This document shows positions 1-64,000 of a stretch of DNA of 64,000 nucleotides, piece by piece; positions within the stretch are counted from its first letter, which is position 1; the number at the start of each line of letters is the position of its first letter. A program made the position numbers and the translations under genes. The DNA is from Macrostomum lignano (Eukaryota). A model generated the notes under the pieces. That model worked only from the letters and a program-made list of their open reading frames with translations. It was not told the DNA's origin and did no database searches. Location of the stretch: NCBI GenBank assembly GCA_002269645.1, contig NIVC01000276.1, positions 1 to 64,000 on the forward strand. Direction: 5' to 3'.

Positions 1-99
1 TTAAACTCGACGTGTAACTTGTCACCTCCGGCTGAATACTTGCATAGAGACTTGGCCGGATTGGCGTCTGCTGAGTCGAGTTAGCAAGGTCTGTTGTCT

Positions 100-925
100 C
101 TATCTGTGAGACCGAAGCGACTTCGAAGTTAGTGCCCAGTAGTTTGGCTTCTCGCACACAATTGTCCAGGTGGGTTGCCTCATACTCTTGCAGCTTCTGT
201 ACGCTGGCATGAGTACAATCAACTTGCAATGTACCTGTTGGGTACTCTTGTAGCACTCCTCTCATGACGGCGAGGCATTCTCCGTGCTGATACTGATTTA
301 TTCGGTCGGAGGACGATCCCCGGAAGATGAGGGAGACGGAGGCAGCAGAATCATCAACAATGGTTAACCGGGCACGATTCACGTTCTTCCATTGTTTCGT
401 AATGATAGGTGACGGTTCCTCCACCTCCACGTGCGGATGTCCACACGTCTGGAAGAATGAACAAGGAGTTGTGTCATGTGCCTTATGCATTCGTTCGTAA
501 AACAAATACACGTTTAATATTTTTGTGGCTTTAGCGGCTTTTACTTAAAATTGCCGAGTTATCTAGTCAGTTATCTTCTTAGTTAGAAAAACGTACGAGT
601 GCATAGCCACACGTGATAGATTGGCAATGTGCTCAAACCGTATGTCAGTCGTCGGGCTCCTAACTTCTATCACTTATTCCGTCGGCTCTAGTACGCCGGA
701 ATCCGCAGAAAAGGGAAATTTCCTTGGAATTTTGCGCAAAATTGTATCTCGGATTAGCACTCCTGACAGTGCCAGCGAAAGACGGAAACACTTGTACCTC
801 AGTACCTTCTCACGGAGTTCGGCTAGCTTGTCGCCAAACACACTGACCCGAATTTCTCCGGTTACGTCAGAGAGAAGGAAGTTCAAAACCTCTCCTGGCT
901 TGCCAGTTTTGCTGGTGAACGTTCA
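100..925 (-). pseudogene. RPA70-like OB-fold fragments 3' of the Helitron helicase
   Basis: TFTSKTGKPGEVLNFLLSDVTGEIRVSVFGDKL (~925-800) resembles RPA70 DBD-A (..[22 protein letters not shown]). NRARLTIVDDSAASVSLIF (~380-325) resembles a further OB-fold strand. RPA70-like genes are an established Helitron cargo. Confidence 0.65.
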
Positions 926-3272
926 GTAATTGTTTAGGTAATTTTAACAACATTTTTGGAACATAAATAAATTAGTGAAATACGAGTATAATTAATATAG
1001 ATTAACTAATTTCATGTACTAAATGTAGTCTTCACTTAGACGCTGATTACGTGTCAGCTTGTGCTGCTGAAATTCAGGCTACAGGGTACTCTTGTTGATA
1101 CAGGTCTCAATTGTGTTGGCCATTGTACCGCCTTTGATGACTGCGAGAAGCTGCCGAAAATCACCAGCAAGGACAGTCGTTATTCCGCCAAATGGTCTGT
1201 CAGTCACAATGTCTCGCAGAATTCATTCCACCGTATCCAGAGTCCTTCGATGGATCATAGCAGCCTCATCCCAAACTATCAATTTAGTGCGCCGCAGTTT
1301 TTCGGCTAAATCAGTTTGTTTTCCAACGTTGCAGAAGCTTCCACGTTGGTTTGATGACGACAGCGGGACCTTAAAAGCAGTGTGCAGTCTGGCCTCCCGG
1401 AAGCAGAGTTGCGGCGATTCCTGTACTTGCCACTGCAAATACCATCTCTCCCTCCGCTCGAACGCGGGAAATCAAAAGCTCTAGCAGAAAGCTTCTGCCA
1501 GTTCCACCGGCTGCGTCAATAAAGAGCAGCCCACCTTTTCCTGTTTGGAGACTGGCGCAAACAGCATCATAGACAGCTCTCTGCTCGCGGTTTAGCAACT
1601 GTTCTCTCTCCTCCACGACAGTAAAAAGCTCTTGGATAGCTCGTATTAAACTCTTCATCAATACTCGTCTGCTGGATAGGCTCTGGAAGATGAAAATCAG
1701 AGAGACTATAGCCACCCATCGCTTGCAGTCGCTTGGACAGATCTTGAAGGACTCGGTTGTCCAACCAGGCTTCATCAGCAGATTCTCGTTGCGCAAAATC
1801 TTCGCCCATGGCCATACGAAAACGGGACCACAGGTCTCAAATACTTGCGGGATCTCCATGCACCAGAATAACTGAGAACAGGCACCGCAGAGCAGCCGGC
1901 ATTTGAGTCTCTACAGCCTCTTCCAAGCACAATCGCCAATGCGCATCATTTTCCAACATCCCCATTGCCACACAGGCTTCCTGGAACGTTGGGTATTCAA
2001 TTCCATTTACTTTGCGCAGAGATTTAATGCTCGTGGCCCCGGAACACGCAGTAAAGCCAGGCGTAGGTAGAAAACCTCCTTCGCTCGGGGACTCACAGCA
2101 TATATCCGACCAATGCACTCACGTCTCTTAACTCCATTATAGCCTTCTACAGGAGATCCTTTCGTTGTTCGTTCCCAAACCTTCCTAACTGCCCGCTAAA
2201 CGTAGTATTGAGGTACCTGCCTCAATACTACGTTCCACAGAAGCTTCAGAAGCTTCTTAGCAAATGCATCATTTTCGAACAACTCAAAAAATGCCGTCAG
2301 TGCACTTCTCGGGGCCCTTGAAACCTGAGAGACGGCCGTCTGCTCGCTGAACACTACGCGGTTTTCACCAGGCAGATGCACACACAGCTGAACTACTGGG
2401 GGGTGGCGACTGTGAATGTGAAATCCGAAAATCTGAGCACCTTCATTGAGTCCCATGTAACGCGTCATCATGTAGGCATCAATTTCATCAGTCTTAGCCC
2501 GCTCACGCTGCGGGACTGTCAATTAGCAAATCGCCATGTCAGACCCTTTGTTCAGATACTTTACCAGGCACTTAATAGCCTTAACTGTTGCACAAACTTC
2601 AACGTTAATATGGCAGCGGAATTCACGCAGTAGGTCAGGATTGTATGGGACGACAAACCTGTGTGGGTGGGGTTGTTAAGTTTCTTGAACAAAATGTTAG
2701 TACGCTCGTAAATCATTTGGAAATCCATCGAACTCTGACTTATTATTTATGAATCAGATACCCATCAGTTATTTTAAATATGCTAAATCTATAACTACAC
2801 AGTTTTTTATCGGCTGGATAATAGCTTTTACACTTACCTATTATCCATCACAAATTCCTTTGCACGAACGAACTTTTTGCCGACGTGCCCACCCATGGCA
2901 GGAGATCTGCGGCGGTAAAACGGGTAGCCAGGGTCATTGATAATCGTCGCTGCTTGATAATGCTTCGGAAATCCCTTGCTGCACATTCCATTCTTCATAC
3001 AAACACATGCCGGATTGAGGTCTCCACAGGGCCCATGAAGCATATTGTCAACTACCAACTGGTGCAGCGCGGGGTCATTTTTGGGACTTAAAATCTCTGC
3101 AGAAACTACTTCATCGTAGCGAGCAGGTGTAATACGATCCTGTACAGCCAGCCAAAGCAGGATGTGCACATGCGGAAGTCCTGTGTAAGGTTGAGATAAT
3201 GGTGCTAGGGATTTGTGGTGTTAACTAATCTGTTACCATTATTTGTGTTGTATCTATTTCTTTCTCTCTATC

Positions 3273-3276
3273 CCTC

Positions 3277-3330
<54 letters not shown>
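3273..3330. repeat. (CT)n microsatellite inside a Helitron intron
   Basis: Nearly pure ctctct run, with degenerate CT-rich flanks to ~3420. Confidence 0.95.
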
Positions 3331-3333
<3 letters not shown>

Positions 3334-5424
3334 CCTCTATCTCTCACACTCTGACTCTCCCTATCTCTATCATGTTTATTTGTTCATCTCTCTATTTCTC
3401 TCCCTCTTCTCTCTCTTCTGTTTATTTCAATATGGAGTATTACTCAAACATACTGTTGGTTCTGGAGGCACAGACACTATAACACCAATTTTGATGCAGC
3501 CTATAGCTAACTCGGTAGTTTCTTAAGTGCTCCAGTTGAGCAGCTCTCACTATCACTTTTATTTATTGTGGCCTTAGAACGAGGCACCGCTCATTCAAGT
3601 TGTACTGTAATGCTAGTGGCGGTCATGCCATAGATAAAAGTCTATATCAAATTTATACTTCTAACACATACTACTATGTTAACTATTCCAATTTGATTTC
3701 CTATAATAATATAGACTTATCTATTAGCCTGGAAATCTGGTAAATCAAGCATAACTCAACATGTTCGTGCTCTTACCGCGCTTCTGGTATTCTAATGAGC
3801 ACACGCGAGCCACATGGACACCAAAAAGAGTCTTGATCCGCATCAGAAGCGCCTTTCTCTTCATGTCGAAAACTCGCATCGTCAAGTCAGGCCTGTCAGC
3901 TACAGTCTGTCCAGGCATCAACTCGTCGACAATCTCCTGCCACTTCGGGTTAGCTGTCATTTTAATGAACAGGTCTGGTCTGCCGAAGCAGGATGCACGT
4001 ATCTCATTGCATCCTGCTGACGCTCCCTCATAGCACGGACCACCAACGAAGCTGGAAGACAAAATCGTGACAGGCCTACCCACTCTGCTTGCATCTCCGT
4101 CAGAAGCAACCAAGGCATCCTTCAGGCCGCTGTATGTCTCAGATCGCAGTTGCTCCTGATGGGCACGAATAAAGCTCAACCACTCGGCTTCAATCTTAGC
4201 GGCTTGATAAACAATGTATTGTTGAAAAAGACGCTTGCCATGATGCAAGGGGTTTAACACACCAGGCCGAACCATGAGTAAGTGCGAGTACATGGCCTTG
4301 GGAGTCAAATTCCGACTGTTGCTCATTTTCAGCCCCAGGTGCCAGCCATCCTGTCCGTACGGATGAAACAACACGTACTCCCGGGCATCATAAGAGCGAT
4401 GTGTCTCATCGATTCTCTTCAGACCACTGCCTCATCCTTCAGTACAATATCCTGCCTGGATTCTGGGCCTTCAGTGTCATCGTCAAGGGCGTCACAAAGA
4501 ACCGCCACCTCGCTGACCATCGGTAGATTGAATCCCCTGGATAGAGGTGAAAATAAAGGTAATTACAATATTTTTTAGCGTCTGTTGTGGTTTTTTGAAA
4601 ATAAAGGTTCAATTTTAAACTTGCATTGAAAATATAAAGAAAAATTAGAAGTTCGAAAGTTAGAAGAAATAAAAAATATATATACATACGTACCTTACAT
4701 GCTCTCCAGCCGGCCTTCGATCAGCTCAGATCACCAGACATGCATTCTGTAGCGTCGGATCCTCCGTCAGTCTGTCGATAGCAGCCTTGAAGCTTTGCAC
4801 ATAGCTGTTATCACGATAAAGCATGGTCTGCAGCAACTCCAGTAGCTGAGGGTCCAGGTACTGCACCATCTCCAACCGCGTCTAAAGCTCGGTGTCGCAA
4901 AAGAAGAGCTGACAGAACTTGGCAAATCTTCTGTCGTCAGGAAGAAGGCTGCCGATTCTGTGGTAGATTTTTCCGTGAATAATTACGCTCGCGTATCCGC
5001 CAGACATTTGCCGCTCTTTCACGCCAAAGGAGGTCATGTGTAGAGCGGCATTATACTTTCGTATGTTGTTTAGAAAAGTGCTACTCTTCTGGTGATCCCC
5101 AGAGTACAACTGTTTCAGTTCCTCAGGCACGGTCGGCGGCGCGAGGTTCACCTTGCCGCCGCTTCAGCAGAGCCCTTTGACCTTTAGCTTCCATCGCAGG
5201 GCACCGCAATCACTGCATGGCCAGATCATGCGACCGGCTGAGTGCGCTGCTGCTGGCTTTGACGTGTGCGAAATATGAGTGCTGCAATTGTTAGCAACAA
5301 AAGTGCCAAACTAATCTTCTTTATACGAGCGTAATAAATATAGATATTAAATGGACTGGTACTTCTCAAATTTCCACTTGGCGAACCTGTCAGATCAACA
5401 ATCATACATTTTAGAAGTTTGTAC

Positions 5425-6166
5425 TCACGCTGTGCCAGTGCGGTTCTCAGCCCCAGCTCGCGCCCCAGCAGTAGCAACAGCAGAGGCTGAGGGGAGCCTG
5501 TCAGCATCGCTGAAATCCTCATCACCACCAATTTCCCCAGAGGATTGGCCATGTCTGCTGCTCAATGCTGCGTTACTGACCATGGAAGCCTCAGGCAGCC
5601 ATGACTGACTCCCAGCATCTCGAATGGAGTTCGCTGAGGTGGAAAAGCACGATAGCACAGACTGGTAATGCATATTGTGCAGAATTACCCTCACTGTTGC
5701 CACAGGAGGTTGCAAGGGGGACCAGAAAGTCCTTAGCACACCTCCGTTCATCTGGTAAATCACCAGGTCAAAATTGAAACATGTGCTTAAGAACGGAACG
5801 ATTTCGTCTGGAACAGCGACATCCGGCGTCCAAGAGGCTCTCAAAATAGCTTGGGAGGAACCCTGCACAAAGTCACCACGTGTTTCAATTTCCAGTATAT
5901 GGGGTGCAGCACGGCGCGTAAGCTCCTGGCGCAAGTAAGTAGCTGTATTCACTTAGCGGCGTGCCCTTCAGTTAGTCACAAACAGCGTGATAAAAACAGT
6001 TGCCGTCACCCGGAACGTCTTGCAGTTGCATTGGAGAACTGCAACTTTGCGGCATTACGGCCTGGTTTGTTGATGAGTCGTTTATGTAATGTAGCTGGCT
6101 TGATGATGGCACCGCCGTTGGGCGCCACTGAATGGAACGGAATCGTTCCATTACTTTACATTGCAT
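5425..6166 (-). pseudogene. OTU-like cysteine protease domain (Helitron N-terminal module), disrupted
   Basis: LQDVPGDGNCFYHAVCD* (catalytic D/C loop), then VILHNMHYQSVL (catalytic His). In-frame TAA at 5972-5974 and a frameshift at a tact/tact duplication near 5935-5945. Confidence 0.85.
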
Positions 6167-6739
6167 ACAGAGTCGTTGAGACCTTTCTTCCGCGCTTTCA
6201 TTCTGGCGGCGCTGCTTGGCCTACCTTCTCTTTACTTCAGCATTTTTGCGCTTTCCCATTGCTTAAACTTCAAAAACAAACGGTAGAAGACTTCACAAAC
6301 AAACGGTAGAAAAAGAAGAAGAAGAAGAAGAAGGTATCTTATTACTTACAAACAACCGGTACAACTTTAGTTATTTAGATTAGCCATAGAGTATAGATTT
6401 CTCTAGCTACGAGAAAAATACATTGATTAGATAGGGAAAATACCTGTTTTTACATCAAAAGTGTACTTAATTTCCGTCAAAAATATAGAAAAAATAGCCT
6501 CTGCTGGATTTTTTGATTTCCTACATAGAGAAATAGATTTAAAAAATTGGTTCAGCCAATCGGCCTGCAGCGTGAACTTCACAAACAACCGGTACAACTT
6601 TAGCATATAGATATCACAAAATCTTCTCCAAATCAGAAGCATTATTTGGAACATTGAAGTGAACAAGCCAACAGTATATTTAGCAACAAACACAACTGAC
6701 ATAAAAACAAAACTTAGCATACTCAACTTGAATGATCCA

Positions 6740-7950
6740 GTTGAAACAGTTTTCGGATGAGAGTTCTTACATGTACATCGTCTTAGTCACGGAACGTGAT
6801 TTCCAGCCGCCCATCTTCAACGACAATAGACTTGACCCCCAGATGACGCCCGTCTGTGGCTCGATCGGCGCCGATGATCCAGGCGAGACAGAAACATTCT
6901 GCAGAACATCAGAGGCCAGTCGAGCAACTTTAGCTGATGGCCCAATGTATCGCTCCATCGCAGATGAAGAAGACCGGTAAAACGAGCAATTTCTGGCCTT
7001 GACATACCAGCATCTCGAAGCGTGGTGGCACAAGTCTTTCTAAGACTCTGATTCGTGTAGAGACCTCGGGTAGACAAACAACCAGATTCCGAACAACAGC
7101 TTCCAAACTGTGGAGACCAAGCGATTGATTTTGGTACCACTTGCCGGAGCGAATAGTGTCTTCCTTGCGATGCACGATAGAAATAGCTGCGGCTAAGAGC
7201 AGTCTGGTGGACAATAGCCAACGTACTTCTTATACAGACACACTAGGCAGCGAACATGACCGGGAGTGTGAAACACAGTGCATAGCTTGAGCGGCCCATT
7301 AAATTTCTTCAAACCACAAGGACTTGTCTTTAAAACGGAACTCTCTTTGTACACGAGAACCTCGTCCGTGCCTTCGATAGAAAGCTGCAGCTGCTTGTTG
7401 ATATCGAGTCTGTGTAACTCCCTACCACCTCGCAATCCGATGACTTTACCGATCAAAAATATTAGGGTGTTCCTCCCATAAGATATTCTCACTATCTGAA
7501 GCAATTGGTGCAGCTACCCGTCCACCATTGAGTTGTCCTTCCCGGGCGGTCTCTCGCATGGCAGCATCTAGCGCACGTCGCGTTTCAGCGAACTCGGCGT
7601 CAGTCCAGATGGAAAGAGTCCGTTTAAGTCCGTAAAAAAAGTGGTGTTGGATCATGGAGACTAGATCTTTGAGGGTGCCAGGTGGAAAATTTTCTCCGTT
7701 CTCTTCACGAACTTCGAACACAAAATACTGGAGCAAATTATTCAGGTCAGATTTCGCGAGATCCTCGGTTGGCTTGATAATCATGAGTCCCGACTCTTTG
7801 CCTGCCAATTGACGATTGACGCGCGTGTCTTTCCATAGATTAGCAGCAGGCAAACTTTCGTCGAATCTTTTTTTAGAGCAGCTTCGTCCAGGGACTGAGC
7901 AGAAACTCAGTTGTCGACTCACTCCGAAAGCAGCAAAGAAGGCGTCGAAA
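6740..7950 (-). mobile_element. Crypton-like (CryptonA/DUF3504, ZMYM/KCTD1-type) tyrosine recombinase, frameshifted
   Basis: LNNLLQYFVFEVREENGENFPPGTLKDLVSMIQHH (DUF3504 N-part); GLRGGRELHRL (catalytic R); RCLVCLYKKYVGYCP; KWYQNQSLG; GLYTNQSLRKTCATTLRDAG..IARFTG..SSSAMERYIG (HxxR-like, TG-H and Y motifs). Split over ORFs 7446-7922, 7193-7504, 6930-7214, 6817-7221 and 6767-7033. Confidence 0.88.
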
Positions 7951-8681
7951 TGGAAGTCTTCTAAGCCTTCTATATTGTATTATTGATTCTAGTTCGAAGA
8001 AAAAGCGACTTTAAATTCGACTTTTACGCTTTGCCACCACTGATTGATTGGCTGCTTCGTGACTGCATCTTTGCTAGAAATTTATTTACTTTTCTGTGGT
8101 CGGAATCGAATGGTCTGAGCATATGTCTATCAATCAGATGGGATGCCCACAAAAAATAAGCAATCGAATTTCATATATGATAAACGCCGTTTAATTCATA
8201 ATAGTCTATGGTTAGAACATTCTAACCACAGAATGTGAATTAAACGGCATTTCTTGTGTATTCATTCCAAGAAGTCGTTCGAATTGCAATGCCGCTTCGA
8301 ATTGCATTGTTCTTTCTTTCCCAGTGAACTCATTTGTAAAGCAATACAAGTTACGGAGCGCGGGGGTTTGAACATAGACTATACAGTCTATCTACCATGC
8401 ATAAGCATTTACAACATCTCCTCTTTCAGAACTGTCCATTCAGTCAGTTGCTCCCACACATCTCCCCATCAGCACTAGTAGCGCTTCTTGCTTGGGTCCA
8501 TCATCAGCCTGTCCGGGGGCCGTACCGCTCGGCCTGATCTGGTCCGAAGTTCTTTTTTGGCAGTTTCTTTTGGCTCTTGCATTTTGAATCGTAGCTTTGA
8601 CTGCATCTGGTGTGTTTGCTGTTGCTGCTGATTACCAGTAGGTTCTGTAGTTCTCGATTTTAAACCAGTTTTTCACCAAAA

Positions 8682-9320
8682 TCTCTACCTATAAAAATCA
8701 AAACTCTGTCTGTGTGTCTGTCTGTCTGTGTGTCTGTCTGTCTGTGGACAATTTTGATCGCTATGGACTCCCAAACCGCTCAACCAAATTACACCAAACT
8801 TTACACCCACCCTAAACTTACTACGGAGAATGTCTTAGGCTACCTTTTAATTTCCTAGACTCAAGTCTTCCTACCTAAAAGTACAAAAAACTGCTCAAAA
8901 TGCGCGATTTTTTCACTTAATCCTCCATAGCGCCGCTCCACTTCTACCGATTCTCTTCAAATTTTACACAGATAATCTTAAACTATTTTGGCACAATCAT
9001 GTAAATTTTCGAGTCTCAAAGTTAATCCTGAGCGGTGATGTGCACTTTTAAAGTTAGGCTGTTTTTTCAGCGTAGCAACCACCCCAACCTCCGCCCGCCT
9101 GCCTCTCTTTCCCGATCTGGGCAAAGGGTGCAAATAGGTTTTTAAATGACTAACTTTGGGCTGTCATAAGTTTGCTTTACGTAAAGCGATTGACTTCAAA
9201 TTTGACAAAATTCTTCATTGACTTATTCTCTGTCCAAATATAAAGTCTCAACTCTGTATCTCAATCAGAACAGAAACTGTAAGCATGTAAAGTTTGTCTG
9301 CTTTTTCTGTTGTTTGTTCT
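8682..9320 (+). mobile_element. Possible non-autonomous Helitron/Helentron-derived (DINE-1/HINE-like) repeat
   Basis: Starts A|TCTCTACCTATAAAAA followed by a (TGTC)n-type microsatellite at ~8707-8745, a layout typical of non-autonomous rolling-circle elements. No 3' hairpin-CTAG found, so the right boundary is a guess. Confidence 0.35.
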
Positions 9321-9879
9321 ACTCACTCACTCATTCCCCCAGAGCCAGACGAAGGGTCAGGCGATAGGGCTCAATGTACATAGCGAATGTACAGTGTTTT
9401 GGAATAGCCTTCTCTGTACCCCCGTGAGTGGAGAGGCGTGGAGAGGAGAGAGTTTAGCGAGAGACAGTCCGCAGCAGTTTAACAGTGGATGGCAAATCAA
9501 GGCGATGTGGGATGGTTTGTAAAAATAGCGAAAAATTAATGAATAACTGATTACAATGCAATCCTACTAAATTGCTTACACCATGAAAATTTTAATATTA
9601 AGATACGAATAAGGTACTTAAAAATTTAAATAACCTAAGAAATGCGTTTTTCCTTGGTTGTTAGACTGCTGCAGACTGTGGTGGTGGAGCTAGAGAATGG
9701 AGATACACAAATTCCTCTTAGGACTGCTAATTGGCCAGAAAGAGCACGAGAAATTATAACAACCATGATAGTACTACGTCCCACAAACTGGCTTTCGAAG
9801 CAGGGATCGGCAGATTTTTATCTCAAAGGCCAGATAAAGAATCAAGCTTATGGCTGCGGGCCAGATGAGAGTGAAAAGG

Positions 9880-11290
9880 AAAAGGAATAGACTATTAGAA
9901 AGGGAGGAGGGGCGAGAGGGGATAAGAGAATATATAGAAGATATCAGGAGAGACGAGGGGGTCGAGGGCAGAGCAGAGAATATGGGAGTCGGGAGGAAGA
10001 AGCGAGAGGAGGGAAGAGAGAAGGGAGATGGAATAGTAGAGATGAGAAGATGGAGAGAGAAGAGGGGAGAGATGAGACAGAGGATCAATGAGAGAGGAGA
10101 GTAGAGAAGAGTGAGAAGAGATGAGAGATGAGAGAACAGAGAGGCAGATGAGAGAGGATCGAGAGGAGAGGTTAGAAAGGATAGAGAAGAGAGGAGATAA
10201 GAGGGGGATAGAGGGGAGAGAGAGGAGTGAGAAGAAGAGATAAGAGATGAGAGAGGGAAGAGTGAGAAGATGAGATAAGATATAAGAGATAAGAAGGGAA
10301 AGTTGAGAAAGAAGAGAGGAGAAAGGAGAGATGATAGAGTAAAGGGAAGAGGAGGAGAGAGGAAAGAGATGAGATCGTGGAGATGAGAGAGATGAAAAAA
10401 AAGATGATCGAGAGAGTAGAGATGAGAGATGAAGGAAGAGAGAGCAGAGTGCAGAGACGAGATAAGAGAATAGAGGGGAGAGAGTATAGAAGAGGGAAGA
10501 GAAGAGAGGAGTAAGGAAAGAGGGGTGTCAGAAGAGGGGAGAGAGAAGAGTACACAGTAGAGAGGAGAGTAAAGATGACAGATGAGAGATGGGAGATGAG
10601 AGAGCAGAAACTAGAGTGAACAGACAAGAGATGGGAGAGTAGAGAGAAGAGGAGAGATGAGAAATAAGAGATGAGAGGTGCACACAAGGGAGAGATGAGA
10701 AGTTAGTGAGGAGAGAGGAGGGGAAGGGAGAGAATCGAGAGGACAGGGGAAATTGGTGAAAAGGACGAGAGAGAGAGGAAAGAGGGGAGAGATTAGAGAG
10801 AAGAGAGAGAGGGGGGGGAGATAGCAGAGAGATGAGAGGAGAGAGAGGGGGGGAGAGGAGAGAGAAGATAAAAGAAGAGAAATGAGAGATAAGATAGCAA
10901 AGACGAGAGAGAAGGGAGGTGAGGGAAGAGACGATAGAATACATGAGAGGAGAGAGTTGAGAGAAGAGAGGAAAAAGAAGAGAGTAGAGATAATGAAAGT
11001 GTTAAGAGAGGGTATAGTAAGGAGTGAGAAGAGAGGTGAGGGAAGAGAGAGCAGAGAGCAGAGGGAAACGAGAAGAGATAAAGAGGAGAAAGGAGATATG
11101 AGAGACCAGAGACCAGAGAGAAAAGAGGAGAGGAGAGAGAAAAGAATAGAGGGGAGAGGGAAGAGACGAGAGAAGAGACGAGAGAGGAGAGAGGACAGAG
11201 GAGAGAAGAAATAAGAGATAAGAGGAGAGAGAGAGAGAAGAGACAAGAGAGAAGATAGGAAACAGAAAAGAAGATGGAAGTTTCAAAGGA
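9880..11290. repeat. 1.4-kb GA-rich (polypurine) low-complexity tract
   Basis: The plus strand is almost entirely A/G (gagaggagagaagag...). The ORFs over it are S/L/F/P-rich or R/E/G-rich artefacts. Confidence 0.95.
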
Positions 11291-12167
11291 TGCAAATGAC
11301 ATAGGGAGAGGCAGAGGTAGAGGCCAGAGTTTGCCTGACATTCTGCGCAGCACCCCAGCCAACAATAGCAATGTTTGCCTCAAATCCTAATTTTACATGA
11401 ATGTACACTATTTTATGTTTAACTCTAATCCTAACTATTAACAAGTTTTTGTTTGAGTTTGACCTCAGATTTTAGAATACATGCAAAAAAATTCCGGGGA
11501 ATGGAGTTCCCCGGGTTCAAAATCCGCGGGTTTCAACAGCTTGTTTTACTATAAATAAAAGCGAAAATCCAAGTAAAAAATTCAGACTCGAAGCGGTCTC
11601 AAGGAAGACTGTGGAATAAGTTAACCAAAGAAGACTCATCTCTGAGAGAAGAAATCTGGATAGATTGGTAAGCGTTTACCCGATTTAGCTAATTGTTACT
11701 AGCGCTAATAAGTTGATTAATTGAGTTTACGAGAGCCACTTATTGTCGACACATTTGAGAAAGGCTTCCTTGTTTCCTAGGATACATTCCTAGAGGATTT
11801 ATTGATTTGAATTGAGTTATCCGTTACGTTTCGGACGTAACGAAGAAGACGCCCTTCAGGAGGACCTATTACAGAAAGTTAGAGAATTCAATTGTTCATA
11901 AGGGCGCACGTGCACGTTCTATTGTTTATTCCGAGCTCGAGGACCGTCAAGAATTCTGCATGATTCGCTCTCGTGTTGGTCGGCCCACAGATTAAGTTAA
12001 GGACTCCAGGAGACAACAGCTGTTCACCGGAACCGGCCCCCGCAACCGCTCAGCAAGCTTGCTATCCCGACACGGCACAAGACTCCACCGACTACCGACT
12101 CCAAGAGGATCCGCTGCAGTGAGAGTTATTCGATTTTGTTTATACCTAGGCACTTGTTCCCCAGTGT

Positions 12168-14650
12168 CTAGAAGTGGGAGTTATTGAGTGACTGATCACC
12201 ATCCAATAAACTCTTCAAGTCCCTCGATCCTCGCAGCAGCTTCTTCCTTTCCTTTACTGCTAATTCTGCCTTGCCGTTACTCTGAGCGTACGTTGGGGAT
12301 GACGTTCGGTGCTCGATGTTCCACCTCTGTAGGAATGCCTTGAATGGCTCTGATGTAAATTGCGGTCCTCCATCTGACCATATAATATCAGGGGCAGACT
12401 TTTCACAAAATCGCTGTCGAAGTGCATTGATAATCTTGTGAGTCGGAGCATTAGGGCCAAATGAGTTGATTGCCGGCCATCCCGACAGTCCGTCCACGAT
12501 TACTAGGTACTGGTTGCCTGCGTGTGACAAAAGGTCCAGGTGGATCTCTTGAAAGACACGCTCTGGCCGTGCTCTTGCTCTCAAAGGTTCATTTGGGAGG
12601 CTTGGTAAGTGCATCTGGCAGCTTACGCACTGCTTGGCTGCTTGCTCGATCTCATTATTAATGCCAGGCCAGTAGAAGCTTTTTCTGGCTCTACGTTTCA
12701 TCTTGACGGCGCCTTGATGCATTTGCTTTAGCTTCTCTAGTGTCTGTTGCCTGAGTGGTTTCGGAATGATCACTCGATGGCCACACAGGATGAGTCCGTC
12801 ATCAATCGTCAGTTGGTCTCGAATTGGCCAATATGGTCTTATCTGTTGTGGCAGGTTGCCTTTGTCGTTCGGGAATCTGTTCACGATGTAATCTCGGAGT
12901 TCTTGAGATTCATTATCGTGTCTCGTGGCATCGAGAATTTCTTTCTCAGAAACTGAGAGTGTTGAGATGCCGTCAAAGTCGATCATCTTTTGTTGGTTGT
13001 TCTCATTTTCCAAAAGCTCATCTTCTGGCATAGCTTCTTGTACTGGGGCTCTAGATAAGGCATCGGCGTCCTCGTTATTTTTGCCTTTTACCCATCTGGC
13101 TGAGTAGTTAAACGCGTCCAGTTTTTGGCGGAGCCTCAACAGCCTGGGGTTCTCAATCTGGTCCAGGGTGTAACGGTTAAGGGTGGGCTCCAGAGGTTTG
13201 TGATCTGTTATTATTTCGAATTTTGGCAAGCCTTCCCGAAATCGCGATCCCGCTTGTACGACTCACCAGTTTCCGTCCTTCTGTTTCTGTTTCATCAGGA
13301 ATCTGAGGCCCTTTAATCTTGAGGCGTCGGTTTGGAGAGCAGTCGGATTTTGAGGGTCGTAATAGGCAAGAACGGGGACCTGTGATAGTTGCGTTCTCAT
13401 TTCCTCGAAACATTATTGGTGTTTTCACTCCAGAGGAACTCGTTTTTCTTCTTTAGAAGTTCCCTCAGTTGTAGGGCAAGCTCTGCGATCCTGTCGCTAA
13501 ATGAGGCTACCTCATTCACCAGGCTGAACCAAGATTTTACATCTGTGAGGTTTTTAGGCTGCGGGAGTTCTCGAATTGCCTTTGTGATTTCTGGGTCGGT
13601 TGTGTACCCGTTGGAGTCGATACGGAATCCTGCGAAGCTTACAGAGACCTCAGCTACTTTGAATTTTTTTCGGATTTAGTGATATCCCGAGCTCCATGCA
13701 TCGGATTAGGAATCTCCGCACTGCATACAGGTGTTAATGCTTATCAGCATGAGCTAAAATGATGTCGTCCACAACGTGGTTGATGTTCTCCATCCCTTGC
13801 AATGCTTCATCTATCCTGCGATTATAGTGCTCGGAAATTGAGCTGATCCCGAAGGGTGCTCTGAGATACATATATCGGCCATATGGCGTTATGAATGTTG
13901 TCAGCTTTTGCGACTCGGTGTCCAACGGTACCTGATGATATCCCTTCAGAGCATCTACTGTCGTAAAATATCGTGCATTTGCTGGCAGTCTTGATACTAC
14001 TTCAAACGGAGTACTGCTTTGGTATCTTTCACGTGTCACGAATTTATTTTCAAGTTGCGCAAATCTACACAGAGTCGAATCTTGTCGGAATCCTTTTTGG
14101 ACTGGACTGTAATTGGCGCGCACCACTCGATTGGTTCTCTTACTTTCGTTATGGTGCCTTGTTCTTCGAGTTCGTCCAGTTCTTGCTTCAGTCTTGGTTT
14201 CAGAGGTTCCGCGATTCGCTTTGGGGTCGAGACGGAGAAGGGTATTACCCCTTTTGCTAGCTGGATTCGGAATTTCTCGCCAGGCATCGGCTTTACTTCT
14301 CCACTGAATACCTCGGGGAACTCTGATATCATTTGTTCCCTGGGTGAGTATGAATACGCAGTTTGAAGTTCGTGCTCTTTTTTCGGTAGCTGCTTCGGGA
14401 AGTCTTTATGAATTATTTAAAGATCCTTGCATGTCTGACGTGAGATGATTGGAGTTTTGATTCCTTGAAGGATAAAGACTTCGCACTTTAGATTTGTGGA
14501 TCCCAGCCGCATCTCGAGGAATAATTTTCTCCAGTTTTCTATCTTTCTTCCGTCTACTGCTTTGGGTGTTCGCCTAACAGGTGCAAATCCACTTCAGAAA
14601 TAGCGTTGATGCTGGCTCCTGTGTCAGGCAGAAAATCTACCTTGGACCAG
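12168..14650 (-). mobile_element. Gypsy/Ty3 pol remnant 1 (PR-RT-RH-INT), frameshifted
   Basis: KVDFLPDTGASINAI (protease, ~14600-14645); IRLCVDLRNL; VDALKGYHQV..YLRAPFG..HVVDDII (RT); ITDHKPL (RNase H); HQGAVKM..CVSC (HHCC); IHLDLL..SDGGPQF..SNGKAE (DDE integrase). No gag or LTR pair recognised. Confidence 0.95.
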
Positions 14651-15172
14651 TTCCCTCTTCACTCTTCACTGCTCTTCACTCGCAAAGCGTGATGTCTGCA
14701 GAGGTGAATTGTCGAGTTCCAGTTGCACTGATTGCTGGGCCAACTTCCGTTTGACGGTTGCGTACAGACAAAAATACGCGTCTTGTGTGCCAGTTTGTCT
14801 CGAACTGGGTAGAATTCTGGCTACTTGGTGAAACGGGGCGCCATCTATCACGCAGGTTACCACTGATCTGCCATGTTGTCATTGTAGTGGTTATTGACAG
14901 CATCGATGAGTTATTCAATAAATTACTGGAACACTTGTCAAGTGTTTATATACGATTTATCGCAATTTTTGAGTTTATAATTTTACACTGAGCTGCCCAA
15001 GCAACCGGAGAATCGATTTTGTTACGGTTGAGTCAGAGAAAAATTCACATGTATTCAAATTTCACTGCCTCTTGGGATAATTTACAGATGCTTATTGCTT
15101 TCCTAACAGCCCCCATACAGGCTGTCAGTAGCCATATTCAGCTAAAAATATAGAATGAAAAAATTCTTGATA

Positions 15173-15745
15173 CGAGGGTCACTTAGAACACAAACACAAA
15201 GCCTGAACACAAAACACCAATAAATGAACTAAAAAACAACTACAAATGCTCAAAGTACTCTCCCCCGCGGCATTGGTACAGGCTTGCATCCTGTGAAACC
15301 AGCTATCGAAGCATTGCCGCCAATCCTCATCCCGGAGCTCCCCGATGACGCTTTTGAACTCATTCACAGCATCTTCCGATGAAGAAAAATTCGGGTCTCC
15401 CGGATCGATGTTCATCTTCGACGCTTTCTCGACCTCGGCGAGAATTCAACCAGTTTTAGACGGTTGCGTATGAAGGACATAGATGGGTGAAAATGTTCTG
15501 TAAAGCCTTACTTGAAGTGCAAGTACATCATTGCTCTAAAGTCGCGATTTTCCTGTTTCATTGTTGAATTGAATGACACACGGGGTGAACTTACTTTGAC
15601 GACTTCGCTGCAGTGAACTCAAAAGTGGCTGCTTCTGTTTGAAAATCTTGTTACGATGCTTTTAAAAGTTTGTCTTTACGACAAACTTCATGCTTCTACG
15701 TCTCGTGGATCCTACTCAGGCTAAAAACGTTCTGAGAGACCGTCA
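15173..15745 (-). mobile_element. Internally deleted mariner (Tc1/mariner) element
   Basis: TA|CGAGGGTCACTTAGAAC terminus at 15171, with a degenerate inverted copy at ~15729-15745 (gttctgagagaccgtca). N-terminus MKQENRDFRAMMYLHFK (ATG 15561) and PSYATV*NW..GRESVEDEHRSGRP joined directly to the C-terminus FSSSEDAVNEF..DWRQCFDSWFHRMQAC..AGE. The DDD catalytic core is missing. Confidence 0.85.
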
Positions 15746-15883
15746 TGATGTTCAAAAATGACGAAAAATTGGGCATTGGATAACAAGCTGGGAGCTGTCA
15801 GATACGGACAATAGGCGAAAAATAGGCATACTGGACATGCGGGTCTTTTCTTGTCCGTCTCAACGCCCTGCTGTAAAGGCTGG

Positions 15884-16952
15884 TGTAGTGCTCGTAGTCC
15901 GCTTGGCGGGTAAGAATCTTGGCCTTTAAGAGCCGTATATTTGCGATATATATTCACGCAGCTGCCGACGTGCAGCTATGAGTTACGCAATACATTGGGG
16001 TACTGAGCATGTTGGCTAGAGAGCAAGAGAAAGGGCATTGTACACGCATAGTCTGCGCACCACATCTCTCCCCCAAAGCAAAAGAAAAGTCCAATACGAG
16101 AGGGTACAGCCGAAGAGGACTTGCAGTCGATTGCGGCCGGTCTCGGCGACAAAGAGGCAGCAGGCAAAGACGTCGAAACACTTGTAGCCGCGCTTAACGA
16201 CGACTTCGACAGCAAGCGGAATCTCCCGTTCACCCGCTATCAATTCAGGTTGTGCACGCAGCGGTCCGGCGAGCCCATCGACGAATGGCTCCAGCGCCTC
16301 AAAGATGCTGCCGACTGCTGCGGCTTCGAGGGCCTCAGAGACTCCCTGATCCGTGACCAGGTGATCGCCGGCTGCAGTTCAGAGCAGCTTCGCCGCAAGC
16401 TGCTAGCGATCGACAATGTCGACCTGGAGCAGGCGCTTCGGGTGGCCAGAGCCATGGAGACAGCAGAGACTCAGGCAAGCCTCATGGAATCTAACGAGGC
16501 GGCAGTACAGCGACTTCGACTTCGAGACACTGGTGCAGCGGCCTCATCAGCAGAGCGACTAGTCAAGGGACCAGCCAAGCAGCAGCCAGGCAAGCAAACC
16601 ACGTGCATCAGATGCGGAGTCCCGGGCCACCGCACATGCAACGCAGCCAGAGGCAAGACGTGCGAGCGCTGCGGAAAGCGAAATCACTTGGCGAGGGCCT
16701 GCCTCTCCCGGCCGTTGGAAGCCGTCTGCGCCCTGCAGGCCGACAGCGACAGCTCAGAGCCGGAGGACAGCATCTTCTGTCTGACCGTGGCGGCCACCGG
16801 GACGGCTACAGCGGGCGCCCGCACAACAGTGCTCGTCGACTCAACGCAGCTGCCGACGTGCAGCTATGAGTTACGCAATACATTGGGGCACTGAGCATGT
16901 TGGCTAGAGAGCAAGAGAAAGGGCATTGTACACGCATAGTCTGCGCACCACA
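15884..16952 (-). mobile_element. Small non-autonomous LTR element (1069 bp) with 5-bp TSD and inverted internal Gypsy gag
   Basis: TSD GCTGG at 15879-15883 and 16953-16957. Full LTR 15884-16064 (TGTAGTG...CACCACA). Partial LTR 16844-16952 is identical over 109 bp except one base. PPT GGGGGAGAGA abuts the LTR on the minus strand. Confidence 0.9.
16121..16843 (+). pseudogene. Gypsy gag fragment with two zinc knuckles
   Basis: FDSKRNLPFTRYQFRLCTQRSGEPIDEWLQRLKDAADCCGF..LIRDQVIAG..LRRKLL (retrotransposon gag), then CIRCGVPGHRTC and CERCGKRNHLARAC knuckles. Confidence 0.9.
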
Positions 16953-18199
16953 GCTGGTGATGACTTTTTTTATACAAAAATGATCAGTTTATTGATTTCC
17001 TATCCAGGTAAGCCTCAGAGAGGCTGAGAGACGGTGGATCAGAGAAAAAACAGGAAGAGGAAGGGAAGCATGTTGAACAGTAAAGACTGCATGATGCTAA
17101 ATAAATGATGAAGACGCCAAATAAAAATATTTGGAAGCAAGCAGGGAAGCAAGAGATGAGTAAAAGGGGGTCATTTTCTTCCCTTAGTAGAAGCTTTCAG
17201 TGCAGAATTTTTCAGTGCCTCCGCTGTTTCATTAATTCTATATTCATTATTCCCAATAAACTGGCAAAAATTCAATCTACAAAGTTGTTAAAGTCTTCCA
17301 ACTTAATACTTTGACTTGCTACAGTGTACTTGCTTAATCTTCAATGAACCACTTTCCGGACAGAATTTTCCATAGCCTCCATAATCCCATTAATTTCATC
17401 TGTATTATCGTATCTTTAAAGCTTCCCAACATACTCCTTTTACTTGGTACTTACTCGTCCCTCTCATCATCCATTTGTAGTACGTATTCTTCAAATCCTA
17501 TTTAATTCGCTACTGCAGTCCTTTAAGCCTTTATCAGAGGCTTTTTGCGCCTCAGAGGATAGAAATCAATCACTTAACACTCTGGCCTCCTACTCGTGTC
17601 AGATGATCAGAGCATAGGAGTGGCAAGCAGCAGGTCATGTAGCTAAGAGAGGACAGCGATAGACAAGCAGGGAGAGTTTGAAAGTAAGAAAACCAGCTAA
17701 TTTGGGGATTAGGCTAATCCACCACTACCAACTCGTGCAAACTGGCTCACCAAACAAGCTCTAGCTAAATCGGGTTTCAATGTCATGTCGAACAACACTA
17801 CTTTTAATAAGTTAAATGAGCTTAACTATAACAAATATTCTATGTTAGTATTCAAATACAGTTATTTCAACGATACAGCATATCAGAAATTTCAACGAAA
17901 TATATGTCAAGTTTTGTGCGCTAGAATTACCGACCGAATCACTCGTAGTTCTCTGTGTGCTGGCTCACGAAAAAATTCACCGATACACAGTCCGAGTGAC
18001 CTTGGCAGCAGGGGTAGACAAGAACAGTATTTCTGAATACCTTTCTGCCAGGAAACTCTGCATCTTTTGGCATGTCTTTGATTAGCTGCTGCTGTCAGTT
18101 CAGCAGTGGTCAATTTTAAAATCGGAGTAGTATAGTAAGTGGTCAGCAAACCAACTTTAGATTTTTTAACCTGTCAATACATTCAGAAATTCAGTATAA

Positions 18200-20565
18200 T
18201 TTTTTTTGTCTGGAGCTCGGATACTGAGTACAAACTCGCCCATAGACTGTACTGTGGCCTGCAAGATCGTCTTTTAGTGAGGAGATTGTTGGTTTTCTTA
18301 GAAGTGATTTCCAGTCCTTTAATTATTTTGAGTATCAGCTTTTTAGTTCATGTCAACAGAAATTTTTACTCTTTCATTACAATTCGTGGCTCTTTTCGTA
18401 CAGTACGAGCCATGCTCACGAACTAAATATCCATAGACATTTGCAGCTCAGCAGCCATGAACGGCTTGTGAATAAAGTGCATTTGTTAGCTAAATAAAAG
18501 TTCATCACAATGCTAACACTCCTTCCCGTTAATTAATTAATTACAGTTAATTAGGCACACCCAGCTTGTGATAATTCAGTCGCACTGGTACTCGTCGATG
18601 GCGCTGACTCCTGCGAAGACCAGATCCTTGTTCAGCAGTTTCTTCTGTCTCCGTCTCCACCAGGTCATCAGAACCGGCGATCTTCGGTTTTGTTTGTTCA
18701 CGATAGTAGCGTCCGCGCCTTCCGTCCTCCAGCTCAACGTCGACCACAACATTTCCCTCCGTTGCGACTACTTCACCAGACTTCCATTTAGTCATCTCGT
18801 TGTTGTATGTTCTTACCCAGACTGGCTCACGTGCCAGAGAGAATGCTGGAGTGCGGAGCAGATATCCTCTCATCAGCTCAGAGGGCGATTTCCCAGTTGC
18901 TGAGTGTCTTGAATTCCTGTATTGCAGTAGAAACCGGTCGAAGCAGCTCTGAAGGTCGCCTTCCCCTGCAGCTCTGATGTGATTTTTTAGGTAGGTCTCT
19001 CACGAAGCGCTCGGCCAATCCGTTTGACCTTGGATGATAAGGTGGTGTGAGAACATATCGGCAGTTGATTCCTCTTAGCCAACCTTCCATTTCTTTCGAT
19101 ACGAATTGAGATCCGTTGTCCGAAACAATAGTCACAGGCACGTCTTCTTGAGCGAACGTTCTTCGCAATCGCTTGATGGTCTCAGATGAAGAGGTTCCTT
19201 TAGTCACGTGAACTTCAGCCCATTTGCTGAACGCATCAATTAGTACTAACAGGTAGTTTCCTCCCTTCATAGGTCCTGCGTAGTCCATGTGAACTCTCGA
19301 CCAGCACTGGGTCTCGTCCGGCCAAGAAGTCCATTGTCGAGTTATTCCGTGATCCTTGTTCATCTGACATGAACTGCATCCTTTTGAGTACTTTTCGATG
19401 TCTCGATCTACATCGGGCCACCAGACACATTGTCTAGCTATAGATTTCATCTTCTCAGGTCCGATATGCCCTTCGTGCAGCAATCGCAGAGTTGCGGAAC
19501 GCTCCAGCTTTGGAATAACCAGCCGAATACCTCTGTACAGTAACCCATTCTCGATGACAAACTCGTCCCTGAATCGACTAAACTGCTGTAGTTCTCGAAA
19601 TCCTTCTGTCTTCCAACCATACTTGACTTGAGCGAACAGCTTCCGAAGTTCTGAGTCCTCTTTCGATTTCCTTCTCAAGCTCTCCTTGTTTATAGGAACG
19701 TCCAGTAAACAGTCCTGCACTGAGCTAATATCAAACTGTTCACCTTCAGATGTGTTGTTGCTTAGTCTTGACAGCGCGTCGGCTACAGGAATCTCGGAGA
19801 ATCTTTTGCGCTCAACAACATATTCGTAACTCATCAGAGTGATTGGCCAGCGTTGCATTCGGGCTGCAGGCACAGTTGACAGAGATCTCCCCGGATCGAA
19901 GATGAACTTCAGTAGCTGATGGTCTGTTCGGATGATGAACTTCTGGCCTAGCAAATACTTGTGTAAGCGCTTCACGGCCCATACGATAGCAAGAGCCTCG
20001 CGCTCGATTTGAGCATAGTTACGCTCCGCTTGTGTCAGAGTCTTCGAGATAAAAATTACTGGTCCAGTTGATTGCTCTAGAACTGCACCAAGTCCAGAGG
20101 GTGATGCATCAGTTGTGAGAATGATCTTGTCGGCTGGATTAAAAGGTTGAAGAGCGACTGCGTTGTACAGCTGATCCTTTATGCTCTTGAGCGCTCTCTG
20201 CTCTCCTGAGCCCCAGGTCCATTTTGTCCGTGTCCTGATCAGTCTCGTTAGAGGTTCCTTCAAACTCGCGAGATTCTTGATGCACCGTCCATAAAAATCG
20301 ACCATTCCAATGAAGGACTGCAACTGCTTAAGATTTTTTGGCTCCTCTATTCCTGCAATTTCCTTGGCTTTCTTCGGTGGTGGGCGAATGCCACTTTCAC
20401 TGATCTCGTATCCCAGGAACATGATTGATGGCTTGTCAAAGTTGCACTTATCCTTGTTAATGCTCAATCCATTATATTTATGATTTGAAGAACTTTGGAC
20501 AGCCTTTTGTCATGACTCTGTTGGTCAAAGCCCCACACTAGAATGTCGTCCTGGTACAACTAATA
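18200..20565 (-). mobile_element. Gypsy pol remnant 2 (RT C-part, RH, INT) with PPT and start of 3' LTR
   Basis: LYQDDILVWG (~20550). ORF 18878-20467 has TTDASPSGLGAVL, RTDHQLL, HEGHIG..CSSC, HMDYAG, SDNGSQF and SNGLAERFV. C-terminus LRRSQRHRRVPVRL. PPT GGGAAGGAG (18527-18519), then TGTTAGC LTR start at 18518. Left LTR boundary not determined; 5' half absent. Confidence 0.93.
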
Positions 20566-21483
20566 TACTAAAGCATATAAATGAGCTTCTGCTTGAACTC
20601 ATCTGCCCACAGCACCTCCCTTTCTCCATGAGGTTAACAACCGTTACAGTCAGTTAATCACTAGGCCAAGTCAATCCTTACTTTCGGTTCGCTTGCAGAC
20701 GTTCGCTTCGCCTTGGTAGCTCAGGCCTTGAGCAGGTGATGTCCTCGACCTCGGGCTCCTCAGGCGGGTGAAGGTCGGGGGCCATAGACAACTTATACGG
20801 CATTCGAGATTGGTCCCAGTAGCTTCGAATTCATTGCAACATGATGTTGCTTCCTTTCTTGGCTCCCCGTCCGTAGCGTCCGTCGTCGTTGGGATGAAAC
20901 CGGTACAATCAGTCAAGATGTGCCTTTTTCAGCCGACAATTTGAGAGTTGAATGATCGCAGTATTTTGTCCAAGAGGAACCATTAGGTTGCCCTCGCAAT
21001 TGTGCTGTCCCGCCTTGTAGACTACAGCCTTATTGGGAATCCACTCTGCTGACGTTTGCAACGGGACTCGCAGCTTCCGACGCAGCTGTGGACGATCCTA
21101 TCTTGCCGAAAGATGATCGATAAAATAGGAGATACCGTTCGATGGAAGCCTGGCTGAAGTCATTTGCTTTTATCGCCTTCTTTATAGTGTAGTGATACAT
21201 TTATTCATATAATTAAAACTACAACTACTGTAACAAAAACATTTGTAGCAGAATTATACCTTGAATAATTTTACTATCTACTATGCAAGATGAACCAAGG
21301 TTTCCCCGAATATCGTAAACAACGAACCACGACCCCAAAGAAGGTAAACGGTGTCCCGAAAAAATCTATTCAACTGTCAAGGGGTCGAATTCTTAAGAAC
21401 TAACCCTTTCACCCCATCAAAATTACCTTGTTTATATTGCCTATAAATACAAGCGCTTAGAGAGCCCAAAAATCTCAGAGTCG

Positions 21484-24400
21484 TGTTATGTTTTGGATAT
21501 GAATGTTATATTACGGCATAGCCGTCTGTGCTGCGCTTAGTTCGTATCTGCAGCTCTCGTATATTTAGCTTGTAAAGACATAAAGCTAAGGTCATAGACA
21601 ACTTAATTCGGTCTGTCTGCGACATCCCTTTTTTTCCAAAAAGAAGTGTCATACGCATTAATGGATGAATGAATGAAAATGGCATTGTCAGTTAGTTCAG
21701 TTTGAGTGCATATAATTATGTAGCCTTGTAAAATTGAGTTGGCTTCACTTCACGTCCATATCGTGTAATGTATTTTGTTCCACCAGATTTTCCAGAATCC
21801 AGCTGAGAATTGTGTACTGTATCGGATGCATGAGCGTCTGAGCTGTGAGTCTGAATCGTTCCATTGTTAGAATCCTGATTAGGTAGTTGAATCCTTGAAT
21901 ACTCTGGTATGGTCTGCATTCTGCGGTCTGTATTGCGCTTTGCCAGAAATCTGCGATTTCGTCTGAGTTCACGACCTGTAGCAGTTCGAACTTTGTATGA
22001 CCTGTCTGGGTCAGTGACATCGGGTTTCACGATTTCTGCAGGAATCTATTGTCTTCGATCTTCTTGCATCCACACCTGATCTCCTTCTTTAAACGGTCGT
22101 AGGTCTCGTGCAGTGGAATTGTAGTAGAATGCCTGTTTACTGTTCTTCTTTGCCAAAATTTCTAGTTCACGTTTTGTCCACACTTGTCTTGGTTTCAGCT
22201 GTTCAATGGGCAGTGGCAGTTGATATCTGAGCTTTCGTCCCATCACTAGCTTAGCCGGTGTCGGTAGCTCTCTTTCAATTGGCGTATTCCGATAGTGTAG
22301 TATTGCACAATTTATATCTTCTGCTTTGTTTAAAAATCCTTTAACTGTCTGAACAGCTCTTTCTGATAGGCCATTTGATTGTGGATATTTTGGCGACGAT
22401 GTCCTAATTCGTATACCTTTCTGTTCAGCAAACTCTTTAAACCTGTTGGATCCAAATGGAGGTCCGTTGTCACATCTTATCACTTCTGGAGTACCATAGG
22501 TAGTAAAATATTGTGACAGCTGTTTTATGACGCACTCTGCTGATGTTGTCGTGATCTTATCAGTGCAGATCCATCGACTAAACCTGTCAACCAGGACAAT
22601 GTGTGTTTCCCCTTTCCAGTAGAAAATGTCAGTTCCACACTCTTGAAAAGGATACTCAGGTACGAGCTATTTCAACCATTTTCATGGATTCTTTTTGATG
22701 AAGAGCTTGGTAACTTTGGCATTTTTCGCATGAAGAAATGTATTGCTCAATGTCATGGCGCATTCGAGGCCAAAATACAGATTCAGTAGCCTTCATCAAC
22801 GTCTTTTCCACGCCTTGATGACTTTCATGGAGGATTTGAAGCATTTGTCTTCGCATTGCATCAGGAATGAATATTTTGCTGCTCTTGTATATGAGTCTGT
22901 CATTCTCCATCAGTTCATGCCGAATATTCCAGAATGGCTTCAGTTCTTCAGCTATTTGGGATTTGGCATCTGGCCAACCCTCTCGAATCTGGCCCTTTAG
23001 CTTATGACATAAATCGTCAGCATTTGTGTGATGCTGGATGTCCTTTAGCAAGTTGTCTGGTAGGCATACACGAGCTACTCCAAGTATTTGGCACTGAATG
23101 TCATCATCAATATCATTGGATGAATGTACGGATTTCAGATAAACGCGGCTTAGTGTATCCGCAAGGTATAGTTCTTTTCCGGGTACATACGTCACATTGA
23201 GATCGAATTCTTGAATTTTCAAAGCTAGTCGCTGCAGTCGAGCTGATAGTTCACTCAGTGGCTTTTTCATAATGAATTGCAGGGGCTTGTGATCTGATTC
23301 AACCTGTACGTGCCGACCCCATAAGTATTGTCGAAATCTGCGACATCCAAAGACTATTGCCAAGAATTCTTTTTCGATTTGAGCATATTTCTTTTGAGCA
23401 GGAGTCATCGATGACGATGCGTATTCAATGACGTGTCCGTCTTGCATCAATGCGGCTCCGAGTCCATCTTTACTGGCATCTACACTTAGAATGACACTCT
23501 GATCTGGGTTAAATTGTCCCAATAGTGGAGCTTTGCACAGTGATTCCTTAATTGCTTCATATGCTTCTTCCTGCCGTTTTCCCCAGTTCCACGCTACATC
23601 TTTTTTCAGTAACTGTCGCAAAGGTGAAGCAAGCGCTGAGAAATTTTGTATGAACTTCGACAAGAAGTTTGCGCTGCCGATGAATCTTTGTAGTTGCGCG
23701 GCTTTTTCAGATATCTGGGAGTAACTGTTCGGATGCGGCATGTCTTTGATGCTTCGTATCTTTTCCGGATCGATCTTGACTCCTTCGCTGGTTAGAATAT
23801 GTCCTAGGAATTTCAACTCTCGCTGTCCGATTTTAGCTTTGGTCTTGTTTATCTTTAAATTCTTATCCTTGCACTGCTGTAGCAGTTGCCTCACCGAGTC
23901 ATCATGCTCTTTTCTTGTTCTGCCCCACACGATTATATCGTCAATATAGTTTGCGGAGTTTGCAACATGACTCGTGATCTCTTCTCTGATTTTTCTCTGA
24001 TACGCCTCTGGAGCATCCTTCAATCCGAATGGCAGTCTGTTCCACCTGTAGACTCCGAAAGGTGTATGAAATGCGGTTAGAAGAGAGCTTTCATGATCTA
24101 AAGCTACTTGATGAAATCCTGCTGTAGCATCAAAAGTTGAAAAAAACTTTGCGCCAGTCATCTTGCTAATAATTTCATTATATGATGGAATTGGGTACCG
24201 GTCTCGAATTATGAACTCGTTTAGACTTTGCGGATCGAGGCAGAGACACAGAACTTTCAGGCTTCTACACAACCACAACGTTGGATACCCACTCCGTGGG
24301 ATGCGAACACTGGGAAATCATTCCTTGCTCACTGAGGCGATGCAGCTCATCTCTTAATGCTTTCAATGCTGCAAACGGTACTTTTCTTGGACCCTGAACT

Positions 24401-25170
24401 CTGGGAACAGCGTTCGTCTGTAAAACTATGTGGTGTGTTCCTGGCAGACAACCTAGCCCTTCAAAGATATCGGCGTATTCTTTCAAAATCACTTCCTTTG
24501 TAAGTGGTTCTTCCGATACCGGTACATCCTGTTGAACAGCATGCAGTATCCGTATCAGTCCGAGACTCTCTGCTGTATTTGTCTCAAGCAATGGCATATT
24601 ATCTTCAGCAATGACAAAGAATTTTGCTTGAATTTCTTCATTCTGGTGTCTGAGAAGCAGTTGAATTTGTCCCAAAACTGTCAGCCTCTGTTTGTTGTAC
24701 ACAACTAACTGTGTGCTTCTATCCTCTCGGTATTCCTTCTTGGTAATCTGCCTAAGTCTTTTTGCAGACATAATGTTAACATCGGCTCCTGTGTCGATTT
24801 TAAACAAAATCAACTGACGATCCTCAACCAGTACACTCGCGATTGTCTTACTGTTCGTGCGAGCGGTCTTATTTTCATTATTTCCAGCCATCTGGTCAGA
24901 GCTTGCAACTGAAGATACAGCCCATGATTTTGTTAAGCTGCCCTCTGTGTCTTCGTCATTTTCGTCATCATGTTCGTCTACCAGTCTGACATGTCTTGTA
25001 GGGTTATTTCGAAACTTTTGCTGACACATGGCTTTAAAATGGTTCTTTCTTCCACAATTACTACACAGCTTTCCAAATGCAGGACAGTGCTTACTACCAA
25101 AGGTGTGCTGTTTTCCGCAGTATCTGCAACTGGTTATGCCCTGATGCGAGTCCTTGCGGGAGCCTGTAAC
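21484..25170 (-). mobile_element. Gypsy remnant 3 (gag knuckles, PR, RT, RH, INT, PPT, 3' LTR), 5'-truncated
   Basis: CRYCGKQH..CSNCGRKNHFKAMC (~25140-25020); FKIDTGADVN; FDATAGFHQV, NYIDDIIVWG, SVDASKDGLGAAL, ESDHKPL and HESHQG..CEKC in ORF 22656-24278; CDNGPPF..SNGLSERAV. PPT GGAAAAAAAGGGA, then TGTCGCAG at 21624; LTR probably ends near 21484 (..CATAACA). Confidence 0.95.
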
Positions 25171-25199
25171 TGAAAAACCGGAAAAGGAGTTCGTAGTTT

Positions 25200-25930
25200 A
25201 GTATATGTATAGTTACGGATCAATAGTTACTAGTAACAATGACGGATCCAGTACAGGATGTTGGCAAATGCTGCTTCCGAATCTCCATGCGCACGCCACC
25301 ACATGAACTCCTGAATATAGGACTCGAAGAGCTCACTCAAATCCCCATAAGCCGCCGGAACTTGGCCTTGCAATGAGCCCATGTGCCCTCGATGGTGTTC
25401 GTATGCAGGGTCGGGTCATTTAGGTCCACAAAATGTAGGTGATGGTTGACAAACTGATGGTTGGCAAGCTGGTTGTAAGTTGGCAGTCCTGTCAGGCACC
25501 TTGACCATCACGCACTTATTGGTCTCCCTCTCCACCATTCCAAGGACCCAAAGACCCTCCCTATGGAAGAATTTGCTCTCGTCGATTTCAACGGTTGAAC
25601 CAGGTCCGCCCAGTTGCACAGGGTGGTCGAGGAAAAACTGGCTGCAGATGTCTCGGACAAAGTTAAGCCAATCGACAGCAGTGTGGTCGGCCACCTTGCA
25701 AACGTGCACCACCACTGTCTTGCTTTCATCTCTGGCCAAGTAGTAGATCAGGGTAATGAGCTGCTGGAGTTCCAGATGGCTACGTTCAAAGAAACTCCCC
25801 TTGCGTATATTTACCTGTGATCAACAATTCTTGCAATCCCAGGCGTGCCCATCCCAGTACCGGTGCCCTTCTCTGTGTTGTAAACTCATTGGTGTACCAT
25901 CACCATCACCATAGTGCATTGTCAGATAGA
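25200..25930 (-). mobile_element. Merlin (IS1016/ISXO2-like DDE) transposase remnant
   Basis: DGHAWDCKNC..IRKGSFFERSHL; QLGGPGSTVEIDESKF; LWVLGMVERETNKCVMVKVPDRTA; NTIEGTWAHCK..FESYIQEFMWWR. Internal deletions; TIRs not identified. Confidence 0.88.
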
Positions 25931-25975
25931 ACTCTAATACAATTGAGTTAGAACAGTAACAGATCATGGCACAAA

Positions 25976-27400
25976 ACAATCAGGTGCACGCCGATCACGT
26001 GTGCTTCTGTGCGCTGCAAGTCCAGCTTCCTGTTGGTCATGCATTGGCTGCTCCCCCTGGTCCAGAACCTCCGAAGCCGCTTCCTCCTCCTACTCAGTCC
26101 CAGGTAGCGGGGCGATTTTGTTGCTGCTCGCCAGTCGCAACTTGTCCTCAGCTAAAAACCAGGAAGTATTATGTCCTCGCCACATCAGGAACTCGGCTTG
26201 GGAGGAGGGAGCACCAAAGTTGGGCTTTTAGACCACTTTGGCGCCCTGTTGAAACGCAGAAACTACTGGAACTCGATGGGACCATCCAAAGAGCAACTCA
26301 GCCGGCCTCTTACCGCGCCAGACAGAGGAGTTGTGGTGGTGCAGAAGCACTTTCTGCAAGTAAGAAATACATGTAAAGTCACAGTGAGTCAGTCGCTGAG
26401 TCCAGGTTTCAAAGATCCTCTTAACTGTCTTTACAGCGCGTTCTGCGGCGCCGTTGAATTTTGGTGAGTAGAGCGGTGATTCTAACTGGCGCACTCCGTT
26501 AGCTTGTAGCCAGTCAAACAAAACTTCAGATGTACAATAAATTCAGCCTCGTTATCGGAAACAACTACCTCTGGAACACCAAACCGGCAAAAAGCAGTCC
26601 AAAGGCAATTCAGGACGCTGTCGGCAGAGCTATCCTTTGATAGAAAGGCCCCGATCCATCCGGAAAAGGCATCGACAGCTATCAGAATGTTCCCAACTTC
26701 AGGCACGAAGGCCAAATTCATGTGGATTCTCTAGAATGGGGTCGATATCGGGGGCTAAATTTCGCGTGACTTCATCAGACAGGGCCTCAATTTAGCGCAT
26801 GCATAGCACTGGCGCACGAACTCCTCCGTGTCGTGTGCATTCCAGGCCGCCAGCAGGATACTCATTCAGCCGAAACTCCTGAATGAGTATCGTAAACCGC
26901 TTTGAATGCTTCGAGGCGCAACCGAGGCGGAATGAAGATACACCTTCTCATGTACAACAGACCATTCTTAATCGTCAGGCATTCGCTACCTTCTTGAACG
27001 GCATCTCAGCTTCTGAGCAGTCATTCCAGTTTCCTGTACGGATCCTCTTCATCACCCACTGAGTTAAGGAGTCGGCAGCGAGTTCAATAGCAATTCGCTG
27101 TGCAATTGCAATTCGCAATTCGCAATATCTTTTCCATCAGCCTGTCATTGGGCCAGATCCAAGCCGCCAAAATTTTAAAGCCGAGGTTTTAAATAAAATT
27201 TTATTTAAATTTTATGCGAAGAAATCATCGCATAAGTGAATGCATTTTTTTCTCATTGGCACGGAATTTCTTCTCTGCCAGCCTCGTCTTAACCGAGGTC
27301 AGTCGACGCTTACTAAGCGAGTCGGCATTTTCAGCAAAAACAAGAACATCATCCTGATAAATAGGTATTCCTTTTAGATCGGCCAGGATGCTCTGCATCG
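25976..27400 (-). mobile_element. Gypsy remnant 4 (RT YQDD, integrase), heavily deleted
   Basis: MQSILADLKGIPIYQDDVLVF (~27400-27340); FVRQCYAC (Zn finger); LIAVDAFSGW..FGVPEVVVSDN; SPLYSPKFNGAAERAVKTVK; terminal RDRRAPDCF*. Confidence 0.88.
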
Positions 27401-29559
27401 CCTAAGCTGGCTAAGTTGTCTAAGCTGGCAAAAGTTGTCTAAGCTGGCAAAAAATGCCTTCTGCCGTTTTACTGCACCGGTGGGCTGCTCTTAGTCAACA
27501 AAATCGCGTGTTTTGTCAGGACGTCTATGATGCAGTCTGCATCCTCTTCGTGCACTTGTGCGTCTTGCCCTTCCATTTGTGCATCTGTTTCAATTTTCCC
27601 TTCGCTAAACAAATGAGTTTTCGCAGAATGCTACAAGCAAGGCAAAAAATAAGCCAGCCAAAAAATTCTCGAAAGTGGAAGCCCCTGGTTCTGTACCCAG
27701 TCATATTTTTCTCTCGAGATTCCATCCAACCCGGCCCAGGTTGGCCCATAGACAACACTTTGCTTCATAAAATCTTGCGAGAAATTCTTGCTAGCCAAGA
27801 AAACTTAATTCATGTCTTTTGAAGATTTTCTTGGCTTGCGAGAATTTCTGATGAGACTTTCTCATTTTTTTTCATTCGGCCCCATGACTTCTACATGTAC
27901 ATGTACACTAGGAAAACACTGTCAATGCACTACTCAATCAGCAGTCGCGATGCATGTTCAACGGCAGATACACATTGGTATAGCACGCAAGGAATGTTGT
28001 AGTTCTTAATTCCAAAAAACTGAATTAGAAGGAATAAAAAACAAAAGTTGTAGACGTTTTTGCATTCAATTTCAACCAAAGTCGCATTCAATTTCAGCAA
28101 GCTGGCATTCAAAATCGGCAATCAAAATTTAGCCAACCAAATCTTCATTCAATTTAAGCGTGCTCGGAGGTGCTATGGTGGAGTTAATAATTGCAGCCAT
28201 GGCTCAGCTCTAAAGCTATGAAACTATTAATTAAGATCACTCTCCAATTTCATTCTGCCGTTTTGCTGTGAGCTGTGCCGCTTCTGCGTAGCATCCGTGC
28301 AAGAATGACTTTGTCTATGCAGGATCAAACAACACTGATCAAATGCACGAATGTGCCATTGACGCACTCGTCAGCGTGCGGAAATATATCATTCCATTTC
28401 AGCGGACCAGCGGACCACATTCTATTTCGGCAATCTGCATTCAATTTAATTTTGTCTCAAACTTGTCTGCTCGTCTATGGGTAAACTTTATTGACGCGTG
28501 CAGATTTTGCACTCAATTTCGGCAATCTGCAGATGATGCAGAGAAATTCATCTGTGAATGCTCGGGACAGGCTCACTTACTTCAACCCAAAAGAGAATCT
28601 CTCCGACGATTTCATGCAGGCCCGATAATCTCTGCCAGCTCGTCTGTAACAGTCATGTACATAGCTGCTACTAGGCGAACGACCATTCACGACTCCCCGA
28701 AGGTGTGGACACCTCAGCTCTACAGATCTCACTACGCAACGCTGCTGCAGTATTGGCTGTCCGTGGTCGCCAGGGGCTAGCCAAATAGGCGGCGACACCT
28801 CCCCATTGAATCCTTCAGCTAAAGCCGGTGCACGTTTTTGTTCTGCTTCAAGCAGATGTTTCATATAATAAGTTTTGTGTTGGAATGTTAATCAGTGTAC
28901 ACACTGTGTGAGAATGCCAAAAAATAGTGCATACGCAGAAATCGTATTTCTTCATTTTAGAGAAAGATCTTGGCTCTTAATGCCGTGTTGTACAAGTATT
29001 GTATGCATCGCGTGGCCAAAACTAATAGACATACACATCATGCATTCCTGGAATATATAAAACACTTGCATCCATGTGTACATGTAAAGGTTTGTTCGTG
29101 CCGACTTTATGATCTCCTTCTGGTGCGTGCGAGGTCTTTAGTTTTAGGGCCCATCAAGGGCTAATTCAGCTCACGTTGGAGTTGTTCTTGTGACCAAAAT
29201 GCATCAGAATGCGTAATTCTTTATGCAAATTGGGTGCACAAGCAAATTGAAGAAGTACCAGCCTTTTTGCACCATTGCTCGGTTGACTCGACAATTTACA
29301 ATTATGTTTTCTTTGAATTAATAACGTGTTTTTAGTTTGTTTGTTAATAAAACCGGTAAAGTAGAGCTTTATTACAAAGCCTTTGTTAGAATTTTTAACA
29401 TTAACACGAATATAAAAATCTGAAGGGGTCTCCCTAAAACACGCACCGCACCGTCCGAACCGCTACACATTATAACATTTTTTGTCAATGCAGTATTGGA
29501 TTGCAAAGAAAACTTAATTGACACTTATTTGACACCCTCGTTTCTCCTGTTATCACTTA

Positions 29560-30110
29560 TGATTGTGAACTTTAAATTGGGACCTCTGGCTACCCTTTCT
29601 GACACAAATGCTATCGATAGCATCCAATTAAAGTTCTACAAATACCTTCTCAACCTACCAAAAAGTGCGAGCAACAGTGTAATATCATCCGAACTCGAGC
29701 TCATACCAATCTCTCAACAGATCGCAAAAACCTACCTTACCTACTGGCTAAAAATCAGACACAAAAAACTCTGTCCAACAACACTTTAAATTTTTCACTC
29801 AAATACCAGTCAAAATAACCCATGGGTAACGAATGTTCAAAAGAAACTGAAAGTATAGACCTCGAGACACTATACAAAGATAAAAACCCCGGCCAATTAA
29901 GCTTTAAAAATGAGAAATCTCTAGTGAAAAAGCACCTGCACATGTATAGAGAAAGAGAACTAAGCCGAAAGCTAGACAACCAGCACCATATTAATACTAC
30001 AAAAATACTTACCTATACAAAAAATCTGCAGACCTGTCCTCTCAAACTATACTTTCCATGTCTATTTAGAAACAAAAAATACCTAACGACCCTTCTAAAA
30101 CTGAAATGTG
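29560..30110 (+). mobile_element. Non-LTR retrotransposon (LINE, CR1/L2-like) 3' remnant
   Basis: AIDSIQLKFYKYLLNLPKSASNSVISSELELIPI..YLTYWLKI matches the post-RT C-terminal motif (IE..HL.F.K.IL......N..V.GELG..P....YW.K). NKKYLTTLLKLK lies further 3'. Confidence 0.7.
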
Positions 30111-31475
30111 AGCTCACACCCAAGGCATTGTGTGTAGCATACCCAAGGAAGCTTGTGGACTCTGTGGAGCAAGAAATGGATCCTTCACTACCTAGCTGAG
30201 TGCCCACAAACACTAGAGATTAGGAGATAATTCTTTTCTCAATACCTCCTAGACGCCACCCAGATACATAAAATAGGGTATGCTACAAATGAAAAAAGAG
30301 TCAGAAAAGAGCTCTCCGGAGTAGCTAAAATCTACGATGTCATGTACAGTTAAAATTATTTACTTGAAATGTATAACATGTTCGTATGCATGTATAGCAG
30401 ATTAGTACTGAGTCCGCTTCTTATTCCCACCATCGCGATTCATGTCCTTGGTACGGTCCCTTGGCGCATTTTTCGCAGAAAAATATTAATATTACCAATA
30501 CCGCCAGATATGCATCATTCAATAAATGACTCATTCCTTCCACTCATTCTTTTTGCAAGATCTTCTGTCCGTTCATCACCTCTTGTTTTTTTTATTTAAT
30601 TACCATTAAGTCGTTAGACGTTAAAAGTTGCTCGTCTTTTTTTCTTTTTTTCAGGCTTTCATATAACATACTTTTTACAATAATCGCCAAATATTTACAT
30701 AAATTTCACACAATACTTGTCTTTTTTAATTCCTTACTTTTATTACTTCGTTAGTCGTTAAAGCTCGTTCAAAGTTTCGTTAATAACATTTACGCGCTCT
30801 TTCGAATACTATATTGCAAAACTCGTAATCGTACTTAAATAACTCATATTGCCTTCTATTCTTGAATTATCCTTAAATATATAAATAAACACTGAAATAT
30901 ATTGGCCAAACAGGCTTCTTGCCTGAGCCAAACTTACTTACTACTACTTTTTGTCAATGCAGCATTTGATTTCAAAGAAAACTATTAATTGTTGTAAGAG
31001 TAAAAGATTAAATAACTTTAATTATTATTTTAAATATTATTCTTATTTTTCATCTCGTTTTCATTATTAAATTATATTATCATTTTTTATTTAATATTAT
31101 TAATAATATCAATTATTATTCACTAAATTTTATATTTCAAATAAAAAACTAAGTTCAATAAAAACTTTATGCTTAACAGAAAACGCATTTTAAAATGTCT
31201 TCAGTTATAGTTCAATTTGTTTTAATGTGTAGCGCTGCGGGGCGCGGTGCTGTGCTTGTTTTGAGAGACCCAAATCTAAGAAACGATCACAAGTCATTAT
31301 AGGTCTAACGTCTAACGTCCTTAATTTTCTGTACCGAATTCCTACCTAGCCGTATTGTATCCAAGACACTGTTACATTACTTATAGCGTAAAGGTACAGA
31401 CAGAACGGCCTTCAACAATAAATTTATTTATTTAAAGGTATATAATAGTCGGAGAAAGTAATTTTAAGGTAAAAA

Positions 31476-34400
31476 ATGGCCCTTGACGACCGCGAAGATA
31501 AAGTATATTTTGCTAAGCTTGCTGAGCAAGCAGAACGATATGATGGTAAGGAAGCATTTGAAAGTATTCGTTTTTGTATCCATTTTATAGTATATTTTAA
31601 TCTAAATTGCTGTTTTTATTTGTCATGCATAGGCCCTAAAAATACTAGCATGCTTTTTTAGCTTTTTTATCTTTTATCTATTCTATTGTCGTATTGATAA
31701 AAATAAAATATATTATTGCCAGAATAGCCAAAACCTAAACAAAAGTATTTTTTAAAGTCAGCTCAAGACCTAAAATGCTTAGAAGATTTCAGAAAAACAT
31801 ATTTTGTAATTTTTGCTATAGCCAATGCCTTTAAGCCTAATTATTTAGGTCTATTATGCAATTTAAAGAAATCATTTATTGTCGCAATATTGGCTTATTT
31901 TTAAGAATGGGTGTGCACTAATTTTTTGGCATGTATATGTAATTATTCAATTTTTATTTGGGTGTGCACCCAGCATGATCCAGACTAGGGGGGCCTTCCG
32001 GGCCTATGATATCTATAAAATATCCATTAAAAGATATTCATAATAATGCCTGCAACCATTTTTATTTATTTGCAGATAAACCAGTCTGGAAGGTGGCCTT
32101 TATGCCAGAAAATTCTGGCATATTTTTGCTCTTGCTAACAATCTTGGTATACACTTGGCCTATAGAATTTTTAGGTTCAAAATAAAGTGTACACACAGTC
32201 GGCACCAGTGTGTGGATCATGTATCTGTGTATGCTAGACCAAATTCAGGCATCAAGGACTTTGTATGCCAATGTACACCAACAACAAAATGTTGTGCTAA
32301 AATGTACGCCAAAAATTCCTTAAAAAAGGTTATATGGTTTTCACAAGTTGTGTTTTCTAAGAAAGGCTTTTGTATGAAAAGTGTTTTTAAAATGTTACAA
32401 ATATTTTCAATTTAAACAAACTTAAATTATACCTATTGACAATATAAATTTTCCATTACTTTATGTAAAAATGTTCATTTATATCACAATTTTCATGCGT
32501 GGCTGTGTTACTTGTGTATGCCAATAGTGTACACCAACAAAGTTTGCCTGGGGTTGTGTACGCCAATTATGTATGCCAAAGACTTAGAGTGGCTGTTTTG
32601 TACGCCGGAAAAGTTCCCACGTACATGCATACCATCTGCAACCTAGAGTCGGCGTACAAAAATTAGCCAAGTTCAAGGCTAAAATAATAATATAGTTAAA
32701 TATCAATCAATGTCAAAAGCTCTTTAAAAATAATTAGAAACTAAAATAGAAAACAATAATATAATTACAAGAAAAACAAAATTAAAACAAAGAATATCAG
32801 TTTTTAGCAAAAAAACGGCCATTGTAAAGGTTAGTAAAACTTTTTAAGTCCTAAAAAATATTATTTAAAAAACAGGCATATAAACAATTTTGAGCTTGGT
32901 GTAAATTTTTTTTAATTTTACATCAGTATAAAATTGAAAAAAATATGAATTTTTTATTCTGGCATACACTTGCCTTGATCCAGGCTATGGTTCAAGGCTA
33001 ATATAATCTTATAGTTAAATATTAACCTACAAAAGCTCTTAAAAATAATTAGAAACTTAAAAAATATTAATGCTATTTAGGAGAAAAATAATATTAAAAC
33101 AAAGAATTTTAGTTTTTAGCAAAGAACAGCCATTTTTTAATTTAATTCAAAATTATAAAGAATATAAAGAAAACTATATATTCTTTAAAAAATTGGCATA
33201 TAAATAAACAACTTTAGGCTTGGCATAATTTTTTTATTTTACATTGGTATAAAATTAAAAAAATGTTATTCTTTTTGGCATATATCTGCAATGATCCAGA
33301 CTATGGCAGATAAGTTACTGCATCTACTATTGCCCTATTAGAATAAATGTTGAAAACTTGCAGATGTGTGCTTTAGGATTATTAGAAATCATTTACTGTC
33401 AAAATCTAAATTTGCTAACTGTCTGACATTGAAATTGAAATTTTCCAAAATCAAAATTCAAAAAAACAAAATTTGGTATGACCAAAACTCTCCTTTTTAC
33501 TCTTGATTTACTGCTTATGCAAAACAAAAAAATATATATGTAGCACAAATTAGTTTATTTTAGCCACTCTTTACACACTTCCAAAATTTTGACTTCTGAA
33601 TTTTTTTGAAATCAAAATTCATTCTTAAAAATTCCAAATTTTGGAAAATCAAGATTGAAATTTTGGAACATCTCTAAGCATTATACAAAAATTACAAGTG
33701 TATAGGCCCCTTCCACAAAGGTATTAGACCCTCTTCCATATATATTTATTTGCTAGAGCAGCAGCCAGCAAGAAAGGGCAGCACGCCTGTGTGCACACTG
33801 TGCTTTAGAAAAATTCCAAAAGTGCACTGGATGCCGTCTGCAGTTTTACAACTTTTTCCTATAGGGTAGTATTGTATTATGCAAGCTTGTTAGAGATTTT
33901 TAGTTTCTTTTTATACCAGGATAAGAGATTATCTTTTAGAGCATTCAAGTATTAATAGCTTATAAAAAGTAAACAATTATATAAAGTTGTTGAGTTATAG
34001 CCAATGAGACTATGAGATATAGAATGATAGTGCTTCTGACTAAGCGCTTGGCAGCTATGGTCCATCATTTGCATAAAAGAATATTTTTTTATTAGAGGCA
34101 GGGGGTTATATGTACCCTGGCAAACTTTATAGGACATAGCCCATTCTGCTGACTCCTCTGAGTAGGCATACAAGTGTGTGGGTACTTACGCAAGCACACA
34201 CTCACACAGGAGTGTGCAATGGCCCTAACTTTATTTTATCATTAGGCATGTTTAATTCACTGCACCTTGGGGGGTTGGCTCTCAAGGCGGTTAATTGCAT
34301 GAGCAGAGCCAAGCCGAGATTCCAATTCAGCCCCAAATTAATATGACTGCACTTGGAATTGAGCCTGGGTTGCTGGCACACCAAAGCCTGCACTAGACTG

Positions 34401-37400
34401 CTGGGCTACAGCCCCTTCAAGAGTATATATTTGGTAGGCCATTGTTCTCAAAATAAAGACCATAGACTGAATGTAAACTTTGATAGATAGTATGAACATT
34501 AGATGATTAGTGCTTGTGCACTTGCAAGTGCAAGAGCAGCTTGCACACTAACACCTGACAAAAGTAAACAAATATAAAAAGTAAACAATTTGGTAAATAT
34601 GCATATATATATGTATATAATTATTTAAAAATCAATATTCAATAAAGAGTTTCAATATAGGTTCACATATAAAAATATCCATGATGACTAGGGAATTAAG
34701 ATTTCCCAAGGGTATGCATGTCTCAATCTAATGCAGTGTCTTCAAACATATTTTTCTATTATGCATTTAAGTTATATAAGTACCTACCTACCTACATGTA
34801 GCTGCAATGTACAGTATATACATTTATATATACAAGTATATGTCCATGCATAATAATATAATGATCTTATATACTCAGTTGTTATTTGTATATACATTTG
34901 TATATTTGACATTTTAATGTAAATGTACAATACAATGTGTCTATTGACAAGTGATATTTTAAACTATTATTACTATAATATTGAACATATGAGCATATTT
35001 GTATCATGGTATTGATTCTAGATATTTTCAAACTACAAGTATTATAACAATATGTATGATCTAGCTAATTAAACAAAAACTAGGTTCTATATAAGATATG
35101 AGAAAAATCTAGGAAGTTTCTATTCTTGTAACCATATCCATATCTATAACTTGGAGGTCAAAATCAATGTATCTGTAATTTCCCATATCTATATACATAG
35201 CTATAGGGGAACTCTAGTCTTGTAAAAATATAATTAGCATTTTAAAAGTTGTTTACTAGCTATAGACAACAAAGCTAACTTGCTAACAAAATAAAGGCAA
35301 TGATATATTTATTAATTTTTTGAGTGAAGTTTATATTTACTAAAAACTAGAGATGGAATAAATATCAGATTTTACCAAATCTGAATACTGAATATTTGGA
35401 TACGAACTTGCCAAATAATGAATACCAAATACCGAATACCAAATATCACAACAGCAGATATTAAAACAAGCATTTGACAAATTTGCTTATATTTAAATTG
35501 ATTTTTATTAGAATCTTTGGAGTGGCAAAAGTGGCTAGCAATCTTCCTTCAGATAATCACCAGCCAAGAGACAAACCACTAGGCACCATCCTTTGCACCT
35601 TTCCAGTGATTGGTGCTACACAGATCGTCACCATCTTCTGCCTGAAGTCTGCAGTCAGCCAGTGGACAGTCAGTGAAAGTAGCGCAAATTGGCATTCTTA
35701 CTTGTCCACTTGTCGCTTGTTGCTCCAACTGTAACCACCTGCTCAAGAAGTGATTGAACTTCTTGCCAAACTTACAGCATGACAACTTCTACCATATACT
35801 TGCGGCAGTAGTAGGCGAGGATATGCATAAGCTAGGATCAAGCGTAGGCCAGGTCACTCAATAGCACTGAATGGCAGATGATTGGTGGCAATGGCTTTGC
35901 CTGGTAGGAAGAAAATATTATTGTATGTGATGAAGCTTTGTAAGTTATCTAAATAAGCTATATCTAAATGAGGTCATTCAGATGAGAGGAATTAAAAGAA
36001 TCAATAAAAGCAGAAACAGGAAGCTTTGATTCTTACCTATCTTGTTGAAGACTTGGATGGCACTGTTGCTTTTGATGTCCCAAATTGTTGTGCACTCCAT
36101 CATGCCTTCGATAGTTTGCTGCAAAAATACTGCTGCCATGCGCTGCCTCTTGTTGGCAGGGAAAAAGGAAGCTGCCTCTTTAGCAGCTCGCTTTTGGGCA
36201 CAAGCAGCAGCTGCACCATCTTAAACACTTAGCCAATTCTGGGTGCTTGACTTTAAGATGTTTGCTTATTGCTGTGTTTGTTAACTTTTTCGGGTTTGTG
36301 CCTCTTGATAGTACCTCACTACAACTATTACACTTTGCTTTAAACTTATCCTTAAACACTGTGAAGCACTGCCATAGAGCAGATCTAGCTTTCTTTATAG
36401 TAGCCATTCAAGTTAGAATTCTTATACCTTTCTAGAAGATTCTTGCAAAAAAATGTAATAATTTTTTTCACCTAAACTGTTATATATACTCATGCATGTA
36501 TGTCTTCCATTTGAATGCACCCCACAGACAGCAACATTTCATTCATTGTCAGCCAATGAGAAATTTAACTCCAATTGGATTGGTTGGTAGTTCAACACAA
36601 AGCAGTCAATGATGTAAAACTTTTGCACCTCTTTCTTGTACTTATTGGACTAAGTGCTAAGCTCAATAGGCTAAATTTTAACTACACTATACTAAGCACA
36701 AAATAGTCTTGTGCTTATAGTCTTATAAGAATAACTTGCATGTTGAAGGAAGACTGCCTATACAGTTTGCTTAATTACATTTATTCCTATACACATTATT
36801 CATTATTACACATTATTCACAAAATCTGCTAAGCTTTGAGAATCCTAGCTTTAGTAAATCTTTCCCACATTTCACAATTTGCTAAAATTGCAACAATACA
36901 TTTTATTTTGGGCTATAGCCTTTGACACAACAATGATGCAATAGCAAAGGCTATCAAACAGACTAATCTTGCTAGCCAAGCAGATAGGCATGAAAGTGGG
37001 TTAGTCTTTAAACAATACTATTTTGCCTACATTATTAGTAACACATCCTTTTCAACAAAACATATTTGGTGTTCTCCAAGCACTTTATGAACTAAAAGCA
37101 TTAGTTAAGCTATGTTAGTAAAGTTATATAGTATTTTTAGAAAGAGTAATTATTTTTTAATTTTACCAATATTTGAAGTGTCCTAAAGTGTTAAAAGGTC
37201 TTTGAAAATGTTAGCAAAAGTTATATTTAGAGTACTATTTAAAAAAGGTTTTAATCTAGTGGTTCACAATTGGAAGGTCAGGGTTTGGTTCTTGACCATT
37301 TAGAACAATTTGTATCCTTGAACAAGACACTTAAGTCTATATTGCTTCAGTTCAACCTAGCTATAGAATGGGTACTAGCATTAGTTAGAGTAATTGTAGG

Positions 37401-40400
37401 TGTGTATAGTAATCCCCCTTAGTCCATGGACTAAAAAATTTATACAACCTATAGATATGCCACAGAATAGCTACGGCTAAGTTGTTGGTTGCACATCTGC
37501 CCATTAGGGCAAGTGTAATCAAATATTATTATTATTAGTGTCTAAAAAAATATTTTAAAAACCATTTTATCCTTGAAACTATATTCCAATATCTTAAAGA
37601 TTTGGCCCCTAGTTATTTTGACATCTAAGGTTTCCTTTATCTTTAAATTAAGATCCTAATCCTATTGAAACCAAAAAATTGATCTTATCCAAAACCTGTT
37701 TATAAATTAGATAGGGATCCTAATTTAACTCTTATAGTCATATAATCTTGAGGTCTTAGCAGGTATTATGCCTAAATTGTCCAAGTTTCTATCTTAATTT
37801 TGTGTATATCATGATCTATATTATAAAAGAATTGCTATCTTTACTGGACAGATTAGCTGATTATAATATAATATCTAATTATTGGTAACAGTGTGGATCA
37901 TTGTTGATATTTATAATAAGTAAATGGTTTGTAATACTTCTTAAGATATGTTTTATAGTTAAATACATATTTTTTGCGGCTATAATAATCAAAAAGATAA
38001 AATAATTTTACAGTTTTTCTTGTTTTACACGTTTTATATTTTTATTAGTACTTAGTCATTAGATATTGGAAAATTTCAGTTAATTATTTGTGAAGAATTA
38101 TAACTTCTTGATTAAGCTAACTTTAGCCATTATTGAAAACTTAATATTCATGATCATTATAGTCATTATGGTTTATTTAACTATATTCTAACAAGCATAA
38201 AATTTTGCTTTTAGTATGCCTTTTTGCAGATGTAAAAACCAGTTTTTTATTTTAGAGATATAGACACTCAGTAGTATCTAATGCAACCCAATGCTAGTCA
38301 AGTAGGCAACAGAAGAGTGGTGTCAAGGGGAGATAGAGATATAGACACTCAGTAGTATCTAATGCAACCCAATGCTAGCAAGTAGGCAAGAAGAGTGGTG
38401 TCAAGGGGAGATAGAGATATAGACACTCAGTAGTATCTAATGCAACCCAATGCTAGCAAGTAGGCAATGGAAGAGTGGTGTCAAGGGGAGATAGAGATAT
38501 AGACACTCAGTAGTATCTAATGCAACCCAATGCTAGTCAAGTAGGCAATGGAAGAGTGGTGTCAAGGGGAGATAGAGATATAGACACTCAGTAGTATCTA
38601 ATGCAACCCAATGCTAGGCAAGTAGGCAATGGAAGAGTGGTGTCAAGGGGAGATAGAGATATAGACACTCAGTAGTATCTAATGCAACCCAATGCTAGTC
38701 AAGTAGGCAATGGAAGAGTGGTGTCAAGGGGAGATAGAGATATAGACACTCAGTAGTATCTAATGCAACCCAATGCTAGTCAAGTAGGCAATGGAAGAGT
38801 GGTGTCAAGGGGAGAAACAAAAGTCAGGTAGGCAGTAGCTTAGGCAGACAGGTAAAGCCCAGCCAATCGCGCTATTCTGAAGGGAAGAGGCAAGCGAGGC
38901 AAGCCAAACATGGGGCAGCAGTGAAAAGAGAAACAAAGGAAATAAACATCCACAGGAATTCACCACAATTACACAAGTTTGACTAATCCAGAATGGATCG
39001 CTATTGTTTGTTGTTCAGCTGCTAACCCCCGGCTCCGCTCACCCCGCTGTCAGAGATGGTCGACTCCATGAAGGCGGTGGCCATGATGGACGTGGAGCTG
39101 ACTGTCGAGGAGCGCAACCTGCTGTCCGTGGCGTACAAGAACGTCATCGGAGCCAGACGGGCCTCCTGGCGTATCATGAGCAGCATCGAGCAGAAGGAGG
39201 AGAGCAAATCCGGCAGCGAGAAGCTGGAATTAATCCGCAGCTTCCGCTCGCAGGTTGAGAAGGAGCTCAAAAAAATCTGCGACGACATCCTGGACGTGCT
39301 GGAGACGCACCTCATTCCCAACGCCACAGTGGCCGAGTCCCGGGTATTCTACTACAAGATGAAGGGCGATTACCTGCGCTACCTGGCCGAGTTCGCCACG
39401 GGAGCCGAGCGCAAGGAGGCGGCCGAGAACAGTCTGACTGCCTACAAGGCCGCCACGGACATTGCCAACACGCAGCTGAAGCCAACTCACCCAATCAGGC
39501 TGGGCCTCGCTCTCAACTTCTCCGTGTTCTACTATGAGATTCTCAACTCGGCTGATAGAGCCTGCAAACTCGCCAAGACCGCTTTTGATGAGGCCATCGC
39601 CGAGCTGGACACGCTGTCCGAGGAGTCGTACAAGGACAGCACACTGATTATGCAACTGCTGCGGGACAACCTCACACTGTGGACCTCCGACATGCAGGCC
39701 GCTGGCGAGGGTGAGTTTCCTCGGAGTTCACGGGGAGTGGAATTTATTCACATTCCCAGGAGTTCACGGCGAGTGGAATTCATTCACATTCCCAGAAGTT
39801 CACGGGGAGTGGAATTCATTCACATTCCCAGGAGTTCACGGGGAGTGGAATTCATTCACGTTCCCAGGAGTTCACGGGGAGTGGAATTCATTCACATTCC
39901 CAGGAGTTCACGGGGAGTGGAATTCATTCACGTTCCCAGGAGTTCACGGGGAGTGGAATTCATTCAAGTTCCCAGGAGTTCACGGGAAGTGGAATTCATT
40001 CACGTTCCCAGGAGTTCACGGGGAGTGGAATTCATTCACATTCCCAGGAGTTCACGGGGAGTGGAATTCATTCACGTTCCCAGGAGTTCACGGGGAGTAG
40101 AATTCATTCAAGTTCCCAGGAGTTCACGGGGAGGAGTTCACGGGGAGTGGAATTCATTCACATTCCCAGGAGTTCACGGGGAGTGGAATTCATTCACATT
40201 CCCAGGAGTTCACGGGGAGTGGAATTCATTCACATTCCAGGAGTTCACGGGGAGTGGAATTCATTCACATTCCAGGAGTTCACGGGGAGTGGAATTCATT
40301 CACATTCCCAGGAGTTCACGGGGAGTGGAATTCATTCACATTCCCCGGAGTTCACGGGGAGTGGAATTCATTCACATTCCCGGAGTTCACGGGAGTGGAA

Positions 40401-42277
40401 TTCATTCACATTCCCGGAGTTCACAGGGAGTGGAATTCATTCACATTCCCGGAGTTCACGGGAGTGGAATTCATTCACATTCCCAGGAGTTCACGGGGAG
40501 TGGAATTCATTCACATTCCCGGAGTTCACGGGAGTGGAATTCATTCACATTCCCAGGAGTTCACGGGAAGTGGAATTCATTCACATTCCCAGGAGTTCAC
40601 GGGGAGTGGAATTCATTCACATTCCCCGGAGTTCACAGGAAGTGGAATTCATTCACATTCCCGGAGTTCACGGGAGTGGAATTCATTCACATTCCCAGGA
40701 GTTCACGGGGAGTGGAATTCATTCACATTCCCAGGAGTTCACGGGGAGTGGAATTCATTCACATTCCCAGGAGTTCACGGGAGTGGAATTCATTCACATT
40801 CCCAGGAGTTCACGGGGAGTGGAATTCATTCACATTCCCAGGAGTTCACGGGGAGTGGAATTCATTCACATTCCCGGAGTTCACAGGGGGAGTGGAATTC
40901 ATTCACATTCCCAGGAGTTCACGGGGAGTGGAATTCATTCACATTCCCAGGAGTTCACGGGGAGTGGAATTCATTCACATTCCAGGAGTTCACGGGGAGT
41001 GGAATTCATTCACATTCCCAGGAGTTCACGGGGAGTGGAATTCATTCACATTCCCAGGAGTTCACGGGGAGTGGAATTCATTCACATTCCCAGGAGTTCA
41101 CGGGGAGTGGAATTCATTCACATTCCCGGAGTTCACAGGGAGTGGAATTCATTCACGTTCCCTGGAGTTCACGGGAGTGGAATTCATTCACATTCCCGGA
41201 GTTCACGGGAGTGGAATTCATTCACATTCCCAGGAGTTCACGGGGAGTGGAATTCATTCACATTCCAGGAGTTCACGGGGAGTGGAATTCATTCACATTC
41301 CAGGAGTTCACGGGAGTGGAATTCATTCACATTCCCAGGAGTTCACGGGGAGTGGAATTCATTCACATTCCCGGAGTTCACGGGGAGTGGAATTCATTCA
41401 CATTCCCGGAGTTCACGGGAGTGGAATTCATTCACATTCCCGGAGTTCACAGGGAGTGGAATTCATTCACATTCCCGGAGTTCACAGGAGTGGAATTCAT
41501 TCACATTCCCAGGAGTTCACGGGGAGTGGAATTCATTCACATTCCCGGAGTTCACGGGGAGTGGAATTCATTCACATTCCCAGGAGTTCACGGGGAGTGG
41601 AATTCATTCACATTCCCAGGAGTTCACGGGAGTGGAATTCATTCACATTCCCGGAGTTCACAGGAGTGGAATTCATTCACATTCCCGGAGTTCACAGGGA
41701 GTGGAATTCATTCACATTCCCCGGAGTTCACAGGAAGTGGAATTCATTCACATTCCCAGGAGTTCACAGGAGTGGAATTCATTCACATTCCCAGGAGTTC
41801 ACGGGGAGTGGAATTCATTCACATTCCCAGGAGTTCACAGGAGTGGAATTCATTCACATTCCCGGAGTTCACAGGAGTGGAATTCATTCACATTCCCGGA
41901 GTTCACAGGAAGTGGAATTCATTCACATTCCCAGGAGTTCACAGGAAGTGGAATTCATTCACATTCCCAGGAGTTCACAGGAGTGGAATTCATTCACATT
42001 CCCCGGAGTTCACGGGAGTGGAATTCATTCACATTCCCGGAGTTCACGGGGAGTGGAATTCATTCACATTCCCCGGAGTTCACGGGGAGTGGAATTCATT
42101 CACATTCCCCGGAGTTCACGGGGAGTGGAATTCATTCACATTCCCCAGTATTCGCAGCCCCAACAAATGCAGTGGTACAGAGTCTTAATAATCGAGCAAC
42201 CGCAGTAAACCCTCTTACAAACTGGCCAAATTGCAGAAGAAAAAGATCCGGAAGAGCAGCCAAAGGAGGGCAACTAA
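31476..42277 (+). CDS. YWHAE: 14-3-3 epsilon; coding exons 31476-31545, 39054-39710, 42237-42277
   Basis: [23 protein letters not shown]|[77 protein letters not shown]. Phase-1 GT-AG intron after YD. Donor GTGAG at 39711. The predicted terminal exon (ttgcag|AAGAAAAAGAT..TAA) gives [13 protein letters not shown] and is less certain than exons 1-2. Confidence 0.97.
32671..33307. repeat. Diverged ~319-bp tandem duplication in 14-3-3 intron 1
   Basis: Both units start gttcaaggcta (32671, 32990), share aaaagctctt..aaaataattagaaact and agtttttagcaaa, and end in gatcca(g)(g/a)ctatgg. Confidence 0.8.
34205..34425 (+). repeat. Dispersed repeat family, copy 1 (copy 2 at ~57655-57875)
   Basis: Shares agagccaagccgagattccaatt..gactgca..gagcctggg..gctggcac and flanks with the sequence in VPS52 intron 7. 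Confidence 0.85.
35500..36410 (-). mobile_element. hAT transposase remnant with BED zinc finger
   Basis: [38 protein letters not shown] (zf-BED, 36407-36240). [25 protein letters not shown] (~35900-35820) matches the hAT IA.D..PFS.VE..GF motif. Confidence 0.8.
37245..37541 (+). mobile_element. Decayed tRNA-derived SINE (CORE-like central domain)
   Basis: Degenerate B-box-like gggtttggttcttgacc; central tgtatccttgaacaagacacttaag..tgcttcagttcaacctagctatagaatgggtact, resembling the TCCTTGGGCAAGACACTT core; (tta)n tail at ~37527-37538. Confidence 0.5.
38253..38815. repeat. ~80-bp tandem repeat x7 near the 3' end of 14-3-3 intron 1
   Basis: Unit tagagatatagacactcagtagtatctaatgcaacccaatgctagtcaagtaggcaatggaagagtggtgtcaaggggaga, seven near-identical copies. 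Confidence 0.97.
39717..42146. repeat. 34-36-bp minisatellite (~68 copies) filling 14-3-3 intron 2
   Basis: Unit GGAGTTCACGGGGAGTGGAATTCATTCACATTCCCA with homopolymer-length variants; EcoRI site in nearly every unit. Confidence 0.98.
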
Positions 42278-43299
42278 TGGCTTATTTAAAACAAGTGTCC
42301 GACTAACTGAGCGTGTTTAAATGATGACTAAGAAACACACTACTGTTTATTGAACTTTACCAAGTAAACTTATTCAATGTGTAGTCTGTTACACTCGCTA
42401 ATCCTGTCTCTCGTAGTCAGCTCGGCTTTCTCATTTGAAAAATCAATATAGTTTGTTCTGTTATGCCGCTAATTTAGCTGGCTTGGTATCAGACTCACAA
42501 CTAGTCATGTAGTGCACTGTTTTAAATTGCTTAAAGCTGTGGTTTTACAACATTTTTATTTGCTATAAAGCAGTTTGCGTTTTCAGTCTCAGCAATTCAT
42601 CAATTAGTGTGTTGCAAAATTTTGCTTTCAGTGTTGTTATTAAATGTTTTATTTTCAATTGAGCTCTGCTTGTATCTTCGTTACCTCTGTTACCTCGGGC
42701 ATGAGTGGTTGATTTTAACATAAATTTACGTATAAAATATTCATACAATAAAATTTCGGATTGACTTGCAATAAAATTGACTCTAGCAACGGCAGTGACA
42801 GTGAGTGACAGTTCATCCTTGATTCGGTCAGCTGTGTTTTTCAAGTTGGATAGGCGTTTAACCGTTTCATTTTTGTTGTTGCAAATTTCACTTTTATTCC
42901 CCCCCCCCTTCTCTCGAGTTTTTTCTCTTTTTATCTTTAAGCGCTTCTGTTTTCTTTTTTCATTTTTTCGTTACTTTCAATTTGTTAAAAATGCGATTGT
43001 GCAATTCAACTTTTTAGCCTATGCTTGTTATTATAATTGTCGGCTTCTTAATGCTTTATTGTTTAGTTATATACGTACTTTATGCTGCGCTCTTTTGGAC
43101 TATTTTATATCCTAGCAACAAGCAGTTCTGTCTGTGTGTCACACGGTTTTAAGCACTTTAAAATAATAATAATCCAGTTTTGCACCACTGTTAGAGTAAA
43201 ATATATAATTAAAGAGCAAGCGAACTTTTTTATTCTGCATCCCTCCTAAAGCAAGGTTAAACTGGTTGCTCTGTTTGATCGGTTGGTCTGGCTGACCTT

Positions 43300-43800
43300 A
43301 AGAGTTCTAAGAAACTGAGAACTATGAGCAAGATTTCTGAGAAACTAAGAATCGAGATTTCTAAGAAACTATAAATCATTAGTAGATTTCTTAGAAACTA
43401 GGAACCAAAAAAGTAGATTTCTTAGAAACCATAAGGAAGCATAAGTGAGATTTCTTAGAAATCAGGAAGCATAAGTAAGATTTCTTAGAAACTGAGAAGC
43501 ACGAGTGAGGTTTCTAAGAAACTGAGAAGCATAAATGAGATTTCTTAGAAACTAGGAAGCATAAGTAGATTTCTTGGAAACTAGGAAGCATAAGTAGATT
43601 TCTTGGAAACTAGGAAGCATAAGTAGATTTCTTGGAAACTAGGAAGCATAAGTAGATTTCTTGGAAACTAGGAAGCATAAGTAGATTTCTTGGAAAAAAA
43701 GAAAGCATGAGTGAAGTTTCTAAGGAACTAGGAAGCTTGAGCGATATTTCTAGGAAACTATAATGCTTAAGTTATATTTCTAACAAACTAAAAGCCATGA
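43300..43800. repeat. 29-bp tandem repeat between 14-3-3 and VPS52
   Basis: Unit agcataagtagatttcttggaaactagga; perfect copies at ~43555-43695 and degenerate copies on both sides. Confidence 0.9.
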
Positions 43801-43933
43801 GTGAGAGTTGTATCATAAGTTGCTAAGAGGATAAGGCGCAACGTTTAATAATTGTAGCTGTTGAATAACCTGCAATATGCTGCGCATTTCAGCTACACCC
43901 CTTAACCAGTGACTTGCTGACTTGACTGACCTC

Positions 43934-46900
43934 ATGGAGGCGACCGCTGATCAGTTTCCGGAGCGAGTTCTTGGTCAGTGCTATCGAATGTTTGGTATAC
44001 TTGTAAATATACAAATGCTTTAGTATGTGTAAATCAAGTGCAAGGCCATTCTGAATTTCAATTTTGCAGATCATATTGAAGAAAATCTAGCTGATGACGA
44101 AGTTCGACAGGCTCTTCAGTCCGTGAGTAAATTTGACCAAAAGCGCCTGAAATCCTATGAGAATACTATGGGATCTGACCCTGAGATCTGCCTGAAATCC
44201 CATGGGATCTGACCCTGAGCACTGCCTAAAATCCCATGGGATCTGACTCTGAGCACTGCCTGAAATTCCATGGGATCTGACTCTGAGCACTGCCTGAAAT
44301 TCCATGAGATCTGACTTTGAGCACTGCCTGAGATCCCATGGGATCTGACTCTGAGCACTGCCTGGGATCCCATGGGATCTGACTCTGAGCACTGCCTGAG
44401 ATCCCATGGGATCTGACTCTAAGCACTGCCTGGGATCCCATGGGATCTGACTCTGAGCACTGCCTGAGATCCCATGGGATCTGACTCTGAGCACTGCCTG
44501 AGATCCCATGGGATCTGACTCTGAGCACTGCCTGAGATCCCATGGGATCTGACTCTGAGCACTGCCTAAAATCCATGGGATCTGACTCTGAGCACTGCCT
44601 GAAATTCCATGAGAGAATTCCATGATGAGATCATTCCATTGCAGGGCGTGGACTTGCGCGACTATTCCCGCCAGGTCGAGTCGCAGCTAGATGCAGCTCA
44701 GGCTCTCAGCATCCAAGACTGTAAGTGCCTGTATTAGATTGCCTTAATTGCCTGTAGAAAAGCAGCTGAAAGAATTATTAATGCATCTCTCAAGCAGACA
44801 CTGCAGGTTGCTTTGAGGCACACCTTTGCTCGATTTTTGTCATTTGCCTGTTTTCCTTCCTGGCCCTTATGTTAAAATCTACCTGCCCTGAGAGCCGTAC
44901 TAAAAGGATATACAATCAGTTGCAAAAGTTCGTGAGTTCTAAGGCTGTCTTTTACTAATTACCCTTCCTCATGAGAGCCTCCTGCTTTCTCTCTCTGTGC
45001 GTTATGGTTGTCAACACTATTCTTTTAGCTGATTTTTGAGAAGCCCTACTCAAAGTAATTTCATCTTGTTATTGAATTTTATAAGGCGTCTTGACGTCAA
45101 ATGCATGCTTGGATAGAGTCTGTTCCATATCGTATCGCTAATCTGGAGGTGTGCTCGCACTCGTGTTATCCCCCCCTCTCTCTCTCTAGCTAGCTTTGCA
45201 TTTTCCTCCTCGCGTGTAAAGCTTCTTTTTGCTGCTTCTAGGGGAGAGGCTGGGGGGCAATAGATTTTCTGCGCATGCAGGGTAAATCGCCGGCTAGTAT
45301 TAGTAAGAAAAGAAGACAGTAGAAAATTGTTGCAACCTTTTGGCCGCCACTTCAAGCATCCGTGGAAAAGAAGAAAAAAGGAAGACTAGGAGAGAAAGTT
45401 ATTCCCCTAAGCTGCACCTTCGCATTGCAGACCTGGGCCAGGCTGTTAACATTGCCCGTCTGCACCGGCAGATCAAGGATTGCGACTCCGTTCTAGAGGT
45501 AAGCCTGCTTGCGTTGCTGGCTTTTCGTGGCTTCTTATTTCTGCTGCTTCTAGAAGCAAAATGAGGCGGAGCTGCAGTTCAGCTGCAAAGAAGTGTTCTC
45601 AGGCTCCTCTGTCATGCGGCATCCGTTTCTCCCGCGTTTGCCAGGCTTATCCTGGCGAATCGGGAGCGCTTCGGAGCAGCAGATGCTCGCCCTGCGCCCG
45701 TGTAGGAAGCCCCGAAACTGGCCATCGGACCCCCCCCCCCGGCCTGTGGGCATCGCTCACAGTTTGCCATATCCATGCTCCCGGCTTCTCTTCCCCTCTC
45801 CTGTCTGACCCTCTCGCTCACAGTTTTTATTTCATGTACATTGCCCGTCTGTACTGTGCGCCTAGAACTGGTGATGAACTCGGTAACAGCCAGTCAGCTT
45901 TCTTAGTATGTCTGTATATTGTGTGTCAGCTATATACAGTATTTACCGTATGTATTCCTTTGCTGGATTATAATTAGTCCGTGATCATTTCTTAAAGTCA
46001 CCCGTGTCCCTCCGTCTGTCCCTCGGCCCTCTGGACAGAAAATCTAATTTGTATGAGAGATGTCTCAAAGTAGTAATCAGGTCTATCATGCCTAGTTCTC
46101 GCTCTTCTTTGGTTCATATGGGATTTATCTAATATTCGCATGACCTACTGTTAGTAGCACTGATGCTGTTTAACCTTATAGTAGCCTTGTAGGTAGTGAA
46201 TTTTAGTAAAGCATTCGATTTAAACAAATTATCAGTCACTGAACACTGAAGTGAGCAACCAGATGTGTCACTGAAGTGAGCAACCAGATGTGTCACTGCA
46301 GTGAGCAACCAGATGTGTCACTGTAGTGAGCAACCAGTGTGTCACTGTAGTGAGCAACCAGATGTGTCACTGAAGTAAGCAACCAGATGTGTCACTGTAG
46401 TGAGCAACCAGATGTGTCACTGTAGTGAGCAACCAGTGTGTCACTGTAGTGAGCAACCAGATGTGTCACTGAAGTGAGCAACCAGATGTGTCACTGTAGT
46501 GAGCAACCAGTGTGTCACTGTAGTGAGCAACCAGATGTGTCACTGAAGTAAGCAACCAGATGTGTCACTGAAGTGAGCAACCAGATGTGTCACTGTAGTG
46601 AGCAACCAGTGTGTCACTGTAGTGAGCAACCAGTGTGTCACTGAAGTGAGCAACCAGTGTGTCACTGAAGTGAGCAACCAGATGTGTCACTGAAGTAAGC
46701 AACCAGATGCCATGGACCACTGTAGTAGAAAGACTCGGCACTCACGAATCACGGAAAAAGCAAATTTTTATACTGCCTCTTCAGATACAGATGTTAAGGT
46801 AATTTTTGGACAATATGAGCAGCTGAATGTTTTAAGCACATTGGCTGACCTTTCCACCCGTTTTAATGATGTTTGTCACTTTCAATGAAGATTTTGGGTA

Positions 46901-49900
46901 CTGTACTCTGATAGCGCAGTGGCGCAGTGGTACGGATAATGCTTTTAGTATATTGTATAAGTTTGCACACAAGGACCGCACACAATAATTTACACAACCC
47001 GGTTTCGTTTAGCATAAAAACGAGGAACATAAATATGTAAAAAACAGAAGCCAGTCCTGGGGATGTCGAGGCTTACCGCGGGTTAACAGAGTGAATTCGC
47101 TGCTTGCGTTATTGAATAAAACTGGCGAATCTGGGGTCTCTTCTGCAGGAAGTTCCTTGTGCACTGATGTACCCAGCAATGTAAAACAGCGAGGCCTTCT
47201 CATACACTGTGGTGCTATTAACTTTCTCTGGCAGCTGGTCCAGTACTTCCACGTCGGCCTCCTTAATCCCTTCCGTGCAGCAAGGTGGCTGCGCTGGACT
47301 CAGATCAGTCTTCTGTAATTTATGATAGAGTTGCATTTGTCGAAGTCTAGTACTGGCCAAAATTTGATCTACCTACAAATAAAAGTATCCTCCGTGCCCT
47401 TGGCGGTCAGGACCAAACTCGTCCTCCAGTCTATCCGACTGAAGTTCACCTGTGAAGCAAAGAGGTCATTTTAACTTGTGGTTAGGTGCAACCTATTGAT
47501 AGTTTCAGTAAGTACTGAGAGCTTACCTAACAGCACATACGAAAATCTAATCTCGGAGAGTAAACACTGGCTTAGGTCGACAAGGCCATGAACTGTTTGC
47601 ATAATTGCCTTCTGGGTGTCTGTAGTCAGAGATCTGGTGCGCCCAGCACCTCGTCCACCAGGCATGCGCTCAACCATAGCCGAGAAATTTAGCAGCTTTG
47701 CCATGCTGTCAGAATCTATAGACGTCACCGGAGCTTTGAGTTGATCATTAAATACAATGTGAGACTCGACGGACTTGGAATAAACTATTTTCCAAAACAT
47801 TAGTACCTGATTGATGAAATCCTCCGTGCTTCTGTGACCAATCAGGCGAGGTGCTGCATCAGTCTTTTCATTAAAAAATGTCGAGCACCAGTGACACCTG
47901 TCGTTCCAGAGGTGATGGATTGCAAGCAACCCGGGTTAAGTGTGGTTGGATAAACTGCATGTTGGCGCGAGCTCTCCTCAACCTGAACTAAGTCATTCCA
48001 TCGGGCTCGGCGTGGGGGTTCTTCGGGTGCTGGTTGGAAGGCTATTTCCTTGTAGGCCTAGTTAATTTTTACGGATATCCTTTAGAATGTGCACTGTATC
48101 AAACAAGAGGAACAGTGGTTTCTGAGGATCCGCTGGATTCACAGCGCACCATTGTTTGTCTTCCTTGTGCTCAAACTTGTCAAACCAACGTAAATCAGGA
48201 CCAGCCAAGCAACGAAAGCTGATGCATCCATAAAGGGTTTTACCATACAGCTAAAACTGTACATGCCTGCTGCTGTGGGGCATCCTCAGCAAAGCCCACT
48301 CACTAGACGACAGCCGGTTAGGTGCAGTGAAGGCTGTACGTATACTTGGTCAAATTTTACGGTACTCGTACAGAGCAGTAGCGTTGTTCGAGCGTACATT
48401 TCTCCAAATGTAGCTTCAAAATTAGACAGAGAAGCGAATTCCCGTATGGTGCGATAGCCTGCGCGACTGAAGAAATCTAATTTCGCAACTGTTAATATAT
48501 TCTCGGCGTTATACCGAACTCCGTGCACTTGCGCAACACTGAGGTGCAGTTGCCGAACAAGAAAAGACTGCCGCTGCTTGAACTCCTGATAGTATGGTTG
48601 TAAGGCTACCAAATGTGCAGTGAATTTCTTTACCGGATTTTTCATAGAGTGTTTCATTCGATGCAGAATCGCCTCTAATTGACTGAAGCATTCAAATAGC
48701 TTGTTAAAGCCCAGTAGTTCTGCCACAACAACCGCAGTGTTGTGGCGATGTGAATTTACTGAGAAATCGGGCCAAATAGAAACAGAACATTTTACTGTCT
48801 TCTGACAGATGACGACAAATTGAATGCACGAATCATTGCATTGCACTATCCATCCGTTGGGCACACACTCGGGGCTAGCTTGCCTTCTCAAGAAAGCAGC
48901 TCCAGGATCCGATCTTATCGCTGGTATTGAATGTCTGAAGCTCATCAGAAACCTGAGCCCGCTGGCTCAAAGTGATGCCTGGGTGATGAACGTTTCTGGA
49001 TTTCTCTGAAATGAATAAGATCCTGAGTGTTAATGGCTGGAATCAGAGTAAGCAATATTGTAGACAAAATCGGTAATACTCACTAGGGTGGGTCAGGCGT
49101 AGAGAACTTGTAGGCGAGTAAAGAAACTAGGAGAGTAAGTTACATTCTTGAATGCAAAGCACAACAATGGTCTTTAATGTTTTCTCACCTTAACTTCAGA
49201 TGGCAGAGCATTCTTCCACACAGCATAGCCATCTTCTTCATTGGGAAAGCTGTATACTGGCATTCTCTCACCAGTGTCATAGAGTTACTCTTGCAGTCTG
49301 GGAGACAAAATATGCTAAGAAAATCTAATGCAATAACTTTGATCCAATATACGCTCGTATTTCAATGCATATTGAGAAAAGTGAAGTGACAAACCTTTCT
49401 AGACTACTTTGTATTTTGTATTATGTATAATATCTAATATTTGAATTATAACAAGTAGACATGCTAAAATACTAGCACAATACAATAATACTATAAGTAG
49501 TAGCGTGTATAATAAATATAAATATACGAGTAATTATCAAAACAAAAGTAACTAGGTAAATAACTGATTATAGTCATTTAAACTTAAAGTTAAGGATTAA
49601 AAAAAAACTAAACTTAAAGTAAATAAATTTACTTGAAACATGAAAGTAGCTTGAATATGCTAACTGTAACAGCTGTTACATTCCTTGCAGATGTTGCAGC
49701 TGACCTATATTTGCCCTACTTAGATGATTAAGTAGTATAGTAGAGTTATTGAATTATATTCCATTTCGCATACCTTAATTTTTATTCCATAGCTTTGTCT
49801 CAAACTCAAAATCCTAGTAGTATAGAAAAGTGTAATAAGAAGCAATTATTGAATATTGTTATTGTTCTGTTAGCACAAAGGAAAAAACTCAAAGAACGAG

Positions 49901-52900
49901 CCTAGGGCTGTTTACGCTGGTTGGTGCCAGACGTGCACTGTAGGAACAATATTCTTACTCCGCGCGCTGGGCGAAGGGTTTTTATTTTTAGCATTAAAAA
50001 CTAGACCGCATTATCGTTTTCTCCATACTTTGCATATTTTGTGCCTCCAGTAATTTCTAACCTCGACCGCTAAGTAAGTTTGGGTGGCCCTGAGAAGGGC
50101 CGTTTTAGTTTCCAGTCATTCCTTTTAATATACAACAGTTATTTTATTATACGAGTAATTACAACAAAAAATCCGAAATTGCATTCCAATATGTATAATA
50201 TTAAAAAACAATTTATTAAATAACCTATTCTGCCAAAAAACATATCAATTCCAATATATAATCTGTCAGTCTGCATATAGCCTACAAATACAGCTTATGC
50301 CGGTACTATGTTTACACATTTTTCACAAAATATTGCACTACAGCTGTCACCATAGTTGTGTTGAACTGCAATCGTATAGGCAATGTTTAGTAAAGTGAAA
50401 AATACTAGGACCTGACAATATACTTACTGCTATCACAACAATCAAAACAACTTATTAAACCATTAATTTCCAACAAGCCATCAACTAAAGAAATGCTTGC
50501 AAGTTCTATTATAAGAGCAAAATAGCATTCCACTCAGTGATCTAGGTCAATTAGTAGAGTAGTCCAAGCTCACAACTGGCTGATACAGTCAGGCAACAAA
50601 CTGATAAATCGAAGCTTTTGTTGTTACTAAGCAATAACATTCAATACCTGATTATTACAATACTGTGAAACGTAATTAAACACTCAAAACGTATTGAAGG
50701 TTTGAATACGGCTACATATTCTTGACTCAATAAGGAAGTCGAATAGCAGAGATTAAAAAAATATGGTTGCACGCATATGGCGAGCCGGCAGACAGAAAAG
50801 CAGCTTTCAACATTTTTTTCGTGATTCATGAGAGCCAAGTCCTTCTACTACAGTGATCCTTGCCAGATGTGTCACTGTAGTGAGCAATCAGATATGTCGC
50901 TGAAGTGAGCAACCAGATATGTCACTGAAGTGAGCAACCAGATGTGTCGCTGAAGTGAACAACCAGATGTGTCGCTGAAGTGAACAACCAGTTGTCACTG
51001 AAGTGAGCAACCAGATGTGTCACTGAAGTGAGCAACCAGATGTGTCACTGAAGTGAGCAACCAGATATGTCGCTGAAGTGAGCAACCAGATGTGTCACTG
51101 AAGTGAGCAACCAGATGTGTCACTGTAGTGAGCAACCAGTGTGTCACTGAAGTGAGCAACCAGATGTGTCACTGAAGTGAGCAACCAGATTTGTCACTGA
51201 AGTGAGCAACCAGATGTGTCACTGAAGTGAGCAACCAGATGTGTCACTGAAGTGAGCAACCAGATATGTCGCTGAAGTGAGCAACCAGATGTGTCACTGA
51301 AGTGAGCAACCAGATGTGTCACTGAAGTGAGCAACCAGATGTGTCACTGAAGTGAGCAATCAGATATGTCGCTGAAGTGAGCAACCAGATATGTCACTGA
51401 AGTGAGCAACCAGATGTGTCGCTGAAGTGAACAACCAGATGTGTCGCTGAAGTGAACAACCAGTTGTCACTGAAGTGAGCAACCAGATGTGTCACTGAAG
51501 TGAGCAACCAGATGTGTCACTGAAGTGAGCAACCAGATATGTCGCTGAAGTGAGCAACCAGATGTGTCACTGAAGTGAGCAACCAGATGTGTCACTGTAG
51601 TGAGCAACCAGTGTGTCACTGAAGTGAGCAACCAGATGTGTCACTGAAGTGAGCAACCAGATTTGTCACTGAAGTGAGCAACCAGATGTGTCACTGAAGT
51701 GAGCAACCAGTGTGTCACTGAAGTGAGCAACCAGATGTGTCACTGAAGTGAGCAACCAGATGTGTCACTGTAGTGAGCAACCAGATATGTCGCTGAAGTG
51801 AGCAACCAGATGTGTCGCTGAAGTGAACAACCAGATGTGTCACTGTAGTGAGCAACCAGATATGTCGCTGAAGTGAGCAACCAGATATGTCACTGAAGTG
51901 AGCAACCAGATGTGTCGCTGAAGTGAACAACCAGATGTGTCGCTGAAGTGAACAACCAGTTGTCACTGAAGTGAGCAACCAGATGTGTCACTGAAGTGAG
52001 CAACCAGATGTGTCACTGAAGTGAGCAACCAGATATGTCGCTGAAGTGAGCAACCAGATGTGTCACTGAAGTGAGCAACCAGATGTGTCGCTGAAGTGAA
52101 CAACCAGTTGTCACTGAAGTGAGCAACCAGATGTGTCGCTGAAGTGAACAACCAGTTGTCACTGAAGTGAGCAACCAGATGTGTCACTGAAGTGAGCAAC
52201 CAGATATGTCGCTGAAGTGAGCAACCAGATGTGTCACTGAAGTGAGCAACCAGATGTGTCACTGTAGTGAGCAACCAGATATGTCGCTGAAGTGAGCAAC
52301 TAGATGTGTCACTGAAGTGAGCAACCAGATGTGTCACTGAAGTGAGCAACCAGTGTGTCACTGAAGTGAGCAACTAGATGTGTCACTGAAGTGAGCAACC
52401 AGATGTTTCACTGTAGTGAGCAACCAGATGTGTCGCTGAAGTGAACAACCAGATGTGTCACTGAAGTGAGCAACCAGATGTGTCACTGAAGTGAGCAACC
52501 AGATGTGTCGCTGAAGTGAACAACCAGATGTGTCACTGAAGTGAGCAACCAGATGTGTCACTGAAGTGAGCAACCAGATGTGTCACTGAAGTGAGCAACC
52601 AGATGTGTCGCTGAAGTGAGCAACCAGATGTGTCACTGAAGTGAGCAACCAGATGTGTCACTGAAGTGAGCAACCAGATGTGTCACTGTAGTGAGCAACC
52701 AGATGTGTCGCTGAAGTGAGCAACCAGATGTGTCACTGAAGTGAGCAACCAGATGTGTCACTGAAGTGAGCAACCAGATGTGTCGCTGAAGTGAGCAACC
52801 AGATGTGTCACTGAAGTGAGCAACCAGATGTGTCGCTGAAGTGAACAACCAGATATGTCGCTGAAGTGAGCAACCAGATATGTCGCTGAAGTGAGCAACC

Positions 52901-55900
52901 AGATTTGTCACTGAAGTGAGCAACCAGATATGTCGCTGAAGTGAGCAACCAGATATGTCGCTGAAGTGAGCAACCAGATTTGTCACTGAAGTGAGCAACC
53001 AGATATGTCGCTGAAGTGAGCAACCAGATGTGTCACTGAAGTGAGTAACCAGATGTGTCACTGAAGTGAGCAACCAGATGTGTCACTGAAGTGAGCAACC
53101 AGATGTGTCACTGAAGTGAGCAACCAGATGTGTCGCTGAAGTGAGCAACCAGATGTGTCACTGAAGTGAGCAACCAGATGTGTCGCTGAAGTGAACAACC
53201 AGATATGTCGCTGAAGTGAGCAACCAGATATGTCGCTGAAGTGAGCAACCAGATTTGTCACTGAAGTGAGCAACCAGATATGTCGCTGAAGTGAGCAACC
53301 AGATATGTCGCTGAAGTGAGCAACCAGATTTGTCACTGAAGTGAGCAACCAGATATGTCGCTGAAGTGAGCAACCAGATGTGTCACTGAAGTGAGCAACC
53401 AGATGTGTCACTGAAGTGAGCAACCAGATGTGTCACTGAAGTGAGCAACCAGATGTGTCACTGAAGTGAGCAACCAGATGTGTCGCTGAAGTGAGCAACC
53501 AGATGTGTCACTGAAGTGAGCAACCAGATGTGTCACTGAAGTGAGCAACCAGATGTGTCGCTGAAGTGAGCAACCAGATGTGTCACTGAAGTGAGCAACC
53601 AGATGTGTCGCTGAAGTGAGCAACCAGCTGAGCTGCCCAACTTTTGCACCGCCCGCAGCGCATGGAGGCGATGCTGTGCGAGTTCCAGTCGGACCTGGGC
53701 AACATGAGCCAGGAGATCCAGCAGCTGCAGCAGGAATCCGTTCGCATGAATGTCAAGCTGAAAAATCGCCAAGCTGTCCGCGGCGAACTCAGCCAGTTTG
53801 TCGACGAGATGGTGGTGCCGGAGCAGATGATCAGCCACATCCTGGATACGCCAGTCACGGAGCGTCAGTTCCTTGAGCAGCTGCACGAGCTCAATCACAA
53901 GATCAACTTCGTCAAGGAGCAATCTTACAAGGAGGCCCGCTCCTGCGCCGATGTCCGCGACATCCTGGAGAAGCTCAAGCTGAAGGCCATCTCCAAGATT
54001 CGCGACTTTCTAATGCAGAAAATTTACAGCTTTAGAAAGCCAATGACTAATTACCAGAATGCTCAGAACACCATGCTCAAGTACAGGTGAGCGAGTACTA
54101 TTAATCTATCTGCCACTGTGCTCATCTATCTGCCACTGTGCTCATCTATCTGCCACTGTGCTCATCTATCTGCCACTATTCTAATCTATCTGCCTCTGTG
54201 CTCATCTGCCTGCCACTGTGCTCATCTATATGCCACTGTGCTCATCTATCTGCCTCTGTGCTCATCTGCCTGCCACTGTGCTCATCTATCTGCCACTGTG
54301 CTCATCTATCTACCACTGTGCCCATCTATAGCTGCCACTGTGCTCATCTATCTGCCACTGTGCCCATCTATAGCTGCCACTGTGCTCATCTATCTGCCAC
54401 TATGCTCATCTGCCTGCCACTGTGCTCCTCTACAGCTGCCACTGTGCTCATCTATCTACCACTGTGCCCATCTATAGCTGCCACTGTGCTCATTTATCTG
54501 CCACTGCTTATTTATCTGCCACTATGCTCATGTATCTGCCACTGTGCTCATCTATCTGCCACTATGCTCATGTATCTGCCACTGTGCTCATCTATCTGCC
54601 ACTATGCTCATGTATCTGCCACTGTGCTCATCTATCTGCCACTATGCTCATGTATCTGCCACTGTGCTCATCTATCTGCCACTGTGCTCATCTATCTGCC
54701 ACTGTGCTCATCTATCTGCCACTATGCTCATCTATCTGCCACTGTGCTCATCTATCTGCCACTATGCTCATCTATCTGCCACTATGCTCATCTATCTGGC
54801 TGATCAGTTTATCAAACTGCAGGTCATTCTATCAATTTGCTGATCAACCGGTCAAAACTATCAGTACATATAATATCCCGCATATTTCGAGCGGATTTCA
54901 CAAAAATGTCTGTCAAACTACTGAATCCAAATTCTCTGACAGATTCTTCAACGAATTTCTCATCAACAACGAGCGCCACGTAGCGAAGGAGGTCAGCGAC
55001 GAATACCTGGACACCACCAGCAAGATGTACTACTCCTACTTCAAGGAGTACCAGAGCCGTCTCATGAAGCTGCAGTTCAACATCCTGGCCGACCGAGATG
55101 ACGTCATGGGCATGGAGGAGCCGACACGGCGCAGCCTGTTCAGCTCCAGGCAGACTCTGCGCAACAAAGCCACCGTCTTCTCACTGGGCAGCCGAGGTGC
55201 CGTTGTGGGCGCCGATCTGGAGGCGCCGATTATTATTCCGCATGCGGCGCAGGTGTGACACTTATTTATAGCCTGCTCATCTATCTGCCAATTCGCTCAT
55301 GTATCTGCCATTCTGCTCATCTCTCTGCTAATCTGCTCATCTATCTGCCAATTCGCTCATGTATCTGCCATTCTGCTCATCTCTCTGCTAATCTGCTCAT
55401 CTATCTGCCAATTCGCTCATGTATCTGCCATTCTGCTCATCTCTCTGCTAATCTGCTCATCTATCTGCCAATTCGCTCATGTATCTGCCATTCTGCTCAT
55501 CTCTCTGCTAATCTGCTCATCTATCTGCCAATTTGCTCATGTATCTGCCATTCTGCTCATCTCTCTGCTAATCAGCTCATCTATCTGCCAATTCGCTCAT
55601 GTATCTGCCATTCTGCTCATCTATCTGCTAATCTGCTCATCTATCTGCCAATCTGCTTATCTATCTGCCATTCTGCTCATCTATCTGCTAATCTGCTCAT
55701 CTATCTGCCAATCTGCTTATCTATCTGCCATTCTGCTCATCTATCTGCCAATCTGCTCATCTATCTGCCAATTCGCTCATGTATCTGCCATTCTGCTCAT
55801 CTCTCTGCTAATCTGCTCATCTATCTGCCAATTCGCTCATGTATCTGCCATTCTGCTCATCTCTCTGCTAATCTGCTCATCTATCTGCCAATCTGCTCAT

Positions 55901-58900
55901 CTATCTGCCATTCTGCTCATCTCTCTGCTAATCTGCTCATCTATCTGCCAATTCGCTCATGTATCTGCCATTCTGCTCATCTATCTGCTAATCTGCTCAT
56001 CTATCTGCCAATCTGCTTATCTATCTGCCATTCTGCTCATCTATCTGCTAATCTGCTCATCTATCTGCCAATCTGCTTATCTATCTGCCATTCTGCTCAT
56101 CTATCTGCTAATCTGCTCATCTATCTGCCAATTCGCTCATGTATCTGCCATTCTGCTCATCTCTCTGCTAATCTGCTCATCTATCTGCCAATTCGCTCAT
56201 GTATCTGCCATACTGCTCATCTATCTGCTAATCTGCTCATCTATCTGCCAATCTGCTTATCTATCTGCCATTCTGCTCATCTATCTGCCAATCTGCTCAT
56301 CTATCTGCCAATTCGCTCATGTATCTGCCATTCTGCTCATCTCTCCGCTAATCTGCTCATCTATCTGCCAATTCGCTTATGTATCTGCCATTCTGCTCAT
56401 CTCTCTGCTAATCTGCTCATCTATCTGCCAATCTGCTCATCTATCTGCCAATTCGCTCATGTATCTGCCATTCTGCTCATCTCTCTGCTAATCTGCTCAT
56501 CTATCTGCCAATCTGCTTATCTAGCTGCCATTCTACTCATCTATCTGCCAATCTGCTCATCTATCTGCCAATTCGCTCATGTATCTGCCATTCTGCTCAT
56601 CTCTCTGCTAATCTGCTCATCTATCTGCCAAGTCACTCATCTATCTGCCAAGTCACTCATCTATCTGCCAATCTGCTCATCTATCTGCCAATTCGCTCAT
56701 GTATCTGCCACTCTGCTAATCTGCTCATCTATCTGCCAAGTCACTCATCTATCTGCCAAGTCACTCATCTATCTGCCAAGCTGCTCATTTATCCGCCGAT
56801 CTGCTAATCTAGCTGTCATTCTACTCATCTATCTGCCAATTAGCTCATGTATCTACCATTCTGCTTATCTATCTGCCAAGTCACTCATCTATCTGCCAAT
56901 CTGCTTATCTATCTGCCAATCTGCTAATTTATTTGCCATTCTATTCATCTATTTGGCAATTTGCTCATCTATCTGCCAATCTGCCTATTCGGTTATCGAT
57001 CTCTGCCAATCTGCACATCCATCTGCTTATATATTGGTCAATTATTTCATCCACCTTGCCAATATGCTGATAATAGACTTTAATCTGCTGATCAATCTAT
57101 CAAATTCTAGCAAGCGATCTCATGTTTTCGTTTCTACTCTCTTACCTATAAGGTATATTAATCGGCGCATGGTCAAAATGAGCAACTGTTACCCCATCTA
57201 TTCTACTTGAAGTAGACTACCGCGCACCGCTATCTCTTTCGCAGGCCTCAGACCAGAAGTTCACATTTGAGTCGCTGTTTCGCTCGCTGCACTACGCCCT
57301 GCTAGACAACAGCTGTCGCGAGTACCTCTTCCTCTGCGACTTCTTTGTGCTGTCCGGCAACCAGGCGCTCAACATGTTCAACCTGGTCATGGGCAAGACC
57401 CTCAGCCTGTTTCACAAGGCCCTGGAGGCCTACTTCTCCGACTGTCACGACGCTATCGCTCTGTACCTGTGCATCCAGGTGGTGGCCAAGTTCAAAGCCA
57501 TCATGCACCGGCGGCAGGTGCCCGCGCTGGACAGGTGGGCTGCAATCATGTCTCGATTGATTTTGTGAACCCAGAATGACCTCTTTTAAGCTCTGGAGTG
57601 ACCTCATGCATAGTGAGCCCTACACAACCCGGCGAGAGGCATTACTGCCCATTCCGCAAGAGTGTACAGCGGCCCTATAACTTTATTTATCGTTAGGCAT
57701 GTACACTTCACTGTGCCTTGGGAGTTGGCCCTCAAGGCCATTAATTGCACTAGCAGAGCCAAGCCGAGATTCCAATTTAGCTCCAAATTGATTTGACTGC
57801 ATGTAGAATCGAGCCTGGGCCGCTGGCACTTCAGAGCGCCGCGCCAGACCACCGGGCTACGGCCGCCCTTAGTGAATCCTGAATGAGCCTTTCAAGCATA
57901 TACCACCTCCACTCCTGCCCAGCTACTGGACTCTGATGTCGGACCTGATATGGCCCAGGTTCACCCAGCTGGTGCAGAGCCACACCCTCAGCGTGGCCCG
58001 CAGTGATCCGTCCAAGTTCAGCCACCTGGACACCCGGCCGCACCCCGTGCTGCGCCGCTACGCAGAATTCATCTGCGCCCTGCTCAGCGTCACCGACCTG
58101 GGCAGCGGAGCCACCGGCGCTGCCCCCGCCGCCGCCTCCGCAGCCGCCCCCGCCGCCGCTCCACCTGTCCTGGCCAGCGGCGAGGAGGCCTCCCGGCTTC
58201 GACCGCTGCTCGGCGAACTACGCGACGCTGTCGACGCCTTCCTGCAGCGTCTGGCCAGGGAGTTCCCGCACTCGCGGGAGCGCCTGATCTGCCTGATCAA
58301 CAACTACGACATCCCCCTGACCGTGCTGTCCGAGGCCCTGCCGGACGAGGCCGCCCTGGCCGGCTGGCTCGGCTTCCGCGAGCCGCTGGCCCGTCGGGTG
58401 GCCGAGTTCGTTGAGGAGCTGCTCTGCCAGGAGTTCGGCCTGCTCGTCAACTTCGTCCGCGACGCCGAGAGCGGCCTGGAGCGCGGCGTAACCGGCCACC
58501 TGGCCGACGAGGCCCGCGTAGCTCAGGTGGTGCGCGACTTCAACGCCAACTGGAAGGCGAACAGCGAGCGGATGAACCAGCAGATCATGGCGTCCTTCAC
58601 CAACCTCAGGAACTTCACCGAGGTCTTCCAGGTAAGCGTTTGTTGAAGTTAAGAACAAATCTACCCTTGTCCAGTGTGTGAATCAGCAAAGAAACAACTA
58701 CTGTTGTTTTGGTGCGTCACGTGTAGAAAGAAGTTACTTCTGGTGCTCTAAAGTATTCGCCCTCCAATGTCCTTCCGCTTTCTGCCAGCCATGTGCCGGA
58801 CCTCCAACTTAGGCACCCCTGCATCTCAAAGGGGGGGCAGCAGTTTTATCAGCTCTAAATTTCACATGCTAGTCAGTTTTGAGCCTATGAAGTTTCCAGC

Positions 58901-59367
58901 TTATGGAGTTTCGACTTTCTGATGTCTCGAGCTTGTGAAGTTTTGAGCTTGAGAAGTTTCGAGCTTGAGAAGTTTCGAGCTTGAAATGTTTCGAGCTTGA
59001 GAAGTTTCGAGCTTGTGAAGTTTCGAGCTTGAAATGTTTCGAGCTTGAGAAGTTTCGAGCTTAATAAAGCTCACTTTCTTCGACAATTTGAAAATTTTGC
59101 GCCCGTGAAATCGACCCCTTTCGAAATGTTTAGTTGGGGCGCTGGGAAATTGTTGTAATAAATCCGCAGCCTAACACGGCTGATCTCATCTCTCCCCCCC
59201 CCCCAACTCGCTGTTGCCAGACCGCACTCAGCCAGCTGGTGCAGTACTACACCCGCCTTGGCAAGCTCATGGCCCAGCCTCCGTTCCGGTCCATGGCCTG
59301 CCGTAACGAGCTCATCAACATTCACAACATCATGGTGGAGGTGAAGAAGCTGAAACCGACTTTCTAG
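43934..59367 (+). CDS. VPS52: VPS52 (GARP/EARP complex subunit), 706 aa; exons 43934-43973, 44070-44122, 44645-44720, 45431-45498, 53659-54086, 54943-55252, 57245-57534, 57923-58631, 59221-59367
   Basis: HIEENLADDEVRQALQS|GVDLRDYSRQVE..|YLGQAVNIARLHRQIKDCDSVLE|RMEAML..IYSFRKPMTNYQ..|FESLFRSLHYALLDNSCREYLF..|DTRPHPVLRRYAEF..LINNYD..|ELINIHNIMVEVKKLKPTF*, colinear with known VPS52. All introns are GT-AG with matching phases; total 2121 nt. Exon 1 (MEATADQFPERVL) rests on phase fit only. Confidence 0.97.
44146..44612. repeat. 34-bp minisatellite (~13 copies) filling VPS52 intron 2
   Basis: Unit GATCCCATGGGATCTGACTCTGAGCACTGCCTGA. Confidence 0.97.
46244..46710. repeat. 25-bp minisatellite, left arm (~19 copies), VPS52 intron 4
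   Basis: Unit GTCACTG(A/T)AGTGAGCAACCAGATGT; ends exactly at the P-element left TIR. Confidence 0.98.
46711..50862 (-). mobile_element. P-element-superfamily (THAP9-like) DNA transposon, 4152 bp, decayed, with TIRs, 8-bp TSD and an intron
   Basis: ~50-bp TIRs: catggaccactgtagtagaaagactcggcactcacgaatcacgg versus revcomp caaggatcactgtagtagaaggacttggctctcatgaatcacga. TSD ccagatgc/ccagatgt (46703-46710, 50863-50870). Transposase motifs FLVRQLHL..VRYN..AGYRTIRE, KFDQVYVQ, PLFLLFDTVHILKDIRKN, LLG|ELQSDRLEDEFG and FYIAGYIS. GT-AG intron at 47526-47450. Confidence 0.92.
50863..53627. repeat. 25-bp minisatellite, right arm (~110 copies), VPS52 intron 4
   Basis: Same unit as 46244-46710; ends 31 nt before the splice acceptor at 53658. 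Confidence 0.98.
54104..54797. repeat. 20-bp minisatellite in VPS52 intron 5
   Basis: Unit CTATCTGCCACT(G/A)TGCTCAT. Confidence 0.97.
55273..57030. repeat. 20-bp minisatellite with 60-bp higher-order unit in VPS52 intron 6
   Basis: Trimer atctgctcatctatctgcca / attcgctcatgtatctgcca / ttctgctcatctctctgcta repeats with the 60-nt line period; it degenerates toward 57030. Confidence 0.97.
57655..57875 (+). repeat. Dispersed repeat family, copy 2 (VPS52 intron 7)
   Basis: Aligns by eye to 34205-34425. Confidence 0.85.
58905..59062. repeat. 16-bp tandem repeat in VPS52 intron 8
   Basis: Unit gaagtttcgagcttga, about 9 copies. Confidence 0.93.
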
Positions 59368-59671
59368 TCTGATTGTGCCTGACTGGACTGCTGTGTTTTT
59401 GTTATTGTTCTCAATTTGATTCATGACTCCAGCGCATTCCGCATCTCTGGTTAGCCTCATTAATATATATAGCCATATGAAATATGAGATTGAAAATTAT
59501 GATTTTATTTAAATATTTTGCACCGATTTTTGAGCTGATCATTTTCTGGTGTACTGGGTTCCACCGGTTCAATGTATACGGGTTCAATAATGCTTTTAAC
59601 TGGCGCGGTGCACGGACCTCTGAATAACTCTGGACTGAAAAAAGAGCTGCAGCGTCGATCCGAAAATCTTA

Positions 59672-60219
59672 CCGGGGACTCCCAGATTCTTGGACTGGAG
59701 ACAGTTCTGTGTCTATTCGGGGACTCTTATCGAGGACTTCCAGGTTCTTGGACTGGAAACAGTCCTGTGCCCATCCTGAAAATCTTACAGGGACTTCCAG
59801 ATTCTTGGACTGGAAACAGTCCTGTGTCTATCCGGGGACTCTTATCGAGGACTCCCAGATTCTTGGACTGGAAACAGTCCTGTGTCTATCCGGGGACTCT
59901 TATCGAGGACTCCCAGATTCTTGGACTGAAAACAGTCCTGTGCCTATCCGGGGACTCTTATCGAGGACTCCCAGATTCTTGGACTGGAAACAGTTCTGTG
60001 TCTATCCGGGGACTCTTATCGAGGACTCCCAGATTCTTGGACTGGAAACAGTACTGTGTCTATCCGGGGACTCTTATCGAGGACTCCCAGATTCTTGGAC
60101 TAGAAACAGTCCTATGTCTATCCGGGGACTCTTATCGAGGACTCCCAGATTCTTGGACTAGAAACAGTCCTATGTCTATCCGGGGACTCTTATCGAGGAC
60201 TCCCAGATTCTCGGACTGG
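59672..60219. repeat. 58-bp tandem repeat (~9 copies) between the convergent VPS52 and SPATA4 3' ends
   Basis: Unit ggggactcttatcgaggactcccagattcttggactggaaacagtcctgtgtctatcc (period 59834 to 59892). Confidence 0.96.
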
Positions 60220-60588
60220 AACCGAACTCGCGGCCACCCAGAGACCTCATAACTGAGGACTCGCGATGAGTATAAGAGTGCACACGCTGCCTTGCAGGGG
60301 TTAGTGTTGAACGCAACAAAAGGAAACGATTCCATGTGTAGTGTAAAAGAGTGAATCCTATTTCGGTTGCGGTTTCTAAAGTTTATTTCGAGTATTTGAA
60401 GTCATAATTCTATTCACACAAAAGCAACACGACAATCTGTGGCATCAGGGTTACAACTTACAGATAGGCTTTGTAGCAAAATAAGATTTAAATTTTGAGT
60501 CATAAGCTTTGTCAAAGAGAGTTTAGGACATGTCTCTGTTGGTACATAGCCTGCATGTTAATAAAGAGTAACTTAGCGAATCTCTAGG

Positions 60589-62912
60589 CTAGGCGTTGGC
60601 GGGGTTCACGTACTTTGGCTGCTGCCTCACGTGCAGCTCACGGATCATCGAATCGCCACGGACCTCTTGCGCTGCGGCCGGAGCTGCAATGGGATTAATT
60701 AGCTTCATCAGTGTCGGGCTGGATTCGCTAGCCAGTTTGCAGGGGGCTGTGGACGCAAAGCCAGCAGTCAGGCCCCTCCCACTGAACCCTAAGCATGCAC
60801 ACATTCATTTCGGTGTCACATGATAAATTTCGGCAGCCAGTACCCAGTTGTTGGTTTGAAAAGCAAAATTTGGCAATTCTTCATAACCACACAAATTGAT
60901 TGACATGTTCTGGGAGGGCGGGTTGCTCATCTGCTCTAAAACCTTTATCTGAGCCAGTGCAGTGCGCAGTTACCTCGGCTCTCGTCTGCTCGAACGAATC
61001 CGCCGAGGTCCGCTGCCGCGACCGGCTCCTCCTGGTAGTTGGGGCCGGGGTGCTTGCGCAGGCAGCGCTGGCCGGGGCTCATTTTGATGCTGAACCGGCC
61101 CGGCTGTTCCAGCCTCTCGTTGGCCCGATTCTCCACGTGCTGGTGCAGAATTGCCTGCGCCTGCGGGTTGGCGTTGGCGCGGGTTTTGAGCGGTCTTTTG
61201 AGCTTTGTGGCTTATTTTGATTGGGGGAAGGGGCAAATATAAGGTCACTGGACATGGATACAGAACTTTTAATGGTTGAGGTGCGATGGCCGCTAGGTGT
61301 AATCCTATTCGATTCTGTTTCACATGTACATTTAGTTTATGGAGAATTGTCTTAGTCTATGAAGAATCCTATTCTAGGTCTAGTCCATTGAGAATCATAT
61401 AGGTTTAGTCTATGGAAAACCATTCTAGGTCTAGTCTATGGAGAATCATTCTAGGTCTGATCTATGGAGAATCATATAGGTTTAGACTATGCAGAATCAT
61501 ATAGGTTTAGTCTATGGAGAATCATATAGGTTTAGTCTATGGAGAATCATATACATGTAGCTCTGGTCTATGGAGAATCGTATAGCTCTGGTCTATGGAG
61601 AATCGTATAGCTCTAGTCTATGGAGAATCGTATAGCTCTGGTCTATGGAGAATCGTATAGCTCTGGTCTATGGAGAATCGTATAGGTTTAGTCTATGGAG
61701 AATCATATAGCTCTGGTCTATGGAGAATCGTATAGCTCTGGTCTATGGAGAATCGTATAGCTCTGGTCTATGGAGAATCGTATAGCTCTGGTCTATGGAG
61801 AATCGTATAGCTCTGGTCTATGGAGAATCGTATAGCTCTGGTCTATGGAGAATCGTATAGGTTTAGTCTATGGAGAATCATATAGCTCTGGTCTATGGAG
61901 AATCGTATAGGTTTAGTCTACGGAGAATCATATAGCTCTGGTCTATGGAGAATCGTATAGGTTTAGTCTACGGAGAATCATATTCTAGGTCTTGTCCATG
62001 GAGAATCATATTCTAGATCTTGTCCCTGGAGAATCATATTCTAGGTCTTGTCCATGGAGAATCATATTCTAGGTCCAGTCTATTCTGTACCCCAAGTCTA
62101 GTCTAGTTTACACGGGCTTCGGGCGCTACCGCCAAATAAAGGCGACAGTTGACCCGCAGCCGAAGTAGAGAAGATCCCTCGAACTTAGCGCTGAAACGCG
62201 GTTGGCTTATGAAATCGCCTTTCTACGATTTACCTTCTGTTGGTTCGTCAGAATATCCTGCTGTACTTTGAGCTCGGTAACGCTGATGTTGTTCTTCAAC
62301 GCCTTCACGGCGTTCGACCTGGCGATGGGCTCTAGTGTTTGCTGGTAGCGAGAGTCGTCGAAAGTGGGCTTGCCAAAAGTCTGCGGACTGCAGAAGGAAT
62401 TTTTACATTACGTACATGCAAGTTATTGTAAAACCAAAATCGTTATTTCAGTGTATTAAAGCCTGCTGTACTACCTTCTGCGAGTCAGAGTTTCGTACAA
62501 CTGATTAACCAAAGCAACTGCGGCATCCTCCTTGCAGTGAATCGTTCCCTCGATTATTTCTTCAGGAATGTTGAATTCGTGCCTTTTGAAGCACTCTTTC
62601 AGTAAGTGCCAGTTTTTTAGTTTCGTTTCAATTGACTTTCCATTATAAAATGAATGCATTGTTATTTCGCTTGAGAAATACCAGTACAGTATTTCAGCCA
62701 CGAGGTAGCCGTTCGAAAAATCCCTGAAACAAATCAAAAGATGTCCGGTGTAAAAGTAAATGCGTAAAAACTTTCTTTAAAGATTACCACGAAACGAAAC
62801 AAACAACAAACATGACTAAAAGAACGTACCATTTAGGATTCTTAACTTGCCACGACAAGTCTAAACTCTGAAGCCACTTAACTACGTCCCTGCTCAGATT
62901 TGTTGCTGGCAT
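60589..62912 (-). CDS. SPATA4: SPATA4-like CH-domain (CH_2/SPEF1 family) ciliary/sperm protein, 290 aa; exons 62912-62830, 62723-62475, 62387-62234, 61160-60974, 60788-60589
   Basis: LSRDVVKWLQSLDLS..W|DFSNGYLVAEIL..SFYNGKSIETKLKNW..EGTIHCK..LYETLTRR|..FDDSRYQQTL..ARSNAVKALKNNI..|AQAILHQHVENR..PGRFSIK, colinear with SPATA4 (WLQGLDL, DFSNGFLIAEI, GTIHCK, YQMRLP..KSIKDNI). Phases are consistent; total 873 nt. Last exon least certain. Confidence 0.88.
61365..62075. repeat. 25-bp minisatellite in SPATA4 intron 3
   Basis: Unit tctatggagaatcgtatagctctgg, unrelated to the VPS52 25-mer; degenerate at both edges. Confidence 0.96.
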
Positions 62913-64000
62913 GTTTATAGCATAACTCGCAAATACGGCATCGAAGAGATTCTTTTCTGGGGTCAACGATAAATTAGTTTCGTGCATTTCGAATTCAAAT
63001 GATTCTTGTAACTAGGCAAAGTAATACTTTTAACAAAGCAATGCCAAGCTAAAAGAATAATTTTGGATAATGCAGCAAATGCTATTTTACTATGCTTAAA
63101 TAGTTTTTATAAATGTTCGCTAGAGATATTTTTAAAGAAACAAGTTATATATTAGAAATGGTAACATTTTAAATTCACCCTTTTTCCAAGAACTCACAGA
63201 TTTTTTTCGAAAAAAGATGTAAAACCAGAAAAAACTAATAAGTCCACTCTATGCTAGCAGGATAGGATTTAGAAAACCATTAAAAAAATAATGAAATATT
63301 TTCACTTGGTATGGCTTTCTAATTTAACTAATTTAAACAAAACAGCTTCAATTCTTCTGAAATAAACCTCTACTCTAGGCCAGGCCATGGCCTGGCTAAT
63401 GTATGTAGGGCTTATATTTTATAATTATAAATATAATTATAATTAAATATAATATAATTATAATTATATATTTTATAATTATAAATATAAGCTAGTGCTT
63501 ATTTCATAAAAAGGACAGATTTCTATTAGTTCAAAGTTTTTGTGCTAACTTTTAGAATACTTTAATTATTTGCTACTAAAACTGTTTTTATTAAAAATAG
63601 TAAATACTCAACATATAGGGTTACAATATATATAGTCAGGAAAATCTTGGAATAATCTTGGAATATTTCAATGGAAATATTGAATAATCTAAGGACAATA
63701 ATACAGAGATCTGGAATTTTTGTTAATATTTGGGCTTTCCTTTTATATTTTATTGACTAAATCAAATGGTAAAGATACTAAATAAAGGTCAGTTTTTACT
63801 AGTCCCATCCTAGTATTATATGGGATTATTGTCACACTATTCAAGGCAAATTTATTGCAATACCAATCAATCAATCAAGCCTTAAAAAGTTATAAAGCCA
63901 AAGGAATGAAATGAAAAACAAAAAAGTAAAAAACTGAATCAACAAAACAAAAAAATACAAAAAATACAAGGGAAATTATTGAAAAAGGCTTTTTACATAA

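Follow-up and report, generated by a model that had tools for sequence, protein, structure and literature searches.

What defines a unistrand piRNA cluster is its output, namely one long precursor from a single strand and PIWI-bound small RNAs of 24-32 nt with a 1U bias. Ordinary transposon nests, which grow by nested insertion, consist of abutting truncated elements of mixed ages and superfamilies, with no intact copy and no host exons, and are normally mixed in orientation. Drosophila flamenco and the flamenco-like clusters are dense arrays of truncated transposable elements (TEs) with a strong one-strand orientation, hold prominent Gypsy remnants and adjoin protein-coding genes; they extend over hundreds of kb, are dominated by env-bearing Gypsy ERVs, and are defined by soma-specific single-strand piRNAs from a mapped promoter (PMC10643416, PMC11400887). 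Flamenco-like clusters can be predicted in Drosophila from nothing but the strand-specific coverage of Gypsy elements, at a precision of about 0.76 (PMC11400887). Macrostomum lignano has 436 piRNA clusters, unidirectional and bidirectional, which occupy 0.63% of the genome with a median size of 9.7 kb and a maximum of 93.7 kb, and which were called from 28-32 nt reads with unique mapping positions (Zhou et al., 2015, PMC4604429). An antisense bias of LTR elements and LINEs, seen as an excess of copies opposing neighbouring host genes, is also well established within mammalian introns (PMC3517506, PMC1794541).

The locus described here is a dense array of broken transposons at 1-27.4 kb of a 64-kb window, the whole stretch of M. 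lignano DNA that was analysed. It shares with flamenco-like clusters the dense array of truncated elements, the prominent Gypsy remnants and the adjoining protein-coding genes, and its elements lie mostly on one strand, an orientation only weakly beyond chance. Only about 27 kb of it is visible, far short of the hundreds of kb usual for flamenco, and this size is a lower bound because the left edge is open. Unlike flamenco-like loci, about a third of its recognisable TE sequence is Helitron, Crypton, mariner and Merlin, and no env-like domain was found in the block with Pfam, in which env is poorly covered. It also resembles the unidirectional clusters of M. lignano in being transposon-rich and in having a size within their range. 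Both of these classes are defined by their small RNAs, an output that DNA sequence by itself cannot show.

The transposon map was built from Pfam domains, tblastn with Gypsy polyproteins, the domains of homologues and motif reading. By this domain and homology map, recognisable TE coding remnants make up about 18.6 of the 27.4 kb (68%), with about 17.7 kb of coding remnants on the minus strand versus 0.75 kb on the plus strand. The orientation count covers coding elements; MITEs, SINEs and solo LTRs could not be oriented. As the initial annotation had stated, eight independent elements from five superfamilies are minus-coding in 1-27.4 kb: a Helitron, a Crypton, four divergent Ty3/Gypsy remnants, a mariner and a Merlin/IS1595-like element. 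Its further statement that all are fragments and none is intact holds for the absence of intact copies, but the mariner is an internal-deletion derivative that keeps both coding ends and not a truncation.

The Helitron coding remnant (2-6220, minus) continues past the left edge of the window. Its Rep (HUH) domain is followed by a PIF1-type helicase on the same minus strand, and the order on that strand is an OTU-like motif (5975-6013), Rep (Helitron_like_N, 3775-4290, E=3.8e-34), PIF1 helicase (1374-1595 and neighbours, E=3.1e-31) and RPA-type OB folds (227-910), the last from sub-threshold Pfam matches to REPA_OB_2 and tRNA_anti-codon. The element is heavily decayed, being split into at least 12 reading-frame pieces. 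The next remnant (6820-7979, minus, three frame pieces) is probably a Crypton, a tyrosine-recombinase transposon, a class assigned solely from matches to QRICH1 (E=3.7e-7, 30.6 bits against a Pfam cut-off of 30.8) and DUF3504 (E=7e-6), both just below cut-off. We take these two Pfam domains to be Crypton-derived (Kojima and Jurka, 2011). Between the Crypton and the first Gypsy remnant lies a degenerate GA-rich (polypurine) tract of 1.26 kb on the plus strand (9993-11255; tandem repeats of period 2/7/21 with about 59% matches), which is not a transposon coding region; GC skew is +0.60 and AT skew +0.44 in 10-12 kb.

Four Ty3/Gypsy remnants follow, all on the minus strand. Gypsy-A (12198-14560) comprises protease/RT, RNase H and integrase, with Pfam matches to RVT_1, Integrase_H2C2 and rve and a tblastn match at E=2e-98, and contains several frame breaks. 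Gypsy-B (18850-20559) is 5′-truncated and moderately decayed; it retains the end of RT (LYQDDILVWG), RNase H and integrase, supported by Pfam matches to RNase H, H2C2 and rve, and carries one ORF of 529 aa. Gypsy-C (21725-25197; Pfam and tblastn) is also moderately decayed, with a few frame breaks and ORFs of 310, 540, 145 and 104 aa, and its coding region is nearly complete from the gag zinc knuckles through protease, RT and RNase H to integrase, lacking the N-terminal part of gag at its junction with the Merlin fragment. Its closest relative is an M. lignano protein with 68% identity, the next one having 44%. Gypsy-D (26231-27401) is heavily degraded to an integrase core (26231-26978, rve E=2e-8) and an RT fragment with YQDD (27228-27401, RVT_1 E=1e-4). 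The Ty3/Gypsy order of RT, RNase H and integrase is found in remnants A, B and C. Inspection shows that the four integrases differ strongly in sequence, and the remnants are therefore treated as separate families and independent insertions. None of them is intact, because LTRs are absent from all; a repeat search found no LTR pairs flanking remnants A-C.

Motifs point to an internally deleted mariner at 15243-15561 (minus), in which an N-terminal HTH (MKQENRDF...GRESVEDEHRSGRP) is fused directly to a C-terminal tail (...CFDSWFHRMQ...GGEYFEHL*), with loss of the DDD (DD34D) catalytic domain. The HTH gives a sub-threshold Pfam match to HTH_48 (E=0.0068, 17 bits) from a hand-stitched frame, and the segment has no other Pfam match and no PDB match. 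The fragment of a Merlin/IS1595-like DDE transposase at 25233-25820 (minus) is split into three frame pieces and covers about 205 of about 320 aa. Pfam gives no match on the fragment itself; the assignment to Merlin (DDE_Tnp_IS1595) comes through the domains of its 23 homologues, nearly all of which carry PF12762 and the best of which has 78% identity.

The ninth element, at 15884-16955, is a rearranged piece of a young Gypsy family and is of mixed orientation, as judged from repeats, tblastn and gag identity. Its plus strand encodes gag residues 55-303 (16106-16852) with 97.6-98.4% identity to long M. lignano Gypsy polyproteins (PAA93919.1 and relatives), which makes this the youngest datable piece of the block; it is also the sole plus-strand match in the window to Gypsy polyproteins in tblastn. 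Direct repeats of 112 nt (15956-16067 and 16844-16955, 98% identical) bracket the gag, and a 48-nt 5′-leader-like piece lies on the minus strand at 15884-15925, where 15 of 16 residues match the sequence just 5′ of the family's gag ATG. It had been proposed that the element is minus by its PPT and LTR and that only its gag is plus; that description fits the mixed structure, although the gag, which is its main portion and the one with the best support, is plus.

No Pfam-detectable transposon domain was found on the plus strand of 1-27.4 kb. Plus-strand ORFs of at least 50 aa in 1-30 kb match no Pfam family at E<=0.01, and the same is true of full three-frame plus-strand translations covering 1-9900 and every gap as far as 30.5 kb; neither a host exon nor any other Pfam domain appeared on this strand in 1-30.5 kb. 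To the right of the block, a plus-strand LINE remnant had been placed at 29.5 kb; an RT thumb-like stretch and a CCHC-like knuckle can indeed be read at 29424-30227, consistent with a putative 5′-truncated LINE 3′ end, but no Pfam family supports it. This putative tail falls beyond the 27.4-kb block. About 4 kb downstream of the block's right end is the host gene for 14-3-3 epsilon (31473-39742, plus; tblastn, 79% identity to human YWHAE over residues 21-251), with exon 1 and its start codon within 31473-31658 and the remainder at 39050-39742. The multi-exon host genes of the flank, 14-3-3 and VPS52, are both encoded on the plus strand. Two further transposon-like remnants are on the minus strand, a BED-finger remnant at 36.2 kb within the 14-3-3 intron and a P-element-like remnant at 47.1-49.0 kb between 14-3-3 and VPS52.

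The chance of 1/128 quoted in the initial annotation for eight of eight co-oriented elements is correct (p=0.008). When the gag is counted as plus, the figure becomes 8/9 (p=0.039), and with the LINE added 8/10 (p=0.11); over the whole window, 10 of 12 elements are minus (p=0.039). If the boundaries are free among the 12 elements of the window, a run of at least eight all on one strand has a probability of 0.023, and a run of at least nine with at most one exception 0.083. The strand bias is thus real but only weakly beyond chance, with p of about 0.01-0.08 depending on the treatment of the mixed element and of the post hoc boundaries. In a genome which we take to be about 764 Mb, chance alone would then give hundreds to about 1000 64-kb windows of this kind.

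The block is most probably an ordinary stretch of gene-free DNA dense in transposons, in which truncated insertions abut one another as a nest upstream of 14-3-3 epsilon, and we put the probability of this reading at about 0.62. It accumulated no fewer than nine separate insertions, which belong to five superfamilies and differ in age, and later insertions and deletions trimmed its elements. Like ordinary nests, it has abutting truncated elements of mixed ages and superfamilies, no intact copy and no host exons. Its strand bias would be mostly a matter of chance, to which mild selection against elements co-oriented with the adjoining plus-strand genes perhaps contributes, and a dedicated function would not be needed to account for it. 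Unlike the mixed orientations of ordinary nests, the block's orientation is 8 to 1, and the co-orientation of 8/8 unambiguous elements, with 10/12 across the window, was counted against this explanation. Since all eight are co-oriented and the two remnants further right are also minus, the bias may have a real cause.

One such cause could be that the block lies within a plus-strand host transcription unit or read-through zone, either a long 5′ intron of 14-3-3 or the tail of an upstream gene, from which selection removed sense insertions with their terminators and splice sites, so that a minus-strand excess remains. The intronic antisense bias of mammals offers a precedent (PMC3517506, PMC1794541), both flanking genes are plus, and the BED-finger and P-element-like remnants are also minus. 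However, the start codon of 14-3-3 already lies in the 31.5-kb exon, upstream of which no exon is known, and there is no exon-like Pfam match on the plus strand of 1-30.5 kb. The block, with a CpG observed/expected ratio of 0.65-1.0 and 44-49% GC, is unlike the bona fide 14-3-3 intron (0.12-0.29 and 29-34% GC), and AATAAA is not depleted on its plus strand (18 plus versus 12 minus). Furthermore, the block is intergenic as far as visible and includes DNA transposons, for which antisense orientation bias is weaker. We regard a host transcript as an unlikely source of the bias.

The block might alternatively be a plus-strand unistrand piRNA cluster, whose precursor would start from a Pol II promoter beyond the window's left edge and yield piRNAs antisense to Helitron, Crypton, Gypsy, mariner and Merlin elements; these would load PIWI proteins such as Macpiwi1 and silence the families. 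Eight minus elements against one mixed, in a block of which 68% is recognisable TE coding remnant, are consistent with this, as are the unidirectional clusters of up to 93.7 kb in M. lignano and the predominantly antisense orientation of Macpiwi1 piRNAs to transposons (PMC4604429). By the FlaHMM criterion (PMC11400887), three of six 5-kb bins have Gypsy on one strand (minus only in 10-15, 20-25 and 25-30 kb by tblastn), but two have none (0-10 kb), one has both strands (15-20 kb), and no env-bearing element is seen. The prior is low, with 0.63% of the genome in clusters (PMC4604429), and the bias that survives post hoc correction is weak. In addition, the proposed precursor strand shows no depletion of AATAAA, the gag as the youngest fragment would be sense on a plus-strand transcript, and this transcript, about 4 kb past the block, would run head-on into the promoter region of a housekeeping gene with the same orientation. 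A piRNA cluster in this place is improbable. The fuller proposal appears still more doubtful, namely that the block would be the visible end of such a cluster, holding an antisense memory of five superfamilies including rolling-circle and tyrosine-recombinase elements upstream of the co-oriented 14-3-3 gene, and would represent a flamenco-like architecture arisen independently outside arthropods.

The block could also be transcribed from the minus strand, starting for example at promoters of the elements themselves or, divergently, in the 14-3-3 promoter region; any small RNAs would then be mostly sense to transposons and act as ping-pong substrates, not as guides. The elements' promoters and poly(A) signals face the minus direction, bidirectional clusters exist in M. 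lignano (PMC4604429), and the small element's minus-oriented repeats and leader piece flank an inverted gag, so that a minus-strand transcript would carry antisense gag of a young family. However, the promoters are mostly gone because all elements are truncated and without LTRs, and this reading is very improbable.

Unistrand clusters are a class already reported in M. lignano (PMC4604429), and the block, if it were one, would be one more locus in that known class and not a new principle. It would then be an example of a single-strand 'trap' holding both DNA transposons and retroelements, which would be useful for comparative piRNA biology. In a genome this large and repeat-rich, chance should produce a run of eight out of eight in one 64-kb window hundreds of times, so that orientation by itself is unsuitable for calling piRNA clusters without a genome-wide background.

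The window is animal DNA, and its leftmost 27–30 kb has a GC content of about 44–49% and contains no host exons. The initial annotation had described the first 27.4 kb as a block of eight elements from five superfamilies, all coding on the minus strand and none of them intact, and this picture was largely borne out when every ORF of 50 aa or more, read from stop to stop, was translated for each strand and scanned against Pfam. All of the following elements lie on the minus strand. A Helitron (2–6220), which carries Helitron_like_N (E=4e-34), PIF1 (E=3e-31), RPA-type OB folds and an OTU-like motif, is split into at least 12 frame pieces and continues beyond the left edge of the window. It is followed by a Crypton-type remnant (6820–7979), whose QRICH1 and DUF3504 domains score slightly below the Pfam cut-offs. 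Four Gypsy remnants were detected with Pfam and tblastn, and their borders were refined by tblastn with 41 Gypsy polyproteins: Gypsy-A (12198–14560), Gypsy-B (18850–20559), Gypsy-C (21725–25197) and Gypsy-D (26231–26978, with a reverse transcriptase piece at 27228–27401). Because their integrase sequences are visibly very different, each of the four was counted as a distinct family and an insertion of its own; the nearest relative of the Gypsy-C pol is an M. lignano protein with 68% identity, the next one reaching 44%. The predicted Merlin element was confirmed through its relatives, since nearly all of the 23 homologues found carry PF12762 (DDE_Tnp_IS1595), the best being 78% identical. The putative mariner (15243–15561), recognized by the N-terminal motif GRESVEDEHRSGRP, a C-terminal tail ending in GGEYFEHL before the stop codon and a sub-threshold HTH_48 match (E=0.007), is an internal-deletion derivative, not a truncated copy, and is called on weaker evidence than Merlin; comparison of its tail with PDB gave chance matches only. 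A search of all elements for LTR pairs and terminal inverted repeats returned a single 112-nt pair (15956/16844) and no LTR pair for any Gypsy remnant, and Rfam and tRNA scans of the block for SINE-like or other RNA features found none. Three ORFs of the block (1371–1859, 3745–4326 and 24265–25029) had no exact match on record.

That repeat pair belongs to a small, rearranged Gypsy piece at 15.9–17.0 kb. Residues 55–303 of the gag of an M. lignano polyprotein align on the plus strand at 16106–16852 with 97.6–98.4% identity (tblastn, two polyproteins), and a phmmer alignment spanning 252 residues puts the plus-strand gag ORF (16052–16891) at 96–97% identity to three long polyproteins, at least two of which, PAA93919.1 included, are Macrostomum lignano proteins. 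From these transposon matches, the Gypsy-C pol included, the window is inferred to derive from M. lignano or a very close relative, whereas a VPS52 exon did not identify the species. A 48-nt piece on the minus strand (15884–15925) encodes RPRFLPAKRTTSTT, and 15 of these 16 residues match those immediately before the gag start of P0189, a polyprotein of the family. The outer parts of this element had been read as minus and its inner gag as plus, which is compatible with these findings, but by far the longest and best-supported part is on the plus strand. A plain plus-strand Gypsy fragment was rejected because the leader-like piece is on the minus strand. The direct repeats flanking the gag (15956–16067 and 16844–16955, 112 nt, 98% identical) are not established as bona fide LTRs, as neither a primer-binding site nor a target-site duplication was found and they share no homology with the 5′ extension of P0189. 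A minus-strand transcript through this rearranged fragment of a young family (15884–16955) would carry antisense gag.

Otherwise, the plus strand of the block shows no detectable domains. Pfam found no family at E≤0.01 in plus-strand ORFs of at least 50 aa from 1 to 30 kb, nor in a full three-frame translation of 1–9900 and of all inter-element gaps to 30.5 kb; an equivalent scan of the minus-strand gaps yielded nothing further. With the 41 Gypsy polyproteins as queries, the window showed plus-strand homology nowhere but in the gag at about 16.1–16.8 kb. A degenerate polypurine (GA-rich) tract of 1.26 kb lies within the block at 9993–11255, on the plus strand alone (GC skew +0.6, AT skew +0.44), and could form triplex DNA.

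How unusual the strand bias is depends on what is counted. Orientation was counted for elements with coding capacity within the window. The chance of 1/128 calculated initially for eight of eight on one strand is correct, and it becomes p=0.039 when the gag is counted as plus (8/9) and p=0.11 when a putative plus-strand LINE tail (29.4–30.2 kb), called from motif reading and without Pfam support, is added (8/10). Two minus-strand elements outside the block, a BED zinc finger (36183–36407; Pfam E=6e-4) and a putative P-element/THAP9-like transposase remnant (47112–48966; motif reading, no Pfam support), bring the count to 10/12 (p=0.039); with them the orientation trend extends outside the block. 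As the block borders had been chosen post hoc, all orientations of the 12 elements were enumerated: some run of at least eight all alike has a probability of 0.023, and some run of at least nine with at most one exception a probability of 0.083. For a genome that we take to be about 764 Mb (the Mlig_3_7 assembly size), these values mean that chance would produce at most several hundred to about 1000 64-kb windows of this kind. The observation itself was largely right and described with care. The most probable account of the block is a common transposon nest with a one-strand appearance of a degree that arises by chance many times per genome.

The right half of the window holds host genes with many minisatellites between them. 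The 14-3-3 epsilon gene (plus strand; exon 1 within 31473–31658, the rest at 39050–39742) is 79% identical to human YWHAE. Its large intron (32000–38000) has 29–34% GC and a CpG observed/expected ratio of 0.12–0.29, against 0.65–1.0 in the adjoining block, and the main coding exon is preceded, at a distance of about 240 bp, by an 81-bp tandem repeat (38253–38815; 7 copies, 98% identity). The frame of this gene (39050–42208) runs without a stop from the conserved C-terminal region into a 36-bp minisatellite (39723–42145; about 68 copies, 91% matches), giving a 1050-aa ORF of repeated units. Either the coding sequence leaves this frame ahead of the array, by a splice donor or an alternative end, or this gene copy has a long repetitive tail. 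VPS52 (53.6–59.4 kb, plus strand) was identified by Vps52_CC (E=3e-52) and Vps52_C (E=4e-59), the closest relative found for one of its exons being 78% identical. Two arrays, separated by 4 kb, are built from the same 25-bp unit (CACTGAAGTGAGCAACCAGATGTGT), at 46244–46709 (19 copies) and 50863–53627 (111 copies), the larger stopping shortly before the first recognizable VPS52 exon; arrays of 20-nt and 60-nt units (54104–54798 and 55273–56980) lie in or over VPS52, spanned by one long ORF. A minus-strand match to the Rfam Histone3 3′-UTR stem-loop (50061–50106; 35.1 against a gathering score of 34 bits), with no adjoining histone ORF, is probably chance or a transposon-borne hairpin. A sperm-flagellar-type gene, recognized by its CH_2 domain, lies on the minus strand at 62.5–63.0 kb.

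A non-chance account would be that selection disfavours elements in sense orientation inside plus-strand transcription units or close to them, an effect known from mammalian introns (PMC3517506, PMC1794541). This would agree with the plus orientation of both 14-3-3 and VPS52 and with the finding that the remnants located in and between these genes are minus. It is nevertheless an improbable explanation for the block, in which no plus-strand exon was found and whose CpG ratio (0.65–1.0) and GC content (44–49%) differ sharply from those of the true 14-3-3 intron (0.12–0.29 and 29–34%).

The initial annotation had instead proposed a flamenco-like unistrand piRNA cluster with its precursor on the plus strand. 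M. lignano does have unidirectional and bidirectional piRNA clusters of up to 93.7 kb, and the majority of Macpiwi1-bound piRNAs are antisense to transposons (PMC4604429); in Drosophila, strand-specific Gypsy content alone predicts flamenco-like loci fairly well (PMC11400887). However, only 0.63% of the M. lignano genome lies in its 436 clusters, whose median length is 9.7 kb (PMC4604429), so that the prior for any transposon-rich block is low, at roughly one percent. AATAAA is found 18 times on the strand of the proposed precursor and 12 times on the minus strand, without any hint that selection has kept a plus-strand transcript uninterrupted. The gag, the only fragment datable as young, would be sense on such a precursor, which would also run on into the promoter region of the 14-3-3 gene, a gene of the same orientation about 4 kb away. 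When the 8/9 bias, with a likelihood ratio of roughly 15, is weighed against the prior, this reading comes out at about 10–15%; on priors it is unlikely, and the block is a candidate at most. If it were a cluster after all, it would join the unidirectional clusters already published for this species.
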